From a virus, in IMG/VR virus record IMGVR_UViG_3300021138_000007, positions 1-64,000 of that record: a stretch of DNA of 64,000 nucleotides. The stretch is one strand, 5' to 3'. Position 1 is the stretch's first letter, and the number at the start of each line of letters is the position of its first letter. Shown here piece after piece: positions 1 to 64,000 of the stretch. Under the pieces are notes generated by a model that saw only the letters and a list, made by a program, of their open reading frames with translations, searched no databases and was not told the DNA's origin. The translations under genes and the position numbers were made by a program.

Positions 1-822
1 GTTAATTTTAATGATTTAAATTCTTTTTACCAGAATTTATCGTTTGAGCAATTAAAGAATCATATTGATTCTCTTCCAGGTATGGATTATTATAAAACTT
101 TGAAAAAGTGCTCATATGTGGAGAATGATCGTTTGTTTTTCTACAATGTGAAATATTGTATCGTTTTTAATAAAATGGCATCGGAAATCGGATTGGGCAA
201 TCCTGATTTATTTTGGGATTATTGGTATAAACTAAATTCATCAGCTATGCAATCTCATTTAAAATTAGTATTTCCTAATAAATATTATACTTCAATTGCT
301 TTAGATTTAAAAAGAGAAAAACCTTATTTGACTGATGATCAAGTAATTAAAACGATACTTGAAGGTGCTGAATTAAGGGCAAAAAGGGCATATTGTGCCA
401 TGTTAAGGGAATTGTATGTCACAATGTATTTAACACGTAGTTTAATTGATTCTGAAGGACATAAATATGATCCATTGAAAGTATTAATACATCCAATTTT
501 AGATTCTTTGTGTCGAATTGATGCTTTAATAGTTAGCCCTAAAATGGGACTTGTAGGATTAGCAATACATTTAAATTCTAAACAAAGCAATGAAGCTGTA
601 GGAGTTAAAAGTGGATTAATTCCGATTGAATTTAGAAATATGGTGAATCACATATTGGGATTTGGTATAGACATTAATTATTCTGAATTATCAGAAGGAA
701 GAATTATCCTTCCTTCTGATAAAAAACTTCTAATGCTTAGAAAAGCATTAGAAGGAGAAGAACAATCATATAATATGCTAGTAGATGCATATACTTGGAA
801 AAATGAGCAATTATCCCAATGA
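1..822 (+). CDS. Putative PD-(D/E)XK endonuclease, TaqI-family-like; 5'-truncated by window edge
   Basis: Frame 1 is open from base 1 to the ATG at 82. RAKRAYCAMLRELY...VLIHPILDSLCRIDALIV...GLAIHLNS resembles the R-x-Y-R...LD-x3-IDxLI pattern I recall for TaqI-like nucleases. Confidence 0.4.
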   Translation, partial: VNFNDLNSFYQNLSFEQLKNHIDSLPGMDYYKTLKKCSYVENDRLFFYNVKYCIVFNKMASEIGLGNPDLFWDYWYKLNSSAMQSHLKLVFPNKYYTSIALDLKREKPYLTDDQVIKTILEGAELRAKRAYCAMLRELYVTMYLTRSLIDSEGHKYDPLKVLIHPILDSLCRIDALIVSPKMGLVGLAIHLNSKQSNEAVGVKSGLIPIEFRNMVNHILGFGIDINYSELSEGRIILPSDKKLLMLRKALEGEEQSYNMLVDAYTWKNEQLSQ

Positions 823-1236
823 ATCATCTTTTGGATATATATAATCAATAAGATCAGGAATTTGTACATCGCTTAAATCTATGTTAGAAGCAAAGCCAGG
901 ATTATTTCTTGGATCGTCAATATTGATCCCGCTTAATGGTTCGCCTTCGATTTCTTGTATAGTATTGTACATATTTAATAATTCTTGTGTGGACATGTCA
1001 TTGTTAATGTTAGCACCTTGCCCTTTAAGATAATCAATTAATTGTGCTCTATACTTTTCTTCTCGTTTGACATCATGGTGTTCGCGCATTTGATCATCAA
1101 AACTATCGCCTAAATCATCTATATTAGATATTCTTGTCATAATAGAATCAACAGTATCTGCTTCCATTTTATAACCATTTTGATCTAAATCGTCCGCTAT
1201 TGAAGCTAATTTTTGCATAATATAATTTTTATTCAT
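811..1236 (-). CDS. Hypothetical protein with N-terminal shared tag (probable internal head protein)
   Basis: N-terminus KLASIADDLDQNGYKMEADTVDSIMTRIS; RBS AAGGA; own AGG-N17-AGAA promoter. Confidence 0.6.
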   Translation of the reverse strand: MNKNYIMQKLASIADDLDQNGYKMEADTVDSIMTRISNIDDLGDSFDDQMREHHDVKREEKYRAQLIDYLKGQGANINNDMSTQELLNMYNTIQEIEGEPLSGINIDDPRNNPGFASNIDLSDVQIPDLIDYIYPKDDSLG

Positions 1237-1263
1237 GATTGATATCCTTATATATTATTTCTT

Positions 1264-1301
1264 TTCTTCAGCATAAAGGATATTCCCTTTATAAATAAGA
1301 A
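1264..1301. promoter_or_regulatory. Overlapping divergent pair of phage promoters (AGG-N17-AGAA)
   Basis: + strand: AGGA(1277-1280)-17 nt-AGAA(1298-1301). - strand: AGGG(1288-1285)-17 nt-AGAA(1267-1264). Lies between divergent genes. Confidence 0.75.
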
Positions 1302-1334
1302 TATTATAAAGTATTAGGTGTTAGGTGAGCTTAA

Positions 1335-2687
1335 ATGAACGATCAAATTATAAAAGATTTAATAAATATTGCAAATTCATTAGATGACAAATATATGTTT
1401 GATGAATCAGACGTAATCACCAAAATTGCAAAACAAATTTCAATTCATAATACGAAATATGCTGCGAATCCTCTTGGTAAATTTCAAAAAGATTTTATGC
1501 AAAAAACATTGAAAAATACAATCAATAACGAAATGCTTAATGCAAATCAACGTGATAATCAATTTTTATTAAAAACTTTAGGAGGAGCAGCGGCGGCTAC
1601 TGGTATTGGAGCTTTGGGCCTCTCGCAAATACCAAATAATCCACCTGCTATTTCTAATACTGCTACTACTGGTGTGCCAACTGCGGAATTACCTGCAAAT
1701 ACTAATCTTTTTTCATCATTAACTCCAAAACCACAAACTGCGCCTTTACCAAATAATGCGGCTGACATCACTTTGGAATTAATGATGCTTTTAGCCACAA
1801 TGCAAGAAGATAATAAAGTATTATTTAGCCCATATAAAGAAGACATTAATAAATTAATTAATAATGTTACTTTTGTTTTAAGAGAATATCAACAACTATC
1901 TAAAACAGCCAATTCTAAATTTTCTAGAATTATATTGAGTCAAAATTTTGGAGATGAAGTTGAAGAACCCAATGTAGAAGATAAAGCTTTTGGAGAGGGT
2001 GTGCCTAAAGAAAATTATTCATCAGAAGTTCAAAGTGTTTTGAACCAATTGGAACTTTATGTAAATTCAAATGAAGAACAAAAAATTAATGCTTTGATGA
2101 ATATAGATAATAATATTTATAAACATGGGCCTCAATTTATTCAACAATTAATTCAAAGTGACAATAACCATGTATTAGATAAATATGCGCAGGCAGTAAA
2201 TACCGTACTGAATGCACAACCTAGAAGCATAAAAGAAAACTACGCGCTCTCTACTTTAAAACAAATAATACAAGAATTTAGTCCGAATCTTAAAAGTTTA
2301 TTACATGGTAAAACTCTGTCTACAGATCAATTGCTGTCAGGGCAATATTTAAATGCACCCTATGAAGATAAAGCATTTAGTGATGATGGAATAAACTATA
2401 AAGAAACTGCGCAAAATAAAACAGAGTCTCAACAATTGACAAATATTTATACTGCTATGGCAAATAAATTCAAATATTATTACGATGATTTAAATAATAT
2501 CTTTAAAACATTACCTAATAATAATAATTTAAAACAACATTTTCAACTTATATTGATAAATATTAAATCTGGAGAAGAGTATTTTGAGAGAATTGTAAAA
2601 GAAAAACAATTCCCACAACTTGTAAATCCTGAAAAAATATCATCAAATGCCACAGTTGGAACAAGTCCAGGCAGTCAAATAAAATAA
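1335..2687 (+). CDS. Hypothetical Asn/Gln-rich protein with N-terminal shared tag and a Gly/Ala-rich hydrophobic segment
   Basis: N-terminus DLINIANSLDDKYMFDESDVITKIAKQIS; segment LGGAAAATGIGALGLS; RBS AGGTGA. Confidence 0.6.
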   Translation: MNDQIIKDLINIANSLDDKYMFDESDVITKIAKQISIHNTKYAANPLGKFQKDFMQKTLKNTINNEMLNANQRDNQFLLKTLGGAAAATGIGALGLSQIPNNPPAISNTATTGVPTAELPANTNLFSSLTPKPQTAPLPNNAADITLELMMLLATMQEDNKVLFSPYKEDINKLINNVTFVLREYQQLSKTANSKFSRIILSQNFGDEVEEPNVEDKAFGEGVPKENYSSEVQSVLNQLELYVNSNEEQKINALMNIDNNIYKHGPQFIQQLIQSDNNHVLDKYAQAVNTVLNAQPRSIKENYALSTLKQIIQEFSPNLKSLLHGKTLSTDQLLSGQYLNAPYEDKAFSDDGINYKETAQNKTESQQLTNIYTAMANKFKYYYDDLNNIFKTLPNNNNLKQHFQLILINIKSGEEYFERIVKEKQFPQLVNPEKISSNATVGTSPGSQIK

Positions 2688-2690
2688 TTT

Positions 2691-3131
2691 TTGTATAAGA
2701 TATTTATGCGAAAATTATCCTGCCAAATTGGAATTCCCATATCTGCCAATGAAATGTATGTTCCAATAAATAAAGGGCAACTTGTAAAAAGTAAAAAATA
2801 CAGAGAATGGATAGATAAAAATATTGTTATATTGAAAGAAAATATGTCTAAAGCAGAATCCTTTCCTATTGTAATTAATGTATTGGTTATGGGCGGAAAA
2901 GGCTGGTCTATGGATAGAGACATAGACAATGTGTGTAAACCTATTGTGGATTTATTAGTGAAAGCTGAAATCATTCCAGATGATAATAGTCGATATGTAG
3001 AAAAAGTTCATGCGCGTTATCTGCATTCTCCAGCTAAATCTACTGATGCATTAACTCTTATTAGCTTTGAAGAACCAGAAGAAGTGTTAGAGAACTTGTG
3101 GACATTTCCTAGTCTTTCTCAAAAGTCTTAA
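2691..3131 (+). CDS. rusA: RusA-family Holliday junction resolvase (likely start ATG 2706)
   Basis: PISAN N-terminal motif and RDIDNVCKPIVDLL...IIPDDNSRYV match the RusA DxDNxxKxxxDxL...DD signature. Confidence 0.85.
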   Translation: MYKIFMRKLSCQIGIPISANEMYVPINKGQLVKSKKYREWIDKNIVILKENMSKAESFPIVINVLVMGGKGWSMDRDIDNVCKPIVDLLVKAEIIPDDNSRYVEKVHARYLHSPAKSTDALTLISFEEPEEVLENLWTFPSLSQKS

Positions 3132-3420
3132 TTGCCATTTCTCTTCGCCAAGACATCATTAATCGAAGATTGGATAGAATTTGCTGAATTAATTCATGTT
3201 CTTTAGATGTAAGATGTTTTTTAGTATTAGCATTAAGTGTTCCGTCTAATATTTGCATACATTCATCTACACCTTGCATTTTTGATTCATAGCAAGCGAG
3301 TATAATATCTGCACGTATTTTTGCTAAATCTTCTGAATCAAGTTTATCCTTCCATTTATTTATTACTTCTGAAGAAATATCTTTGATGTCTCTAGATGCA
3401 TATAAGGGATTTTCTTTCAT
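3109..3420 (-). CDS. Hypothetical protein
   Basis: 103-aa ORF converging on rusA; no recognisable motif. Confidence 0.5.
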   Translation of the reverse strand: MKENPLYASRDIKDISSEVINKWKDKLDSEDLAKIRADIILACYESKMQGVDECMQILDGTLNANTKKHLTSKEHELIQQILSNLRLMMSWRREMAIKTFEKD

Positions 3421-3428
3421 GGCAAAAG

Positions 3429-3463
3429 ATAAAATAGAGAAGAAAATTTCTTCTCTATTTTAT
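3429..3463. terminator. Intrinsic terminator-like palindrome
   Basis: ATAAAATAGAGAAGAAA-A-TTTCTTCTCTATTTTAT, directly after the stop of 3464..3967. Confidence 0.7.
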
Positions 3464-3967
3464 TTATTTCTCAATATCTACTGGAACATTATATGGAAAT
3501 TGATTGTCTGGTAACTCAATTATTGGGATTCTTTTTCCTTCAGTATATCCTACTTCTGGATGATACAATGATTCATCTGTGTCAAATGGATCAAAAGAAT
3601 TACCATCAGTTAATTCTTCATCAGTTTTTAATTCATTCTCAAGATGATGCTTATCCTTGTCAAGAATGCTTTGTAAAAACTTGACTTCCTCTCTTTGCCA
3701 ATCTGATAAAGGTGTGCCTTTACTGTAAATCTCTACCATGCGTCTACGAGCCTCTGCTGGAGTTGTAGTTTCAACAGGAGGATTAGGGTTTTTGGCATTC
3801 ATATCTTTTACTAATTGTAGAGCTTGCATCCAAGCTTGATCGTCTTCTGCACCAGCTAAACGAATTAAAGTGTAAGTAATTCCATCAGCTTGATTGAAAT
3901 TATTATTCAAATCAGCTTTGTAAGCGACCTTAATTAAACGATTAACAACACTAGATAACTTTTCCAT
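3464..3967 (-). CDS. Hypothetical protein with N-terminal shared tag
   Basis: RLIKVAYKADLNNNFNQADGITYTLIRLAG; RBS AAGGA; own promoter at 4005-4029. Confidence 0.6.
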   Translation of the reverse strand: MEKLSSVVNRLIKVAYKADLNNNFNQADGITYTLIRLAGAEDDQAWMQALQLVKDMNAKNPNPPVETTTPAEARRRMVEIYSKGTPLSDWQREEVKFLQSILDKDKHHLENELKTDEELTDGNSFDPFDTDESLYHPEVGYTEGKRIPIIELPDNQFPYNVPVDIEK

Positions 3968-4004
3968 AAATATATTCCTTTTAATATTGAATGTATTTGT
4001 AATG

Positions 4005-4029
4005 TTCTGCGATTAAAAATCAAACACCT
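4005..4029 (-). promoter_or_regulatory. Phage promoter AGGT-N17-AGAA
   Basis: TAAAGGT gtttgatttttaatcgc AGAA on the minus strand. Confidence 0.7.
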
Positions 4030-4039
4030 TTAAATAATT

Positions 4040-5110
4040 TTAAATTGGACCAATTCCTTCAATTGTGTCATCATCTATTTGAGACTCTAATTGCTTAATT
4101 TGAAGAATAGATTCATTGTCTGTTTTAAAGTATTTCTCAAAATAACCTTCTAACTTGTTACAAAATGCTTTCAAATCTTGTATTTCTTGTTCGAGCTTTT
4201 GATAATCGTTATTTTTTGGAATACTTGATATATTGATCCGCACGATTGAAAAATCATTTAAAATAGACAGACCAATGTCAGTTTCGATTAAATAATTTGC
4301 TCCATATTTGTTCTTTTTTTGTATCGGCTTGTTATTGTAAGTTAATATAGAATCTTCATTAATATTTTTTTCATCGAGTTTATCATTTGAGTTCAAATCC
4401 TGATTGTCAAAAACTTCGATATCATCTTTAATGAGATATACTCCAATATTTTCGGGCTTTGCAATAATGTAAACACACTTCGTAGGGCACATTGAAGATA
4501 CATATATCTTTATATTCTTGAAATAAGCCCAAATAGGAGGATCATCTTCTTTCGCATTTTCTGCACTATATCCCGTTTCGGTAAAATCAGATTTGTCTTC
4601 CCAAGCATCAAAGTCTTTATATCGCATTGGATGCATTACTATGCCATCAGCTTTTAATTCATGAGCCTCAAGTAAAGCTTTGCCTAACATGATTGTTTCT
4701 CTTGATAAAGTGTCCGCATTGATGGTCTGGTCTAATGAAGCAGTAGTGCCAAATAATTTAAACACTTCTAAATCTATTTGCCTATGCATAGCATTAATAG
4801 CGCGATCTATAATTCGTTTACATACTTCTTCTCGATTGGGAAAATACAAAAGATAATGATTAAATTCCTCTTCAGTAATAACAGGATTAGTCGCAATTTT
4901 AAAATTAGGTACGTAAATTTGTTCATGCGATAGTGATACTTTGGGATATGCTCCATTTTGAGGAATCACATATGCTTTAGAAGAAAAATCCCTTCCATAA
5001 ACTGGTGGTTGATTTATTCTTTTTTCTTCGTTAGTCCAAGAATCTACAGACAAAATATGACGAACAACAGGGTTGTATTTTTCCCCGTTTAAAAAATATC
5101 TTTTATTCAT
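4040..5110 (-). CDS. Divergent paralogue of the major capsid protein (HK97 fold)
   Basis: Colinear similarity to 7021..7875: IYVPNFKIATNP/LLVPTIELASNP; RQIDLEVFKL/RQEDVEVFKV; LEAHELKADGIVMHPMRYKDF/IEEHELVGAKIVLHPQRYKDI; ILNDFSIVRI/VINDYALSRI. Confidence 0.85.
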   Translation of the reverse strand: MNKRYFLNGEKYNPVVRHILSVDSWTNEEKRINQPPVYGRDFSSKAYVIPQNGAYPKVSLSHEQIYVPNFKIATNPVITEEEFNHYLLYFPNREEVCKRIIDRAINAMHRQIDLEVFKLFGTTASLDQTINADTLSRETIMLGKALLEAHELKADGIVMHPMRYKDFDAWEDKSDFTETGYSAENAKEDDPPIWAYFKNIKIYVSSMCPTKCVYIIAKPENIGVYLIKDDIEVFDNQDLNSNDKLDEKNINEDSILTYNNKPIQKKNKYGANYLIETDIGLSILNDFSIVRINISSIPKNNDYQKLEQEIQDLKAFCNKLEGYFEKYFKTDNESILQIKQLESQIDDDTIEGIGPI

Positions 5111-5234
5111 TATAACTCCTGACTATCTAAAGTGTAGTATCATACATGTTATGCTATAGTGAACTTAACGATTGATATATTTGCTGATATTTCATTAAAG
5201 GGCATTTAAGATACTATTTTAGTGTCAAAATAAG

Positions 5235-5480
5235 TTATACAATATGAATATCAGTAGACATTCTCTTTAAAACATTTGTAATTGCATCAGCTTTAACAAA
5301 ATCACCTGCATTATCAGCCTTTTGTGCTTCTTCAATCAATTTATCTACTTCATCGGTTACAGATTTTTTAGTTTTAGGTCTACAACTACCGTTTTCACCA
5401 GGCTTAGTTCCTGGCACTCTTTCATATCCTTCCCAACACTTCATTTTTTCTGCACTCTTATCCATCATAATATCCTTCAA
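5235..5480 (-). CDS. Small protein: CWxGY...C motif plus C-terminal shared tag (likely start ATG 5468)
   Basis: KCWEGYERVPGTKPGENGSCRPK followed by KLIEEAQKADNAGDFVKADAITNVLKRMS; RBS GAAGGA before ATG 5468. Confidence 0.65.
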   Translation of the reverse strand: MKDIMMDKSAEKMKCWEGYERVPGTKPGENGSCRPKTKKSVTDEVDKLIEEAQKADNAGDFVKADAITNVLKRMSTDIHIV

Positions 5481-5498
5481 AATTAGAATAATATTTAT

Positions 5499-5523
5499 TT
5501 CTTATGTTTACAAAGTTATACCT
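5499..5523 (-). promoter_or_regulatory. Phage promoter AGGT-N17-AGAA
   Basis: TGCAGGT ataactttgtaaacata AGAA. Confidence 0.7.
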
Positions 5524-5553
5524 GCAATTTGTAATTTAGATATACTTTAAAAT

Positions 5554-6684
5554 TTAACGCCACCAAATATTTTCTTCTTTTAATGTGCGGTTGCCAATAA
5601 TGTCAGCATATTTGCTATCCTTGATATCAAACATTGCACAAATTTCTTTTTCTCTTTTCCCATCTTTATAAGCTTGGCGAATTTGTTGAGCTAATTCTTT
5701 TGCTTTAATGTCTTTTTCTGATTTTTTCTTTTCAATCGGCTTTGATCTTTCAGTGGTAATAGCTTCACTAAATGTTTTGCCTTCGCGCAAACGTCGATCT
5801 ATTGTATTTTTAGGAACTCCTGTCCATTCCGACCACTGAGTTAATGTTCCTGTTCTACCTTCATAAGTGAAAATAAGCGTATCGCCTTTTTTGCGTTTGA
5901 GATGATAATTTTCATCATGCCATGATCTATTTTGAACAACATCGTGTATTAAATATTCTGACAAATTCATTTCTTTAGAAATAGATGATACAGTCATACC
6001 AGATTGATGCTTATCTCTAATTTCTTTCGCTATTTTGGCGTTGATAGTGCTATTATTTGGTACTTTTTCTTCATTGCCTATACAATCACGAAATCCTTTA
6101 TAAATATTATATTTTCTAGATAATCTAGTGCTAGGAGTGCTATCTTTGTAAATCCAATCCAAAAATGTTCTGACATTATATTTACCATGCATATATAATG
6201 TTTTGGCTATGCCAAAATCTTCTATATGCCCTTTTTCACCTTTTGTTTGATTTACATATATTTCCTGTAATTTAGTGATAAAATTTAACGTACCAACAAT
6301 TGTGGTTTTAATATCCCAAAAGGGTCTTATATCGTTTTTATCATATGAAATACATCCATCACCATCAAAATAGCCTCTAATAAAATGAGTTATATATTCA
6401 TCAGGTATTTTATCGGGCCATTCTAAACTGTAAGTTTTATGCTGTCCTAAACCTAAAGCTTGCAAATCTTTCACCATTTCAGATGATTTGATAGTTAAAA
6501 CAGCTTGTGTTTCGCCATTGTCTTTAGGTTGACTATAAATCTTTCCATCATATTCTACAAAATTGCGTATTCTTTCAATTAATTCAATATCTGATTCTTT
6601 AAGATTAATCATAATCAAATTAGGATTATTTTCTGTATTTGTAACGTGTCCATCTGCGGCTAATAATCCTAAAACATAAGCCAT
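5554..6684 (-). mobile_element. Free-standing LAGLIDADG homing endonuclease with C-terminal HTH-like DNA-binding modules (frame open upstream to 6897)
   Basis: YVLGLLAADG and HFIRGYFDGDG motifs; C-terminal TLTQWSEWTGVPKNTIDRRL. Confidence 0.9.
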
Positions 6685-6952
6685 TTCAATAGACCATGTT
6701 TTAAAATAATTATCATTCGGCTTGTAAATGCGTTGATCAGGTTTTGGTAATTTAACACCTAGTTTACGCGCATGGTAATATACAGATTTTAAATTGCAAT
6801 GTAATAATTTAGTTAGCTCTTTAGCTGTATATTTTGCAGATAAAATTAACTGTTTTTGTTCTTGATTTAAGATTTTTTCATTATGTTCACCTATATATTA
6901 TAGGCTATTTTGAAAATAATTTACAGGTTTTTCTAAATTTTTAGTCTAAAAA

Positions 6953-6994
6953 CAAAATATCCTCAATGAAATTTCTTCCATTGAGGATATTTTG
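6953..6994 (-). terminator. Terminator after the major capsid gene
   Basis: 16-bp inverted repeat CAAAATATCCTCAATG/CATTGAGGATATTTTG followed by T-rich sequence on the minus strand. Confidence 0.75.
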
Positions 6995-7020
6995 AACCTA
7001 ATTTATTTCAATAAAATAGA

Positions 7021-7875
7021 TTAGCCAACAAGTATGCGTGACAGAGCATAGTCATTTATCACAGCAAATCCCAACTCTTCAAACACAACCCATCCAAGGC
7101 GAAGTCGCTTAGGATCGTCGGCAGGAAGAACAGTGATATCCTGTCGAACAGGCATAGCACCTACGAACTGTGCAGGAGCAAGTACGTAGACAGCGTTCTT
7201 AGGAACCATTGTGCTGACGTGAATGTCAGCGGAGTAGACGTGACCATAAAGACCAGTCTGAAGAACGTCTCGCTGAGTTGCCTGGTCGAAGACTTCAGGA
7301 CCCCAGGTTCGAATGTCCTTATATCGCTGTGGATGAAGAACAATCTTAGCACCAACAAGTTCGTGCTCTTCGATGAGGGTCAACGCGAGGTTGATGTTCT
7401 CAATCTGAAGTGTACCAACTACGCTGATGGAGTGGTCAGTTGGGATAGCAGCGTTGATGACCTTGAATACTTCAACGTCTTCTTGTCGCTGTAGACTATC
7501 CTTAGCGCGGACCTGTGCTCGGTCAACGATGTAGAAACGTCGCTGTCGAATTTCGTTCAAACGGATTGTTGGGTTAGAAGCTAACTCAATGGTTGGAACG
7601 AGAAGCTCTTCTGCTTCAACTTCGGCAGTAGGAACGCTACCTCTCTTAGGAATAACGTAGGACTTAACAGCGATATCTCGCTCGTATCGTGCCAACGCAC
7701 CCTGAGGTAATTCATCTACCATTAATAACTTGCGTCCGATAGCCTGGTAAAGTAAGCTAGTCTTGATTGGCTCTACCATTGCTTGTGCAAGAGCGGTTCG
7801 ACCCTCTGGAGTCTCAAGAGCCATTGCAATAATAGCTTCTTTCTGCTCTGCTACATTTCGTTTAATCATGCTCAT
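7021..7875 (-). CDS. Major capsid protein (HK97 fold, no obvious long propeptide)
   Basis: GRTALAQAMVEPI...GRKLLMVDELPQGALARYERD...VPTIELASNPTI pattern of large-phage HK97 capsids; strong RBS AAGGAG; follows protease, scaffold and decoration genes. Confidence 0.88.
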   Translation of the reverse strand: MSMIKRNVAEQKEAIIAMALETPEGRTALAQAMVEPIKTSLLYQAIGRKLLMVDELPQGALARYERDIAVKSYVIPKRGSVPTAEVEAEELLVPTIELASNPTIRLNEIRQRRFYIVDRAQVRAKDSLQRQEDVEVFKVINAAIPTDHSISVVGTLQIENINLALTLIEEHELVGAKIVLHPQRYKDIRTWGPEVFDQATQRDVLQTGLYGHVYSADIHVSTMVPKNAVYVLAPAQFVGAMPVRQDITVLPADDPKRLRLGWVVFEELGFAVINDYALSRILVG

Positions 7876-7917
7876 ATTTTTATAATCTCCTTTATAACTG
7901 AACGTTTATCCTTACTC

Positions 7918-8595
7918 TTACATAAGCTGAGTGATGTAAAGTAGAGAACCGTCAAAGCTATCAACTCTAGCAATTGCAGGACCATGAGAGGAACTTGCAA
8001 GTGCTACAAACTTACCTGCATTAGCGAACGCACCGAAGGTGAGTAAGTCGCCTGGTAAGAATGTGTATGGTGAACCGCTGTCGGTTCCAGCAGTTGCTGT
8101 CTGTACAGCAACGAATTGATCAGTAATGAATTGACCAGATGGGGTGGTGTAGACACCAACGCCTCGTCGTGGACCTTCGCTACCACCTGCGCCAGCAGTA
8201 AGGTTAGTTACTTCTGAAACAAGCTCGTCCTGGAACTCGCCGATAGCTCGCTTAGGACCAACAAACCAACCGTTGTTAGCTGCAACAAGGTTGCCGCTGC
8301 TTGGATCAACATAAGTAGAACCAACTGGGTCGTTTTGAATGAAAGTATTTCCTGTGGTCATATGATCGTCAGCAGCGATACCTAAGTAGCTGTTAACGTT
8401 GTCGGTCTGTGCATTAGAGTTAGTGCCACCAGTACCATTAACGCCTCGGTTAGCAGGTCGTGCAAAATTGGCATAAGTGCCAGATAAGTCACGAGCCAAC
8501 ACCATACCAGCGTGGAATGTATTTGTTCCACTTGCGATAGTATTAGAAGAATCGCGGTTGGAAACTACAACAGTCTGAAGTGCTTTAATTGCCAT
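7918..8595 (-). CDS. Probable capsid decoration/cement protein
   Basis: Gly/Thr/Ala-rich beta-type protein immediately upstream of the MCP; RBS GGAGG; assignment by synteny. Confidence 0.55.
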   Translation of the reverse strand: MAIKALQTVVVSNRDSSNTIASGTNTFHAGMVLARDLSGTYANFARPANRGVNGTGGTNSNAQTDNVNSYLGIAADDHMTTGNTFIQNDPVGSTYVDPSSGNLVAANNGWFVGPKRAIGEFQDELVSEVTNLTAGAGGSEGPRRGVGVYTTPSGQFITDQFVAVQTATAGTDSGSPYTFLPGDLLTFGAFANAGKFVALASSSHGPAIARVDSFDGSLLYITQLM

Positions 8596-8655
8596 TGTTA
8601 TTTATATCCTCCTGGAATAAGAGATATTTACTTTTACAAGAAAATATCTTTGTGG

Positions 8656-10497
8656 TTACTCCTCGATGCGAGGCATCGTGAACATACCACGTAATGCCGA
8701 TTGTAGATCATTCTGCGCATACTGATTGTCATTAACACCAGTGAATGCAGAAATGCCAATGTTGCTTGCAGTTCGCTTATTCATCTTTTCTGCGGCAGCA
8801 GCAGCTACTCTTTGAGCACTGCTCTGTGCGGCTCGAAGCATTAAATGTCCTTGCTGCAACATTGCGTTGTTTGTAAGCCCTTCGCTCAACCAAAGCTCAA
8901 CGTTTTGGTCTACTTCATCGGCAGAAATAATGCCTGCTAGGGCGAGTTTAGTGGAAACTGCATATGCAGTCTTTACACGAGACATTGCAAGATCGAAATC
9001 TTTAGAAGCTTTAGCTTCTTTATCTTTCATTGGCTTAACTTCTGTTAAATCATTATTCTTGTATTTTACAACTTCATCTTCTTTTTCAGAAGCTTCATTA
9101 ACAGTAATGTTAGTACCAGACTGAGCAACTGTTACATTAGCTGCACAAGATGGGCAATAACCCTCTTCTTCACAAGTTTCGCAGATAACTACTCTATTGC
9201 CGCAATCGCTGCAATGAATTAAGTTAGTAGCTACTCTTTCAGGGTTGTTACAGCCCTGGCATTCTACTGTCTTAGCAACAGTTGTTTTTCGAGCTTTAGG
9301 ACCCATTTGTGTAGGAATAGCTTGGTCGCTACCGCGATCAGGATCAGCAGAAGGCACTTGATTGATAGCACCAAAATCCGCTGTATATTGAAGAGTACCG
9401 TCTGGACTACCTTCTAATTTAATTACATTATAAGAATCTTTCAACTGAAGATTTTCAGGATTCATAGTAGGAATACTCTGCTTTTCAAATGTAGGATTAT
9501 CAGCCTTCAAGCTATTGCCTGCGCTATCTTCAAGAGTTAAAACAGGATATTCATCTTCGCCCTTATATTGAGCTTCGCCGTTAAATTGGAATGGTTTAGC
9601 CTTTTCACCGCCATAAGTACCAGAAGAAGTATCTTTACCGAGGCCAATATCCTTTGGCTTAGTACCTTCAGCTTGTGCAAGGCGTAAAATTGCTTCGCGC
9701 TCTGCTTTGCGCTGTGCGAGTGCCTTCTTTGTCATTTTATTCACCTTCGTAGATGCTGTGTGCGGCATGAATGTATCTTCACCTTCCGCGTCGTCTGAGT
9801 CTTCTTCTGACTCTGTGTCTTCGCCTTCTTCATCAGATTCGTCATCGTCTTCAGTATCATCTTCATTAGATTCTTCATTAGATTCTTCATCTTCAGGAGT
9901 GAAAACTTCTTCGGAGTCTTCATCTTCTTCATCAGAAAAAGGTTCGTCGCCGCCTAACAACTCTGTGAGTGCTTTTTCAATTGCTTGCTGTGCTTCTTCA
10001 AGTTTATCAGCGGGAAGTTCGATTTTAATAGTAGCTGTATCGAGGTCGTGATCGCTTACTTCGCCTAATCCTTCATGTTCTTCATCGGTAATATCTGTCG
10101 GTAAATCTAAATCGTTATCTTCTTGATCTCCCATAGCTGTTTCGCCAGGAAGTTTCAAATCGTCATTGGGTTCAACATTTGCGGAGTCATCATCTTTAGG
10201 CTCCATCGGAAGCCCCATCATCTGGGCGACAACTGTGTTGTCCAAACCATAAGAAGAAGCGATATTAGGAAGATATTTTGCGCGAACAGCAGCAGCAACA
10301 ATACGTGCTTCATCTTCGTTTAAAGATGCATGCTTTTTCATATCGTTTACGCAATTTTCCATATCTTCACTATCCGTTTCTTTTAAGGCAGCAAGGCGTA
10401 GAGCCTTGATTTGCTTCTCTTGGAGGGCATTGTCTTTAGTTTTATTCATAGTAGATGCTTCCCCTCTCATGATTTCTAAATTCTTTAAAAACCACAC
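8656..10497 (-). CDS. Probable scaffold/internal head protein with acidic tract and Cys-rich zinc-binding segment (likely start ATG 10449)
   Basis: Between protease and MCP; very D/E-rich middle; four CxxC pairs; helical C-terminus; RBS GAGGGG before MNKTK. Confidence 0.6.
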   Translation of the reverse strand: MWFLKNLEIMRGEASTMNKTKDNALQEKQIKALRLAALKETDSEDMENCVNDMKKHASLNEDEARIVAAAVRAKYLPNIASSYGLDNTVVAQMMGLPMEPKDDDSANVEPNDDLKLPGETAMGDQEDNDLDLPTDITDEEHEGLGEVSDHDLDTATIKIELPADKLEEAQQAIEKALTELLGGDEPFSDEEDEDSEEVFTPEDEESNEESNEDDTEDDDESDEEGEDTESEEDSDDAEGEDTFMPHTASTKVNKMTKKALAQRKAEREAILRLAQAEGTKPKDIGLGKDTSSGTYGGEKAKPFQFNGEAQYKGEDEYPVLTLEDSAGNSLKADNPTFEKQSIPTMNPENLQLKDSYNVIKLEGSPDGTLQYTADFGAINQVPSADPDRGSDQAIPTQMGPKARKTTVAKTVECQGCNNPERVATNLIHCSDCGNRVVICETCEEEGYCPSCAANVTVAQSGTNITVNEASEKEDEVVKYKNNDLTEVKPMKDKEAKASKDFDLAMSRVKTAYAVSTKLALAGIISADEVDQNVELWLSEGLTNNAMLQQGHLMLRAAQSSAQRVAAAAAEKMNKRTASNIGISAFTGVNDNQYAQNDLQSALRGMFTMPRIEE

Positions 10498-10532
10498 TAA
10501 ATAAAGTGTATTTATTTAGTTCTATTAATGTC

Positions 10533-10557
10533 TTCTATAAAAAGTGTGTTTTAACCT
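10533..10557 (-). promoter_or_regulatory. Phage promoter AGGT-N17-AGAA (scaffold-decoration-MCP operon)
   Basis: TGCAGGT taaaacacactttttat AGAA. Confidence 0.75.
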
Positions 10558-10600
10558 GCAAATTTTTGATTTTTTGTAAAATTTCTTAAAAATATTGTTT

Positions 10601-10641
10601 AAATAAAGAAACTCTGGAATATTTCCAGAGTTTCTTTATTT
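10601..10641. terminator. Terminator-like hairpin after the protease gene
   Basis: 19-bp arms AAATAAAGAAACTCTGGAA/TTCCAGAGTTTCTTTATTT with a 3-nt loop. Confidence 0.75.
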
Positions 10642-10647
10642 ATCAAA

Positions 10648-13600
10648 TTACTTGCTTACCATAAAAGTAATGGTTGCGAGTACTTTATCTGGTTGACCTT
10701 TGACAGAACTAATCTTGGTTCGAGACATAGTTCCGCAATCGTAGCAGAGAGTCGTGTTCTTGATCTTTTCTGCTGAACGGTTGCCGCATTTTGGACAAAT
10801 CATACCAACAGGTAATCTCTTTTCAGTATTTCTATCGAAATCTGGCATAGCAGTTCGAATAAATACATCACTGTCTGTCACATAGGAAGATCGGAACATA
10901 ATCACACGCTTAGATGCTGTAGCACCAGGGGCACCACCAGGCATTGGCGGAACACCACCGCCAGCAGGAGCAGGAGCGGGTGCTGTTGCCGCGCCTAAAC
11001 CAGCAGCTTCTTCTCCAGGCATAGCTTCTTCTCCAGGCATAGCTTCTTCAGCGCCTTCGTCCTTAGACTTGCCACCTTCTGTGCTTGGGAATACTTCAAC
11101 GTTTAAGGAGAACTTAAACTGTGCGTTACAAGAATGACATTCACCTTCACCATTTGTTACAGTAACATCATCGCTACCACACTGAGGACAAATGCTTCCC
11201 CAAGGTTTTTGTGTGCCTGGTTCTGGCATAGCATCTGTGTCAGGTTCTTCAGGAGTTTCATTGCCACCAGCGGCTGTAGGAACAGATAATGCACTCATGC
11301 CAAGAGAATCAGCAGGGCTACCACCAGGTCCGCCCATACCAGCCATACCACCAGCATCAAAACCGCCACCAGGAGCGGCAGGTGCGCCAACGTTACCTGG
11401 AACCTGAGCAAAACGATTAAGAATTGCTTTGCGTCGTGCTTTACGCAATTCTTTAGCGGATGCAGACATTACTACTGGAATATTCGCATCATTATCTACT
11501 ACAGACTCTTCTGGCTGTCGTGATTCTTCTAAACTATTTTCCATTCCTTCACCAGGAGCTTCTGTCATAGCAGGAGTTAAATCACCATTACCACTACCGA
11601 CTTCTGCTTTAAATGTTTTAGAAAATCGGGTTGTTACAATTGCTGTAATATCGCCATTCTCAGAAACATTAAGTTCTGTCATAGAAAATGTATTTGGATC
11701 AACTGTGTAACCATTGCTAGAAAGAATTTCAACTGCCTTCTGTCGGAATGCATCTTCAAAATTCTCATCTTTTGGATCAAGTCCACCAAGATCAGATGCT
11801 GTTGCAACAATCTGTAAACGAGTTGATTTTTCATCTGTAACAGTTACAGCGGCCTTCACCATTCGAGTAACAAGTTGTTCAGCAACTTTTGTTTGTTCAG
11901 CGGCTTTTTTAGCAGCTTCTACGATAGCATGGCTAGAATAAGAATAATTCTCTGCATAATCAGCAAGCCATCCTACAATAGATTCGTGTACATCTTTAAC
12001 AGATGCAGTTCGCGTATTGCCATAGAATTCCGCTCTTGCTTTTGCGGTTAATCTTGCTTCAATAGCTGATGCTGTTCGTGCTTCTTCAACTTCGGAAAGA
12101 AGAACATCTGCATCTGTATTTGCAATTTCTGCAACAACTTCAACAGGAAGTGCCGCAAGTTTTTGTGCAGTCATAGCCATTGCAGACAATGCTGCGCGAA
12201 CATGTGCAGGAGTAACAAACTTAGAATTCTCATCTTGCGCTTGAGAATTTAAAGCTGCTCTTAATCTATCGGCATAACTTACATTTTTACGAGTTGTTGA
12301 TGGTTCGATAACAACGTTATCTCCCAATATGGACTGTGCAATTCGAGTAATGCTCTTGTTAGTTGTGGATGCTTCGCTAGATGCAATTACTAATGCACTT
12401 GCTAAAGCAGCAGGAGTAATGTTAGAATTAACTTCCTGGCCCAATTGTTGCATAATTGCAAGATCAATAGAAACATCTGCACTTGCTAACTTATGGAATG
12501 CATTACGAGCAGCAATTCGCTGTCGATATTCATTGCCCAAAGAAGCGATTTTGATAAGATCAGCGAGATCATCTCTTTCAGCGAAAGTTCTTGCAGAAGC
12601 AACAACTTCATCAGGAGTTACTTTGCTTGCAACAACTGCTCGTCCAAGAGCATTAAGTGCCGCTTCCATAACGAGATTAGGAGCGCCAGGACCGTAATCA
12701 TGTCGAACAGCATCAAGTTGAAGTTCCATAACTTCTTTTGGATTACCATGTCGTGCATCATCAAGTAACTTTTCTTTAACATCATCATCAGTGCCACGAT
12801 GACCGTATAATTCGACATCAGAAAGTTTCTTTTCTTGATTCTCAACAGTGGTGCCTTTATGAGTGGATTTAAGTAATTCTTCTTTTACTTTACCAATAGA
12901 AGTATCGTTATGATGCTTATAATCGCCTGCATTATCAAGCAATTTTTCTTTAACTTCTATTTTCGTGCCTTCTCGTTCTGGGGCTAACTGTTTTTCTTGA
13001 ACAGTATCTACTTCATGATTTTGATCCCACTCTGCATAAACGGATCGTCCTTCTTTCTTAGCGGCAGAAACATGCTTGCCAAGATCAGAAAGCAATTGCG
13101 CAGCTACTTCATGTCCGCTGCCATTTTCCATTAATGTGAGTTGATTATCGGACAAAATAGGGTTCCAATCAACTAATTGATTATTGTTGTATCCTCGAAT
13201 GCCGCCATCTACTGTGCTGATTACGACGCGATTGCCTGAATTATCTTCAACTTTAAAGTCTATAGATACAGATGCTGCGCGTTGCTTTCGTTTTTCAGAT
13301 GCGACCTTTTTAAAGATTAATTTTTCTTCCATTATTTCATTTCCTCCAGTTTGCTGTTGTTTTTCAACTTGCATACTGTATTTTTTAGGCTGCGAATTTT
13401 CCGCGCTTCGCGTAGTGCTAATAGCGGACATACCAATGCTTTCTGCTAAAGCAGATAATGATTCTCCTAATACTGCAATTTTTGTTTTTCCGTCCATTTT
13501 ATTTGTTTGAGAATCTGATGTTTTTGATGCATAAACTTCTCGTTTATTTTTATCAGCAGAAGCCCAAACCAAATTCGCTTTAGGTGTTTCGCTTGCAAAA

Positions 13601-15003
13601 ACTCCTCCTCCAACGCCTGGGGCATTAAAGTTAAATGGAGACATCATTTGTCCAACTGAGCCAGTTGGAGAATAATTTTGCGGGGCAGTTTGTGGTGCTG
13701 GTGGTGCATTAAGGGGAGGATTTGCTTGTGCTCCGCCTTGCATATTTCCTTGATTTAATGGTGCATTGTTACCATTTTGAGGTTGTGGTGCTGCTTGACC
13801 TCCGCCAGTTACACCATCATCAATCATATCTTGCATTGTTGCCTGAAGATCAGCCATGCTCTTTGTAATTTTTCCAACGTGTGTTAAATCCACGTTATCT
13901 TTTCTAGCAAAAAGATTCATAACTGTTACTTCAAGGAAGTTTAATGCAAGGTTTAACATATCTAAAATATTCAATCCTGATTTAGGATCAATACCAAGAT
14001 AATGTAGAATGCTTGATACTGTTGTATTAGCATTTGCTCCATCAACTGATAATACTTGTCCTCCTACTAACGTACCAGCAGATTGTGCTAATCGCATAAG
14101 AGTATGAGTAGTTGATGTAACTTGTCTCAAACAATTTTCATAATTTTGTTTTGCTTCTCTTTCATTTGGCAATTGAGAAGCCGCCACCATTATAGAGGTA
14201 TTTAATGCATTAGCTTTCTTTTCAAGAGTCACAACTTTTTCAAGAATTTCTTCTACATCGTAAATTTCTTGAATTTCGCAAGCATCAAATGCTCCATTAC
14301 CCACGACACTAAGTTCGATGAATTTTAAGTCATGATTCTTTTCATAAATCAATTCACCGCTAGGGTCTTTTTTGCCTTTATATTTTCTAAGACAATTACA
14401 GTATTCTTTTTCTGTTGCAGCTACATTGCCACATTTAGAACAAGTACCGCTTTGAACTTCACAGCCCATTGAAACGTCGTGCATATATCCTGCACGAATT
14501 CCTTGAGCGATATCTGGGTATGCTTCTTCATCTACGAAGAAAGTACAATAGACACAATTGTCTTCTTCGTCCCATTCTGCATACACCACCATACCTTTAG
14601 CTTGTTCAATATCATCATTTTTATGGTTTGTGTAAATAGGAACTCCTTCAAAGGTTTTATATGCAGGAATTTTATCTCCTTTATATGTTACCTTTTTAAG
14701 TAGTTCAGCTTTTGAGAAATAATCACCGTTGGCGTTTACTGTATCAGCATCAATAGCTCGTGCTCTCACCCATAAAAGTTTGAGATTCTTTCGCTCTCGC
14801 ATAGCTTGAACAATATCAAAATCTTTATATTTCTCCAGAACTTCTTCTGCATCAGTATAAAGAGATTGCAATCCTGTACGTGCGGCTTCACGCATCTGGG
14901 ATGACGCCATTCGCAAACTATAATCTCCTGCGATTTTGCGATCTTCTAAGAGCACAAATTCTCGCATAGAAATTAGTCCACCTGATGGGCCACGTTTTAT
15001 CAT
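10648..15003 (-). CDS. Prohead (capsid maturation) protease fused to long scaffold-like and zinc-ribbon regions
   Basis: N-terminal NANGDYF...PIYTNH...AKG...VSMGC(CxxC)...FIELSVV, typical of HK97/assemblin-fold phage proteases; followed by G/P/A linkers, ExxL repeats and C-terminal CxxC ribbons; sits between portal and MCP. Confidence 0.8.
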   Translation of the reverse strand: MIKRGPSGGLISMREFVLLEDRKIAGDYSLRMASSQMREAARTGLQSLYTDAEEVLEKYKDFDIVQAMRERKNLKLLWVRARAIDADTVNANGDYFSKAELLKKVTYKGDKIPAYKTFEGVPIYTNHKNDDIEQAKGMVVYAEWDEEDNCVYCTFFVDEEAYPDIAQGIRAGYMHDVSMGCEVQSGTCSKCGNVAATEKEYCNCLRKYKGKKDPSGELIYEKNHDLKFIELSVVGNGAFDACEIQEIYDVEEILEKVVTLEKKANALNTSIMVAASQLPNEREAKQNYENCLRQVTSTTHTLMRLAQSAGTLVGGQVLSVDGANANTTVSSILHYLGIDPKSGLNILDMLNLALNFLEVTVMNLFARKDNVDLTHVGKITKSMADLQATMQDMIDDGVTGGGQAAPQPQNGNNAPLNQGNMQGGAQANPPLNAPPAPQTAPQNYSPTGSVGQMMSPFNFNAPGVGGGVFASETPKANLVWASADKNKREVYASKTSDSQTNKMDGKTKIAVLGESLSALAESIGMSAISTTRSAENSQPKKYSMQVEKQQQTGGNEIMEEKLIFKKVASEKRKQRAASVSIDFKVEDNSGNRVVISTVDGGIRGYNNNQLVDWNPILSDNQLTLMENGSGHEVAAQLLSDLGKHVSAAKKEGRSVYAEWDQNHEVDTVQEKQLAPEREGTKIEVKEKLLDNAGDYKHHNDTSIGKVKEELLKSTHKGTTVENQEKKLSDVELYGHRGTDDDVKEKLLDDARHGNPKEVMELQLDAVRHDYGPGAPNLVMEAALNALGRAVVASKVTPDEVVASARTFAERDDLADLIKIASLGNEYRQRIAARNAFHKLASADVSIDLAIMQQLGQEVNSNITPAALASALVIASSEASTTNKSITRIAQSILGDNVVIEPSTTRKNVSYADRLRAALNSQAQDENSKFVTPAHVRAALSAMAMTAQKLAALPVEVVAEIANTDADVLLSEVEEARTASAIEARLTAKARAEFYGNTRTASVKDVHESIVGWLADYAENYSYSSHAIVEAAKKAAEQTKVAEQLVTRMVKAAVTVTDEKSTRLQIVATASDLGGLDPKDENFEDAFRQKAVEILSSNGYTVDPNTFSMTELNVSENGDITAIVTTRFSKTFKAEVGSGNGDLTPAMTEAPGEGMENSLEESRQPEESVVDNDANIPVVMSASAKELRKARRKAILNRFAQVPGNVGAPAAPGGGFDAGGMAGMGGPGGSPADSLGMSALSVPTAAGGNETPEEPDTDAMPEPGTQKPWGSICPQCGSDDVTVTNGEGECHSCNAQFKFSLNVEVFPSTEGGKSKDEGAEEAMPGEEAMPGEEAAGLGAATAPAPAPAGGGVPPMPGGAPGATASKRVIMFRSSYVTDSDVFIRTAMPDFDRNTEKRLPVGMICPKCGNRSAEKIKNTTLCYDCGTMSRTKISSVKGQPDKVLATITFMVSK
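11005..11049. repeat. 18-nt tandem repeat (2.5 copies) encoding EEAMPG
   Basis: AGCTTCTTCTCCAGGCAT x2 plus a partial copy. Confidence 0.9.
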
Positions 15004-15079
15004 TTAGGGAATTCTCCTTTCGTGTCTAGTCATTTGCGTATTTTTTGAAAAAGCTAAAAAATTAGCCTATAAAACTCTA

Positions 15080-15104
15080 TACTAGCTTTTTGATACGCAA
15101 ACCT
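15080..15104 (-). promoter_or_regulatory. Phage promoter AGGT-N17-AGTA upstream of the protease
   Basis: ACAAGGT ttgcgtatcaaaaagct AGTA; a weaker second copy AGGC-N17-TGAA lies at 15154-15178. Confidence 0.65.
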
Positions 15105-15184
15105 TGTAATTTTCAAAAAATTTGAATGAATTATTAAAACACTCAATATATTTTTCAAAAATATTCCCCATATGGCCTTTAAAA

Positions 15185-15222
15185 TAAAAAGAAAAGGAAG
15201 AAATTTCTTCCTTTTCTTTTTA
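15185..15222. terminator. Perfect palindrome/terminator at the end of the portal gene
   Basis: TAAAAAGAAAAGGAAGAAA|TTTCTTCCTTTTCTTTTTA with no spacer. Confidence 0.7.
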
Positions 15223-18200
15223 GAGTGTAATAGATTTACCTGAATTATTGGAATTACCTAAAAGTAATTGAATAGTTCTTAGAATTACATTGGCAATTTC
15301 TCTTGGGTGATCGATAATTTCTTGTTCTGTGAATCTAAGAATATGCCATCCTTGGGCAAATAATTCACTGTCTCTTGCTTTATCTTGCGCTATTTTTTCT
15401 GGACTAGCATGAAATGTTTTAGAATCAGCTTCAATACCGATTTTCAATGATGGAATTGCACCATCTAATTGATATTTCATTCCAGGGCCAGCTTGATATT
15501 GAGCGTAAAATGCCCAAGGTATATTCATAGATAAAATAATATCATATAGTTTTTGTTCTAAACTTGTGAACATTCTTGGAGCCGCTTTTTCTTCTTTCTT
15601 TTTAGCTGCATATCTGTGATATTCTTCTGGTTGATTTCTGGAAAATTCATTAATTACAGTTTGATATTCAAACATTGCAGGCCAATTTTGAGGAACACAG
15701 TTTTCTCCACCCAATAATGGAGTAGAGCTAATAATTTCCACCATATGATCTAATTTATCTGGCATTCGCCCAAATATACCTCTTCCAGTTGTTGGTACTT
15801 GAGATTCTAAGAATTCTAAATGAGCTTGTGATTTAATTTGTTTACTAGCGATACGCACATTTATACTTTCTTTTTGTGGGGTAATTCTTTCATCATAAAC
15901 TTGATTTACGATTGCCGCTGCCAATCTGTAATTTTCTTCTGGATTCACAGAAGCCAATGGTCCCATTGGAGGTGCTGGCGCAGGAACTGCACCGCCGCCT
16001 TCAGCACCTGGCATTGTAGGCATTCCTGGTAAACCACCTGAAGGAGACATGCCCATCATACCGCCCATCATACCGCCATAGCCTGCACCACCAGAGAATC
16101 CTGATGATGCATCAATTCCAGAAATAGAAGGACTTGCAATCATATTGGCAGATTGTTCATATCGTAAATATTCAACTTCTTCGTCGTAGTCGTATCCAAA
16201 AGCTTCAATAACTCTACGATTAGAGAACACACCATTTTGATTTCCAGTCACAAGCATTTGTAATTTACCAGTATCATCTCTTAACTGTAAATCATTCCAT
16301 TTAACTGTTGGATAAATATAATCTTCTTGTCCGCGCTCACCTTCAATAACAAAATCATTCCATTTTGCACACTGACGATATAAACATTCTTCAAGCCATT
16401 CAGATAATTCATTTTGCCATGATTTAAGCCTTTCAGCCATAGTTAAAAGGCCAACTTGTGCATTGGAATAACTTGGGCCATCTCCATTAATAATAGCTTT
16501 ATTAAGCATCATACCATCAATCAATTCTTGATCAATAAGTTCATATTCATTTGTTAATTGAAGTACTTTTCCAGAGTTGCCGTGAATTGAAATTTTACCA
16601 TTTCTTCGAGTAATAAGCAATCCTGAATTTACGGTAAAACAATACACAAAATCATTGTAATCTACATGTTTAATATTTCGGCTACGAACGACTCTGCTTT
16701 CTGTTTTTTCAGCCCAATAAACACGATGAATTGGTAAATGATTATCTTGTTTACGGTTATCTTCGGCGTCAAATGTAATCTTTGCATTGAAGCCTAATTT
16801 AACCGCAATTTCTTGCACTGCATTTGCTAATTCAATAGATGTAGTAGTATATCTATATTTTAATCCTTTGCCGCTTGGACGTTCATCTCCATCTCCATCC
16901 ATTAATGCATTAATTAAGATATTTAATTTATCAGATGGTAAATCTAAAATCCAGCGAGGAACATGTTTATGATTTGATAAATGACCAAATTCATTTAACA
17001 TATATTCGGCTAAACAAGTGCTGTGAACATTGTAATGAGTGACTGGTTCATAATTGTTCCATGAAATATCAGAGAACTTTGTTTTTTCACCAAAACAATT
17101 TCTAAGAATATTATGAATTCTTTTTTGAGACTCAGTATTTGCTTTTTGATAAATTGAAACAGTTGAATATCCACAAGAACACTCTGTTTTTTTACGCAGA
17201 CTGCCCTCAGACAAATAATAACCAACAAAAGCAAGAAAATCATCTATATCCACATCTGCTAACATAGGACAAGCTTTTGCATAAGGCATTTCTTCTGGCA
17301 AAATCCCACTCCATGAAACAGTTGACAAGAATTTATCGTGATCAGTTATTTGATCTGCTCTAATTTTTTGCCATTCTGTATTTTCATAATGATTGGTATT
17401 TGAACTCCAAATTCGTTTTTGGACTAACATTTCATGATTTGGCGTAACTAATGTATCATAATGTTTTCCCGTGAAATTAATTAATGGACCAAATTTTCTT
17501 GAATCATATTCGTGAACATGGCGTTCAAGCGGAACATCCCATTGTATTAACCCTGTCTTAACGTCATAAGTCGCAATTAATTCATCGTCTTTAACATCTT
17601 TGAATAATTTAAAGCCTTCTTTTGTAAGAACTTCTGTATCCGAAGAATAGCAGGCTCCGATATAATCAAATTCAAAAGCATGGTGTGTAACTAATGTCAA
17701 TAATGGATCATTAGCAACTGCGGCCAATTCATCTTGAACATTTTGAATATCTTGTTCATTAGCACGTTGATTTTCGCTACCAATTTTTACAATTTTAATA
17801 GGAATAATATGTCTTTCAGCAACAAGCCATTGTGCAGAACGTAATTTATCTTTATATGCCAGAGTCATAAATAAAGGACGAATCATTGACATACCATAAG
17901 GTTGCCAAGGAGCGCCAGCACGTTTAAAATGCCACATACATTCATTTTCTAGTTTAATAGGTTTTCGTTGAAGAATAAGTTTTTTAAGTTTATCTGGAAT
18001 TGCATCATATTGTTCTTTAGGACTTTGTGTTTCAACAACTTTAAATTCTGCTTCAGTAGGCATATATAGGAATGTATCTGGCATACCCATAATTCCTTTA
18101 ATTTTTTCTATAGAATCGGGTGGGAAAATATAGATTGATGACCATGTAGCTCCAGGGTGTTCACATCTTTCTCCTGTTTCCTGATCCTCATTTGTTCCAA

Positions 18201-18744
18201 AACAATGTCTGCAATCAATAGAAGCATGTACAAAACAATCGCCTCGAAGATGATATTCTTGAGAAATTAATGGCAATATAGAACGTATACGTAATTTCTT
18301 ATTTAATTTATCAAAATAATCTTTTACATAAGAAGTTGCGCATTCCAGTTCAAATCCGCTTACAGGAAAATGTGAATAAAAATTAATTCCTGCGGCAATC
18401 TTAGGCTCATTATTAAACCAGTATTCTGCCCACCAATAGACGCCATTTCGGTCATTTGGCACCTGCATTGCTTGATTAGTCAAAGCAGGAGAATAGAAAT
18501 TAGGTCCAGTTGTGACATTTCCCATAGCAGATGTTAATCCGCCATAGCCAGATTGAGCAAAACGCAAACTACTTGCATTGGCTGTAAATGGTTTTTTATT
18601 ATCAAAATATGCTGTTTTTGAAGCTGCATATTTAGGTAAATAATCAGAAGATGCGCCAGAAATCATCTCTCCTGTAACTTGTTGTCCTGCTGTTCTTAAC
18701 ACTGATAACAGTGTTGGTGCTTCTCTAGTTGCCAAAATGTACAC
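15220..18744 (-). CDS. Portal protein with intein and C-terminal DUF559/Vsr-like nuclease domain
   Basis: Portal-like EPKIAAGINFYS, EYHLRGDCF, WHFKR..PWQPYGMSMIRP, GPSYSNAQVGL; C-terminal LEQKL..QY..YQLDGAI..KIGIEADSKTFH..DKARD..GWHILRF. Confidence 0.8.
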   Translation of the reverse strand: MYILATREAPTLLSVLRTAGQQVTGEMISGASSDYLPKYAASKTAYFDNKKPFTANASSLRFAQSGYGGLTSAMGNVTTGPNFYSPALTNQAMQVPNDRNGVYWWAEYWFNNEPKIAAGINFYSHFPVSGFELECATSYVKDYFDKLNKKLRIRSILPLISQEYHLRGDCFVHASIDCRHCFGTNEDQETGERCEHPGATWSSIYIFPPDSIEKIKGIMGMPDTFLYMPTEAEFKVVETQSPKEQYDAIPDKLKKLILQRKPIKLENECMWHFKRAGAPWQPYGMSMIRPLFMTLAYKDKLRSAQWLVAERHIIPIKIVKIGSENQRANEQDIQNVQDELAAVANDPLLTLVTHHAFEFDYIGACYSSDTEVLTKEGFKLFKDVKDDELIATYDVKTGLIQWDVPLERHVHEYDSRKFGPLINFTGKHYDTLVTPNHEMLVQKRIWSSNTNHYENTEWQKIRADQITDHDKFLSTVSWSGILPEEMPYAKACPMLADVDIDDFLAFVGYYLSEGSLRKKTECSCGYSTVSIYQKANTESQKRIHNILRNCFGEKTKFSDISWNNYEPVTHYNVHSTCLAEYMLNEFGHLSNHKHVPRWILDLPSDKLNILINALMDGDGDERPSGKGLKYRYTTTSIELANAVQEIAVKLGFNAKITFDAEDNRKQDNHLPIHRVYWAEKTESRVVRSRNIKHVDYNDFVYCFTVNSGLLITRRNGKISIHGNSGKVLQLTNEYELIDQELIDGMMLNKAIINGDGPSYSNAQVGLLTMAERLKSWQNELSEWLEECLYRQCAKWNDFVIEGERGQEDYIYPTVKWNDLQLRDDTGKLQMLVTGNQNGVFSNRRVIEAFGYDYDEEVEYLRYEQSANMIASPSISGIDASSGFSGGAGYGGMMGGMMGMSPSGGLPGMPTMPGAEGGGAVPAPAPPMGPLASVNPEENYRLAAAIVNQVYDERITPQKESINVRIASKQIKSQAHLEFLESQVPTTGRGIFGRMPDKLDHMVEIISSTPLLGGENCVPQNWPAMFEYQTVINEFSRNQPEEYHRYAAKKKEEKAAPRMFTSLEQKLYDIILSMNIPWAFYAQYQAGPGMKYQLDGAIPSLKIGIEADSKTFHASPEKIAQDKARDSELFAQGWHILRFTEQEIIDHPREIANVILRTIQLLLGNSNNSGKSITL
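16576..17652 (-). mobile_element. Intein (359 aa) with LAGLIDADG endonuclease in the portal
   Basis: YIGA|CYSSDTEVLT ... VTPNH ... VYCFTV ... ISIHGN|SGK; endonuclease motifs FVGYYLSEG and LINALMDGDG. Confidence 0.9.
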
Positions 18745-18776
18745 TTCCTAAAATTATTTGTTTTTATTTATACAAA

Positions 18777-19475
18777 TTAACGATCTGGTTGGTAAGAAGC
18801 TACATCTCCTTGTTGCCACATTGGGTGCCAAGCGTCATTGCCTTGAGCATAACCTAAACCCCATTGTGGCCCTCTATAAACCATAGTTCCATTTCCCAGT
18901 TCAGCAGAGGATTTAGATTGAGGAATATAATTAGGGTCTTGAGTTTTTTTTAAAGCTTTTTGCAAAGCTTCTTCTAATGTTTCTTCTTCGCCTTCGTCGT
19001 CAACTTCTTGCGCTGTAATTCGATTTTTTCTTACGCTAGATTGTGCATGATTCACATTTTCTTGTCGTACAGCCTCTAATTGCTCTTGCAATGGTGTTTC
19101 TTCTGGATTAGGATGATAAGGAGATTTACGTCTTGCTTCCGTGCTTAAAGTTGCTGGTCCTTCATTGTTAGGTGCCATGCCGTCTGGTTTATTGTCTGTG
19201 ACAACATTGCCATCCGAACCTATACTTTCATTACGATAAATTTCCTTATCATACTTTTCTTTTTCAGGATTAGTCTGATCTTTAGCTTCTTGCTTATATG
19301 CTTCAGTATCGCCATCTTGATCAACAGCAATATTATTTTGCTGTTGTTGAGGCGTTTGTTTGCGTTTACCTAAAAACGCTCCTCCACCAAATTGTGCGAA
19401 ACGATACCACATATTTCCACCTTTAATTAACGTGTTGTTTTGAAAGCCATAATTCCATTGCTTCGTCAAGTTCAT
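18777..19475 (-). CDS. Hypothetical low-complexity head-associated protein (likely start MWYRFAQ, ATG 19412)
   Basis: RBS AAGGTGG before MWYRFAQ; ExxL motifs; lies directly upstream of the portal. Confidence 0.55.
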   Translation of the reverse strand: MNLTKQWNYGFQNNTLIKGGNMWYRFAQFGGGAFLGKRKQTPQQQQNNIAVDQDGDTEAYKQEAKDQTNPEKEKYDKEIYRNESIGSDGNVVTDNKPDGMAPNNEGPATLSTEARRKSPYHPNPEETPLQEQLEAVRQENVNHAQSSVRKNRITAQEVDDEGEEETLEEALQKALKKTQDPNYIPQSKSSAELGNGTMVYRGPQWGLGYAQGNDAWHPMWQQGDVASYQPDR

Positions 19476-21069
19476 CTTCTGATAAACCTACATGTTCATC
19501 AGCTAATAAAGTTTCTATAGTTTTATCACTATAGCCTGTTTGCTTGCCTTTCATTTGTTGTTCAATATTTTCTTCTTTATCTGGGTCTAAACGAACAACT
19601 TTTGTGCTTGCAGTTTTATTTAAAAGCTCTGGATAAGATTCTTCTGTTGCCAATGCTTTTAAATCATTAACTTGATGAGTTAAACTTTCAACTTCCACTT
19701 TTTTACTACCACTATTTAATAGTTCAGGATAACTGTCTTTTGATTCACCGCGATGACCGCCTTCAACACTAGGAGTATCATTTAACAATTGTTCTTTAGT
19801 TTTCATATCTTCATTATTCTTTTGAACTGCTGTCAATTTTTCCTCTTGCGTTTTGAATGGTTCAGACAAGTTATTTTTTAATCTATTTTCCAAAGGCTGT
19901 GTGATTTCTTGTGCTAATCGATAAGATCGTGCATTCCAACCTTTAGAAGCATTAATTTTATTAATAGGACTACCTTCCCCACGATGACCGCCTTCAACAG
20001 CAGATGCATCATCTAATTTAGTTTCCAGATTATCATCATTATCATGATTATTTTTAAACTTTTTACGTGCTTCATCCATTCGGGTGTCTAAACTGCCTTT
20101 TTCATCAAGTTTATTTTCTTCACGATTTCTTTCACCTTCTTTTAATGATAAAAGATTTTTATCATTATCTGGGTGTCTGGCAACGTCTAATCTACCAAGT
20201 GCTTGATGATTTAATTCTGCAACTTTCAACCAGCTTTGATAAGCACATGAAATTTTTCCATCTTGTGTAACTCTGGAATCAATACAGTGATCTCGGCATT
20301 TTGACACTTCCATAGCAATTGCTTTACCTGTTTGATAAACAGCTTTGGGACACATTAAAAATGGTTCATTGGCTTGTGTGTCAATATAAGTATATGCAGT
20401 TCGTATGTTTCGTTCTGGCATGTAATTCGCCATAATATTTCTTAATCTAAATGATGCAGCATCTAAGGCCATATCATCGCCTTCTATGATAGCTTCATAC
20501 GCAGATACTAAAGAATTTCTTTCCTGTATAGAAGATGCATCTTTCATTAAAAATTTAACAATAACAGCAGCTTCATATTGATTTTGTCCTTTGCTATTAT
20601 TTGTTGAAGCTGTTCTTTCTAATTTAACAACTTCATTATTAATATTTCTATAATTTTGAATATTATTAAATGCTGTTCTCAATGCTGAAACTCTATGAGA
20701 AATGCGAATATTTGTCAAATTATCAATGATATTAGAAATTCTCTCAATAGATTCTGGTCCATGAATTTTTATGATTCGAACAATACCTTTTAATCCATCA
20801 TTTTTATCAGTAAATTCCTGAATAGTAGGATCATCTTGATCTAAATCTTCATCGTTCAATGCAGATAAAGGAGAATCAGGAAGAACTTGTTTAAAGCCTG
20901 AGTCTTCTAATTTTTCAAGCATGGGCATTAAACTCTTTAAGAATTCAATAAGTCCATTACCACCAATCAAGCCTTCAGATTCTTCATTTTGATGATCTGG
21001 CTTTTTAGTTTCTTTATCTTTAGAAGTTTCTTCCTTCTCAGTTTTCTTATTCTTTAATTCTTCACTCAT
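19423..21069 (-). CDS. Hypothetical probable internal head protein with repeated ExxL and GGHRGE motifs
   Basis: VEGGHRGE twice, SYPELLN twice, Cys cluster CPK..CRDHC..C. Confidence 0.6.
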   Translation of the reverse strand: MSEELKNKKTEKEETSKDKETKKPDHQNEESEGLIGGNGLIEFLKSLMPMLEKLEDSGFKQVLPDSPLSALNDEDLDQDDPTIQEFTDKNDGLKGIVRIIKIHGPESIERISNIIDNLTNIRISHRVSALRTAFNNIQNYRNINNEVVKLERTASTNNSKGQNQYEAAVIVKFLMKDASSIQERNSLVSAYEAIIEGDDMALDAASFRLRNIMANYMPERNIRTAYTYIDTQANEPFLMCPKAVYQTGKAIAMEVSKCRDHCIDSRVTQDGKISCAYQSWLKVAELNHQALGRLDVARHPDNDKNLLSLKEGERNREENKLDEKGSLDTRMDEARKKFKNNHDNDDNLETKLDDASAVEGGHRGEGSPINKINASKGWNARSYRLAQEITQPLENRLKNNLSEPFKTQEEKLTAVQKNNEDMKTKEQLLNDTPSVEGGHRGESKDSYPELLNSGSKKVEVESLTHQVNDLKALATEESYPELLNKTASTKVVRLDPDKEENIEQQMKGKQTGYSDKTIETLLADEHVGLSEDELDEAMELWLSKQHVN

Positions 21070-21082
21070 TATATTCCCCTAA

Positions 21083-22084
21083 TTATTGAATTTCCTCATC
21101 TTTAAATCCACGCGCTTTAAGAGCAGATCGAATTTCTTTTAATTCACTACTGACTCCCTTTTTATCAGCGGCATTTTCCATTTCACTCAAGCTTTTTAAC
21201 CAACCAAATCGAGCCATTAATTCAGCAGTAGACCTTTTAGTTAAATCAGGTTTGATTGTATAAATTGTTTCCTCTTTAGCAGCAACCCTTTGATTTCTAA
21301 CTGTTTGTGCTGTTTTATGAAGCTTTAAATAATCATCAAAATTAAATTGATCAATTTTTGACCAATCTACATTTGGGTCTAAATTATCGCGGTCATAACT
21401 TGAATCTGATAAAACCACTTTATTATTACTAGATGCTTTAGTTTCTGGTTTTTCTTCTGGTTCATTCTTATTTTTTCGTCGCTTTTTACGGTTATAATCC
21501 CTTACCACATCAACACATCTATCAATGGTTTCTTTGTTAAACATGCCTTCCTTTTCAAGATATCGCACAATATCTCTTTTTTCAAGACCGTGGTCGAGCA
21601 ATTTACCCACTTTACCCATCAAAACACGAAAAGGATTACCACGAGTTTTCTTCTTCTTCTTGCTTACAACTTCACGATGATTGTAGCCTTTTAAAGAAGC
21701 CTCTTTAGAAATTTGTTCATTAGACTTTTGCATATCTTTCACTTTCTCTTCTAATTTTCTTGCAAGTTCAGGAGCAGTAGGATCAAGTGTTCCTTCTCTT
21801 GGATCAACCGTTCTTTGACCAGAATTATATTTCATTGCATTTAAGATTGTAGAAACACTTTTCTTCATTTCATCTCTAGTCAATTGATTAAATATTTCTT
21901 GTAATTCAGTTTCATAAGCTTTTGACTGAGTGGGCGTACTATTTGCTATTTTATGTAATAATGGCAAAAGTCGCTCTGGTGTAACAGAGTTATCTTCACG
22001 ACCTCCAGCTAATGGAATATTATTTATTCCATTAGCTGGATTTGAGGCTAATCCTCCCACTTGGTTTTGTGCTAATTTATTCAT
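21083..22084 (-). CDS. Hypothetical basic protein of the head module
   Basis: 333-aa ORF with KKKKKTRGNPFRVLMG segment and several [KR]xA[SQ] sites. Confidence 0.6.
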   Translation of the reverse strand: MNKLAQNQVGGLASNPANGINNIPLAGGREDNSVTPERLLPLLHKIANSTPTQSKAYETELQEIFNQLTRDEMKKSVSTILNAMKYNSGQRTVDPREGTLDPTAPELARKLEEKVKDMQKSNEQISKEASLKGYNHREVVSKKKKKTRGNPFRVLMGKVGKLLDHGLEKRDIVRYLEKEGMFNKETIDRCVDVVRDYNRKKRRKNKNEPEEKPETKASSNNKVVLSDSSYDRDNLDPNVDWSKIDQFNFDDYLKLHKTAQTVRNQRVAAKEETIYTIKPDLTKRSTAELMARFGWLKSLSEMENAADKKGVSSELKEIRSALKARGFKDEEIQ

Positions 22085-22090
22085 TAATAA

Positions 22091-22939
22091 TTACTCAATA
22101 TCAATTTCATCTACACCAGAAAGATTAAAATTTGCGCTAGAATAAACGTCTCTTAATTCAGTTGGCCTGACACCATACTGTTCCCATTCTGTTCGTTTTT
22201 CTTCTAGTGTTTTACCATCTCGCTTAATTGCTAGTCTTTGTGTTCTTTTAGCCTCTGCTGACGCTATACGTCGTTCTTCTGCGGCATAAAGTGCCTCACT
22301 ATCCATAATGCCAAAAGCACCCGTTGCAACATTTTCTGTACCAGTTCTTAAAATGCTACAAGCTCTAACTCCATAATTTTGTTGCTGTTGAATTTCAGTC
22401 AAAGCTTCTCTTTCCCAATTATTGCGTCTATCAGATACAATTTCTCGTGTTGTTCGTTGATCAAATAATTTATTATCTTGATCAGCAGATGATTGTAAAA
22501 TAGATTCAATATCTTCAAATTGTGGATCAAAAATTGATGCGCCTCTCATCATAACAGTCATATAATCAGAATCTGAAAATGCCTTCAGGGTTCCTGATAA
22601 ATCTCGACCATTTTCGCCATCATCATAATCATATGAAGAACGTCGAATTGCTTTATGATTAAGAATTAATCCTTGATCATCAATACGATTATCTTGCTGA
22701 TAATATTGTGGCATACTGTTTCTCAAAGCATCTTCAAAATTATATGAATTAGCACGAGCACTAGCTTCTTTATTGAATGCATTTTCCTCTTGTGCAATTT
22801 TCACACGTCTTTGACTTTTGCTTTCTCTCAAATACGCATAAGGGTCATCCTCATTCTGAGAATTCCCTACAAATGTTTGCTCCATAATTCCAGGAAGCTT
22901 TTCTGTTTCTGCAACTCTTCTAAATTTACTATTGCTCAT
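22091..22939 (-). CDS. Hypothetical protein of the head module
   Basis: 282-aa ORF; SD separated from the ATG by a hairpin (see findings). Confidence 0.6.
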   Translation of the reverse strand: MSNSKFRRVAETEKLPGIMEQTFVGNSQNEDDPYAYLRESKSQRRVKIAQEENAFNKEASARANSYNFEDALRNSMPQYYQQDNRIDDQGLILNHKAIRRSSYDYDDGENGRDLSGTLKAFSDSDYMTVMMRGASIFDPQFEDIESILQSSADQDNKLFDQRTTREIVSDRRNNWEREALTEIQQQQNYGVRACSILRTGTENVATGAFGIMDSEALYAAEERRIASAEAKRTQRLAIKRDGKTLEEKRTEWEQYGVRPTELRDVYSSANFNLSGVDEIDIE

Positions 22940-22983
22940 TTATTCAGTAGATAGACTTACTATCTCCTCCATTATATGCCGTG

Positions 22984-23196
22984 TTATTCGGTATCATGTG
23001 AATTTAAATCCGATAACTTTATTCCTGTTGTGTGAAAAGACGGTACTCGCGTTTTATCATCTCCAGCAATATTTCTTGACTCGCTTGTTGGCAATAACAT
23101 TTTAGCTCTTGCATTTAAATCATTTGATTTAAAATTTTCAAGAAAATTTACATAATAATCTAAATTGTTATTTCCTATTGATTTAATTTCTGACAT
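22984..23196 (-). CDS. Small hypothetical protein
   Basis: 70-aa ORF filling the gap, same strand as neighbours. Confidence 0.45.
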   Translation of the reverse strand: MSEIKSIGNNNLDYYVNFLENFKSNDLNARAKMLLPTSESRNIAGDDKTRVPSFHTTGIKLSDLNSHDTE

Positions 23197-23217
23197 AATT
23201 TTATCTCTTGTTTTTGT

Positions 23218-23255
23218 ATTTTATACAGGGCTATTTTACTAACCCTGTATAAAAT
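23218..23255 (-). terminator. Terminator-like hairpin
   Basis: ATTTTATACAGGG/CCCTGTATAAAAT inverted repeat after 23280..24350. Confidence 0.55.
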
Positions 23256-23279
23256 TTGTAGAGGATTTAACAAACCGTA

Positions 23280-24350
23280 TTAGTTATACTTATTGCTAAA
23301 TAAATCATCTACCCAGTCTGCATCTTGATAACCGAGGTCATCTTTCCAGAACCGAATAGCTCGTTGTCGATCAGCTTCGGAAAGTTCTGCAACTTTAACC
23401 ATGCTCTTAACAGCAGCAATCTTAACATTAGAATCAAGATTAGAAGCCATAACGGACATGATTTTTTCTACTTCAGCAGAAACAGGAGCTTCATTTAAAC
23501 CAAGGATTTCATTGACGTATTCTCGTGGGAATCCTTCAGCTTCAGCAACTTTAATGAACGCCTCTTTCTCAGAAGCAGTCATTGCAGTAACTTCTTTAAA
23601 TTGTCCCTTTTGAGTGTCTGTGTTCTTAGAAGCAGTCTTAGCTTTAGGCTTAGATGATGCTTCAGCAATCTTGTTTTCAACTTCGGTGATTGAATTAACA
23701 AGATTCATTCGATAAGCATGTCGCTTATTGATAGCGGCTGTGCGCTCCATTTGAGCAGCAGCAGCAGCATAAGCCTGCTGACCTAATCGCACACGATTTT
23801 CTTGTCGTGCAGCAAGAATAGCATTTGCTAAAGCTTCATCGCCAGAATCCAAAGCTGCTTCGATAGCATTAGAAGAAATTTGATCAGCACTAGCAAAATG
23901 AACCTTTCGGAGACGAGCAGATGCTTTAACATCTTTACCGTCTTTGCCTTTCTTCATCATTTTGCTGTCTTTTTCAGTACTTTCTACTTCTTCGTCATCT
24001 TTCTCATCTTTCTCATCTTCGTCATCGGTAGATTTCTTCTTACCTTTGCCGTGCTCTTCTTGCCATTTCTTTAAAGCAGGAGGAAGAGTGCCAGCTTCTT
24101 TCTTAGAAGCTTTCTTAGACATACATGCATCGCATTCACCGCATGTGCATTCGCCTTCTTTCTTACCGCTCATTTCTTCAAAGTGCTCAAGTAACTCTTT
24201 AGGCATCTTTTTACTTTCTGATTTAGCTGTTGCAATTCGCTCAGCAAGATCAGAGTAATCGATACCATTCCATACCATTTCCGCACCCAATGTTTCATGG
24301 GCTGCGGAGGGAAAAATTCTATCTGCCATTTTTGTTAATATCCTCCACAA
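23280..24350 (-). CDS. Hypothetical Ala/Lys/Glu-rich probable head protein (likely start MADRIF)
   Basis: RBS GGAGG before MADRIF; own promoter and terminator; many KxAS/RxAA sites. Confidence 0.6.
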   Translation of the reverse strand: MWRILTKMADRIFPSAAHETLGAEMVWNGIDYSDLAERIATAKSESKKMPKELLEHFEEMSGKKEGECTCGECDACMSKKASKKEAGTLPPALKKWQEEHGKGKKKSTDDEDEKDEKDDEEVESTEKDSKMMKKGKDGKDVKASARLRKVHFASADQISSNAIEAALDSGDEALANAILAARQENRVRLGQQAYAAAAAQMERTAAINKRHAYRMNLVNSITEVENKIAEASSKPKAKTASKNTDTQKGQFKEVTAMTASEKEAFIKVAEAEGFPREYVNEILGLNEAPVSAEVEKIMSVMASNLDSNVKIAAVKSMVKVAELSEADRQRAIRFWKDDLGYQDADWVDDLFSNKYN

Positions 24351-24369
24351 AATGTCTTATTATTTACCA

Positions 24370-24394
24370 TTCGATATTTAATAAGCTTTTACCT
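24370..24394 (-). promoter_or_regulatory. Phage promoter AGGT-N17-CGAA
   Basis: TGTAGGT aaaagcttattaaatat CGAA. Confidence 0.7.
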
Positions 24395-24402
24395 ACATAA
24401 TT

Positions 24403-24783
24403 TTATTGTTTTATATTATGAACATGTAATTCATGATCAACATACTTAACAATATCGCCAATTCCTATGTCATTTTTGTCAAAAGCGCCTTTTTTCGCTT
24501 CAATAACATAACGAATATGTCCGTTTGGTTCGCATCTTTCTGTTGAATCTGCTTCCATATCTTTAATATCAACAATTATTCCTTGTTCATTTAAAAATGC
24601 AAGACTCAATGGAAATGATACATTTTTATTCCAGAAACAATGTCTGTCTGTATATGGGAATATAAACAGAACAGCTTCATCATCCTGTAAAGGATCAGCC
24701 CACATCAAACCTCTTTCTCTTTTAGAGTTAGTATCTGCTATAAACCTCACCTTAAATTTGTGCATATCTTTACTCCTGTTCAT
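24403..24783 (-). CDS. DUF192-family protein
   Basis: ADT...RERGLM...LFIF...FWNKNVSFPLSLAFL...G.IVDI...YVIE pattern. Confidence 0.85.
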   Translation of the reverse strand: MNRSKDMHKFKVRFIADTNSKRERGLMWADPLQDDEAVLFIFPYTDRHCFWNKNVSFPLSLAFLNEQGIIVDIKDMEADSTERCEPNGHIRYVIEAKKGAFDKNDIGIGDIVKYVDHELHVHNIKQ

Positions 24784-25567
24784 CCATTATATTTAACATT
24801 GTGATATTTTGATAAAGAGTATTAATTCTGTTATCAATAGCATCAGCCTCTTCATGTTGACCCAAATGATCATAAATTGCCGCTTGCTTTATCAAAGTAT
24901 CTATTTGTGTACGTATAGCTGAAGTAACGGACTTACTTTGGCCTTTTAAACCATAGTGTTCCCATTCTACAGGAGTAGGACGTGCGCCGAATAATTCATT
25001 GGAATTATTATTCCAATTTTTAATTTGCTTTACTTCTTGCTCAATCCAATTCAATTTAGCAGTTTCACTTGCATATCTTAACGGTTTGAGTTCATATTTG
25101 TTGTCAAAAGAATAAGTTACAAATGCTCTTTTAGTATTATCTCTATAAAGATCATCATAAATCTTTTTAGCAACTATTTTAACATCATTGCTATTTTTGA
25201 TTTCGTCATAAATCATAGCAGCTCTAACAGCGAAACTAATTTGCTGAAGCCAGTTATGAATTTTACGCATATCTTTATCTTCTAATTGTGAGTTACCAAT
25301 ATGGTGATTAAATCTTGAAGGTAATTCATTTAATGTAGGATAATTTCCTGTTTCTGAACCTTCTTCATATTCTGCCAAGACTTTAATCATAGCAGTTAGA
25401 TTTTTCTTTGGTTCACCATATTTAATATCATCTTTAGTAAACACAGGAGGAAGTTTTATCAATCCCACAGGTGTTTTTGATGCAAATCTCTTATCATTCT
25501 TTTGAGTGAGTGATAAAATTACATCTGCCAGATGCTCAGCTTTATTGAAAAGAGTTTGTTTATTCAT
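24770..25567 (-). CDS. Hypothetical protein with C-terminal shared tag
   Basis: TLIKQAAIYDHLGQHEEADAIDNRI near the C-terminus; KRFAS and LRYAS sites. Confidence 0.6.
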   Translation of the reverse strand: MNKQTLFNKAEHLADVILSLTQKNDKRFASKTPVGLIKLPPVFTKDDIKYGEPKKNLTAMIKVLAEYEEGSETGNYPTLNELPSRFNHHIGNSQLEDKDMRKIHNWLQQISFAVRAAMIYDEIKNSNDVKIVAKKIYDDLYRDNTKRAFVTYSFDNKYELKPLRYASETAKLNWIEQEVKQIKNWNNNSNELFGARPTPVEWEHYGLKGQSKSVTSAIRTQIDTLIKQAAIYDHLGQHEEADAIDNRINTLYQNITMLNIMDEQE

Positions 25568-26069
25568 TTTCTTCTGAAGAAATTCTTTTAAATTTATTGG
25601 TGGACGCTGTGCGAGTATTTTCTAACTCTTCATCAGAAAACGCAGAGCGATAATCAAACTTGTCTTTTGTTCGATTAGATTTTAAATGATTCTTTGATGT
25701 CAAATAAGCATCTCTTAGTGCTACTTTGGCCTTTTCTGTTAAAGCCACAGTTCGACCTCTACCTTCAATTAATCCCTCAGCTTTTAAACCCAAAAGTGCA
25801 GAATCAGTAATTGTGTTGGGAACTGTATATAAAGTCTCGCTACTTTTACGAGTTGCCAAAGATTGAGCAGTGGTCAAGAGTTCGTCTTTATTTTGATCTA
25901 TGGATCGCAACATCTCAATAGTTCTTTCGGAATACTTAGCAGCTTCGCGCTTATTTCCGCCTAAGAACGTTTGTTGTAATGCAGACAAACCTGTCATGTC
26001 ATCTCCAGCATAGTTGAAGATTTCATCATGGTTTTCTAATGTATGTACTGGTTTTATTGGAATTGGCAC
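25560..26069 (-). CDS. Hypothetical protein, possible winged-helix domain
   Basis: LLGLKAEGLIEGRGRTVALTEKAK resembles a winged-helix recognition helix plus wing; GTG start with GGAGG RBS. Confidence 0.5.
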   Translation of the reverse strand: MPIPIKPVHTLENHDEIFNYAGDDMTGLSALQQTFLGGNKREAAKYSERTIEMLRSIDQNKDELLTTAQSLATRKSSETLYTVPNTITDSALLGLKAEGLIEGRGRTVALTEKAKVALRDAYLTSKNHLKSNRTKDKFDYRSAFSDEELENTRTASTNKFKRISSEENE

Positions 26070-26106
26070 GTTAGTTAAGCCTCCTAGAACATTTTCTAAG
26101 ATATAC

Positions 26107-26131
26107 TTCTACAAAAAAGATGCAAATTCCT
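26107..26131 (-). promoter_or_regulatory. Phage promoter AGGA-N17-AGAA
   Basis: TAAAGGA atttgcatcttttttgt AGAA. Confidence 0.7.
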
Positions 26132-26166
26132 TTAAAAATAGTGATTTTTTGAAAAATATTTTGAAA

Positions 26167-26616
26167 TTAACGTCTTGGTATGATATTTTTCCATCTATCA
26201 GTTGCGCCATCGGGGTGAATGTTATCCCATTCAAATTGTTTCATGTCATTCATCATACTGGGACTTGAAATAGGATTGCCTTGATCAACATACGCTGGAC
26301 CTGAAATTTCTTGATCATTATTTTGCGCAAAAATACTTTCGTCAGTATCTTTATCGGAGTTAGTACCACCAGGAATGTCTATATATTGAGGCTTACGAAA
26401 ACGAGGTTGATTCCAAAAATCATTTTCTTTTTTATGTAATTCACTTTCATCAGCTTGATAAGGCCACATACGGGAATCAACGGGGATATTCCAGTCTTGT
26501 AAATTAAGAGTTTGAGCTTTTCTAATGATGATGTTAGTTAATACATCTGCTTCTTGATGCATTCCATTTTCATCAAGTGTGTTAGCCACATTAGCGATTT
26601 TAATCCAAATATCCAT
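26167..26616 (-). CDS. Hypothetical protein with N-terminal shared tag
   Basis: KIANVANTLDENGMHQEADVLTNIIIRKAQ; promoter variant AGGT-N16-AGAA at 26627-26650. Confidence 0.65.
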   Translation of the reverse strand: MDIWIKIANVANTLDENGMHQEADVLTNIIIRKAQTLNLQDWNIPVDSRMWPYQADESELHKKENDFWNQPRFRKPQYIDIPGGTNSDKDTDESIFAQNNDQEISGPAYVDQGNPISSPSMMNDMKQFEWDNIHPDGATDRWKNIIPRR

Positions 26617-26631
26617 GTTATTATTATTCTA

Positions 26632-27750
26632 TTAATGTGTAATATTACCTTTTAATTCTTTAGAACTTAAATTAAGTGCATTAGCAATTGTCATATCCAT
26701 ATCATAATAACGATATGATGCCAATCTGCCTCCAAAGATAAAATTAGATTCTTGATTTGCTAAATCTTTATATTTGTCATATATGTTATTATTTTTATCG
26801 TCATTTACAGGATAAAATGGTTCATTTTCTCCTGTAAATTCTTGAGGGAATTCTTTAGTTATTATTGTTTTATCTGATTCAATAAATTCAAAATGTTTAT
26901 GTTCAGTAATTCTAGTCCAAGGTACGGATTCTTCTGTGTAATTAATAATTGCATTACCTTGAAAATCACCATCTAAGATTTCTTCTTCAAATCTCAATGA
27001 TCTATATTCTAATTTACCAAACTTATAATCATAAAATGCATCAATTGACCCTGTATATACTATTTTATTAGCTTGTTGATTCCAAAATTCACGATTATTT
27101 AAATAATCTACTCCAAGTTGAATTTCTATATTAGGATGATTGAAAATATTTTCAATCATCTTTGTATAGCCACCAATTGGAATACCTTCATATCTATGTG
27201 AATCATGGAAATAACGATCATTCATATTAAATCTAATTGGAAGACGTTTAATAATAAAGGATGGTAAATCTTTAGGACTTCTGCCCCATTGTTTTGTTGT
27301 ATATCCTTTAATGAACATTTCGTAAAGAGTTGTGCCTATTTGGGACAGCACATGATCTTCTAAATTACTAGGATTTTCAATATGAATTTTTTCTTTTTCA
27401 ATAATTGCTTTAGCTTCAGAAGGAGTATTAATTCCCCAAATCTGATGCATAGTTTGTAAATTAATGGGCAAAGTATACAATTTGCCTTTGTAGTTTGCTT
27501 TTGTTCTTAAAGAAAAATGATTGAATTCCGCAAATTGATTAACATAATCCCAAATATATTTTTGAGACGTATGAAAAATATGCGGTCCATATTTATGAAC
27601 AGGAATATTTTCTATAATTTCAGTATGACAATTACCGCCAATATGATTTCTCTTTTCAATTACTAGAATCTTTGATCCATTTTCTGCCATTTCTCTAGCA
27701 AATACAGCACCAAATAATCCCGCCCCAATTATTAAATAATCATATTTCAT
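26632..27750 (-). CDS. glf: UDP-galactopyranose mutase
   Basis: GAGLFG FAD motif, HKYGPHIFHT, YTTKQWG, RITEHKHF, GRLASYRYYDMD. Confidence 0.97.
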   Translation of the reverse strand: MKYDYLIIGAGLFGAVFAREMAENGSKILVIEKRNHIGGNCHTEIIENIPVHKYGPHIFHTSQKYIWDYVNQFAEFNHFSLRTKANYKGKLYTLPINLQTMHQIWGINTPSEAKAIIEKEKIHIENPSNLEDHVLSQIGTTLYEMFIKGYTTKQWGRSPKDLPSFIIKRLPIRFNMNDRYFHDSHRYEGIPIGGYTKMIENIFNHPNIEIQLGVDYLNNREFWNQQANKIVYTGSIDAFYDYKFGKLEYRSLRFEEEILDGDFQGNAIINYTEESVPWTRITEHKHFEFIESDKTIITKEFPQEFTGENEPFYPVNDDKNNNIYDKYKDLANQESNFIFGGRLASYRYYDMDMTIANALNLSSKELKGNITH

Positions 27751-28493
27751 AGTTTTGTTAAAATTACTGGATCACCATTACTTATAATAAATGTATGTTC
27801 AAATTGTGCTCCATAATGCCCTTCTGATAAAGAATATTCCCATTTGCTATTAACTATTTGAGCAACAGCAGGGCCTGTTGTTATAAAAGGTTCCAACGCA
27901 ACAACAGTGCCTACACTTAATCTTCTTGTGTCCGTTGTATATAAATTCGGAACATGAAGAGGCTCTTCATGTAATTTTCTTCCCACACCATGCCCACAAA
28001 GATTTAACAACAATTTAAATTTTGTATTTTTAATCGCATCTTCATACGCATTTGCGATTTCTTGAATCATGACATCTGGCTTTTTAAGTACCTTAGCAGC
28101 ATTATCAAGTGCTTTCTCAGTAACGCGCAATAATTCTTTTAGTTTAGGATCATCAGAATCAATTAAAATACTGGCTCCATTATCGGCAAAATATCCATCT
28201 TTTTCTACAGATACATCTATATTTATTAAGTCACCAGATTTAATTTGATAATTAGAAGGTATACCATGCGCGATTACATTATTGACGCTAATACAAGTTG
28301 CCCCTGGAAAATTATAATATGTTTCTGGTGCAGAATTGGCTCCATGTTCTAGCATAATTTTACGGGCAATGTTATCTAATTGCTTAGTCGTAATACCAGG
28401 GACAGCAGCTTTCTTCATTTCATCAAGACATATCGCTGCAATTTTACCTGCTTTTTTAAGGCCATTTATTTCTTCTACTGAATGTACTATCAT
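27747..28493 (-). CDS. map: Methionine aminopeptidase type I
   Basis: CISVNNVIAHGIP, DVSVEKDGYFAD, GHGVGRKLHEEP, LEPF, AQFEHT metal ligands. Confidence 0.96.
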   Translation of the reverse strand: MIVHSVEEINGLKKAGKIAAICLDEMKKAAVPGITTKQLDNIARKIMLEHGANSAPETYYNFPGATCISVNNVIAHGIPSNYQIKSGDLINIDVSVEKDGYFADNGASILIDSDDPKLKELLRVTEKALDNAAKVLKKPDVMIQEIANAYEDAIKNTKFKLLLNLCGHGVGRKLHEEPLHVPNLYTTDTRRLSVGTVVALEPFITTGPAVAQIVNSKWEYSLSEGHYGAQFEHTFIISNGDPVILTKL

Positions 28494-28496
28494 AAA

Positions 28497-29732
28497 TTAT
28501 ACTGGCTGTAAACCATATGAAGTGCTAGTCATATCAGGGTGCCGATAAGGATTAGCAGTTTGATTATTTCTTTCTTCATCTTGATCTTCATAGCTTAAAG
28601 GCCAACCTCTAAATGGATTTTTATCTGTCGGAAGTGAATTTGGTGTTTTAGGTTTATTAAGAGAGTCCATTTTTTGTTCTAAAGAAAGAAAAGGACTATC
28701 TTCATCGGATAAATTTTGTAAAGTTTCATTAATATTTATTTGAGAAGGTGTATCTATTTCTGTAGTAGGAGCTTGGTTATATCCATATTCATCAGGCCCT
28801 GGATGATCATACGCCATCGTTTCTTGATGAGCACCAGGATTATCATATGATGATGGGCCAAAAGCAATATTATTAAGATATTGATCCATTTCTGATCCTT
28901 TTGTCAAAACAGGTGTTTCTCCTAATTGTGGATTTTTATATCGTATATCTCGGATATTATATGGATCACTGCGTCTTGTCTCATCGTCGTCCTCAGATGG
29001 TGGATCAAAAATAGTATTTAATCCATGCTGAATATATGTATCAGCAAGGCGTAGTGTTAAATCAGCACAAGCTACAGGATGATATCTTTCAGGCTTAATT
29101 TGTGCAGGAACATCATCTTCTCTTGGATGCTTTTCGTTCTTGATTTTATGGCGAGTTTCAAGAAGTTTTTCCATAGTTACCATGTGTTCTGGTTTAGGAT
29201 GAAAATTCTCTTGAATATATTTCACAGAATTTTTATCCATAGAATCAGCAACTTGTTTATAAAGTTGTTCTCTTCTATGAACTTCTTTCATAATTTTCAA
29301 ACGTTTACGCTCTTTAGGGTCCAAATTATAAGGTATCTCATTATCTTCATCATATTGATGTTGAGGTTCTAACATTTTTTCCATATTACGATTAGGGTCA
29401 AATTGAAAATTCTTTCTACTAGGACCAAAATGACCATCTAACCCAATATCTGGGAATAAATTATTAACATTCATTCCCTTGGAATTTTTATTATATCCAG
29501 CAGTACCAGCACCAGGACCCCATGTATGGGTCATTTGACCAATGCCACCGTAATATGAAATTCTTACATTAGTATTTTTAGAAGAAGCCTCATTACGTTT
29601 AAGAACATTAATGTCCCATTGTGCCCCACAAGCATCACACTCATAATATTTGTCATCATTAAGATGACAAATATTATGACATTCTTTACAAGTGATTGTT
29701 TCTGGATATTCTTTAATGAATTCTTCTGACAT
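28497..29732 (-). CDS. Hypothetical protein with N-terminal zinc ribbon and ExxL motifs
   Basis: CKEC...CDACG; NMEKML, TMEKLL, SLEQKM; own promoter. Confidence 0.6.
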   Translation of the reverse strand: MSEEFIKEYPETITCKECHNICHLNDDKYYECDACGAQWDINVLKRNEASSKNTNVRISYYGGIGQMTHTWGPGAGTAGYNKNSKGMNVNNLFPDIGLDGHFGPSRKNFQFDPNRNMEKMLEPQHQYDEDNEIPYNLDPKERKRLKIMKEVHRREQLYKQVADSMDKNSVKYIQENFHPKPEHMVTMEKLLETRHKIKNEKHPREDDVPAQIKPERYHPVACADLTLRLADTYIQHGLNTIFDPPSEDDDETRRSDPYNIRDIRYKNPQLGETPVLTKGSEMDQYLNNIAFGPSSYDNPGAHQETMAYDHPGPDEYGYNQAPTTEIDTPSQININETLQNLSDEDSPFLSLEQKMDSLNKPKTPNSLPTDKNPFRGWPLSYEDQDEERNNQTANPYRHPDMTSTSYGLQPV

Positions 29733-29752
29733 ATTATGCTCCTAATTACATA

Positions 29753-29777
29753 TACGATTGTTAAGAATCATTTACCT
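29753..29777 (-). promoter_or_regulatory. Phage promoter AGGT-N17-CGTA
   Basis: TAAAGGT aaatgattcttaacaat CGTA. Confidence 0.65.
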
Positions 29778-32700
29778 TTACCTTCTTCGAAATGGTATAT
29801 AAACTGCCTTAGTTTTTGGCAATCTACTAAACATTTTTTCATTTAAAGCCTCATAAGATGCAGCAGCAATTGCATCACAAATATCATCATGATATCCAGT
29901 TAAAGCTTCAATTTTATATCTTTTACCATTCCATTTCTTTTGTAAATATGTAAATTGTTTTTTGGCTTCATCCACTTCTCTTACATAAATGGTTTTATCT
30001 AATCTGGGATCATATATTTCAGTGTTAATATTATAAAAATCTATTCGTTGATCAACAAAAAGCATTTTTAATACAGAATAAATGTTTTCATTATATTCTT
30101 TGTTAAATTCTTTAATTTCAACTCGAATACCAGCATTTTGTAAACGAACGACTGATTCTTTAGATCGCCATTGATCGATTGTGATTTTGTCAAAGAAAAA
30201 TTTTCTATGTAATTGAATAACATAATCTTCAATTTCCTTGGTGTTGATAGGTTGGTTTTTACTTACTGGTTCCCAGTACATAATATGATCTACAACTACT
30301 TTTCTTTCGTTTTGAACATTTGTTGGTTCTGTATGAACAACTGCCAATGCATAATAATCACTTGTTTCTGCTGGATCAAGATGGCAAAAATATTTATGTA
30401 TGCCAGCTTTGCCTTCAGTACGTTTTCTATATCCATTATTAAATGCCATTCGTATTTGATCATCTGTTAAAAATGGATCAGAAGTAGCTGCACCAAATTC
30501 AGCACCAAATTGCATTGGATAACTTTGAGGGTCTTGTCTTTTTTGATCCTCAAGCCAATCTAAATCGATATTTGGGTTAGTGAGCCATGTAGGAAGCCTA
30601 AAAACAAGTGTTGTTGGATCAGATAATCTAGTCTCATATAACTCATATAATAATCCTAATGGTCCTTTGGGGTTGGATAGTAACATCATTTTACCATCTT
30701 CTCCAAAAGTTGCCAAAGATGGTTTTAAATCTTCATAAAGTTTATAGTCTACGCCAGAAGCTGGATTATCGCCAGCCATAGCTGCCACCTCATCCATAAT
30801 AATAGCCCAGCAAGTGTTACCCACCAATCCAGCAGCATTCGAGTGTCCACATTTAAGAATTAATGATCCAGCAAATTTATTTAAACCTTTCTTTTCGCGT
30901 CTTTCATTTTCTGCCAAATCATTATCAGTCAAGAAACGCATTTCCAATTCTGTATCTTTTCCAATATAAGGTTGGAAAAAAGGAGAAGCAAGAACTGTTT
31001 GTTTAATTTTTGAGAAAATTGCTTTTCTTGCCTGTTCTTCACTTACCGCTACATTAATAATCGAAATTTCATCAAAATCCATCAATCCATATCGAGCCTG
31101 GGGATGTTTCATCATTAATAAACGATACATTTCATATAATGCAATTACCGCAACCATGAACGAATTATGTGTTGGAATAAGTGAACGACCAGCTAAATAC
31201 ATATGGGATTCATTGTCAACTTGAATGCACCGAACTGGAACTGAATCAACTGGTTCAATATTGGTAATAAAAAGTCTAGTTGGATCAGATTTTGAAGCAC
31301 TCTTGGTTAAATCAGATTTGTGTTTAAGACTAAAGATTTGCAAACCCTTTGGCGGCGTGAAACACATTCTAAATCTTCTGCCAACTACAACACCATTAAT
31401 AACAGTATCAAACTCTTTTAGTGAAGTTTTCATCCCAAGGGAATAAATGAGTTTAAATACATCTTCTGCAAGTTTTCGATTACAAACGCAAAATTCGACT
31501 CTTCCATTTTTAAGCGTAGCGCAGTCGGTATCCATTAAACCTTTAAATAATTCAAGTCTTTGCTCAAAGGACGCATTGTAATAAATTTCAGGAATATGTT
31601 TATTATTTAATAAATCAATTTCATCCAGCAATTCTTTAAAAGATAATTTTTCTGATGTTCTACCCATACAATAATCATCGTGGCATTTTTGTTTATAAGA
31701 ATTAAAATCCTTAACTTCTACTTCTGCAATATGATTACTTATTGTCGCATCATGACTGGTAATACATCCAAGCGAAGCAGTATTATCACCAAGCCATGCG
31801 CCCAACATGTAAGGATCAATGGGTAAATTTGAAGTGGGATTAATTAATGGTTGCGACAATTTAATAGCATGATTATTTTCGATTTTACCATCTGATCGTT
31901 TATAATGCAATGTATTATATAATTCTAAAGTCGTTTTTGTTTTTGGCATTATATTTTTGCCTCGACCAATAGCTTTTCTATCAAGTTTAGTTTCTGTTAT
32001 CCATTCATGAAGCTCATCTGCAATAATAGTCTCTTGATTAGAAAATGTTACTTTATAACAAGGTCTGTTATATTGAAACTCAGTGACTCCAGTGATTTTT
32101 GTAGGAAGACCATCAGGTCCATAAACATAATCACCTACATTCAATTTTGCCATTGTGCTCCAACCATTTGTTGTCAACATAGGAGTATTAATATCAAGAG
32201 CTTTTCCAGAACGTCTTCCGAGTATTAAAAGCAATTCTTGAAATTTACATCCTTGTGAATTTTTATCTTCAACTTGTTTTCTTAATTCTTGGTCAAATTC
32301 TAAATCATATAAAAGATCACGTTCAGTTGTGTAATTATCAAACAATTCTCTTTCCATTAATTTTTTAACAGTAGAGAGCTTTTTTTCACTTGATGCTTTA
32401 TCAAGTTCATGTGCATATCGACTTTCTCTTACTTCATCAGGTAAGCGATTACAAGCCAAACAAGGTGCATTTCTAACAGCAAAAATTGAGTTTAAATTCT
32501 TTCCATCTTTTCTTGCTTTCCAAGTGGCAACTTCATTATCTTTTACATAACTCCAAACACAACCATCACATCCCGCATTAATTCTTTCTTCAGCAGGAAC
32601 ATCTTCAATTTCAAGATGCTGATTGCCTTCTGAACCCATATAAAAACATTTTAAAATCAAACGTTGCCAAGGATAAGGTGTTAATTTACAGAAATATGGA

Positions 32701-32930
32701 TGCTCTAAAAAAGTAACAATATCCACTATTTGATCTGGATTAAATCTTGTTTTTTCTGGAGTATTTGGCGGAGCCACTTCAGAACGAGGGATGGGTAGTA
32801 TTTCATAATCAAACCCATCCGTGTCTTCATATTGTTGAGAAAATGTTTCATCTAATGCAGCAAGTTGTCTGATTAAATCTTCATTTTTATTATCTTGTCT
32901 GCGTTGTGATGTTGAATTTTTACGTGCCAT
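29778..32930 (-). CDS. terL: Terminase large subunit with intein
   Basis: PYPWQ Q-motif; Walker A GRRSGK|S interrupted by intein; Walker B IIMDEVA; LSNP; nuclease HLDPA, TIDQW, HDDICDA. Confidence 0.92.
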   Translation of the reverse strand: MARKNSTSQRRQDNKNEDLIRQLAALDETFSQQYEDTDGFDYEILPIPRSEVAPPNTPEKTRFNPDQIVDIVTFLEHPYFCKLTPYPWQRLILKCFYMGSEGNQHLEIEDVPAEERINAGCDGCVWSYVKDNEVATWKARKDGKNLNSIFAVRNAPCLACNRLPDEVRESRYAHELDKASSEKKLSTVKKLMERELFDNYTTERDLLYDLEFDQELRKQVEDKNSQGCKFQELLLILGRRSGKALDINTPMLTTNGWSTMAKLNVGDYVYGPDGLPTKITGVTEFQYNRPCYKVTFSNQETIIADELHEWITETKLDRKAIGRGKNIMPKTKTTLELYNTLHYKRSDGKIENNHAIKLSQPLINPTSNLPIDPYMLGAWLGDNTASLGCITSHDATISNHIAEVEVKDFNSYKQKCHDDYCMGRTSEKLSFKELLDEIDLLNNKHIPEIYYNASFEQRLELFKGLMDTDCATLKNGRVEFCVCNRKLAEDVFKLIYSLGMKTSLKEFDTVINGVVVGRRFRMCFTPPKGLQIFSLKHKSDLTKSASKSDPTRLFITNIEPVDSVPVRCIQVDNESHMYLAGRSLIPTHNSFMVAVIALYEMYRLLMMKHPQARYGLMDFDEISIINVAVSEEQARKAIFSKIKQTVLASPFFQPYIGKDTELEMRFLTDNDLAENERREKKGLNKFAGSLILKCGHSNAAGLVGNTCWAIIMDEVAAMAGDNPASGVDYKLYEDLKPSLATFGEDGKMMLLSNPKGPLGLLYELYETRLSDPTTLVFRLPTWLTNPNIDLDWLEDQKRQDPQSYPMQFGAEFGAATSDPFLTDDQIRMAFNNGYRKRTEGKAGIHKYFCHLDPAETSDYYALAVVHTEPTNVQNERKVVVDHIMYWEPVSKNQPINTKEIEDYVIQLHRKFFFDKITIDQWRSKESVVRLQNAGIRVEIKEFNKEYNENIYSVLKMLFVDQRIDFYNINTEIYDPRLDKTIYVREVDEAKKQFTYLQKKWNGKRYKIEALTGYHDDICDAIAAASYEALNEKMFSRLPKTKAVYIPFRRR
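31164..32201 (-). mobile_element. Class 3 (Ala1, WCT-triplet) intein of 346 aa in terminase Walker A, with endonuclease domain
   Basis: GK|ALDINTP ... ADELHEW ... VRCIQVD ... PTHN|SF; endonuclease-like YMLGAWLGD and LFKGLMDTD. Confidence 0.9.
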
Positions 32931-32932
32931 TT

Positions 32933-33688
32933 TTAAATATTGCTAGATAATCTATCTCGCAACTCCTTAACTTTATTTACGATAACCTTTTTATCAGATT
33001 CGTATATCATATTATCATGAATGTCCATCAAAACTTCAAATATATTGAATTTACTTGCATCATTTAATGCTGCATCTCTTTTTTCTTTAAGATCAAGCAT
33101 ACGAGAAATAAGTCTTTCAATCATGGAAGAACGTTTGATTTTTAATTCAGGATTTTTAGTACAATCAATTGCTCGAATGTCATCAATTTCAACCAATAAA
33201 GCAATCATTGCTAATTCGTGTTCTCTGAAAAGCCATTTTTCAATATCTTTAGTGCGTTTATCATAAGCATCAATGCCTTTCATTGATATTTTTGTAAAAT
33301 TACAATGCTGTTCCATATGGGTTTGCACTTGCACCCAATTTAATTTAGCATTAAAATATTTTGCAAAAAAGTTAACAACTCTTTGTGGTTTTCTACCTTC
33401 ATCCAAATAAACATGTTCTGCTAATGTTCGATAAGGAGAAGTACATATTGAACATCTTGGTTCATGAAATTTTGGATAATCTTGATCCGCAAAATCATCA
33501 GGCGGAAGTGGTATTACTGGATTATCATCAATTGTTAATGATCTAAAAGGGCGCAAATTAACCAATTCTTCATCAGGTATATCTAAATTCGATAATTCTG
33601 GTTTTTCATATACAACAATTGTTTCTACAATATCAGCTTCCGCATTGATATTTAATATTTCTTCATTTTTATTCAAAGGTTCCTCCAT
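32933..33688 (-). CDS. Probable terminase small subunit
   Basis: Immediately upstream of TerL; CSIC...HMEQH zinc/HTH-like N-domain and helical C-terminus; assignment by synteny. Confidence 0.5.
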   Translation of the reverse strand: MEEPLNKNEEILNINAEADIVETIVVYEKPELSNLDIPDEELVNLRPFRSLTIDDNPVIPLPPDDFADQDYPKFHEPRCSICTSPYRTLAEHVYLDEGRKPQRVVNFFAKYFNAKLNWVQVQTHMEQHCNFTKISMKGIDAYDKRTKDIEKWLFREHELAMIALLVEIDDIRAIDCTKNPELKIKRSSMIERLISRMLDLKEKRDAALNDASKFNIFEVLMDIHDNMIYESDKKVIVNKVKELRDRLSSNI

Positions 33689-33786
33689 GTATAAATATTT
33701 ATACTTAAGTCTAACTTATACAAACAAAAATACCTTGCTTTTCAGAATAGAAAAAACTACTCAAAAAACAAGGTATTTTAGAAGAA

Positions 33787-34581
33787 TTAACCAACAATTG
33801 CGCGAGTTAATCGTGCGTGTGGAGAAACTGTATCAGCAACTTTTACGAGATATTCATCTGCTAAACCGAACTGTGCAAAATTTCCTTTTTGGAATCTTGA
33901 TCCAGAACTAGTGCCAGATTCTAAATCAACATCAATAACGCCTTTCGCAGTAGAAACTTTATATTGTCCTTCTGATTCGGCTTTAAAAATTCGAGCTTGG
34001 GTTTTTTCTGCAAGCAAAACACTATTAAGCATAGCTTCTTCAATCCAAGGTTTTAATTCACCATGAAGTGTTTCGAGTGCAAATTTATCCTCTTTTGCAG
34101 CTTTTACAAGTCTACTAAAAGAGTCCAGACCCTTACGAGATAAACGCATAATCGGCTGTTCTCCAGTGGTTAATAAATTAATAAACTCATTGGTTGCAGT
34201 TGATTTTAAAGTATCTTCAATAATAGGAGCAACATCATTGTACTTAGTGGGCACAACCATAGCAGTGCGCTGTGGTTTATATGATGTTTGGGCTGTGACA
34301 ACTTCATAAACGTCTTCGACAGCAGCTTTAGCAATAGCCATGCTATAACCATCAGCAATCATCATATCAATTGCTTCATTTTCGTTGAAATCACGGCTCT
34401 TTAATTGCTGTGCTACTTGCGCAGCAACAATTCGCTCACCCTGGTCGTTTTTACGCAAACTGTTGCGCCAATTGTAAATCATGTCATCTGTTTGAGTAGA
34501 TTCAGAATAAGTCGTTCCAAGCACTGTTGTACTCTCCTTGGTATAAACCGTTTTTGTCTCTTTTACACGGCAAAATTTCAT
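33787..34581 (-). CDS. Hypothetical protein
   Basis: 264-aa ORF with several xxA[QS] sites; no family recognised. Confidence 0.55.
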   Translation of the reverse strand: MKFCRVKETKTVYTKESTTVLGTTYSESTQTDDMIYNWRNSLRKNDQGERIVAAQVAQQLKSRDFNENEAIDMMIADGYSMAIAKAAVEDVYEVVTAQTSYKPQRTAMVVPTKYNDVAPIIEDTLKSTATNEFINLLTTGEQPIMRLSRKGLDSFSRLVKAAKEDKFALETLHGELKPWIEEAMLNSVLLAEKTQARIFKAESEGQYKVSTAKGVIDVDLESGTSSGSRFQKGNFAQFGLADEYLVKVADTVSPHARLTRAIVG

Positions 34582-34633
34582 GCAGTAAAAGGGTATATAT
34601 AATATATTAGATATTTATAAAGGAATATTCCTT

Positions 34634-35230
34634 TTATATGATAAAATCTTCAGAAATTAATTCTTTTATTTTATGAATAGCTCTTTGAAGCCTTTTACAA
34701 AATGAAGCCTGTGTAATATTTAATTTAGCAGCAGCTTCGACTTGAGTATAATTCTGAAAAAAATACAAATCAATCGCCTCTTTTTGTCTAGGATTCATTT
34801 TATTAAGGGCATTATTGATCAATTCTGTATATTTGATTTTATTGAATGGATCACCATCATCTGTGGGTTGCCATGATTCAGGCATTTCGCTAAATGTAAT
34901 TTCTTCTATACCATTGCCAGAAGTATTTTGGCCCAAAAATTGTTTTCTGCATCTTGATAAAATGATATAATCAATTCGAGTGGAAAGAAAATAACTAAAA
35001 TATGATAATTCTGGGTCATATTGCATAGCAATTTGATGTAAAGCTAAAATAGATTCTTGTTCTACATCTTCTTTATACTTGATCAACTTTGAATCTTTGC
35101 TTAAACATCGAGAAACAGACGCTTTTAAAAGCGGATCATAAAATTCACATAATTCAGATAAAGCTTCTGAATCATCCAACTTAACTTTATTTACAAGTTC
35201 ATTTATATAAAAATAATGACTTTCTAACAA
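34634..35230 (-). CDS. Sigma-70 family RNA polymerase sigma factor
   Basis: Region 2 EDVEQESILAL..YDP..YFSYFL; region 4 LNKMNPRQKEAIDLYFFQNYTQVEAAAKLNITQASF. Confidence 0.85.
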   Translation of the reverse strand: MLESHYFYINELVNKVKLDDSEALSELCEFYDPLLKASVSRCLSKDSKLIKYKEDVEQESILALHQIAMQYDPELSYFSYFLSTRIDYIILSRCRKQFLGQNTSGNGIEEITFSEMPESWQPTDDGDPFNKIKYTELINNALNKMNPRQKEAIDLYFFQNYTQVEAAAKLNITQASFCKRLQRAIHKIKELISEDFII

Positions 35231-35251
35231 ATTAATACCCTCAAAATATTA

Positions 35252-35276
35252 TACTGTTAAAAAGTCATTATTGCCT
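35252..35276 (-). promoter_or_regulatory. Phage promoter AGGC-N17-AGTA upstream of a sigma gene
   Basis: TGCAGGC aataatgactttttaac AGTA(TAAT). Confidence 0.6.
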
Positions 35277-35307
35277 GCAATGATCACATTTTTAATGATT
35301 GTTTAAC

Positions 35308-36441
35308 TTACACAATCATTGGTTTTAGAGGTTGTAAGTAAATTTTAGCACTAGATAGAGCTAAAGCTAAATATGGATAAACGATTTCCGTTGATATACC
35401 ATTTCTTAAATCCATTAATGCATTAAGAACGGCTTGATATTGCCCTGTCAATTTATTTATATTTGTTTCATTACAACTTTCTATTGCTTTAATTACTCTA
35501 TATGTATTTACAATATTAACTTTGGGCAAGTTTTCTAAAGGAATAGGTTCCCAATTATTATCAAGATATTTCCCATATGTATTTGCTTCTGATAATTTAT
35601 CCACAATATCATTTGGATTTGATATGCCACAGTCCAAATGCGTTTTAACATCAATCAAAAATTCAATTTGTGACAACAAAAGCCATAAAGAACTTTCTGA
35701 AGATTTTTCATATAACATGGAATGCAAAAATCGATAAATGCTAGAGCTATTACCAGAATTACACGTAGATATAAAAGACCAAACATCTTTTGAATGATCA
35801 AATTTGCAAATATTTTTCACATAATCAACAGTAATTTTACTCTTTTCGTATTTACATAAACAAATTAATTTATCTAACTCGGATTCCAGAACATCTAAAT
35901 CGTAAATCTCTTGATCTTTTTTAGTTGAGCCAGACTTTATCTTTTGAATAGATGTAGGAGCATTATTCAAAAGATAAAGTAAAGCATCATTTTCTATAGT
36001 CACACCAACGCCAGATTGCCACTCCATTAAATGTGATTTAAGACCATTTCTATCGCCAGCAATAATAAATGGGCAATACATAATACGCTTGGCCTTATTT
36101 GCCGCAGTGGTGAAACCCATACGACCATCCAAAGAATCTCCAGGTGTGCTTATAACCAAAGCAGGAACTGTTAATAAATTATCATTGATAATTTCAGCAA
36201 TCACTTTTATTTGATTTGCTGAAGGATTGTTAATCCACACAGCGGGAATTTCCTCAAAAAAATTACTAGCCGTTAAATGTGTGCGTAAGTCAGAGCAAGA
36301 ATCATTTTTGTCTAACCTTACTTTTGATTTAGCGCCCGATTCTTGTATGATTGAATATGACAATAGCCTCACCATGCAGGGATCGCCTCCATAAATATGA
36401 ACGCGATCCCAACAGGTACTAATCTTCGTTTTCTTCGTCAT
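35308..36441 (-). CDS. holA: DNA polymerase III delta (HolA)-like clamp loader subunit
   Basis: VHIYGGD N-terminus; IENDALLYL; LESELDKL...ITVDYV; adjacent to dnaN and dnaX. Confidence 0.65.
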   Translation of the reverse strand: MTKKTKISTCWDRVHIYGGDPCMVRLLSYSIIQESGAKSKVRLDKNDSCSDLRTHLTASNFFEEIPAVWINNPSANQIKVIAEIINDNLLTVPALVISTPGDSLDGRMGFTTAANKAKRIMYCPFIIAGDRNGLKSHLMEWQSGVGVTIENDALLYLLNNAPTSIQKIKSGSTKKDQEIYDLDVLESELDKLICLCKYEKSKITVDYVKNICKFDHSKDVWSFISTCNSGNSSSIYRFLHSMLYEKSSESSLWLLLSQIEFLIDVKTHLDCGISNPNDIVDKLSEANTYGKYLDNNWEPIPLENLPKVNIVNTYRVIKAIESCNETNINKLTGQYQAVLNALMDLRNGISTEIVYPYLALALSSAKIYLQPLKPMIV

Positions 36442-37600
36442 CGGTCTCTTCTACGTTATCTTCTTCGTCTTCGTCGTCATTTTTAAGAACTCTAAACAAT
36501 AGATGTTCGTAATTATCTTGTTTAAGAACTAATCCCATAGTATCTGTGGAAATTTCAATAAATGAAAGAATTACCCAAGGTTCTGTGATTGATTCTAGAC
36601 CTTGATGTAAATATTTACACACAACACGAATTTCCGCCTTACCATCTTGCTCCTGAGTAGTTACAGATAATTGAGCCGCTCCGCGATCCTTTTCAAGAGC
36701 TGAAATTTTTAATCCTTTATCAGAAAGATTTAAAACAACAGAACTGTCTTTTGCCAGCATAGAAATCATTTTTACAGCACTTAACAAATCACCCTTGCTA
36801 ATTTTTGCACTAGCAACTTCTTTTTTGCTTAAAATTGCACTAAAAGAATTAAACGGTTTATTGATGCTGTTTTCTAAACTTGTTGTAAAAACAACGTCAT
36901 CCCACTCTAACCTGACATGTTTATTTGTTGATCTAACTAATACATCATCAACGTTCTCTAAAAGCTTAGATAAAATAATCGCAGTTTCTCGAGGTAATAA
37001 AAACTCCACAGGAGGATGATTAATATCATCAATCTCTATTTGATATGAAGATAAGCGAAAATGTTTATCGGTGGATTCGGCGCTCAAAGATTTGCCGTCT
37101 AACTTGAGTTTAACAGCAGTGTATGGAGTATCACTATTAATGACAGAAACACAAAATGCAGTGTGCTTTAAAGCCGCAGAAAGTGTTTTACCAGAAATGT
37201 TAAAAGAATTCGAAGGTTTAGTAAAGCTATAGGGTATAAAACTATCTATATCTCCTGTTGGTAATAGGAATTTGGATTTTTTGTCAAGTGATTGAATTAA
37301 AAATTCCGCAGTACCCGAATTATAGATAAATTCAATTTCTTCTTCTTTAAATGAATTAATAAGTTCTACAATAGCTTGTCCAGAAACAGTAAAACCTTCT
37401 TTCTCATCAGCTTCAAGATCATCACACGGAAGCGCGATTGTTTGTTCTGCTGTTGTACTTATGGAAGAAACATAAAGTTGTCCATTTTTTTCTTGAAAAA
37501 GAAAATCAGAATCTGCACTGTTTTTTGCTTTTGTATTACATGTTTGTAAAGCTTGTTTTAATGTCCACAATGCAACAGTACGTGTTAAAGTAAATTTCAT
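36419..37600 (-). CDS. dnaN: DNA polymerase III beta sliding clamp
   Basis: MKFTLTR start; ~370-aa three-domain pattern; ESTDKHFRLS equivalent to ATDGHRL. Confidence 0.85.
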   Translation of the reverse strand: MKFTLTRTVALWTLKQALQTCNTKAKNSADSDFLFQEKNGQLYVSSISTTAEQTIALPCDDLEADEKEGFTVSGQAIVELINSFKEEEIEFIYNSGTAEFLIQSLDKKSKFLLPTGDIDSFIPYSFTKPSNSFNISGKTLSAALKHTAFCVSVINSDTPYTAVKLKLDGKSLSAESTDKHFRLSSYQIEIDDINHPPVEFLLPRETAIILSKLLENVDDVLVRSTNKHVRLEWDDVVFTTSLENSINKPFNSFSAILSKKEVASAKISKGDLLSAVKMISMLAKDSSVVLNLSDKGLKISALEKDRGAAQLSVTTQEQDGKAEIRVVCKYLHQGLESITEPWVILSFIEISTDTMGLVLKQDNYEHLLFRVLKNDDEDEEDNVEETDDEENED

Positions 37601-37655
37601 ATTTTTTGTTCCTTAAAATAATGCATACTATATTATCGAACCTTTTTGACTAAAT

Positions 37656-38306
37656 TTAAGGCCAATTTTCACTTTCTTCTTTTTCAAGAAGGAATTGGCT
37701 ATAAACTTCTTTAGCTTTTTTGCGTATTCTAGTTAATGCATTATCAACAGCTTTTTGCTGAATACCTAATCTTTCTGCTATATCTTTATAGGTGGAATCG
37801 TAGGCACACTCAGAATAAACTGCTTCTTCTAACATTGTTAATTTTTCACACAATCTTTGACTAATTTCCCTATATTCATCTTGAGCCAACATATTGTCTG
37901 TAATGGAAATACCATCGTCTTGTATGGTATTTGCTAAAGATTGTACCATATCATCGTCTGTAATAATTAAAGGCGCATCTAAAGAAATAGCCAAATTGTG
38001 ATGTTTATACTTAAAGCGGAATGATTGAGTTAAAGAAGTTTTTAATTGCCTTTTAACACAAACGTTAATAGCAAAATTCTCCCAACTTGCTCCGCCTTCT
38101 TCTTCAAAAGCATTTACTGCTTTTGAAACAGCAATTCTGCATTCTTGTAAAATGTCTTCTTTGTCTAAACCTGCTATATATATACTAGATGCAATCTTTT
38201 TTAGCTTAGGCTCTAAGCTTTTAAGAAGGCTATCAAATGATGCATTGTCGCCATTTTTGGCGGATCGGATTAATAATAATGTCCGTATATCGTGATTGTT
38301 TGACAA
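37656..38306 (-). CDS. sigH: Sigma-H-like RNA polymerase sigma factor
   Basis: YIAGLDKEDILQE..ASWENFA..CVKRQLKT..ISLDAP..TYKDIAERLG..KAVDNALTRIRKK parallels Bacillus/Clostridium SigH (GADREDIVQE, SLDKP, KSIDNALQRVKRK). Confidence 0.85.
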   Translation of the reverse strand: MSNNHDIRTLLLIRSAKNGDNASFDSLLKSLEPKLKKIASSIYIAGLDKEDILQECRIAVSKAVNAFEEEGGASWENFAINVCVKRQLKTSLTQSFRFKYKHHNLAISLDAPLIITDDDMVQSLANTIQDDGISITDNMLAQDEYREISQRLCEKLTMLEEAVYSECAYDSTYKDIAERLGIQQKAVDNALTRIRKKAKEVYSQFLLEKEESENWP

Positions 38307-38383
38307 TCTTTTCTCCTCACGGCATTCAAACGCATATAAAACTTTATGTTTACTTTAACGTTTGAGGCCGCGAGAAAAAATTT

Positions 38384-39472
38384 CTAAGCAGTCTCCTTAT
38401 CTTTAGACTTTGCAAACGAATCAATAACTTTTAACAGTCCAGCTTTAACTGCCAAATCTGCCGTAACATTCTGCCGTATTTTATTTATTATCTCAAATAA
38501 ACTATCTATCATTACCACAATTTGTTGTGGTGGAAACATATTATACAATTGATTTACTTCAAAATCTCTTTCTTCTTCAGAAATTTTCAATAATCTATAT
38601 TCAACAAGTTTCATTAGATTACGTGCTGATTCTTCTATGAGCATAGATAAGTCTCTGCCTTCGTTGTGTGCTTGCTCAATAATCTTAAAAGCATTGGCTC
38701 TTTTACATTCTCCAATTGCTTTTAATAAATCAATAGAAAGCATTTTTGGTCCTCTGCCAATAATAGCACGAATGTTGACTTCATTAATACCAATATCCTT
38801 GCTTTGTTCTAAAATAACAAGTGCTGTACGACTGGACCCTTGTGATGATTCTACAATTAATTTCAATGCATTTTCTTCATAATCATATCCTTCTAATTCG
38901 CATACGCGCTTCAAAATTCTTAATTGATCTTTATCGGATACGCGAGTAAGTTGATGCCATTGACAGCGACTTCTAATAGCAGGAATTACCTTTGTTGGAT
39001 CAGTAGTACAAAGAAAGAATACTACATATTCAGGTGGCTCTTCAACTGTTTTAAGTAATGATTCTTGGGCGGCTTTAGTGAGATTATGAGATTCATCCAT
39101 AATGAAAATTCGATAATTGCCTTGCGAAGGCGTGATGCGCATTTTCTCTGCAATCATCTGACGTGCTTCATCTACACCGCCATTTGTCGCACAGTTGATT
39201 TCCATTACATCTCTATGTCGATCATTTTTAATAGATTTGCAATTTGAACATGTATTGCAAGGGTTTATATCTCCTTCTGCTCTTTGTTCGCACATTAGGG
39301 CCATAGCCATGATTCTTGCCAGAGTAGTTTTACCTGTTCCTGGAGGTCCAGAAAATAAATAGGCAGAAACAGTATTGTCTAAAGCCAATTGTGCTTTTAA
39401 AACTTTAGCTACATGTTCCTGCGCAACATCTTCAAAATAAGTTGGTCGATATTTATTGTATAGTGTTATCAT
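38384..39472 (-). CDS. dnaX: DNA polymerase III gamma/tau (gamma-length)
   Basis: LYNKYRP, GPPGTGKTT, zinc module CNTCSNC, MDESH, LLKTVEEPP, SRC. Confidence 0.95.
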   Translation of the reverse strand: MITLYNKYRPTYFEDVAQEHVAKVLKAQLALDNTVSAYLFSGPPGTGKTTLARIMAMALMCEQRAEGDINPCNTCSNCKSIKNDRHRDVMEINCATNGGVDEARQMIAEKMRITPSQGNYRIFIMDESHNLTKAAQESLLKTVEEPPEYVVFFLCTTDPTKVIPAIRSRCQWHQLTRVSDKDQLRILKRVCELEGYDYEENALKLIVESSQGSSRTALVILEQSKDIGINEVNIRAIIGRGPKMLSIDLLKAIGECKRANAFKIIEQAHNEGRDLSMLIEESARNLMKLVEYRLLKISEEERDFEVNQLYNMFPPQQIVVMIDSLFEIINKIRQNVTADLAVKAGLLKVIDSFAKSKDKETA

Positions 39473-39498
39473 AATTTGATATTTTAGTTGTTTTTACT

Positions 39499-39540
39499 TG
39501 AAAATTGTCGGAGAATATTCAAATTCTCCGACAATTTTCA
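39499..39540. terminator. Terminator-like hairpin
   Basis: 18-bp arms TGAAAATTGTCGGAGAAT/ATTCTCCGACAATTTTCA. Confidence 0.7.
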
Positions 39541-39545
39541 AGAAG

Positions 39546-40052
39546 TTATAGTGTTGAATCTGATTCGTCTTCTTCTTCCAAAGGTGGAGGAGGAATAGGC
39601 AGTGGATCATCCGCAAGCATATCAGGCAAAGTATCGCTCTTTTCCCAGTATGGGCCAATGTGTGCTAAAGACATGTATTCTTGGATAAATCCATGATCTT
39701 GAATATCATATTTCTTTAATTTGCCATCCATAGCTGGCTCAACATTACATAGCAACTTAAATACAGCCCATTGCTTTGAACTTGGACCTAATTGCGACCA
39801 TTCGTTACCCCAGGCCGACAAACAGTATAACTTATGATTTTTGCCATCTTTAGCAAGAATTGCCTTTACCCAAGGATTAGAAATTCCACTAAGAGAAATT
39901 ACTTTAGCTTTCTTAGGCTTGTCGCCAATCATCTCTGCAAAATAAATAAGTTCCAAGTCAATGTGACCGAGAAATAGATAATAACGATCTTTAAGTTTAG
40001 TTGCTAATTCTAGCAATTCGTGTGATTCAATATATGTTACGTCTTTTGCCAT
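39546..40052 (-). CDS. Phage putative-metallopeptidase-family protein with degenerate active site
   Basis: Layout (W..L...K.A + motif + G..K...D) resembles the phage putative metallopeptidase family, but the expected HELxH reads KLLCN. Confidence 0.5.
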   Translation of the reverse strand: MAKDVTYIESHELLELATKLKDRYYLFLGHIDLELIYFAEMIGDKPKKAKVISLSGISNPWVKAILAKDGKNHKLYCLSAWGNEWSQLGPSSKQWAVFKLLCNVEPAMDGKLKKYDIQDHGFIQEYMSLAHIGPYWEKSDTLPDMLADDPLPIPPPPLEEEDESDSTL

Positions 40053-40126
40053 TTTTATTTTTCCGTGTGCTCAATTGAGCTATTTTTATTATCGTGCTTT
40101 TTTGTTAATTTATTTGATATTTTGAT

Positions 40127-40603
40127 TTAATTAGTGCCTGTAGAACCGAATCCGCCTGAACGATTAGATTGATTTCGATTTAAATTGTCGTCAAAATCCT
40201 CAACTAATTCAACTTCAGGAAGTTGATTAAGCACCATCTGTGCGATTCGATCACCGCGATTAACAACGAAAGGCTGTTTGCCTTCATTGCGAAGTAAAAC
40301 TACAATTTCAAATTTTTCTCCATCGCCATCGTAGTCAGCGTCCACAGTTCCTGGAGTATTCTGAACAGTAATTTGATGCTTAAAAGCCAAGCCAGAACGT
40401 GGACGTATTTGCAATTCGTAATTTGCAGGAAATCTTGTATTAATTCCTGTTTTAATAGGGTGCATCTCATTCGGAGGAATAATTACAGACTCACCTTCTG
40501 GCGTCCAAGCATATAAATCAAATCCAGAGGATAAATCACTACCACGAGTTGGCAATGTTGCTCCATCTCTAAAACGACGTACTTTAAGTAAAGCTTTATT
40601 CAT
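40127..40603 (-). CDS. dut: dUTPase (trimeric)
   Basis: SGFDL, RPRSGLA, PGTVDADY, GDRIAQ, RSGGFGSTG. Confidence 0.97.
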   Translation of the reverse strand: MNKALLKVRRFRDGATLPTRGSDLSSGFDLYAWTPEGESVIIPPNEMHPIKTGINTRFPANYELQIRPRSGLAFKHQITVQNTPGTVDADYDGDGEKFEIVVLLRNEGKQPFVVNRGDRIAQMVLNQLPEVELVEDFDDNLNRNQSNRSGGFGSTGTN

Positions 40604-41030
40604 TATTATTATTGTTCCTTTTATATTTAAATTTTTCTTTAGGTTTTAATACAATTTCTTCTGTATTTGTATCAATATTTGGTTTATTTTTGATGTTTTT
40701 AGGTTTATTTTTAAGTAACATTTCCGCTGTTACTTCCTGTTCTTTTGGATCAACCAATAACCTAACAGGGTCAGTTCTTGATCTTAATTGTGTCGCAAAA
40801 TTAATCATTTCTTTAGAAGTTAATGGGCGATTAAGACCAATTAGTTTTTGTATATCTTCTTGAGATAAAGGCGCACGAAATAGTTTTTTAGTTTCTATTT
40901 CTCTTAATAGAAGAATTATGCTATTAGCATAACCTGGAGATTCATCGTCAGTTTCTGAGTGATCTTCAATAAATTCTTCTACTTGCGCATCAATAATTTT
41001 GCAAGTCACTTCTCTTAGTGCATTAGTCAT
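40596..41030 (-). CDS. Hypothetical protein
   Basis: 144-aa ORF overlapping the dut start; RBS AGG. Confidence 0.55.
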   Translation of the reverse strand: MTNALREVTCKIIDAQVEEFIEDHSETDDESPGYANSIILLLREIETKKLFRAPLSQEDIQKLIGLNRPLTSKEMINFATQLRSRTDPVRLLVDPKEQEVTAEMLLKNKPKNIKNKPNIDTNTEEIVLKPKEKFKYKRNNNNNE

Positions 41031-41057
41031 ATTATTCCTACCTTTTGTTTTTTAATG

Positions 41058-41098
41058 ATAAAATATCTTTCTAATTTTAATTTAGAAAGATATTTTAT
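41058..41098. terminator. Terminator-like hairpin after infC
   Basis: 17-bp arms ATAAAATATCTTTCTAA/TTAGAAAGATATTTTAT. Confidence 0.6.
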
Positions 41099-41102
41099 AC
41101 AA

Positions 41103-41645
41103 CTAGGAAGTGTGTTTAGGCATAATGACCATTGTCATGAATTTACCTTCTAATTTAATAGGTGTTTCTACTTGAGCCTGATCTTTAAGCCATTCTACGA
41201 GTTTATTGAATTTTTCTTCACCGATTTTAGGGTGTTGAAGTTCTCTTGTTGAGAATTTACATGTGAATTTAATTTTATCTCCTTCTTTAAGTAAATTCTC
41301 TGATTTATTTGCAATTGTGCGCAAATCATGATCCGCAATATTGGGACCAAATTTTAACTCTTTTGTCTCTTGAATGTGTTTGCGATTCTCTCGTTTGCGT
41401 TTAGATTCAAGATATTTAAGCTTTCCATAATCAGCAATTTTGCAGACAGGAGGATTTGCACTTTCGGATACAAGAATTAAGTCTAGGCTTTTTTCTCTAG
41501 CCATATTAAGTGCTTGCCTTGATGTCATAAGGCCAATTACTTTACCTTCAGCATCAACAACTCTCATATCTGGGATACGGAGTAAACGTTCATTGATGTT
41601 AGGTGCTGGTTCACGTCGAGGTCGATTGTTATTAAATTGAGAAAT
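41103..41645 (-). CDS. infC: Translation initiation factor IF-3, ATT start codon (180 aa)
   Basis: LDLILV..ANPPVCKIADYGK, KELKF..IADHD, GDKIK. In-frame ATT at 41643-41645 lies 6 nt after AAGGAG and adds the conserved INE..R motif. Confidence 0.95.
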   Translation of the reverse strand: MSQFNNNRPRREPAPNINERLLRIPDMRVVDAEGKVIGLMTSRQALNMAREKSLDLILVSESANPPVCKIADYGKLKYLESKRKRENRKHIQETKELKFGPNIADHDLRTIANKSENLLKEGDKIKFTCKFSTRELQHPKIGEEKFNKLVEWLKDQAQVETPIKLEGKFMTMVIMPKHTS

Positions 41646-41707
41646 GGTAAACTCCTTTATTTTTCATAATTATATATACGCTCATTGAGTGCAAAAAATT
41701 ACACTCT

Positions 41708-41746
41708 TTTAAAGAAAAGGGAGAGATTTTCTCCCTTTTCTTTAAA
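41708..41746. terminator. Terminator after nrdJ
   Basis: 17-bp arms TTTAAAGAAAAGGGAGA/TCTCCCTTTTCTTTAAA. Confidence 0.75.
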
Positions 41747-44700
41747 TTAACTACACTTACTGTTTCCACAGTTTAAACAGACATGACAACCCTCTTGGAA
41801 AATAAGTTTTTCTCCACACTCAGGACATCTTTCACCTGAAGCTGTGCCATCAACAACATATTTCTTCAATTGTCGTGCCATGACTTTTCCAAAGCTATAA
41901 AGACCAGAATCTTTATCTTTACTTAATTGATCTACAATAACAGAGACAGGTACACCGTGTCTAAGCATTGTTGAGATGGTTCTAGTTGCCCAAGCATAAT
42001 CTCCATCGTTAAAGGCTACAGAAATATCTTTAACCTTGATTTCATCATCCTCGTCTCCTATAACAAGATCATAATAATTGGCTTTATTTTTATTAGCGGT
42101 TTTATCTGTCTTGCGTTTAATGATTGTACCAGTTTTATATTTTTTAGGTAATTCAACATGTTCACTTAAACCACCAAATACTTCATAAGGACGACCATTA
42201 TGAAGGCCGATAAGAATAGTCCATTTCTGACCATCTATATTGCTATGCATAATGTCGCAAGGAAGAACTTCTGGTCGCTTAGGCGCATGATTATCTACAA
42301 TATTGTCAGTATTATCACTTTCAGCAGAAACAAGAACACCTGTTCTACTACCATCTACATAAACAGTTACACCCTTTAAGCCATGTTTCCAAGAATGATA
42401 ATATAATTCAGCAACTGTTTCAGGAGTTGTTCCCATAGGCAAATTGATAGTGGAACTAATTCCATGATCAATGTACTTTTGAATTACACCTTGAATTTCA
42501 ACACGCCGCAAACCATTGATATCTCCAGCTTGAACGAAATAATCTGGAAGAATTGCGGACAATTCCGAAGACCATTCGCTATTAGGCTTAGTATTTTGAA
42601 TTACTTGCCATTTTTCATTAGCTTCAGTATTCAATTCAAAATATTCTTTAAGGGTAGGATGGAACACCATATAATGTTCCCATTTATCGCCATTCTGATC
42701 CACAAAATCAATTCTTGCATCTGGATCAGATGGATTAATTTTCTTGCGTCTCATGTAAAAATACATAAATACTGGTTCAAGTCCAGAACTAGTTTGTGAT
42801 TCAATAGAAACACTTCCCGTGGGAGCCATTGTAAGAATTGCGATATTTCGTCTTCCGTATTTTGCCATTTTTTCTTGAAGCCAACTTGGAAGTCTCTTAA
42901 TAAATTCACAATCTTTCTCGGTTTCCCAATCAAACGCTGGAAATGCCCCGCGTTCTTTAGCTAATTCAACTGATTCATCGTATGCAGTATTTCTAAATAC
43001 CTCAAATACTTGATCTACAAAAGCAATTGCTTCATCACTATCATAACGAATTTTTAGACAAGTCAAGGCATCTGCCAAGGCGTGATCTCCTAAACCTATT
43101 CGTCTACCCAATTCAGCGGCCTCTCTAAGTTTAGTGAAAACACGCTTTTCATCTTCGTCGTTAACATTATCAATAATATTAGTTAAATATTCAATTTCTA
43201 ATTCAACAATATTATCCATAACTCGGACGCCTTCTCTAACTTTTTCTCGATATAAATTAAAGTCAAAATAAGCATCATCTTGAAAAGGATTTTTGACATA
43301 ATTCTTTAAATTTAATGTTGTTAAACGACAAGAATCATATGCACTCAAGCCGATTTCTGAGCAGTTATGAACATAAAATCCGTTACAGTCAAAAGCTGAA
43401 ATTTCTGGGATAGTACAATCAAAAACATCTTCAAAGCCTCGACTAACAATTTCTTCAACTTCTACCAAGAAAGACTCTTTATTTGGAGTTCTTTTATATT
43501 CTGAAATTATATTTTCAAGCTTTGATTGTTTGTATTCATCAGTAAAGCCAATTTTATCATTGTATCTTATAATATTATCATTTGCAATGCAAAGTGAATG
43601 AATTGTATGACACCAATAAGATGAAGTTCCACCATTCCCATCAGGCAATGAATAATATCCCTCTAATCTACGGTTTTTATAAATTGTTGAAATAATACCC
43701 AATCGCGCAAGCATTCTTTGAACAATTTCTAATCCTTCTAAATTGGTAGAAGCCAATCTAATGCTAACACCTTTTTCTTGTGTGCCTTCAACGCTACCAT
43801 CAGCATCCATCCATCCTCGAATAAATCCTCTAGTAAAATCAGAAGAAGATTTTTCTACTAATTCATTAAACGTTTTAGATTGGTTCATTACGCCATATTT
43901 TTCAGCAAATTTACCAAGGTTTTTAGAGCTAACACGACTGAAAACATCATTTGTATGCCCAGCCATATCTGATCTTCCGCCAACAGTTTTATGTAATAAA
44001 GAAACTGCTTTAGCTAATAAATCTTTCTGATTAGTACCCCAGTAATCGAGATTTGCTGTGCCATCTTTTTCAATGTTGCCATCGACAATAAGATTGCCTA
44101 GTAGCCAACCTTCTTCAAAAGTTCCTTCGCCATCCCACTCAAAATTTAAGTGTTGATGAAGAACAATTTTATCTCCAGGAATTAGTTCTCCAACTTCTCT
44201 CCAAACTAATTCGGGTGCTTTTCTACCTTGCTTTCTTGAAACTAAAACAGGGTGATTGGAAGTAGCTGGAAGCATAAATCCTTCTTTTGTTCGAACTTCA
44301 AAAACTTCTTTATATCCTGTCGCAAAAAATCCATCTTCTGTTGAACTATATGATGTTCCGTTGACAATAGCATTAAATTGTTTGTTAATTAAATCATTTA
44401 CTAAACGAGGACCATCTTGTGTAGTAGTCCATGCATCTTTAGGAACACAAGGATTCACGCAAATAGTTTTAAACTGCGGATAGCAATGGGCTGGAAGATT
44501 AGAAGTGTAGTTATCCCAGAAAATAATGCCTGGTTCGGCTGTAGCACAAGCAGAGCTATTAATCAACATCCAAAGCTCATTAGCATTGAATTTCTTAAGT
44601 ACTCTTCGTTCAGATGAATCATTTGAATACCACATTTGATAAGCAACAGTTCCTGATTGTTCTGCTGTAACTTCAACCCATTTGCCACCTTTGTTTAAAA

Positions 44701-45550
44701 CATCTTGAACATCGCATTCAACCAATTCTAATTCTTCACAGGTTTCACAAGGCCATTTTGTTATCCATTCTGTTTTAGCTTCTACGGCTTGCATAAATTC
44801 ATCTGTAAGCATAATAGAAACATTAGCACCAGTTACTTTAGAGCGATCATGCTTCATGGTAACAAATCGATCAATATCAGGATGAAGAACATTTAATGTT
44901 TCCATCAAAGCGCCGCGTCGTCCATTTTGACCGATCATACGGCACACATTAGAATAATAATCTGCAAAACTCCAAGCTCCAGTTGAAGTTCCAGCAGAAT
45001 TGCTTACAACAGAATTTTCAGGTCGAAGAGTAGATAAATCTAAACCAACTCCAGCTCTGCGCTTAAATAAATTGGCTAAATCCTTACCAGTATCCATAAT
45101 GCCAGATACCATATCTTTAGGACTTTGAACAACTACACAGTTAGACAGAGAAACTCTAACAAATGGGTTGCCAGTACCATACATAGGACTGCCCTGAGGT
45201 ACAATATATTTAAAATGATCAAATGAATCATAATATTTATTGTATCTAGATTCATAAACAGACAATTGCTGCTCGTTTAAATCTGTAAATTTTAATTCTT
45301 TACCATAGAAGAAATGAACATCTTTCATGGCAATTTCAGAAGCCAAACGCTTATGCATATCAGCAGGGGTTAATTCACAGAAATTATTTTCTGATGCTTT
45401 TGGGTTGCGTAAAGCGTATTTGGTGATAAATGTCGATGTGGCAAGTTCATCGCCGCCAAAATATTTTAAAGTTTCTTGATATACCTCATTTTTGGAGTAT
45501 TTAGCATGTTGTGCTAATACTGTTGGGGTTAATACGTCTGATTGATTCAC
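41747..45550 (-). CDS. nrdJ: Class II (adenosylcobalamin-dependent) ribonucleotide reductase with intein
   Basis: LSNC, GQNGRRGA, GANVS, EPG, NP[intein]CSE, APTGS, ISSTINLP, KGVTVYVDGSR, C-terminal RP..L domain and zinc ribbon; no nrdB in the window. Confidence 0.93.
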   Translation of the reverse strand: MNQSDVLTPTVLAQHAKYSKNEVYQETLKYFGGDELATSTFITKYALRNPKASENNFCELTPADMHKRLASEIAMKDVHFFYGKELKFTDLNEQQLSVYESRYNKYYDSFDHFKYIVPQGSPMYGTGNPFVRVSLSNCVVVQSPKDMVSGIMDTGKDLANLFKRRAGVGLDLSTLRPENSVVSNSAGTSTGAWSFADYYSNVCRMIGQNGRRGALMETLNVLHPDIDRFVTMKHDRSKVTGANVSIMLTDEFMQAVEAKTEWITKWPCETCEELELVECDVQDVLNKGGKWVEVTAEQSGTVAYQMWYSNDSSERRVLKKFNANELWMLINSSACATAEPGIIFWDNYTSNLPAHCYPQFKTICVNPCVPKDAWTTTQDGPRLVNDLINKQFNAIVNGTSYSSTEDGFFATGYKEVFEVRTKEGFMLPATSNHPVLVSRKQGRKAPELVWREVGELIPGDKIVLHQHLNFEWDGEGTFEEGWLLGNLIVDGNIEKDGTANLDYWGTNQKDLLAKAVSLLHKTVGGRSDMAGHTNDVFSRVSSKNLGKFAEKYGVMNQSKTFNELVEKSSSDFTRGFIRGWMDADGSVEGTQEKGVSIRLASTNLEGLEIVQRMLARLGIISTIYKNRRLEGYYSLPDGNGGTSSYWCHTIHSLCIANDNIIRYNDKIGFTDEYKQSKLENIISEYKRTPNKESFLVEVEEIVSRGFEDVFDCTIPEISAFDCNGFYVHNCSEIGLSAYDSCRLTTLNLKNYVKNPFQDDAYFDFNLYREKVREGVRVMDNIVELEIEYLTNIIDNVNDEDEKRVFTKLREAAELGRRIGLGDHALADALTCLKIRYDSDEAIAFVDQVFEVFRNTAYDESVELAKERGAFPAFDWETEKDCEFIKRLPSWLQEKMAKYGRRNIAILTMAPTGSVSIESQTSSGLEPVFMYFYMRRKKINPSDPDARIDFVDQNGDKWEHYMVFHPTLKEYFELNTEANEKWQVIQNTKPNSEWSSELSAILPDYFVQAGDINGLRRVEIQGVIQKYIDHGISSTINLPMGTTPETVAELYYHSWKHGLKGVTVYVDGSRTGVLVSAESDNTDNIVDNHAPKRPEVLPCDIMHSNIDGQKWTILIGLHNGRPYEVFGGLSEHVELPKKYKTGTIIKRKTDKTANKNKANYYDLVIGDEDDEIKVKDISVAFNDGDYAWATRTISTMLRHGVPVSVIVDQLSKDKDSGLYSFGKVMARQLKKYVVDGTASGERCPECGEKLIFQEGCHVCLNCGNSKCS
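43364..44449 (-). mobile_element. Intein (362 aa) with LAGLIDADG endonuclease at the RNR active-site cysteine
   Basis: VNP|CVPKDAW ... ATSNHP ... VFDCTI ... YVHN|CSE; WLLGNLIVDG and FIRGWMDADG. Confidence 0.93.
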
Positions 45551-45689
45551 TAAAAATCTCCTTATTTATGTCGTTTCGTTATTTAAACGTACTTATGACG
45601 AAACGCTTAACGAATGACTCAATATAGTTTCGTGCATTTTTTGTCATTTTTATATTGTTATAGATAATTTTGGCGCTCACGAAGCAAAA

Positions 45690-46208
45690 TTATTCTCGTG
45701 TAGCGCCACATTTTAAACATTCGTCCCACGGAAATGAATTTTCACTCCCACAGTTACTACATTCAGTAAATAAATCCTTATCAGCATAACGGAAAAAACG
45801 GATACACCCTTCTATATTTTTTCTCGCCACTAAATTGTTTTTTAATAAAATTAACAATTCTTTTTTAACAATATCATCCCTAGTATCTAAAACTTGAGAA
45901 AGTAAATTAGCAGCTTTATTTAAAGCAATATTCAATAAATGTTCTGCCTTTTTATCGTCGGATGTAATATTGTTATTTCTAATTACAGGTTGTCCCGTAC
46001 ACCCCTTTGCTGATGTTTGAATCGCATTCCATGAAGCAGTTGCGTCTATATTAAAATACGTTTTTTCTTCCTGATTTTCCTGTCCTAAAACAATAGTTTT
46101 TTCAAGATTTTCAAACGGATTTTTTCCAGTTTTTAGATACAAATGGAGAGCAGAACGTCTCTCCATTTGTATCTTTTTATCATTAAAATTAAAATTAAAA
46201 TTATTCAT
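45690..46208 (-). CDS. Hypothetical protein with C-terminal zinc ribbon
   Basis: CSNCG...CLKCG. Confidence 0.6.
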   Translation of the reverse strand: MNNFNFNFNDKKIQMERRSALHLYLKTGKNPFENLEKTIVLGQENQEEKTYFNIDATASWNAIQTSAKGCTGQPVIRNNNITSDDKKAEHLLNIALNKAANLLSQVLDTRDDIVKKELLILLKNNLVARKNIEGCIRFFRYADKDLFTECSNCGSENSFPWDECLKCGATRE

Positions 46209-46229
46209 AGAATATTATGATTTTTTCTT

Positions 46230-46589
46230 TTAAACAGCACATTTTACAGGAATTGAGAATATTCTCGTGCATATTCCTCGCGCCCATTTGCCATTAATTT
46301 CAGTATCATACTCGCTCTGTCTCATGACAAGAACTGCGCTTTGTTGTTTACTTTCAGCTATATTGGATGCCATTCTGAATGCTGTCATCGCAATATAAAG
46401 AGATTTAGGACCAATGGTTTCTAATTTCACATATTCATTGTCTTCTAATACATGTAGAATTGCTCTTGATAAACCAACAGGATCAGTTGGATTATCGTTG
46501 CCGCCGCGAACACGAATAGTGTTTTTCTTTTTATCTACTGTGTTCTTATCTTCAATTAATTCCATATTTTTTAACCTTCCAAACCACAT
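46230..46589 (-). CDS. spoVS: SpoVS-like (Alba-fold) protein
   Basis: IRV..TDPVGLSRAILHVL..VKLETIGPKSLYIAMTAFRMA..EING parallels SpoVS (NPNSVAGAL..EIQAIGAGALNQAVKAVAIA..IDG). Confidence 0.7.
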   Translation of the reverse strand: MWFGRLKNMELIEDKNTVDKKKNTIRVRGGNDNPTDPVGLSRAILHVLEDNEYVKLETIGPKSLYIAMTAFRMASNIAESKQQSAVLVMRQSEYDTEINGKWARGICTRIFSIPVKCAV

Positions 46590-47569
46590 AAATACATGGT
46601 GTCTTTTAATCGTTCTAATTCACGTTCAAACTCTTCTTGAGTACAATTATACAAATTTGAATCATATATACAATTGGATGATGTGCCATTAAGAATTCTC
46701 TCAATGATTAATCTTTGAATATCTGTTAAATCGTGTGCCAATAATTTGTCCACACTAGTTTCTTCGCTTGTGTTATCATATAAATTGGTCTCTTCATCAT
46801 CAGAATCTTGAGAATAAACACTTAAAGGACGAGAACTTAAAGTAACATAATTAGGATACATTTCCTGGAATCTATCGAAAAGATAAGTACTGTGTTTAGA
46901 TAATAAATGTTTTTTAAGATTATTTGTGATTGTGTTTTGTTTACATTCATCACATGAATTATCTAAATTATGATCACAATGAAATGATTTAGGAGTTTTG
47001 TAAGAAATACAGAATGGACATTGAGTTAAAGTTTCTAAATCATATCCAAATTTAGACATTTGTTCCCATAAGAGATCAGAATGGTTTGTAAGTAAATGAG
47101 TCGAGAGAGGATTGCACCAGGCTTCACAAATTGGGCATTTGGAAGATAAATTTCTTTTGCCGCTGGCATCAGCTTTTACCATATTGGTATATTTATTAGC
47201 GAGACAAGACCAAAAATAATTTTTAAATTCACCACTCCCTCCATATTTGCTTTCAGGTCTAACATTTCTGGGTTTCCATGATGTTAAAGCAGTGCAAAAG
47301 ATAAATAAGAAATCCTGGACAAAATCTTCCCTTGTGTCGTACAAATAACGATATTGAAACCATTTTTGTACCCAATTAAGAGGTTGATATAAACGACAAA
47401 CACGCTCGTAAGCAACACTGATATTGGCTTTGTTATTTTCATTAATTGCTTTTTGATAGGCAATAATGGCATCTTCAAGTTGCTTTTGATTTTCAAGCGT
47501 TTCCTGCAAATCAGATATTTTATTATTGCGATTTTTCTTTAATCGCGTGACTTTATTCTTTTCAGGCAT
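46571..47569 (-). CDS. Sigma-factor-like protein with inserted C2H2 zinc fingers
   Basis: Region-2-like REDFVQD..ALTSW..GEFKNYFWSCLAN; CPIC..HLLTNH and CPFC..HLLSKH; region-4-like LTDIQRLIIE. Confidence 0.55.
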   Translation of the reverse strand: MPEKNKVTRLKKNRNNKISDLQETLENQKQLEDAIIAYQKAINENNKANISVAYERVCRLYQPLNWVQKWFQYRYLYDTREDFVQDFLFIFCTALTSWKPRNVRPESKYGGSGEFKNYFWSCLANKYTNMVKADASGKRNLSSKCPICEAWCNPLSTHLLTNHSDLLWEQMSKFGYDLETLTQCPFCISYKTPKSFHCDHNLDNSCDECKQNTITNNLKKHLLSKHSTYLFDRFQEMYPNYVTLSSRPLSVYSQDSDDEETNLYDNTSEETSVDKLLAHDLTDIQRLIIERILNGTSSNCIYDSNLYNCTQEEFERELERLKDTMYLCGLEG

Positions 47570-47708
47570 TAACTTTCCTCATATATAATTGTGAGGTATT
47601 AATACATTATTAAACTAATGGCATATAAAGAAAGTTGTGTGTCAATTGACGATATTTTATTGAAGTTGTAAGTTTAAAACAGTACTATTACCTTAATGAT
47701 AAATGGCG

Positions 47709-47756
47709 AAACACTTGATCTCACCACTAATATTATTATGGTAAGATCAAGTGTTT
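47709..47756. terminator. Hairpin after recJ
   Basis: AAACACTTGATCT/AGATCAAGTGTTT arms. Confidence 0.55.
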
Positions 47757-47789
47757 ATTGTTAATCTATTTAAGTTATTTTTTAATAAT

Positions 47790-49616
47790 TTAGTCTAATA
47801 TTTTAATATCTTCTAAAGTCATTGATAAATTCACTTGATTCCTAAATGTATCCATATTTAACGTGTATACTACACTTACTTTAGTTCCGATTGGATATAG
47901 ATCAATATCCGCGCCTTTACGCCATGCTAATGCATTGATCCATTTAACATCTTTTAAATCACCATGAACATCTTTTACATCATAAGCGTCTGCTAGACGT
48001 AATTTTAAATGTTTACCATCTGAAAGTGTTTCAGATTTGATAACAATCAAGTTTTCTGTTAAATATAAAGGATTCTCATGCATTGCACCAAAAGGAGCTA
48101 ACTTACTAATTGCATCATAAAATTTAACATTGATATCCGAGAAAGAAACTAATGCATCAATGTTTATAATGCGCTCTGGTACTGCATGTTGTCCTGCGGC
48201 ATAAGTGTTTAATGCTTTGCGCAGTTTATCCATGTTTTCAGCAGGTAAAGTAAATCCAGCAGCAAAAGCGTGACCGCCACAAACAACGGAACCATCATCG
48301 CGCTTTAAAAAACAATCCCAAACTTCAGGTGATTGTAAAGCTTGAAGAATATTGAATGTTTTAACACTACGACAGCTTCCTTTAGCTAATCCAGTCTCTT
48401 CATCAATAGAACAAACTAAAGCTGGACGAGAAAATTTTTCTGCAAGCTTTCCAGCAACCAATCCAATTAGTCCAGGATGCCAACCTTTAGCTCCAACTAC
48501 AATAATGTATTCATTATCTAAATCATAAGTTTTTTCAACTAAAGCAATAGCTTCGGCAGTAACTTGTTCTTGCTGACTTTGGCGTCTTCTGTTTGCTGTA
48601 TCTAATTGTAATGCCTTAGCTTTTGCTCTACCCTCATTAGTTTCAATTAATAAATCAAGAGCAACTCCAGCGTCATCTAAACGCCCTATCGCGTTGATAC
48701 GAGGTCCTAATTGAAAACCAATATTCATAGTCGAAACGCCCTTTTGAACGTCTGCAACTTTAAGTAATTCTTGAATACCTGGTTTACTGGTATTTGAAAG
48801 AGCTTGACATCCTAAATGAACTAAAACACGATTTTCGTCCAACATTGGAGCCACGTCAGCTACAGTGCCGAGTGCTACATATTCTATTAAATCATGGAAA
48901 AGTTCTTTGACATTAAGTCCTCTTCTTTGCCCTAGCGCCATCATAACTTTAAAAGCAATACCAACTCCAGCTAAATCATCAAATGGATATCGTTGAAAAT
49001 CTTCTGTGGCATATTCTGCAAAATGTTCACCAGGATATTTAGGATCATCTCTATTAGGATTTACCACACCAATACAGTCAGGTATTTTGCCATCTATAGT
49101 AGGATGGTGGTGATCTGTAATAATCAAATCTAATCCATGTTTTTTAGCATATTCTGCCGCTTCAAAAGCAACAATTCCGCAGTCAACGCTCATAAGCAAA
49201 TCTGCGCCAGCTTCTAATGCTTTTTCAACGCTTTTAACCTTAATATCATAACCGTCTTTGATTCTATGAGGAGCGTGATATGCAAAATTTGCACCGAGTT
49301 TTCTTAACGCTGTTACGACAACACTGGTTGCTGTAACACCATCTACGTCATAGTCACCCCAGACAAAAATCTTTTCATTATTATCTAAAGCTTTCTCAAG
49401 TCTATTAATAACTGGTTTAATATCTGGCAATAACCAAGGATTATGTAACTTTGACATAGTTAATTTGACAAAATCATTATAATCCTCAACTGTACGTATA
49501 TTTCTATTAATGTAGACTTTAGCGGCTGACAATGGTATACGTAAATCATCAGCTAAATCTGCCGCTTCATCTCTTGATATTTTTTTAAGATTCCAAATTG
49601 TTTTTATTTCTTGCAT
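47790..49616 (-). CDS. recJ: ssDNA exonuclease RecJ
   Basis: GDYDVDG, VDCG, TDHH, GTVADV, GPRINAIGR, GSCRS, GGHAFAAG, PFG. Confidence 0.97.
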   Translation of the reverse strand: MQEIKTIWNLKKISRDEAADLADDLRIPLSAAKVYINRNIRTVEDYNDFVKLTMSKLHNPWLLPDIKPVINRLEKALDNNEKIFVWGDYDVDGVTATSVVVTALRKLGANFAYHAPHRIKDGYDIKVKSVEKALEAGADLLMSVDCGIVAFEAAEYAKKHGLDLIITDHHHPTIDGKIPDCIGVVNPNRDDPKYPGEHFAEYATEDFQRYPFDDLAGVGIAFKVMMALGQRRGLNVKELFHDLIEYVALGTVADVAPMLDENRVLVHLGCQALSNTSKPGIQELLKVADVQKGVSTMNIGFQLGPRINAIGRLDDAGVALDLLIETNEGRAKAKALQLDTANRRRQSQQEQVTAEAIALVEKTYDLDNEYIIVVGAKGWHPGLIGLVAGKLAEKFSRPALVCSIDEETGLAKGSCRSVKTFNILQALQSPEVWDCFLKRDDGSVVCGGHAFAAGFTLPAENMDKLRKALNTYAAGQHAVPERIINIDALVSFSDINVKFYDAISKLAPFGAMHENPLYLTENLIVIKSETLSDGKHLKLRLADAYDVKDVHGDLKDVKWINALAWRKGADIDLYPIGTKVSVVYTLNMDTFRNQVNLSMTLEDIKILD

Positions 49617-49619
49617 TTA

Positions 49620-50078
49620 TTATTCCTTATCAGGCAAGTAAATATACTCAATACCTGATGTTTTTAATATTTCAAAACTGTAATCGTTTTCAATAGGAGT
49701 TAAACTGATTACTTTTATGACTCCTGCTCCAGCAATTATTCTCGCGCATGTATGGCATGGGCGATGTGTGGTATAAATAACAGAATCTATTGTACTAACA
49801 CCCGCTCTAGCCGCTTGAATAATTAAATTTTGTTCTGCGTGTATAGTTCGAATACATCGTCCAGTTTCTTCCTCAATAAGACAACCTGCGTCTACGCAAT
49901 GAGGATGACCAGGAGGAGAACCATTGTATCCAGTTGCTAAAATTCTGCAATCTTTAACAAGAAGTGCTCCTACTTTTCGAGAAGAACACGTTGCTCTTGA
50001 CGCAATATGTTTAGCACATTGCATAAAATAATCATCCCAAGATAATCTATCCATTGTCTTCCTCGTCTGATAAATCAT
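49620..50078 (-). CDS. dCMP deaminase (ComEB-like)
   Basis: WDDYFM, TGYNG, HAEQN, PCHTC. Confidence 0.93.
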   Translation of the reverse strand: MIYQTRKTMDRLSWDDYFMQCAKHIASRATCSSRKVGALLVKDCRILATGYNGSPPGHPHCVDAGCLIEEETGRCIRTIHAEQNLIIQAARAGVSTIDSVIYTTHRPCHTCARIIAGAGVIKVISLTPIENDYSFEILKTSGIEYIYLPDKE

Positions 50079-50373
50079 TTATGTATTTTACTAAACCGTT
50101 AATTTCAGCATCACTCACAGGTGGTTTTAATGTTTCAAAATCAAATTTTGCGAAGTAAAAGGGGATATTTATTGACTTTACTTCTGCGTACCAAGATTCA
50201 AATGATTCATCGGAAGGATAAACAGTTAATTCTTTTTTTCTCACATCAAATGTTAATGTTAAAACAAAATATGTCCATCCCAAACAATCATAAAACTCAT
50301 AATATCCAACTAACCAATTTCCATCTCCCTCTTTCCCAGAGGGAGGCGTTTTAGTCCAAGTTAAATCCATCAT
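50047..50373 (-). CDS. Hypothetical protein
   Basis: 108-aa ORF overlapping both neighbours. Confidence 0.55.
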   Translation of the reverse strand: MMDLTWTKTPPSGKEGDGNWLVGYYEFYDCLGWTYFVLTLTFDVRKKELTVYPSDESFESWYAEVKSINIPFYFAKFDFETLKPPVSDAEINGLVKYINDLSDEEDNG

Positions 50374-51179
50374 GCCACCTTAATTTTTAATTCCTCTGTA
50401 TTGTCAACAATCATTTGTTCAATACCCAATCTTAATTGTTTACTGCCATATTTCAAAACAAATTCATCTGGATCATATCCTTTAGGCAAATACACCACAT
50501 GCAATTTCAAATCGGCTTCTTCGATGATAGGTTTTGATCTTATTACAGCCTGTTCACCCGCATCATCTGCATCTAACATTAAAACAACATGATCACAATA
50601 GCGCTTAATTAAAGCCACATGATATTGAGATAATGCTGTGCCACAAATTGCGGCAGTATTACCCATATTTTTAGATGAAAGCACCAATGCGTCTAAGTAT
50701 CCTTCTACTAGATTGATATAATTACGTTTTCGAATTATTTCTTTACCTTCATATAGATTAAAAAGATGTCTTTGTTTAGGATATGGTTCATTAATCCATT
50801 TGCCTTTATTCCATTTATCAATTTTGTCTTTTGCTTGTGCTGGTTCATGTCCGAATGCATCCCATAAAGCATTATGTGTTAATTCTTGCATAGCTTCATA
50901 CTTTCTGCCAGCAAATGCGATAATTGTTCCGTGTACATCTCTAATAGGCACTATAATACGTCCTTTTAATAAGGGGAACCAATGTCTTGAATAAGGAGGG
51001 CAAAAACCCATTCTTCCTTGTTCAATTAATTCTTTTTTGATTCCGCGTTCATTAACGTATTCTAATGCTTTTTCATTGCTCAACAATTCTCTGGAGAATT
51101 GTTGAGATATTTGTTCTCCAGTTAATAGAGTAGGAGAAGCTTTAGGATCAATAACAGTCATATATGTATTATCGTGCAA
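50370..51179 (-). CDS. dnaG: DNA primase catalytic (TOPRIM) part lacking the zinc-binding domain
   Basis: GRIIVPIRD..FAGR, KWIN, LVEGYLD, GTAL, LDADDAG, DPDE. Confidence 0.92.
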   Translation of the reverse strand: MHDNTYMTVIDPKASPTLLTGEQISQQFSRELLSNEKALEYVNERGIKKELIEQGRMGFCPPYSRHWFPLLKGRIIVPIRDVHGTIIAFAGRKYEAMQELTHNALWDAFGHEPAQAKDKIDKWNKGKWINEPYPKQRHLFNLYEGKEIIRKRNYINLVEGYLDALVLSSKNMGNTAAICGTALSQYHVALIKRYCDHVVLMLDADDAGEQAVIRSKPIIEEADLKLHVVYLPKGYDPDEFVLKYGSKQLRLGIEQMIVDNTEELKIKVA

Positions 51180-51245
51180 TTATTATCAAAAAAGATGTCT
51201 ATTTTTCAATAAACATCTTTTTTGAAAGACTATTTGAAAAGTATT

Positions 51246-52553
51246 TTACTCTTCATCTTCATCTTCGATTTCTTGTTGATCTTGTTCTTCTTGATACTGC
51301 ATAATCACTTCGTCTGGAATTTCATATTCATCATCCACTTCTGGAGTATAAATCTTTTCAGAAGGATTATTCAAAGCATTATTAATGGCATCGACTGCCA
51401 TTGGAGTAAGCTTAAGCCTATTGCAAATCCATTCAAACGCTGTATCAGCTTTAACTCCCCTTGGCATTTTCAAAGGAGCAGGTTCTTTCTGCAACATTTC
51501 AATAAATTCAATAGCATCCTTAGATTCAAGAACTTCTCCAGTATCATCGTTAACATACTTAAATACTTTGCGAGTTTCTTTAATAAATTCTTTAGGTTTG
51601 CTATTTTTAGCTTTAAACATAAATTCATCAATAGGATTAGATTCTGCCTTACCAAACATAATAGGAAATTCGCACTTCAGACCTGGAGTGCCATATCTTG
51701 TTTTCATAACAAGCAGTTTTGACTTTCCACCAATGACTTCTTCTTTACCTTCATCATTTTTTCTCACAATTAAGCCTTCTTTGCCACCAATTTTATTGAT
51801 CCAAAGTCTCATGTGCGTAAAGTAATTAATAGAATTACCGCCAGAACTACCTAATTGGAATGTTCCTTTTTGCTTACCAGAACTAATATATAGCTGATTG
51901 ATATAAACACAAATCGTCCCAGCTTTAGCGCATTCAGCAACTAAACGACTAGACAAACGTTTCATGAATCTTGCGTGAATACCAATAGTTTGAGCATCGC
52001 CCAATGTTTTTACATATTCTTCTGATGGAATTAATGCTGTGATAGAGTCTACTACAACAACATCATATAAACCACTAGATACAACAAATTTAATCATTTC
52101 ACCATATTGCTCTGCTGTAGCAATATTTTCAAATAGTGTGAAAAGATTAGGATCATAGATTTTTACGCCCAAACTTTCTGCGCGTGGAGGATAAAATGAG
52201 TTTTCAATATTAAAAAAGCAAGCTCGTTTTCCTTCTGCATTTGCTTGTGCCATTAATTTATAGGCAAGATAAGTTTTACCCGACTGAGATTCTCCACAAA
52301 ACTCAATAAGTGTGCCTTTAGGAATGCCCATGCCTTCACCAAGTACAGCATCTACTTCCATTTGTCCTGTAGATAAGAATTCAACTGGGATATATCCACC
52401 GCCCATCTTTAAACAATTTTTATCTATGTTTAAAGATTTCATCTTTGCTTCCATGTTTTTTACAAAATCAAGGAATTGCGATTGGCTTGTATCTTTATCT
52501 GCCTTGGGTTTTTCTGATTTTTTACCTTTATCGTCTTTTGCCATTATATTCAC
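51246..52553 (-). CDS. recA: RecA/UvsX-like recombinase
   Basis: LSTG..D..LG..GIPKG, Walker A GESQSGKT, VVVDSITAL, INQL, SSGG. Confidence 0.9.
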   Translation of the reverse strand: MNIMAKDDKGKKSEKPKADKDTSQSQFLDFVKNMEAKMKSLNIDKNCLKMGGGYIPVEFLSTGQMEVDAVLGEGMGIPKGTLIEFCGESQSGKTYLAYKLMAQANAEGKRACFFNIENSFYPPRAESLGVKIYDPNLFTLFENIATAEQYGEMIKFVVSSGLYDVVVVDSITALIPSEEYVKTLGDAQTIGIHARFMKRLSSRLVAECAKAGTICVYINQLYISSGKQKGTFQLGSSGGNSINYFTHMRLWINKIGGKEGLIVRKNDEGKEEVIGGKSKLLVMKTRYGTPGLKCEFPIMFGKAESNPIDEFMFKAKNSKPKEFIKETRKVFKYVNDDTGEVLESKDAIEFIEMLQKEPAPLKMPRGVKADTAFEWICNRLKLTPMAVDAINNALNNPSEKIYTPEVDDEYEIPDEVIMQYQEEQDQQEIEDEDEE

Positions 52554-52569
52554 CTAAATTTAGAATGTT

Positions 52570-52601
52570 AAAAGTATAGCCAGAATTCTGGCTATACTTT
52601 T
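52570..52601. terminator. 32-bp perfect palindrome, probable terminator
   Basis: AAAAGTATAGCCAGAATTCTGGCTATACTTTT. Confidence 0.7.
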
Positions 52602-52610
52602 GTTTAGAGA

Positions 52611-53615
52611 TTAACCCCAGACTTCATCTTCTTCACTGCTTTCTTCGCTGAAAGGATTAGACTCCTCTGCTACTGTCGCAGTTTTAGCTTTAGCCTTTGC
52701 AGGCTTAGATGCTACTGGTGCTACGGTGGATTCGCTATCTTCGTCTTCGTCAGCATTAGCAGTAATAGTCATTTCATGTGACTTTGTGCTTTCTTCTGTG
52801 GTTCGGATTGGTGCGAACTTATAGATGCGCGATAATGGGTATCCATAGGTGTAGAAATCTTCCCAATCTGGGAATGGAGTATCTGCGAGATTGTACTCTG
52901 CGTCTTTACGAAGTTTAGCATCTTCTGCTTTTTCAGCAAGATATTCGCTTCGCTTTTCTTCCAATTCTTCTGGCTTAGGCTCATTGATTTTTCGGAACAT
53001 CTCAATTTCTTCATCTGTTAATCGAGTTTTCTTGTTCTTAATATTTACTTCATACTCAACCTTGCCGATCTTTTTGTCATTGTACTTAGCAATGATTTCA
53101 ATTTCATGTGCATATCGTCCGCCCATAAATGTGATAAGCTTATCGCTATCATCATACTTTTCCTTAACATTTTCGCGGTGGTTGGCAAGCTCTGCCTTGG
53201 TAATTTCTTTAAAAATAGAACTACCCTTCTTGAGAATCTTAGGTACAGAAGTACCGTCAGGAAGTCTTAAAAGACAATTTTGAGCGTACTGAGGATTAGG
53301 TCGATAACCCAATGCATACCAAGGACATTCGTCCTTGTTCTTTAAACCAACACGAGTGAGCGACTTATTAAGCTCTGCATCTGGGAAAGGAACAGCGGTT
53401 GGAGTTGTTTTGCCATCTTTATTAGGATCGGGCAATTCTTGAAGATTGTTATATTCAACAAAATCAATAGGAAAACCAACAAGGCGAATCGTAACTTCTT
53501 TAGTTTCTCCCTTGCCTACTTTAAGATCAAGTAGAGAATCTTTGAGAGATGTGCGATTGTTGTTTGAATTAGTTCGTTCTTGAACTGATTTGGGTGTAAC
53601 TGTACGTATTGACAT
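52611..53615 (-). CDS. Probable single-stranded DNA-binding protein (gp32-like position and tail)
   Basis: Next to recA; acidic C-terminus SEESSEEDEVWG; strong RBS AAGGAG. Confidence 0.6.
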   Translation of the reverse strand: MSIRTVTPKSVQERTNSNNNRTSLKDSLLDLKVGKGETKEVTIRLVGFPIDFVEYNNLQELPDPNKDGKTTPTAVPFPDAELNKSLTRVGLKNKDECPWYALGYRPNPQYAQNCLLRLPDGTSVPKILKKGSSIFKEITKAELANHRENVKEKYDDSDKLITFMGGRYAHEIEIIAKYNDKKIGKVEYEVNIKNKKTRLTDEEIEMFRKINEPKPEELEEKRSEYLAEKAEDAKLRKDAEYNLADTPFPDWEDFYTYGYPLSRIYKFAPIRTTEESTKSHEMTITANADEDEDSESTVAPVASKPAKAKAKTATVAEESNPFSEESSEEDEVWG

Positions 53616-53784
53616 ATATTTCTCCTTTGAGTCAGTAATTGATTATAACGCTATCTGATTTTTGGAATCAATTGATTCTACAGACTTTGCATTTTTCGAT
53701 TACTCTGGACTAATTATCGTGCTTTTTTCTAAATTTCATTACTGATTTTTAGAATATGTGAATTTTTTACTTCACATTATTATT

Positions 53785-53809
53785 TTCTACAAATGAATAG
53801 TTTTATCCT
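53785..53809 (-). promoter_or_regulatory. Phage promoter AGGA-N17-AGAA embedded in an inverted repeat
   Basis: TAAAGGA taaaactattcatttgt AGAA, within IR 53779-53829. Confidence 0.6.
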
Positions 53810-53862
53810 TTACATTTGTAGAAAATAATTAATATTATTATGGAAATATTTTCCATAAATTG

Positions 53863-54636
53863 TTAAACTAAATTACGAGTTTTGATTTTTATTTCGGGTT
53901 TTTTATTAAAACCAACAGATTTATTTCTGTTAAATCCAACATCGACATATTTATCATCTTTTGACTTTTCGTATTCATCATCTAACATACGATTATAAGA
54001 TACTGCATTTCCAATATTAACATCATTATTGTTAATTTTTGCTATATTATGTCTTTCATACATCAGACTTTTCATATTTTCAGATGCAAAAGTTAAGCTG
54101 GATTTACATTCAATTAAATACTTTAATTGCGCTTTTGCATTTGTTGCTAACGCAAGCCATGTAAATACCATAAATGAAGCATTTGCATCTTTATCACCCT
54201 TTGTTCCAGTATAAAGTTTATGGGCCATTTCTTTAAGCGATTTATGTGCTTCATTTAAGAATTCACTTCTTCTATATGCAATATCAATCAATGTAGTTAA
54301 TCGGAAATTATATGCTATCAATCTTGAATAAGTTTCAGCAATGTCTTCATATTCTGTATTAACTTCACTTGGAATTGAAAAATCCCAAGAAGAAATCTCA
54401 GCTTCAATTTGATCTCTCTCAAATGTGGGCATCATTTCATATATATTTTGACACATTTTAACACATTCTACATATTCTTCTTTTGTTATGCCTTTTAATC
54501 TATTTTTGGCTTCTGATGTAAAATCATATGTACTGCCATATAAATCTAATGGCTCTATTTCAATTTTAGGCTCTTCAAGAATGTCTTGAGATTGATCAAT
54601 CTCAAGACATTCTTCTTCTAATTCTTCATCTAACAT
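53863..54636 (-). CDS. Hypothetical helical protein in the replication cluster
   Basis: 257-aa ORF abutting dnaE. Confidence 0.6.
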   Translation of the reverse strand: MLDEELEEECLEIDQSQDILEEPKIEIEPLDLYGSTYDFTSEAKNRLKGITKEEYVECVKMCQNIYEMMPTFERDQIEAEISSWDFSIPSEVNTEYEDIAETYSRLIAYNFRLTTLIDIAYRRSEFLNEAHKSLKEMAHKLYTGTKGDKDANASFMVFTWLALATNAKAQLKYLIECKSSLTFASENMKSLMYERHNIAKINNNDVNIGNAVSYNRMLDDEYEKSKDDKYVDVGFNRNKSVGFNKKPEIKIKTRNLV

Positions 54637-57600
54637 TTATTCATCTCCAAAGAAATTACGTGTATTGATACGAGGTTTGGTTTTCTTCACAATTGGATTG
54701 CGAATACTTGTGCGCTCATTTTTAGACGCAATACTATCTAAATCATCAGAATCATTAATTAAAGAATCTGTGGATTTGTATTTCATATTGGCTTGTTTTT
54801 TAAGGCGTTTTTCTTCTTCTCCGCGAATATGAACTAATTCGTCCCAAATTTCCATAAAAACTTCTGTTTCAGTTGTTTTCGATGCTTCAGGGAAACAATC
54901 TAAAGCTCCACCAATAAATAATGATTCAACTGTTCCTCTATTTGGCCTTGCAACCCAACAAAGTTGTTTGAGCGATTCATAAGGTTGATTAGCAATAATA
55001 GTTTCTGCCATACTACCAACACCCTTAATTGATGTTAGGGGCATAAGAATGTCACCATGTTTATTAACGGTTGTTTGCATACCAGATTCATTAACATTTG
55101 GATTCAAAACATTGATCCGCTCCGTTTTACATTCTTTTTCATAAATAGCCTTCTTTGTTTCATCATTCTGATCTGTCTGCAAACATGCTGCCATCCATTC
55201 CGAAGGATAGTAATATCTCAGCCATGCAGTCCAATAAGAAAGAATCGCATAAGCACAAGCATGTGATCTATTAAAAGCATAACCACTAAATTTTTCCATT
55301 AATTGAAGCAAATTATTCACAACTTGCGCATCTACTCCACGAGCAATAGCTTTTTCTCTAAATAATTTGGTGATCTTATCAAAAAGCACAGGGTCTTTCT
55401 TTGACACAGCCTTTCTTAGTTTATCTGTTTCATCCCAGTCAAATCCTGCAAGATCACGAGCTAAAAACATAGCTTGCTCCTGATATACCATGATGCCATA
55501 GGTAACTTCAAGATGTTTTTTAATGATAGGATGATCATATTTAATAGCATCAGGATTTTTCTTACCAAGAGCATAATCTGGGATGTAAGCCATAGGGCCA
55601 GGACGATAAAGCGCGGCAACTGCAATTAAGTCTTCAGTATTAGAAGCATTAACATCTTGTAATGCTTTTTGCATTCCGCCTGAAGCAAATTGGAATACAG
55701 TTGATGTTTTACCTGTGGCATAAATATTTTTGAACACTTTAGGGTCTTCAAGAGGAATATCTGCGGGATCAATATCTTTACCGTGACGTTTTTTAATTAA
55801 TTCCAAAGCATATGACAATGTGTGTAAAGTCGAAAGCCCTAAATAGTCGTATTTTACAGCACCAACACGTTCTACACTTTTCATATCGTAGCCTGAACAT
55901 AAAGTGCCTTTAGAGTTTTCGATAGGTACATGATTACATAATGAATCATTAGCAATTAAAATACCACCAGCATGAACACCTAAATTGGAAATGGTTCCAA
56001 CAAGTTTACGTGCAATTGCAATTTCTTCTGGATATTGACGTGCCCAAGATGCAAATTCAGGACTTTCCTGTAAAGCGTCGTCTAATGTTGTGCCAGGTCT
56101 GCCAGGAATGGTCTTACTGACAACTTGAGCCATTTGGTGTGTTTTGTCTTTCCATTTGGCATTAAACTTTTCTGATGTCTTTAAAACGCCAATAACAGCG
56201 GCTTTAGCACCATAAGTGCCCCAGGTACCAATATTCTTTACTTTATCCTGTCCAAAATAAGAAGAGGCCCATGCAAATGCTTCACTTCTACGAGAATCGT
56301 CAATGTCCGTATCTACGTCAGGAAGAGTCGCAACTTTCTTGACTTTTAATCCACTTTCTGGCTTTTCATCTGTAATACCAAGAAAATATGCAATCCATGA
56401 ATTAGATTCATTCTTTTGCTTAGTGATTCCAGAGTTTGAAAGATGATTCATGTATGTAGCTAAACCTTGATTCTCTAAAACCCAAATTTCTTTATGAATT
56501 GCAGGCATATGAGATTCATATTCAGGATCATTTGATTTCTCTTTAACAATTTCTTTGAGTCGCCTAACAGCTTCACTTTGATCTTCTTTGCCCTTCTGTT
56601 CTTGATATTCTTTTACAGGCATCACGCTAAAATCAATTTTATATTGTTCGCCACGCCCAGGATTTAAAAATCTTTCAAACATCAAGTTCCATCGAATGGG
56701 ATCAACAGAGCAAACTTCTAATAGATAATTTAATAAACTACCCACTCCACTGCCACGAATGCCATAACGAATATTAGATTTCTTCATAAAGCATACCATT
56801 TCGTATTCAATTAAGAAGTAGTCCACAACACCCATGTTACAAACGGTTTCCCATTCATACTTCATTCGTTTGATGTATGTCGAATTTTTATCTAAACCCA
56901 ATCTCTTTAAACCATTAAATGCCAAATAAGCGAGATAAGCTTCATTTGGTTTATAATACTTAAGATTTCTTTGCCACCATGCTCGAAAATCTTCATCATT
57001 CATAGGAACATAAGCAGAAGGCAACAAATGAGGCACATCGAGTTTCATAAAATCCTCAACTCGATCTGTTAAGTTTAAAGTATTATCCAATGAATATGGC
57101 ACACTAGAAAAAATATTTTCCATTTCATTTCTGGTTTTCAAATGAAAGTTATGTGTTCCATACGCTTCTTTCTTGCCATTTTTCTTGCCAGCGATTCTAT
57201 CTTGTGATAAATCACGCATTTGGATTAGAACATCATGAATCTGCCAATCCTTTTGTTCCAAATAATGAACATCATTCGATGCAACCACTGGGATATCATA
57301 TTTTTTACCCAATTCTAAAAGTTTAGGCAAGTTATGTTCTTGTTCTGGAATGCCGTGATTTTGTATTTCGATATAGTATCTATCTCCAAAAACATCTAAA
57401 AATCGTTCTGCTACTGATTCTGCCTTCTTTTCTCCGTGTCGCAATAGAGCTTGATTTAATTCACTTGCAAGACAACCTGAAAGAGCAATAATGCCTTCAT
57501 TATGTTCCTCAATAACTTTCCAATCAACACGAGGATCATAGTAGTATCCAACTTCGGCACCAATAGAGGCAATATTCAAAAGATTACGATAACCCTTCTC

Positions 57601-57939
57601 ATTCATTGCCAATAGAGTTAAGTGATTGTGTTTAGGTCTTCCAACTGTGCCATCTTCTCTTTCTGCATGTTCTTTGAATGTCATATCAGGACAAGTGTAT
57701 ACTTCACAACCGATAATAGGTTTAATGGGGTCAGTTGCACCATCGTCTGCACGACAGGCTTCTACGAATTCAACTACTCCGCCCATTCGACCATGATCTG
57801 TAATGGCAGAAGCAATAAAACCTTCAGCCCTGGCTTTTTTAGCATAGTTCTTAGGGGAAGGCAAAGCATCTTGCACACTATAATGAGTGTGCGCATGTAA
57901 ATGTACAAATTCTTGTTTACACATATTATTATTCTCCAC
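54637..57939 (-). CDS. dnaE: DNA polymerase III alpha subunit (DnaE)
   Basis: PHP motifs HAHTHYS, TDHG, SNDVHY; RGSG; FERFLN; PDVDTD; HAGG; KYDYLG; ALYRPGP; YQEQ; YAFNRSHA. Confidence 0.97.
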   Translation of the reverse strand: MENNNMCKQEFVHLHAHTHYSVQDALPSPKNYAKKARAEGFIASAITDHGRMGGVVEFVEACRADDGATDPIKPIIGCEVYTCPDMTFKEHAEREDGTVGRPKHNHLTLLAMNEKGYRNLLNIASIGAEVGYYYDPRVDWKVIEEHNEGIIALSGCLASELNQALLRHGEKKAESVAERFLDVFGDRYYIEIQNHGIPEQEHNLPKLLELGKKYDIPVVASNDVHYLEQKDWQIHDVLIQMRDLSQDRIAGKKNGKKEAYGTHNFHLKTRNEMENIFSSVPYSLDNTLNLTDRVEDFMKLDVPHLLPSAYVPMNDEDFRAWWQRNLKYYKPNEAYLAYLAFNGLKRLGLDKNSTYIKRMKYEWETVCNMGVVDYFLIEYEMVCFMKKSNIRYGIRGSGVGSLLNYLLEVCSVDPIRWNLMFERFLNPGRGEQYKIDFSVMPVKEYQEQKGKEDQSEAVRRLKEIVKEKSNDPEYESHMPAIHKEIWVLENQGLATYMNHLSNSGITKQKNESNSWIAYFLGITDEKPESGLKVKKVATLPDVDTDIDDSRRSEAFAWASSYFGQDKVKNIGTWGTYGAKAAVIGVLKTSEKFNAKWKDKTHQMAQVVSKTIPGRPGTTLDDALQESPEFASWARQYPEEIAIARKLVGTISNLGVHAGGILIANDSLCNHVPIENSKGTLCSGYDMKSVERVGAVKYDYLGLSTLHTLSYALELIKKRHGKDIDPADIPLEDPKVFKNIYATGKTSTVFQFASGGMQKALQDVNASNTEDLIAVAALYRPGPMAYIPDYALGKKNPDAIKYDHPIIKKHLEVTYGIMVYQEQAMFLARDLAGFDWDETDKLRKAVSKKDPVLFDKITKLFREKAIARGVDAQVVNNLLQLMEKFSGYAFNRSHACAYAILSYWTAWLRYYYPSEWMAACLQTDQNDETKKAIYEKECKTERINVLNPNVNESGMQTTVNKHGDILMPLTSIKGVGSMAETIIANQPYESLKQLCWVARPNRGTVESLFIGGALDCFPEASKTTETEVFMEIWDELVHIRGEEEKRLKKQANMKYKSTDSLINDSDDLDSIASKNERTSIRNPIVKKTKPRINTRNFFGDE

Positions 57940-57977
57940 AGACGCCGTTGTTAGCGGTCATACATCTGTCTTAATTA

Positions 57978-58952
57978 TTATCGTTCTATTTTTCTCTTTT
58001 TTATGGAATTCTGGACAATATTTGTAGTATGCATATTTCTCCATATTCTGGCTTTAAAATCATGTCTTTGATTGCTAATACAATATGGTGATAGCATTTT
58101 TCCATTTAATATTTTCTTAGAATCCAAGTTGTAAATTTTATCTGTAAATTGTTTTGCATTAATCAAGTCATATGATTTCATATCTTTAGGTCTATGTTTT
58201 AATGGCAATCTTTGAAATTCTGGGAAAATATATGTATTGCCTAATTGTTCAACAATACCCCAATTTTCATTTACTGGCACAATTCTAGCTCCAGTGCCAA
58301 AGCATTTTAATTCGTCAAATTGCTTTGAAATTTGTTGGTATGCTTTATGTTCTGATTTTAATTTCCAATTTTCATATTTATGTAAATGATCACAAGTTGC
58401 CAATGCTGTTTTGACAGTTCTTATGCTTAAGCCAGTCCATTCGGCGATTGAAGCCGCAGTTACTGGACGACGATCTTTAAATCGTGCCGCTATTAACCCC
58501 ACTAAAAGATATTTGATGTTAGTGCTATTTGGATGTATTTCAGTGTATGGATCATTCCAAACATATTTTAAAGGTATAGAAAATGGTTCTATACGAGGCA
58601 TTGTTGGATTTAAATATTTCACTACATTTTTTACGCCTATTAATGAACAGATTTTTTGTCCATTTTTTCCACCTGGTTTATTCCAATATTTGCCAGCACC
58701 ATCTTGTATTATTTGATAAGCATATTTTTCAGTAATACCTAAAACATAGGTCAAAATTTCCAGCATTGCCTTTAAATTGAACATGCCATTTCCTCTGTGG
58801 TTAATGCCCGAAGAGTTTGCTTCTTTTATTTGATCTAAAGACCTTAAAACTGTCCAGCACGAATACAAATCATGTTCTTTTTTTAATAAAGCTGCTGCTG
58901 CTAATTCGGGATAAAATACAATTTGGCATTCAGATAGTTGATTATTTTTCAA
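57978..58952 (-). CDS. Hypothetical DNA-binding protein with HTH (possible replication initiator)
   Basis: VTAASIAEWTGLSIRTVKTAL HTH; lies between primase/helicase and dnaE. Confidence 0.5.
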   Translation of the reverse strand: MKNNQLSECQIVFYPELAAAALLKKEHDLYSCWTVLRSLDQIKEANSSGINHRGNGMFNLKAMLEILTYVLGITEKYAYQIIQDGAGKYWNKPGGKNGQKICSLIGVKNVVKYLNPTMPRIEPFSIPLKYVWNDPYTEIHPNSTNIKYLLVGLIAARFKDRRPVTAASIAEWTGLSIRTVKTALATCDHLHKYENWKLKSEHKAYQQISKQFDELKCFGTGARIVPVNENWGIVEQLGNTYIFPEFQRLPLKHRPKDMKSYDLINAKQFTDKIYNLDSKKILNGKMLSPYCISNQRHDFKARIWRNMHTTNIVQNSIKKRKIER

Positions 58953-59266
58953 TTATTATTTTCCTCCTGCAAAGAAAGCCAAACATTAGCCATTCGTTCT
59001 AATTCCTTTTCAGCGCCTGATATAAGTAAATAAGCCAATGCTTCGCCTTCTGATAAATTTTGAGCCGCACTGACCATTTTTTGTGCCATAGCTACTCTTC
59101 CAGCAAATGGGGCTAAAACAGTTAAACTTAATCCTATTTTATCAGGTGGTTGTAAAGATAGTTCGCGTAATTCTTCTGCTAATTTACCGACTTTATTATT
59201 GTCATTTTTGGATTGTTGTGATTTAGAAGTTTTTTCTTTAACAACTACTGGTTTCGATTTCATCAT
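58949..59266 (-). CDS. Hypothetical protein
   Basis: 105-aa ORF overlapping both neighbours. Confidence 0.5.
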   Translation of the reverse strand: MMKSKPVVVKEKTSKSQQSKNDNNKVGKLAEELRELSLQPPDKIGLSLTVLAPFAGRVAMAQKMVSAAQNLSEGEALAYLLISGAEKELERMANVWLSLQEENNN

Positions 59267-59951
59267 TTTTATGTTCCTCTTTATATCTTTTCAGATGTTC
59301 ACGAATAGTTGTACCGATTTCTTTCCAAATTTTATTAAGTTCTTTATGATTTTCATTCATCATTGCATCGTCAATGCGAGAATAGATTTCATCAACAATT
59401 GCAATTTCTTCTGGATCATAATTAACTTTTCTTTCAAAATCTTTAAGTCTTTGCGCTGTTGAACGTAAATACTCTACTTCACTAATTGCACCTGGTAAAT
59501 CAGTTTCTCCACTTCTATATTTTAATTGTTCGTCAAACAAACTTTCTATTTGACGAACAATTCTTCCACGGTTTGCATCATCATCAAGATTTAATTCAAA
59601 GTTGGTGATTTCAGCAAGTTTAATAACTGCTTCAAAAAAAGATAATCCTTCTACAGCTCGAATGAAATTTAATATATTCCCCTTTTGACCACATCCAAAA
59701 CAATTGTATCTTCCTTCTTCTGGATTAACTCCGAAAGAAGGAGTACTATCTCTATGATTTGGCATAGGGCAATTGCTAGAATACCAGCCATTTGAACCTG
59801 GCATAAGTAATAAATCATATTCATTAACTAAAATATCAACAATGTTTGCTGATGCAAGTAATTCTTGAATTAAATGATCAGAAACTTGATTTAGTTTTTT
59901 ACGATTTATTTTTTCTTCGCCTAAAATTTCTTTAACAGTTAATTTTTTCAT
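59238..59951 (-). CDS. Primase CHC2 zinc-binding domain protein (N-terminal part of split DnaG)
   Basis: CPMPNHRDSTPSF..YNCFGCG..GN..F....EG.SF.EAV..LA. Confidence 0.9.
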   Translation of the reverse strand: MKKLTVKEILGEEKINRKKLNQVSDHLIQELLASANIVDILVNEYDLLLMPGSNGWYSSNCPMPNHRDSTPSFGVNPEEGRYNCFGCGQKGNILNFIRAVEGLSFFEAVIKLAEITNFELNLDDDANRGRIVRQIESLFDEQLKYRSGETDLPGAISEVEYLRSTAQRLKDFERKVNYDPEEIAIVDEIYSRIDDAMMNENHKELNKIWKEIGTTIREHLKRYKEEHKNDEIETSSC

Positions 59952-59954
59952 AAA

Positions 59955-61487
59955 TTATGTCCAATTATCTTCATCTATTTCATTGATTTCATCGTCGCTT
60001 GGTAAATGTAATATCAAGTCGTCCATCGAAGTGTCTTCTTCCACAGTATTATGAACTTTTTTAACTCTGTTGTCACTTGAACTTGACGAAGTTGCTGATT
60101 CTCTGCGCAAATGTTCTGGCTGATCTTCTTCTGGAATGGGATATATTCTATTATAAACTGGATCAACCCTTGCCGCGAAAGGATCAAACATCGCATCACG
60201 CATCTTAACAGGATGATAAATATTTCTACCAAACTGCTTGTCAGGTTCTACTCCAATTACAAAGTGAGCAAGGTGAATTAATCTTTGATCTCCAGATGCC
60301 GCATCTTGGAAAAATCCAGATGCTTTACCGTTTTCTTTACGTTGTCTGCTTTCTTTAATTGCTTCTCGGTTTACCTGTTGTGCAGTTAAGAACGGAATTT
60401 GATATCTTTTAGCTAACGCAAAAAGTTTTTCAACAGCATCGCCCTGTTTTTCCCAAGGTTTTGCGTCTCTTCTTGAAGTGCGTGTTGTCATATTCCCAAT
60501 ATAGTCAACAACTACCATATCTGGCATGCCTTTAGTCGCAATTAATTCTTTAATTCTAGAATCAATATATTCAGGAGTTGGGTCTTCCATATTGACATCG
60601 TATTCAAAATAGGGAGAAGTATCATTACACATTTTCTCTATCATATTAATGATACGATAATCATCTTTGGGTGTTGATTTTAAATCACGATATGGAACTT
60701 CATACATTAAAGACAAATGTCTTAATAAACAAAGCCAAAGCGACATTTCAAATGAAAAATAAAGTATCTTTTTGCCATATACTTGATTGGCATACAATGC
60801 CCAGTTTAACATTTGAATACTTTTACCACCAGAAGAAGGGGCCAAAAGAACAATAAGTTGCCCTGGCATCCAACCTAAAGTCACATCATCAATTTGGGGC
60901 AATCCGCAAGGAATACCTCTAAATTTATCTGGATGATTGGCTCTTTTCTCGAATTCCTCTTTAAAGTAAGGAGCGGCTTCAGAAATATCTAAACTCTGTT
61001 TGTCAACAATAAATTCGCTTTTCATATCTCGAATAGTTTCAAGACGTTCTTGGCACATTGATAAACACTCTTCTATACCTTTATCAATCAAATATTCATG
61101 AGCATCTTTGAACATTTCATTCATTAATTTCATGCAATATCTATCTTTCAACTGTGTTATAATTTCATACAAATCATTTTCATCGACATCAATTTCTTCT
61201 AATTTTGCCCAAAGTGTGATATATTTACCACGACTTTTATCTTTAACTTGTTCTTCAATTAATCTGTTTTCTAAAACCAATTGAGTCATCAATGATCCGC
61301 CAGATTTCTCATAATAATCTCGCAATAATCCAAATAATTTTGAATGATGACTAACTTTTGAACCCTCTTGAACAAATTGAAAATGGTCCGCTGTAATATT
61401 ACAAGCAAGCATTCTATCAACAGCTTTAGCGCTAGTTGTCAAATGTCGCAATGCAATTAGTTCTAATTCTTCTTGATCTAATTTCAT
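59955..61487 (-). CDS. dnaB: Replicative DNA helicase, DnaB family
   Basis: GIPCG..ID..TLG..PGQL, Walker A APSSGGKS, FSFEM, VVVDY, TAQQVNR. Confidence 0.9.
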   Translation of the reverse strand: MKLDQEELELIALRHLTTSAKAVDRMLACNITADHFQFVQEGSKVSHHSKLFGLLRDYYEKSGGSLMTQLVLENRLIEEQVKDKSRGKYITLWAKLEEIDVDENDLYEIITQLKDRYCMKLMNEMFKDAHEYLIDKGIEECLSMCQERLETIRDMKSEFIVDKQSLDISEAAPYFKEEFEKRANHPDKFRGIPCGLPQIDDVTLGWMPGQLIVLLAPSSGGKSIQMLNWALYANQVYGKKILYFSFEMSLWLCLLRHLSLMYEVPYRDLKSTPKDDYRIINMIEKMCNDTSPYFEYDVNMEDPTPEYIDSRIKELIATKGMPDMVVVDYIGNMTTRTSRRDAKPWEKQGDAVEKLFALAKRYQIPFLTAQQVNREAIKESRQRKENGKASGFFQDAASGDQRLIHLAHFVIGVEPDKQFGRNIYHPVKMRDAMFDPFAARVDPVYNRIYPIPEEDQPEHLRRESATSSSSSDNRVKKVHNTVEEDTSMDDLILHLPSDDEINEIDEDNWT

Positions 61488-61537
61488 ATTAATCCTCTAC
61501 TCGGTTTGTTAATTTTTAGCAGATAAACCGAGATTTT

Positions 61538-62323
61538 TTATTTTTTAGGTGTTGGTAATTCAATTCGGAATAATTCGTTATTGTAATAATTATCCCAAAC
61601 TGGACCAGATTTCAGTTTGACATTATAATCTGAAGTAATAATCATAGGCTTATTTGCTTTCTCTCTCGCCGCGATTAATGAGTCTAACTGAAATAGGAAA
61701 TGTTTTTGTTCTAATCCATAATCATGTAATCCATCAATAATGATTAAATCTAAATAAGTAAAATCTTCAATGAGACTTTTCTGTTCTTCTCTGCTATCAA
61801 AATTAATTAGATTTCTAACAATATCAACATTCCAATCATAATATCTGACAGTCATGCCTAATTCAACGGCATGTTTCGCCACAATAGCGGCCAACATAGT
61901 TTTACCACTATTATTGCCCCCAACGAGTAATAATGATCGTAACTTAATTCTAAAATTCAATTCATTATTGACTATTGTTAAAAATTCTCCATCAACAACT
62001 TTCTCAAGATTCTTGATGTAAAATTGCATAATCATTTTAACTTTTTTCTTTATGGGTTTTGATACGCCCAAATCGTCTCCAAAAGCATCTTGGTTTAAAT
62101 TCCAATGTTCTTTGAGATTTAAGTGCCAAAATGATTTTGGTATAGATGCTTCTTCATAAGCGTGATATAATTCTTTTTTCTTTTGACATACACACGTATT
62201 TGCTTCTTTATTGTCATTTAATAAATAACCTTTATCTTTGCAAATATCACATTTATGAAGGTTCTCAGAAGCATCAAACATTGAAATAAATTCCAATTCT
62301 TGTTCGGTTAAATTTTCTTTCAT
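61538..62323 (-). CDS. DnaC/DnaI/IstB-like helicase loader ATPase
   Basis: CDICKDKG..CVC zinc motif; GGNNSGKT; LIIIDGL; IITS; directly upstream of dnaB. Confidence 0.8.
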   Translation of the reverse strand: MKENLTEQELEFISMFDASENLHKCDICKDKGYLLNDNKEANTCVCQKKKELYHAYEEASIPKSFWHLNLKEHWNLNQDAFGDDLGVSKPIKKKVKMIMQFYIKNLEKVVDGEFLTIVNNELNFRIKLRSLLLVGGNNSGKTMLAAIVAKHAVELGMTVRYYDWNVDIVRNLINFDSREEQKSLIEDFTYLDLIIIDGLHDYGLEQKHFLFQLDSLIAAREKANKPMIITSDYNVKLKSGPVWDNYYNNELFRIELPTPKK

Positions 62324-63963
62324 AATTCTTCTTCGTCCTCAATTTTATCTATATTAGCCATAATTTGCTTCTTGTCTTTAGCTGTTTGCTGAATAATCGG
62401 CTCAATTATTCGCGGAATAGAAGCATTTCTCGCACGTTGCTCTGCCCAATTTCTAAGCTCATCAATATTTTCTTTCATCATCACAGCAATGGGTATTGTG
62501 GAAAGCAAAGCATGCTCTATATCTATAGTGGTCAGATTACGCTTCGATTCACTAAAACTTTTATATAATGCTGAAACAATTGATGCTTCAATTTCAGCAC
62601 CAGTATATCCCGAACTCTTTCTTGCCAAACGATGAACATCAAAATCTTCAGGATTCCGATTCATCTTTGATAAATGTATCCTAAAAATATCTTTACGATC
62701 TTCTTCCGAGGGCAAGTCAACAAAAAATATCTCATCAAACCTACCCTTTCTTAGTAATTCGGGTGGTAATTGTGAAACATTATTCGCAGTTGCCACAACA
62801 TATACTGGAGATGTTTTTTCTTGCATCCAGGTTAAGATAGTGGCAAAAACACGGGAAGTGGTGCCACCATCCGTTTGATTAGATGACGCTATGCCAGATA
62901 AAGCTTTATCAATTTCGTCAGCCCATAAAATACAAGGAGCAATAGATTCTGCAACTTTAATAACTGAACGAATATTTTCTTCTGATTGCCCAACATAACT
63001 TCCTAAAACTTTACCCATATCTAATCGCAATAAAGGTAAATTATAAGCGGACGCTATCGCTTTTGCACACAGACTTTTGCCGCCACCCTGAATACCAATC
63101 ATCAATAAACCTTTGGGATTTGCTGGTAATCCGTATTCAACTGCTTCTCGTGTAAATGCATCTTTGCGCTCATTAAGCCATTTTTTAAGCTCTTGTAAAC
63201 CACCAACACTATTTAAATCAGTATCAACATCAATCCACTCAATTACGCCACTTTTGCGAATAACATCACGTTTTTTAGAGGCAATTGTTTTTGGGTCCAT
63301 GCATGGTTGCGTTAGCATCATATAAGTTGTAATATATTCAACCTCTGTGAGCGTTAAACCCAGAAATGCACGTATGATTTCATCCATTTCATAAGAATCA
63401 TATTTTGTTTTAAAATTTGCCGCAAGCTCTTTATGTTTTTCAGCATGATTGAGCATATTGGAGATTTTATCCTCAATATGCTCTTTCTCAGGCAAAGGCC
63501 AATCAATAACAGACGCAATTTTTTCTAATTCTGGAGGAAGAAAAAGATTAGTGCCAAGAAATACAATCGTCTTATGTTGGCCTTTGTTTAATTCACAAAA
63601 ATTTCTAATCTGCCTAATGATTGTATGTTCAATATTATTTGGATTTCCATAATATCCAATATACTTATGAAAGTCTTTTAAAACTAAAATTAAATAACTG
63701 CCATTAGATGATGTTTTTTGTGTTTGAAACCAAGTTATAACATTTGCAGCATCATAAAAATCGTTTCCTAAATCAAAGCTTGGATCATCACAAGACAATC
63801 CCGTGGCAACATCCCATTGAATAATAGTCCAATTTCTAGATTTACCTTGAGAATTTGGACGAATAGCAATCTCTTTCATAGTTTGAAGAATTCTTTCTTC
63901 TTCATGGCTGATGATCGAAATTAAAGGTCTATTGGAACGAACTTGCCAATCAAATTCGCGCAT
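62320..63963 (-). CDS. Ycf46-like AAA+ ATPase
   Basis: HEEER, LKDFH, VGGL..LK.WL, GIQGGGKS, GQSEEN, DEIDK, ATAN..LPPELLRKGRFDE. Confidence 0.9.
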   Translation of the reverse strand: MREFDWQVRSNRPLISIISHEEERILQTMKEIAIRPNSQGKSRNWTIIQWDVATGLSCDDPSFDLGNDFYDAANVITWFQTQKTSSNGSYLILVLKDFHKYIGYYGNPNNIEHTIIRQIRNFCELNKGQHKTIVFLGTNLFLPPELEKIASVIDWPLPEKEHIEDKISNMLNHAEKHKELAANFKTKYDSYEMDEIIRAFLGLTLTEVEYITTYMMLTQPCMDPKTIASKKRDVIRKSGVIEWIDVDTDLNSVGGLQELKKWLNERKDAFTREAVEYGLPANPKGLLMIGIQGGGKSLCAKAIASAYNLPLLRLDMGKVLGSYVGQSEENIRSVIKVAESIAPCILWADEIDKALSGIASSNQTDGGTTSRVFATILTWMQEKTSPVYVVATANNVSQLPPELLRKGRFDEIFFVDLPSEEDRKDIFRIHLSKMNRNPEDFDVHRLARKSSGYTGAEIEASIVSALYKSFSESKRNLTTIDIEHALLSTIPIAVMMKENIDELRNWAEQRARNASIPRIIEPIIQQTAKDKKQIMANIDKIEDEEEL

Positions 63964-64000
63964 CGCTTGGCGATGACGAGTTATCGTTTTATTTTCTGAT

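Follow-up and report, generated by a model that had tools for sequence, protein, structure and literature searches.

The window, a 64,000-nucleotide stretch of the 112-kb genome of a freshwater giant phage (IMG/VR record IMGVR_UViG_3300021138_000007), contains six genes whose products share an undescribed two-helix module of 32 to 36 residues, here called the tag, which is attached terminally to small proteins that are not otherwise related; a seventh tagged open reading frame (ORF) lies beyond the window. The tag is found almost exclusively in viruses, and in this phage as in other lineages it is associated with head-module genes; the support for a role in the capsid is circumstantial. The reading that we tentatively favor, with a confidence falling somewhat short of even, is that the tag is a phage-restricted, TPR-like docking domain that recruits its carriers into the assembling prohead and is cleaved off at maturation.

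When a strict regular expression for the motif was applied to the 536 ORFs of at least 40 amino acids (aa) in the 112-kb genome, it matched only the six in the window. An HMM built from these six copies recovered the seventh at genome positions 71134 to 71523 (+) with an E value of 2.4e-5, against 0.4 for the next-ranked ORF, and the motif is therefore far above chance. The conserved unit is longer than the roughly 28 aa given in the preliminary description. Its consensus of about 32 residues is IIKKLIKIANKLDKKGLHKEADEIDNIIKKLA, with conserved positions L5, A9, L12, D13, G16, E20, A21, D22, I24, and D/T25, and AF2 predicted a helix-turn-helix with helices at residues 3 to 16 and 20 to 36 (pLDDT 91 to 98), consistent with the portable helical hairpin on unrelated proteins that had been proposed earlier. 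That the tag belongs to no named family was likewise borne out, in that no Pfam or PHROG model spans it. The bodies had also been described as lacking similarity to one another, and in an all-versus-all BLASTP comparison the matches did fall only within the tag, but with one weak exception between the products of 26167-26616 and 811-1236, which match beyond the tag (30% over 108 aa, E = 3e-6).

Translation placed the motif at the ends originally claimed for it. Four window proteins carry it at the N terminus: the acidic 141-aa product of 811-1236 (-), with the tag at aa 6 to 37 (nucleotides about 1126 to 1221) followed by TRIS; the Q/N-rich 450-aa product of 1335-2687 (+), with the tag at aa 5 to 36 (nucleotides 1347 to 1442), much like the N-terminal tags of the metagenomic proteins P0018 (447 aa) and P0019 (476 aa); the acidic 167-aa product of 3464-3967 (-), with the tag at aa 7 to 38 followed by IRLAG; and the 149-aa product of 26167-26616 (-), with the tag at aa 3 to 36 followed by RKAQ and a remainder predicted to be disordered. 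The tag is C-terminal in the products of 5235-5480 (-) and 24770-25567 (-). The former (76 to 81 aa; tag at aa 45 to 75, ending KRMS) has a Cys-rich body (CWEGY..GSC) and is flanked by MCP/HNH genes and a paralog of the major capsid protein (MCP). Its true start is probably the ATG at 5465, which gives 76 aa, because a database search returned the 76-aa form (P0009). The latter is a conserved 265-aa protein encoded between the large terminase (TerL) and portal genes, with the tag at aa 222 to 251 and a conserved RYAS site in its body. In the seventh protein, outside the window, the tag is N-terminal and followed by KYAQ. Most of the tagged bodies are acidic and prone to disorder. They resemble scaffold or core proteins more than cargo enzymes.

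A profile of the seven copies matched 504 cluster representatives at E ≤ 1e-3 and 15 at E ≤ 1e-10 among 1.84 billion (1.84e9) protein representatives, and the carriers are hundreds of other uncultivated phages besides the window phage. The copy starts at residue 1 to 5 in the majority of the profile matches, and 142 matched proteins comprise 81 with one copy, 57 with two, and 4 with three. A terminal bias was also evident in IMG/VR loci chosen by DNA pattern alone, in which 100 copies were N-terminal, 31 internal, and 19 C-terminal. On viral contigs, 64 of 80 matches to the DNA pattern were true tags, versus 4 of 120 in prokaryote genomes (596 Gb), and at least two of those four lie on 3- to 4-kb MAG contigs. 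Four near-complete relatives hold 8 to 18 tag copies each; the tag is absent from Bacillus phage G and from five other complete megaphages examined. Because phage G is the sole cultured relative and is without the tag, its particle proteome is uninformative here.

The placement of the tagged genes points to the head. Six of the seven lie in or beside the head module (TerL-portal-protease-MCP, 1 to 27 kb; binomial P = 0.001), and none of the seven lies in the 38-kb replication module (33 to 71 kb). The context genes, all on the minus strand, encode TerL (29778-32930; 1,050 aa) at the far end of the head/packaging module, the portal protein (15220-18744; 1,174 aa), a prohead protease fusion (10648-15003; 1,451 aa, with the protease domain at about aa 87 to 241), a very acidic 613-aa protein (8656-10497) between the protease and the MCP, and the MCP itself (7021-7875; 284 aa, 50% identity to phage G gp27). 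The protease fusion is the candidate processing enzyme and possibly a docking scaffold as well, and the 613-aa acidic protein, which is confined to the tag-bearing subclade, is a candidate scaffold. The MCP has neither a tag nor a [KR]-h-A-[QS] site; a search of the MCP, the portal, the protease, and the scaffold candidates turned up no cryptic tag and no obvious signature of a receptor, and an alignment of the MCPs of tag-bearing and tag-free phages revealed no difference in the N-arm.

A promoter-like motif is shared between the tagged genes and the head genes 8656-10497 and 25560-26069. It had been reported at five tagged genes as AGG-N16/17-AGAA; it is indeed present at five, but by recount its spacing is AGG-N17/18-AGAA. 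In this form it occurs within 100 nucleotides upstream of 5 of the 7 tagged genes versus 6 of 135 others (Fisher P = 2e-5). Two divergent, overlapping AGG-N18-AGAA sites at 1264-1301 belong to 811-1236 (-) and 1335-2687 (+), AGG-N18-AGAA sites at 4005-4030 (-) and 5499-5523 (-) stand upstream of 3464-3967 and 5235-5480, and an AGG-N17-AGAA site at 26627-26651 (-) stands upstream of 26167-26616. A further AGG-N17/18-AGAA site at 26107-26132 (-) is upstream of 25560-26069, which precedes and overlaps the tagged gene 24770-25567.

The N-tagged and C-tagged gene pair between TerL and portal is conserved in G000, G001, and G003. In both G001 and G003, the ortholog of 26167-26616 retains the tag, with [KR]-x-A-Q directly after it in all, and the ortholog of 24770-25567 bears the tag at the same end by HMM (weakly in G001). 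The G004 ortholog of the latter gives only a marginal C-terminal match (E = 0.014), and no homologs of it were found in six tag-free megaphages. Elsewhere, about seven loci of other lineages have N-tagged genes two to four genes upstream of TerL-portal, L170 has seven tagged genes ahead of the protease, and L178 has two after it. In L178, the gene immediately after the protease encodes a 173-aa protein with a tag at each end. The two genes between the protease and the MCP in the window are without the tag. Tagged genes with unrelated bodies often stand in tandem arrays. The preliminary description had anticipated that an HMM scan would reveal many further copies limited to late genes; many more were found and they are linked to head modules, but in the complete relative G001 the head region holds only 4 of 14 tagged genes (P = 0.04). 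Two tagged genes of G001 adjoin genes for an exonuclease V/Dda-like helicase and an AAA ATPase, and the main array of G002, with eight tagged genes, lies about 100 kb from the MCP gene.

The boundary of the tag supplies a further line of evidence. The R-x-(A/S) sequence described after the tag in four proteins is present in each (RIS, RLA-G, RMS, and RKA-Q), and N-terminal tags in general end in [KR]-h-A-Q/S, with Q next in only 22% of N-terminal copies. Throughout the genome, [KR][LIMFVY]AQ is about 5-fold enriched (17 observed versus 3.1 expected), and 11 of the 17 sites are in head genes (8.6 to 23 kb). Three [KR]-h-A-Q sites are found in the protease fusion at aa 304, 887, and 1197, with positions kept in about 30 orthologs at about 45% identity, and the 613-aa acidic protein has a conserved ILRLAQ/ILKKIAS site. 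Judged from sequence, the tag boundary motif behaves like a prohead-protease site, and we infer that [KR]-h-A-Q may be the cutting site of an assemblin-type prohead protease, which would cleave between A and Q or S. However, [KR]-h-[AS] is frequent after internal copies too, and C-terminal copies often stop short of the motif; hence, the motif is in part a property of the fold.

In the favored reading, the hairpin would bind a common internal partner, which may be the scaffold or core, the extended C-terminal region of the protease fusion, or the inside face of the shell, and any tag-bearing protein would thereby co-assemble with the head. The prohead protease would cut at [KR]-h-A-Q after N-terminal copies, and maturation would part the tag from the body. 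The partner, the capsid localization, and the cleavage of tagged proteins are all inferred, and the tagged proteins may be as much scaffold or core components as delivered cargo. P0025, P0034, and P0041 are nearly tag-only proteins and are not cargo. We regard as doubtful the further proposal that the hairpin is the address label of an unrecognized, widespread capsid cargo-loading system, with its carriers docking on the protease-scaffold core of the prohead and being released within the head by cleavage between A and Q or S of the [KR]-h-A-Q/S sequence. Were that proposal true, certain giant phages would carry at least a dozen fast-evolving accessory proteins in their heads for delivery with the DNA, and the tag by itself would reveal, from sequence, which proteins are packaged in hundreds of uncultivated phages.

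Helical hairpins are common dimerization or docking domains, and such a usual role would fit a generic oligomerization or docking hairpin unrelated to capsids, acting through tag-tag pairing in a four-helix bundle or through a nonstructural phage hub and leading to cytoplasmic complexes or condensates. A single-sequence AF2 model of P0025 packs its two tags together into one compact unit (pLDDT 84, pTM 0.65), with which tag-tag association is consistent, and 61 of the 142 matched proteins have two or three copies joined by linkers, long in most, some proteins being tag only. The majority of tagged genes in G001 and G002 are also outside the head module, some of them amid DNA metabolism genes. 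However, multivalent tag proteins would fit a scaffold or cross-linker inside proheads equally well, and generic oligomerization does not explain the recurrent siting by TerL, portal, and protease genes in several lineages, the promoter-like motif in common with head genes, or the conserved [KR]-x-A-Q junction matching the protease-fusion sites. We consider it unlikely.

Quite improbable, in our view, is a host-directed binding module through which diverse effectors would converge, during takeover, on a single target in the host, such as RNA polymerase, a chaperone, or a membrane machine. Restriction to viruses and carriage by many small, rapidly evolving ORFans in hyperplastic arrays are typical of host interaction genes, the acidic, disordered bodies would suit such a role, and Pfam models for DnaJ, AP2, and a ferritin-like domain each hit one of 144 matches. 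Yet the tag is nearly invariant across phages of presumably different hosts, and it is absent in close megaphage relatives but multicopy where present, a pattern that points to a phage-encoded partner; it is also conserved on genes of the head-module core that lie between TerL and portal. Known degrons are short and thus unlike a folded 32-residue hairpin, and head-module synteny would go unexplained if the tag served to mark proteins for regulated proteolysis or chaperoning, for example as a handle for an adaptor or unfoldase, instead of directing their localization. We consider that reading highly improbable, even though the terminal position, the disordered bodies, and the neighboring protease-like motif fit it. 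ClpP and ClpX, which phage G-type genomes can carry (PMC12484599), would fit it as well.

A folded, recognizable tag in at least 504 protein clusters would make the choice of proteins for packaging testable in uncultivated giant phages. To our knowledge, the way in which large phages choose the proteins packaged in their heads is known in detail only for the short capsid targeting sequence (CTS) of T4. If the favored reading is true, packaged and ejected proteins (likely host takeover and anti-defense factors) would be predictable by sequence alone. The cutting code of an assemblin-type protease would also be defined, and a compact handle would be gained for putting foreign proteins into HK97-fold shells. 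Should the capsid reading be wrong, the tag would still be an unannotated, virus-restricted interaction domain that ties many ORFans into one network and provides the first functional handle for them.

Several known modules resemble the tag in part. With EF-hands and dockerins it shares a helix-loop-helix in which D-x-x-G is followed further on by an acidic residue, and 2 of 144 matches touch each of the Dockerin_1 and EF-hand_5 models, weakly (E around 1e-4 to 1e-3), but as a whole the family fails to match either model. The 12-residue calcium loop of EF-hands has Asp at position 1 and Gly at position 6, whereas position 1 in the tag is variable (D, S, K, T, K, I, and H in the seven copies). 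The preliminary description had named a match to a TPR-type repeat as evidence against its reading, and here the geometry of a single unit agrees but the sequence gives no significant match. Single units of KLC1, IpgC, and Tah1 superpose on the tag at 0.4 to 0.5 Å rmsd over 29 to 34 residues, with Foldseek E values of >3, and the small residues A9 and A21, 12 apart, correspond to TPR positions 8 and 20, whereas the invariant Asp residues of the tag are not a TPR feature. Pfam gave no TPR family for the six window proteins, and none is among the 25 families that the 144 matches yielded; the best PDB profile match of the tag is a designed repeat protein (E = 0.26). The tag differs from a TPR repeat proper in having no significant TPR sequence match and in never forming a run of at least three adjoining repeats, its copies being single or, in most multicopy proteins, set apart by long linkers.

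Encapsulin cargo-loading peptides are short, unstructured, and mostly C-terminal, and they bind the shell directly and remain uncleaved. They show no sequence relation to the tag, but by analogy they resemble its proposed role as terminal address tags that bring diverse cargo to an HK97-fold shell. Another parallel is the P22 scaffolding protein gp8, in which a C-terminal helix-turn-helix (residues 271 to 300) suffices to anchor a carrier inside the procapsid (PMC9965877); both it and the tag, as predicted by AF2, are terminal helix-turn-helices of about 30 residues on largely flexible proteins. No sequence similarity of the tag to gp8 was detected, and T7 gp9 likewise scored nil. In gp8, basic R293 and K296 face an acidic coat N-arm (PMC9965877), whereas the conserved charges of the tag (D13, E20, D22, and D/T25) are acidic, unlike a P22-type basic coat contact; further, the gp8 domain belongs to one dedicated scaffolding protein, whereas the tag is on 7 to 18 different proteins.

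The CTS of T4 directs the internal proteins IPI-III and Alt into the prohead core, whereupon an assemblin-type prohead protease detaches it by cutting directly after the signal (PMC9026906). It is an N-terminal peptide of 10 to 19 residues, cut at L/I-x-E and carried by basic bodies (PMC9026906), whereas the tag, at about 32 residues, is a folded hairpin that also occurs in C-terminal, internal, and multicopy forms, ends in [KR]-h-A-Q/S, and is carried by acidic bodies. The folded hairpin and the C-terminal and internal copies set the tag apart from a short N-terminal propeptide of the T4 type. A check for T4-type cleavage sites found that [KR]-h-A-Q after N-terminal tags matches the sites in the protease fusion, an ending that is also common on internal copies. 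The layout may nevertheless be the same, with a signal, then a protease site (for the tag, a protease-like motif), and then the body. Both systems place a terminal signal on unrelated proteins, some of them encoded in variable tandem loci, and where tagged genes with unrelated bodies stand in tandem, the arrangement recalls the internal-protein loci of T4 (PMC9026906).

The motif that the preliminary description had placed at one end of six proteins is present there in all six translations: at the N terminus of the products of 811-1236, 1335-2687, 3464-3967, and 26167-26616 and at the C terminus of those of 5235-5480 and 24770-25567. Of the 536 ORFs in the genome, no others match a strict regular expression for this module (here the tag, ~32 residues). 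An HMM of the six copies recovered a seventh, N-terminal copy at genome positions 71134 to 71523, outside the window (E = 2.4e-5; next-best ORF in the genome, E = 0.4). Four near-complete relatives (G001 to G004) bear 8 to 18 tag copies each. The tagged proteins had been described as otherwise dissimilar, and all-versus-all BLASTP among those of this phage and the four relatives agrees, with matches confined, with few exceptions, to the first ~35 residues. A chance origin of the motif is excluded. The body of the tagged protein 5235-5480 carries the motif CWEGYERVPG...GSC and partially matches phrog_3477, a family of unknown function (E = 2e-4).

When the seven copies were combined into a profile (alignment A1) and 1.84 billion cluster representatives were searched with it, 504 proteins scored E ≤ 1e-3. 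Realignment of 180 copies from the best 150 hits gave the 32-position consensus IIKKLIKIANKLDKKGLHKEADEIDNIIKKLA, in which conservation is highest at D13 (100%), A21 (96%), A9 (95%), L5 (92%), and L12 (91%), followed by G16 (88%), D22 (84%), K/R30 (78%), and E20 (76%). In neither the six proteins nor 144 database hits is the tag covered by a Pfam or PHROG model, in keeping with the preliminary description, which had not recognized it as a named family. A profile search of the PDB gave nothing below E = 0.26 (the best match being a designed repeat protein), and a homolog search with the tag profile returned only proteins of the window itself. Related-locus searches with two database-hit proteins (P0024 and P0022) found no match, and a set of 50,697 phage records contains no tblastn match at E = 0.01 to P0025, a protein with two tags; the same records hold no near relative of L164, one of the IMG/VR loci. 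Kinship with the T7 scaffold was considered because one tag hit touches Pfam Phage_T7_Capsid, but was rejected, as T7 gp9 scores about zero with the tag HMM.

Given a 64-row alignment, AlphaFold2 predicts two helices in the tag of the 149-aa protein 26167-26616 (residues 3 to 16 and 20 to 36, joined by a turn; pLDDT, 91 to 98), which bears out the helical hairpin proposed earlier, and predicts the remainder of the protein to be largely disordered. Foldseek found no significant match for this model or for that of P0025; the best superpositions were on designed helix-loop-helix binders and on single TPR units of KLC1, IpgC, and Tah1 (0.4 to 0.5 Å rmsd over 29 to 34 residues). Look-alikes of the tag in the ESM Atlas are viral hypothetical proteins, and a search of that resource with 24770-25567 gave no usable match.

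A tag copy begins within the first 12 residues in 111 of 142 database hits, which carry one (81 proteins), two (57), or three (4) copies. Loci were also picked from IMG/VR blind to their context, by a degenerate DNA pattern matching the core of the tag; they hold 138 tagged genes, in which 100 copies are N-terminal, 31 internal, and 19 C-terminal. Compared with the products of neighboring genes, the tagged bodies show greater acidity and polarity and lower hydrophobicity (Mann-Whitney p = 1e-12 to 1e-22), and the few recognizable domains among them are glucosaminidase/endolysin, peptidoglycan-binding, DnaJ, AP2, ferritin-like, and zinc-ribbon domains. HMM-confirmed tags were found in 64 of 80 pattern hits in viral contigs and in 4 of 120 in prokaryote genomes (596 Gb); of these four, at least two come from MAG contigs of 3 to 4 kb, probably phage DNA binned in error. 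The tag is nearly confined to viruses. It is, we conclude, an unannotated, virus-restricted, TPR-like hairpin domain and a portable terminal module.

The 112,111-bp IMG/VR virus record, of which the window is the first 64 kb, is 31% complete (CheckV), consistent with a genome of ~360 kb, and has a G+C content of 30 to 42%. Its major capsid protein (MCP; 7021-7875) shares 50% identity with Bacillus phage G gp27. The head and packaging module lies on the minus strand (PHROGs annotation) and includes TerL (29778-32930), the portal protein (15220-18744), a 1451-aa protease fusion (10648-15003) whose residues 87 to 241 are a head maturation protease matching phage G gp19, a very acidic 613-aa protein (8656-10497), a 225-aa protein (7918-8595), the MCP, and an MCP paralog (4040-5110). 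A replication and nucleotide-metabolism module (clamp, clamp loader, RNR, RecJ, UvsX, DNA polymerase, DnaB-like helicase, and SbcCD-like proteins) occupies 33 to 71 kb.

Several features of the head module deserve mention in their own right. The product of the MCP paralog, a gene downstream of the MCP and ~25% identical to it, may be a vertex protein; an HNH endonuclease gene (5554-6684) separates the two, and when the paralog was sought in relatives within 10 kb of the MCP, the MCP gene itself was its sole match. The MCP is 88 to 89% identical in ~30 IMG/VR relatives, in which the portal and protease fusion are only ~45% identical, and the shell protein thus appears, from these identities, to be under unusually strong constraint. 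The 1174-aa portal has a LAGLIDADG_3 match at aa 610 to 666, resembling an intein-type insert, and a DUF559/MTES_1575 endonuclease-like domain at C-terminal aa 1059 to 1158. Both the 1050-aa TerL and the large subunit of RNR (41747-45550; 1267 aa, with an endonuclease match at aa 477 to 594) are oversized and probably carry inteins or homing-endonuclease inserts. The ~1200-aa extension of the protease fusion contains Q/N/P/G-rich linkers, three VKEKLLD-type repeats, and two zinc-ribbon-like CxxC pairs, whereas the protease of phage G, which lacks the tag, has only 301 aa. A UDP-galactopyranose mutase (glf)-like gene (26632-27750), 53 to 56% identical to the annotated glf of Streptococcus phage records, adjoins a tagged gene inside the module.

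Of the seven tagged genes, six are located within the head module or next to it, and the 38-kb replication module contains none (binomial p = 0.001). In G001, which is collinear with this genome, and in G003, orthologs of 26167-26616 and 24770-25567 stand between TerL and portal; they are 35 to 43% identical and bear the tag at the same end. The 24770-25567 family occurs in four of five tag-bearing genomes and in none of six tag-free ones (Fisher p = 0.015). In another lineage, about seven of the blindly picked IMG/VR loci show, in this order, one or two N-tagged genes, a few small genes, TerL (phrog_675), and portal. The protease is a neighbor in further loci: seven tagged genes stand directly upstream of a 1229-aa protease in L170, two directly follow the protease in L178 (one tagged at both ends), and L048 and L054 have a C-terminal tag on a large protein just upstream of it. 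The preliminary description had also assigned most tagged genes an AGG-N16/17-AGAA promoter; a promoter-like motif is indeed found upstream of five of the seven, but with the spacing AGG-N17/18-AGAA, and it precedes only 6 of 135 other genes (p = 2e-5), among them the head genes 8656-10497, 25560-26069, and 18777-19475. In 80 IMG/VR loci of MCP relatives, the six tagged proteins were all absent within 10 kb of the MCP, and tags were almost absent there; in such MCP-selected relatives the MCP is 88% identical and the other proteins ~45%.

The motif [KR][LIMFVY]AQ occurs 17 times in the genome versus 3.1 times expected from shuffles, and 11 of the 17 lie in the contiguous head genes at 8.6 to 23 kb. 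The broader [KR]-h-A-[QS] (h, hydrophobic) is 5-fold enriched genome-wide and concentrated in head proteins (window 8656-22939; orthologs in L007 to L086). Orthologs of the protease fusion (~30, at ~45% identity) keep it at four positions, near aa 304, 551, 775, and 1150, the first directly after the protease domain; in more distant orthologs the number of K-V/I/F-A-S sites is five to nine. One site is retained in the acidic protein (ILRLAQ here, ILKKIAS in relatives), and the MCP has no [KR]-h-A-[QS] site. N-terminal tags of this clade end exactly in a [KR]-h-A-Q/S motif, and [KR]-x-A-Q directly follows helix 2 in all three orthologs of 26167-26616. Because [KR]-h-[AS] frequently follows internal copies too, and many C-terminal copies end before reaching it, the junction motif is partly the end of the fold. 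Phage prohead proteases have a fold in common with herpesvirus assemblin, whose cleavage site is (V/L/I)-x-A↓S; by analogy, we infer that [KR]-h-A↓Q/S is probably the maturation site, of the assemblin A↓S type and cleaved by the prohead protease. Two proteins (18777-19475, from an internal Met, and genome 89305-89709) start with MWYRFAQ or MWYKFAQ, a second, very short shared N-terminal peptide ending in the same putative cleavage motif.

We tentatively favor a reading in which the tag is a label for prohead docking: it would dock its carrier on the prohead, and the head protease would clip N-terminal copies at the junction. Some observations speak against a simple cargo label. In G001 only 4 of 14 tagged genes fall in the head region (p = 0.04), and two sit beside an exonuclease V/Dda-like helicase and an AAA ATPase; the largest array of G002 is ~100 kb from its MCP. 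No receptor for the tag was found among the head proteins examined, and the portal, protease, acidic protein, MCP, and neighboring genes contain no cryptic tags. The MCP itself was rejected as receptor on an alignment of tag-bearing versus tag-free phages, which revealed no distinguishing N-arm feature. The main rival, that the tag is a general oligomerization or docking hairpin with no capsid role, we consider less likely; tag-tag association would fit the 6 of 142 hits that are little more than tags, and would also suit the 67-aa P0025, whose two tags are modeled as four helices packed together (AlphaFold2, single sequence; pLDDT, 84; pTM, 0.65).

Within the phage G-like group the tag is patchy and multicopy wherever present: this 112-kb fragment has 7 tags, G001 (378 kb) 15, G002 (358 kb) 18, G003 (479 kb) 9, and G004 (441 kb) 8, whereas none was found in phage G (497.5 kb; genome search, and HMM on its 3- to 44-kb head region) or in five complete megaphages (255 to 548 kb) with MCPs 57 to 59% identical. 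This many-copies-or-none pattern suggests that the tag depends on a phage-encoded partner. As phage G lacks the tag, its particle-proteome paper is uninformative on it.

Under the prohead-docking reading, tag carriers may serve as parts of the scaffold or core just as well as cargo for delivery, and the tag would resemble the T4 capsid-targeting sequence (CTS) in its mode of action (PMC9026906). Hyperplastic arrays of five to eight genes occur at L195:3331-11892, L169:1900-5448, L170:2640-8584, and L087:7518-13650, with unrelated bodies after the tag in all four; those of L195 and L169 start M(L/I)KELIK(I/L/V)AN..LD. The tandem arrays of G002, L195, and L169, each with five to eight tagged genes whose bodies are unrelated, recall the variable internal-protein loci of T4-like phages. 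In size and shape the tag is also like the coat-binding hairpin of the P22 scaffold, although its charge is opposite (PMC9965877).

Follow-up and report, generated by a model that had tools for sequence, protein, structure and literature searches.

The window is a 64,000-nt stretch of an uncultured freshwater giant phage fragment, whose contig (112,111 bp) was analysed with both strands scanned. It carries a head and packaging module marked by a large terminase gene, a major head protein gene, and a gene for a 1451-aa protein with a prohead-protease domain at its N terminus (10648..15003). Two sigma factor genes, one SigH-like and one ECF-like, are also present (Table 1), and the SigH-like gene sits in a replication module between clamp-loader and beta-clamp genes. 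RNA polymerase beta and beta-prime domains were found neither in the contig nor in the complete relatives, most of the small promoter-proximal genes have no Pfam or PHROGs match, and a 20-kb megablast search against GenBank phages gave no match. To our knowledge, almost no gene regulation with experimental grounding has been described for giant phages known from metagenomes alone.

Table 1. Promoter-like sites, sigma factor genes, and head or packaging markers in the window
Feature	Coordinates	Strand	Context
Promoter-like site AGGA-N17-AGAA	1277..1301	+	33 nt before 1335..2687
Promoter-like site AGGG-N17-AGAA	1264..1288	-	27 nt before 811..1236
Promoter-like site AGGT-N17-AGAA	4005..4029	-	37 nt before 3464..3967
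Promoter-like site AGGT-N17-AGAA	5499..5523	-	18-30 nt before 5235..5480
Promoter-like site AGGT-N17-AGAA	10533..10557	-	Before 8656..10497
Promoter-like site AGGT-N17-AGTA	15080..15104	-	76 nt before 10648..15003
Promoter-like site AGGT-N17-CGAA	24370..24394	-	Before 23280..24350
Promoter-like site AGGA-N17-AGAA	26107..26131	-	37 nt before 25560..26069; G001 orthologue retains site
One-base-shorter variant AGG-N18-GAA	26627..26650	-	GAA 10 nt before ATG at 26616
Promoter-like site AGGT-N17-CGTA	29753..29777	-	20 nt before 28497..29732, directly after large terminase gene
Ambiguous site AGGC-N17-AGTA	35252..35276	-	Before ECF-like sigma gene 34634..35230
Doubtful site	53785..53809	-	169 nt from 52611..53615
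SigH-like sigma factor gene	37656..38306	-	216 aa, regions 2 and 4; proposed reader
ECF-like (group 4) sigma factor gene	34634..35230	-	198 aa; rival reader or possible second cascade tier
Major head protein gene	7021..7875	-	phrog_2522, E 2.5e-67
Large terminase gene	29778..32930	-	Marks head and packaging module

A two-box motif with one fixed spacing

An earlier note on this DNA had listed 12 sites, and all of them read as described, at the right coordinates and on the right strands. The note's pattern, AGGN and a 4-mer separated by 17 nt, is equivalent to AGG-N18-[AC]G[AT]A, and its core is written here as AGG-N19-GAA. There are 50 copies on the two strands of the contig, 17 of which are intergenic, although the intergenic share of the contig is only 9.6%. 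Across the whole contig, 13 copies are intergenic and directed toward a gene whose start is less than 150 nt away, compared with 0-2 such sites at the neighboring spacings of 15, 16, 18, 19, and 20 nt, and counts in coding regions have no peak at 17. In 500 shuffles of 80 upstream regions that preserve dinucleotides, there are 1.33 ± 1.16 copies (maximum 7) vs 14 observed, and the same upstream-region test finds 4 antisense copies. The fixed spacing that the earlier note had proposed is borne out. AGG-N19-GAA also comes top in a blind dyad scan of 38 upstream regions between 1 and 71 kb (9 observed vs 1.35 expected), with a P of 1.2e-5 that alone is not significant after 65,536 tests.

The fuller motif reads a/c-A-AGG-t/a, 17 nt, (A/C)G(A/T)A, and is now and then one base shorter. 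The two bases ahead of AGG, itself fixed by construction, tend to be A or C followed by A, and the fourth -35 base in the 12 sites is T (7), A (3), G (1), or C (1). The -10 4-mers are AGAA (8), AGTA (2), CGAA (1), and CGTA (1), i.e. CG is found at only 2 of 12 -10 boxes, and T follows the 4-mer in half of the sites (6 of 12). AAC is not conserved after AGG.

The sites are mainly found before head and packaging genes, where the note had named head or tagged-protein genes. Specifically, the site at 10533..10557 stands at the start of an operon whose last gene, for the major head protein, has no site of its own, and others precede the gene for the prohead-protease protein and the gene that follows the large terminase. 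The 2 sites at 1277..1301 and 1264..1288 lie back-to-back, with -35 boxes that overlap in a near-palindrome. The site at 26627..26650, introduced earlier as a 16-nt variant, is present as described, and we place it in a sub-class with 18 nt between AGG and GAA that is seen elsewhere; its GAA-to-ATG distance is the leaderless geometry common among relatives. By contrast, 53785..53809 is probably not a promoter of the AGG-N19-GAA class to which the note had assigned it: between this site and the gene, 169 nt away, there is another box, GCACGATAAT (about 53713-53722), and the site is not retained in orthologues.

Scans with a generic sigma-70 consensus return numbers close to chance (100 found vs 75 ± 7.5 expected; 98 vs 94 ± 11). 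A further box, ACGATAAT, is enriched in the intergenic regions of this contig and not in those of G001 and G004, and it is not put forward here as a class shared by the clade.

Conservation among related giant phages

Related loci were retrieved with an alignment as the query, since a single sigma protein as the query retrieved none, and 2 complete relatives, G001 (379 kb; the same genome as L019) and G004 (347 kb), were used for replication. The proteins of these 2 phages are only ~40-50% identical. G001 has 29 fixed-spacing sites vs 1-6 at 11 other spacings, and G004 has 15 vs 0-6 at other spacings. Shuffled sequences yield 4.3 ± 2.1 sites against 30 observed in G001, and 4.0 ± 1.9 against 13 observed in G004, while the blind dyad scan in G001 finds 41 copies of AGG-N19-GAA where 6.5 are expected (P = 1e-19). 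GAA dominates the -10 box in both genomes.

The positions of the sites are also kept, namely before the orthologues of 28497..29732, 10648..15003, 8656..10497, 25560..26069, and 23280..24350. For example, orthologues of 8656..10497 retain a site in both G001 and G004, those of 10648..15003 have a site in G001 and an N18 variant in G004, and those of 23280..24350 have an N19 site in G001 and an N18 site in G004. The best conserved position is 29753..29777, with the exact pattern kept in 11 of the 16 non-redundant relatives, one of which is a contig with 54% G+C. Overall, the motif and the SigH-like sigma are conserved together in dozens of related giant phages. The distance between GAA and the ATG is 9-11 nt at many loci, including 8 of the 15 sites in G004, and this is compatible with where the -10 box of a leaderless mRNA would be expected.

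Could the motif be something other than a promoter, i.e. a site bound by a regulator of the phage, or an effect of base composition in AT-rich leaders and ribosome-binding sites? AGG does look like a piece of a Shine-Dalgarno box, and AT-rich DNA commonly contains GAA. However, the enrichment is confined to 1 spacing and 1 orientation, AGG is found 35 nt or more ahead of start codons and not at Shine-Dalgarno distance, the motif persists in the G+C-rich relative, and the GAA of relatives keeps a fixed distance to the ATG that suits a -10 box. As such, we regard this explanation as very improbable.

Sigma factors of the phage

The geometry of the motif is that of the Bacillus subtilis sigma-H consensus AGGAATT-N14-CGAAT, in which AGG and GAA are separated by 19 nt (PMC6849360). 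The earlier note had likened both boxes to sigma-H; the spacing equals that of sigma-H, but the -35 box is mostly AGGT and not AGGA, and only 6 of 12 sites have T after the -10 4-mer.

The note's description of the 37656..38306 product as sigma-H-like is well founded. Pfam finds Sigma70_r2 and Sigma70_r4_2 only, in keeping with SigH proteins of ~200-220 aa without regions 1.1 and 3, and the 5 best NCBIfam matches are all SigH models (TIGR02859, NF006145-8; E 8.5e-27, compared with 3e-15 for the next family). The alignment covers residues 12-199 of the protein and 23-208 of the 218 model positions, with a best score of 93.9 bits that is far under the SigH equivalog cut-offs (208-414); the G001 orthologue scores 104-112 bits on the same models. 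The sole PDB match is the sigma-H entry 3MZY, in which KSIDNTIQRIRKK aligns with the recognition helix KAVDNALTRIRKK of the phage protein, as expected of a SigH-type region 4.2. Among 6 phage-clade sequences, K185, V187, D188, N189, L191, R193, R195, and K197 in the helix and A198 after it are invariant.

The closest cellular SigH that we found is at most 34% identical to the phage protein. In a tree, the phage SigH-like proteins form a single clade (SH-aLRT 98) among cellular SigH-type sigmas, and no one donor lineage stands out in it. Its placement in the replication module and in a clade of its own sets the gene apart from a cellular gene of a host developmental or stationary-phase regulon.

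The ECF-like sigma (34634..35230) has a recognition helix unlike the SigH type. Its gene occurs together with the SigH-like gene in 33 of 36 loci according to our own gene calls; L014, when re-checked whole, has a region-4 match, and the records of L056 and L062 hold weak extra region-4 matches only. All motif-bearing relatives carry the ECF-like sigma as well, and complete genomes encode 3-4 sigmas, so the presence or absence of these genes cannot single out the SigH-like sigma as the reader. The third and fourth sigmas of the complete relatives are not conserved across the clade.

Where the earlier note had counted 3 sigma-like proteins, domain matches support 2 sigma genes only in the contig. 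The third candidate, 57978..58952, has a region-4 match at E = 0.05, no NCBIfam match, and weak generic helix-turn-helix matches.

Candidate readers of the motif

We infer, with a probability of roughly 0.6, that AGG-N19-GAA represents the class of late (virion-gene) promoters in a clade of uncultured freshwater giant phages and that the SigH-like sigma reads it. The SigH-like protein appears to be the likeliest reader of the promoter-like sites because they have sigma-H geometry, because SigH models are its best matches, and because its recognition helix is common to a solved sigma-H. Under this reading, the sigma would be made from the replication (middle) gene block and would bind and retarget the core RNA polymerase of the host; no RNA polymerase genes are seen in these phages themselves. 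Its SigH-type region-4 helix would then recognize AGG at -35 and its region 2 GAA at -10, and transcription would start a few bases downstream, turning on the head, protease, and packaging-adjacent operons.

Two features of the sites speak against a SigH-type reader. The prevailing fourth -35 base is T where sigma-H has A, with T after GAA in 6 of 12 sites, and the CGTA and CGAA -10 boxes also resemble ECF -10 boxes.

The promoter class may be real and yet be read by another phage sigma, either the ECF-like protein, in positive autoregulation, or an extra sigma of the complete relatives. It is common for an ECF sigma to drive its own gene, and the motif precedes the ECF-like gene here, in G001, and in L057, as expected of such autoregulation. 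Furthermore, this gene matches the SigH-like gene in universality and synteny, CGTA or CGAA stands at some of the -10 boxes, and one of the accessory sigma genes of G004 also has the motif in front of it. On the other hand, the AAC -35 hallmark of ECF promoters is missing from the sites, and CG, as in the CGT of the ECF -10 box, is seen at -10 in only 2 of 12. The recognition helix of the ECF-like protein bears no relation to that of the SigH type, and the spacing and the AGG and GAA cores of the sites equal those of the sigma-H consensus. A clean AGG-N19-GAA before the ECF-like gene is limited to the sub-clade of G001 and L057; of 33 relatives, 27 instead have a conserved (T)GTATAA box before this gene, yet AGG-N19-GAA still stands before the head genes of these relatives. 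With accessory sigmas lacking clade-wide conservation, another phage sigma seems an unlikely reader, albeit one to be taken seriously.

These observations also bear on the cascade that the earlier note had drawn from the site before 34634..35230. The motif is present there, but it overlaps a perfect TATAAT (35253-35248), which makes this site ambiguous, and the (T)GTATAA box replaces it in most relatives. A further tier, with the second phage sigma gene (ECF-like) behind the same type of promoter, is therefore possible in this phage and a few relatives, where that promoter type precedes the gene.

The remaining candidate is an alternative sigma of the host, such as its SigH, with the phage borrowing a stationary-phase or developmental signal and using its own sigmas for other promoters. 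The motif matches a cellular sigma-H consensus, and a host copy of SigH is plausible because SigH-type sigmas are found in Bacillota, Fusobacteriota, Thermotogota, and Armatimonadota. However, it would be hard to explain why the phage clade kept a monophyletic SigH-like gene of its own beside its replication genes if a host factor sufficed, and it would be fragile for all head genes to depend on a conditionally expressed host sigma. We consider a host reader improbable.

Comparison with known systems

A SigH-like reader would resemble sigma-H (Spo0H/SigH) of Bacillota in several respects. AGG, the 19 nt, and GAA are identical, with enrichment at that spacing only in 3 genomes; C or A precedes GAA and T often follows it; and the two sigmas are alike in size and in having regions 2 and 4 alone. 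The differences are that the phage protein is encoded in a replication module, with low identity and scores well under the equivalog cut-offs, that the phage -35 box usually ends in T, and that the putative targets are phage head genes rather than sporulation and competence genes. In addition, the consensus is that of B. subtilis, and a Firmicute host is only one possibility for this phage.

It has long been known that phage sigmas re-aim the host RNA polymerase, and no new principle is involved here. The Bacillus phage SPO1, for example, has no RNA polymerase of its own, and several of its sigmas re-aim the host core at two-box promoters in temporal order, with gp28 acting on middle genes and gp33/34 on late genes. 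The present phage is similar in having several sigmas, no RNA polymerase of its own, and phage-specific two-box promoter-like sites, but its consensus differs, its sigma is from the SigH family, and we claim no homology to gp28 or gp34. The SPO1 cascade has been described elsewhere (PMC13401047; PMC9429907).

Bacillus phages also carry sporulation-like sigmas, i.e. SP10 g120, SPO1 gp2.21, and that of Goe3, which are SigF/SigG/SigK-like, accessory, and presumed to target dormancy genes of the host; that work makes no mention of SigH (PMC9429907). These proteins are likewise phage-borne homologues of Bacillota developmental sigmas, whereas the sigma studied here is core to a phage clade and matched to a putative promoter class before virion genes. 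In an analysis of the phage 7-11 type, a phage sigma was paired computationally with a recurrent intergenic two-box motif (PMC4331800); the inference is of the same kind as ours, in another phage group and with another sigma family and motif.

Implications for giant-phage gene regulation

Most likely, this is a familiar phage gene switch made from an unusual part, with the phage SigH-like factor reading it. If so, a family known for the control of sporulation and competence has been recruited as a late-gene factor of phages. Genes behind AGG-N19-GAA are probably virion or late genes, and the motif would sort hundreds of unknown giant-phage genes by temporal class. The promoter and its matched sigma would also make a simple biochemical test system, in which a small sigma and a short promoter are combined with a core RNA polymerase from another organism.

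A broader scenario is more speculative, and we offer it tentatively. This freshwater clade, possibly with non-Bacillota hosts such as Armatimonadota, may have captured a SigH-type sigma once, which might now be the master switch of a cascade (SigH-like, then ECF-like or accessory) with leaderless late mRNAs in many members, and which could also fire the SigH regulon of the host. Separately, homologues of the phage IF3 provide a weak hint on the host.

Motif counts in the contig

The window comprises the first 64 kb of an IMG/VR viral contig of 112,111 bp. CheckV estimates this contig to be 31% complete, and it therefore represents about one-third of a giant phage whose genome is some 350 kb long. 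The DNA runs containing it come from freshwater and lake metagenomes, G+C content is ~33%, and the minus strand carries nearly all window genes. A head and packaging module (0-33 kb) is followed by a replication module (33-64 kb) with clamp loader, beta clamp, dUTPase, IF3, and two sigma-family genes. The portal gene has LAGLIDADG-like and DUF559/REase-like segments, suggestive of either an intein or the insertion of a homing endonuclease.

Coordinates of modules, motif sites, and promoter-like boxes
Feature	Position	Strand	Remark
Major head protein	7021..7875		head module
1451-aa protein	10648..15003		head module; prohead-protease domain at N-terminus
Portal	15220..18744		head module; homing-endonuclease-like inserts
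Large terminase	29778..32930		packaging
Short motif variant	26627-26650	-	GAA exactly 10 nt upstream of ATG at 26616
Further good motif site	73311-73335	+	same contig, beyond window
Second box, window copies	~40088-40097, 45625-45634, 51168-51177, 53713-53722	-
Second box, copy outside window	~64011-64020		same contig

Gene calls came from a simple heuristic based on ORFs and RBSs, and matches to the motif AGG-N18-[AC]G[AT]A were counted along the entire contig on either strand. All 12 sites listed in the earlier note read as described, and the motif family observed there is confirmed. The contig holds 50 matches, 17 of them intergenic (intergenic DNA is 9.6% of the contig), and 13 of the intergenic copies point toward a gene whose start is less than 150 nt away. 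When the spacer is shortened or lengthened by one to three bases, such sites number just 0-2. Coding matches show no peak at the motif's spacing, and 80 upstream regions contain 14 copies vs 4 antisense and 1.33±1.16 expected from dinucleotide shuffles. A blind dyad scan of upstream regions at 1-71 kb ranks the core form AGG-N19-GAA first, a result that alone is not significant after multiple testing. The motif is asymmetric and points along the downstream gene, with the rigid spacing typical of -35/-10 pairs. One site, 53785-53809, is doubtful: it stands 169 nt away from its gene, is absent in orthologues, and is separated from the gene by a GCACGATAAT box, in place of which the orthologue in the complete related genome G004 carries TTCACGATAAT.

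Replication in related giant phages

No close relative of the sigma encoded by 37656..38306 was found with a 20-kb megablast against GenBank phages or a single-protein locus search. When the five metagenomic homologues of this sigma were aligned and the alignment was used to query IMG/VR contigs, 57 loci were recovered, on contigs as long as 379 kb, and the gene order surrounding the sigma is conserved. Two complete relatives, G001 (378,848 bp) and G004 (347,392 bp), were analyzed whole, and most of their proteins are 25-55% identical to the contig's. The major head protein reaches 89% identity to G001 and 76% to G004, which points to unusually strong constraint or recent exchange.

At the motif's spacing, intergenic oriented sites number 29 in G001, vs 1-6 at eleven other spacings, and 15 in G004, vs 0-6. 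Shuffles give 4.3±2.1 vs 30 observed in G001 and 4.0±1.9 vs 13 in G004, and the blind dyad scan of G001 finds 41 copies of AGG-N19-GAA vs 6.5 expected (P = 1e-19). The motif precedes orthologues of 28497..29732 in 11 of 16 non-redundant loci, one of them on a contig of 54% G+C, and also stands before orthologues of 10648..15003, 8656..10497, 25560..26069, and 23280..24350. This retention before orthologous genes is the strongest evidence for a functional motif.

In G004 (8 of 15 sites) and at many loci, GAA and ATG are 9-11 nt apart, and GAA looks like the -10 box of leaderless or near-leaderless mRNAs. Five genes of the contig whose products start with MWY(K/R), at 64810(-), 65559(-), 81704(+), 88557(+), and 89305(+), are preceded by TTAAAGG, 18-19 nt, and then GAA, GTA, or CAA. 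The -10-like triplet is ~10 nt from the ATG in 4 of the 5 and 20 nt from it at 89305, and MWY genes of G001 and of loci L047-L049 are preceded by a like arrangement. We read these boxes as looser, leaderless versions of the AGG-N19-GAA promoter type.

Candidate sigma factors

It is a classic finding (SPO1, T4) that phage sigmas steer host polymerase to promoters specific to the phage. RNA polymerase beta/beta-prime domains were not detectable with Pfam in the contig or the complete relatives, a search that very divergent phage polymerases could escape, and the likely machinery is therefore host core enzyme directed by phage sigmas.

The Bacillus subtilis sigma-H consensus is AGGAATT-N14-CGAAT (PMC6849360); the gap from AGG to GAA is 19 nt in both, and the phage motif has C or A before GAA. 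The protein of 37656..38306 (216 aa, regions 2 and 4) has five SigH models as its best matches (full length, E 8.5e-27 to 5.9e-23; next family 3e-15), with scores far below their equivalog cut-offs. In the PDB it matches only the sigma-H entry 3MZY, and the region-4 recognition helix, which is mostly invariant across the phage clade, is conserved between the two. The cellular relatives that GTDB genomes yielded are SigH-type sigmas, from Clostridia, Fusobacterium, Thermosipho, and Armatimonadota (25-36% identity, best aligned segment). A quick maximum-likelihood tree places 14 of the 15 phage copies in a single clade (SH-aLRT 98), for which no sister group is resolved. We put the probability that this SigH-like protein reads the motif at about 60%.

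In relatives, the SigH-like gene directly follows the clamp-loader gene without a promoter-like gap, which fits expression together with the replication genes and ahead of late genes. Just upstream of its start (38313-38323, minus strand), a conserved mini-hairpin overlaps the ribosome-binding site, reading GCC-GTGA-GG-AG in the window and GCC-TTCG-GG-AG in most relatives, its loop alternating between GNRA and UUCG tetraloops; the hairpin may control sigma translation. Armatimonadota and Fimbriimonadales recur among named cellular homologues of this sigma and of IF3 (41103-41567), which hints weakly at a possible host outside Bacillota.

Less probably, another phage sigma, ECF-like or further, reads the motif instead. 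The ECF-like sigma (34634..35230) is conserved beside the SigH-like one in nearly all relatives examined (33 of 36 loci), and its recognition helix is unrelated to that of the SigH-like protein. The complete genomes encode one or two additional sigmas: FliA/SigK-like in G001, and a SigW-like ECF sigma plus a weak one, itself preceded by the motif, in G004. The motif also stands before the ECF-like gene in the window phage, G001, and locus L057, as a sigma cascade would have it, but site 35252-35276 overlaps a perfect TATAAT, and a conserved (T)GTATAA box resembling an extended -10 precedes the gene in 27 of 33 relatives. The late-type promoter there is thus a sub-clade feature rather than a conserved one, and the cascade is weak. 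The earlier interpretation as late promoters read by a sigma-H-like factor is largely right; we infer the sigma assignment, and the third sigma-like protein claimed with it is, like the cascade, weak.

Directly after the ECF-like gene and before 33787..34581 lies a perfect 14-nt palindrome, AAGGAATATTCCTT (34620-34633), similar to the core in which the -35 boxes of the divergent promoters at 1264-1301 overlap; neither strand has a matching GAA box.

Sporulation-like sigmas are described in Bacillus phages in a paper without mention of SigH (PMC9429907), and a jumbo-phage overview mentions sigma factors for T4-like groups only (PMC7824862). A limited literature search found no description of a SigH-family phage sigma paired with sigma-H-type late promoters. 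Redirection by phage sigmas is known, and this pairing, given the proposed sigma assignment, would be a variant not found described in that search.

Other promoter-like boxes

Replication-module genes are preceded by a second recurrent box, which reads (A-rich)-GCACGATAAT and in one case GCACGAAACTATA; it may be a promoter of middle genes, with GATAAT as its -10-like element. The contig has 11 copies of ACGATAAT, 5 of them intergenic. Similar boxes occur in a few relatives (L006, L007, L016, and L019), but neither G001 nor G004 shows enrichment of the box. Another promoter-like family, AAAAATCCCC(T-rich)-N-ATCGGATATATAA, is present in ~90 copies at 0-55 kb of G001 (L063-L065). Its copies end 3-5 nt before the ATG, and it looks like a dense early-gene class with leaderless transcripts. 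In the contig, GTC-N16-GAC sites between 90 and 112 kb may be its counterpart.
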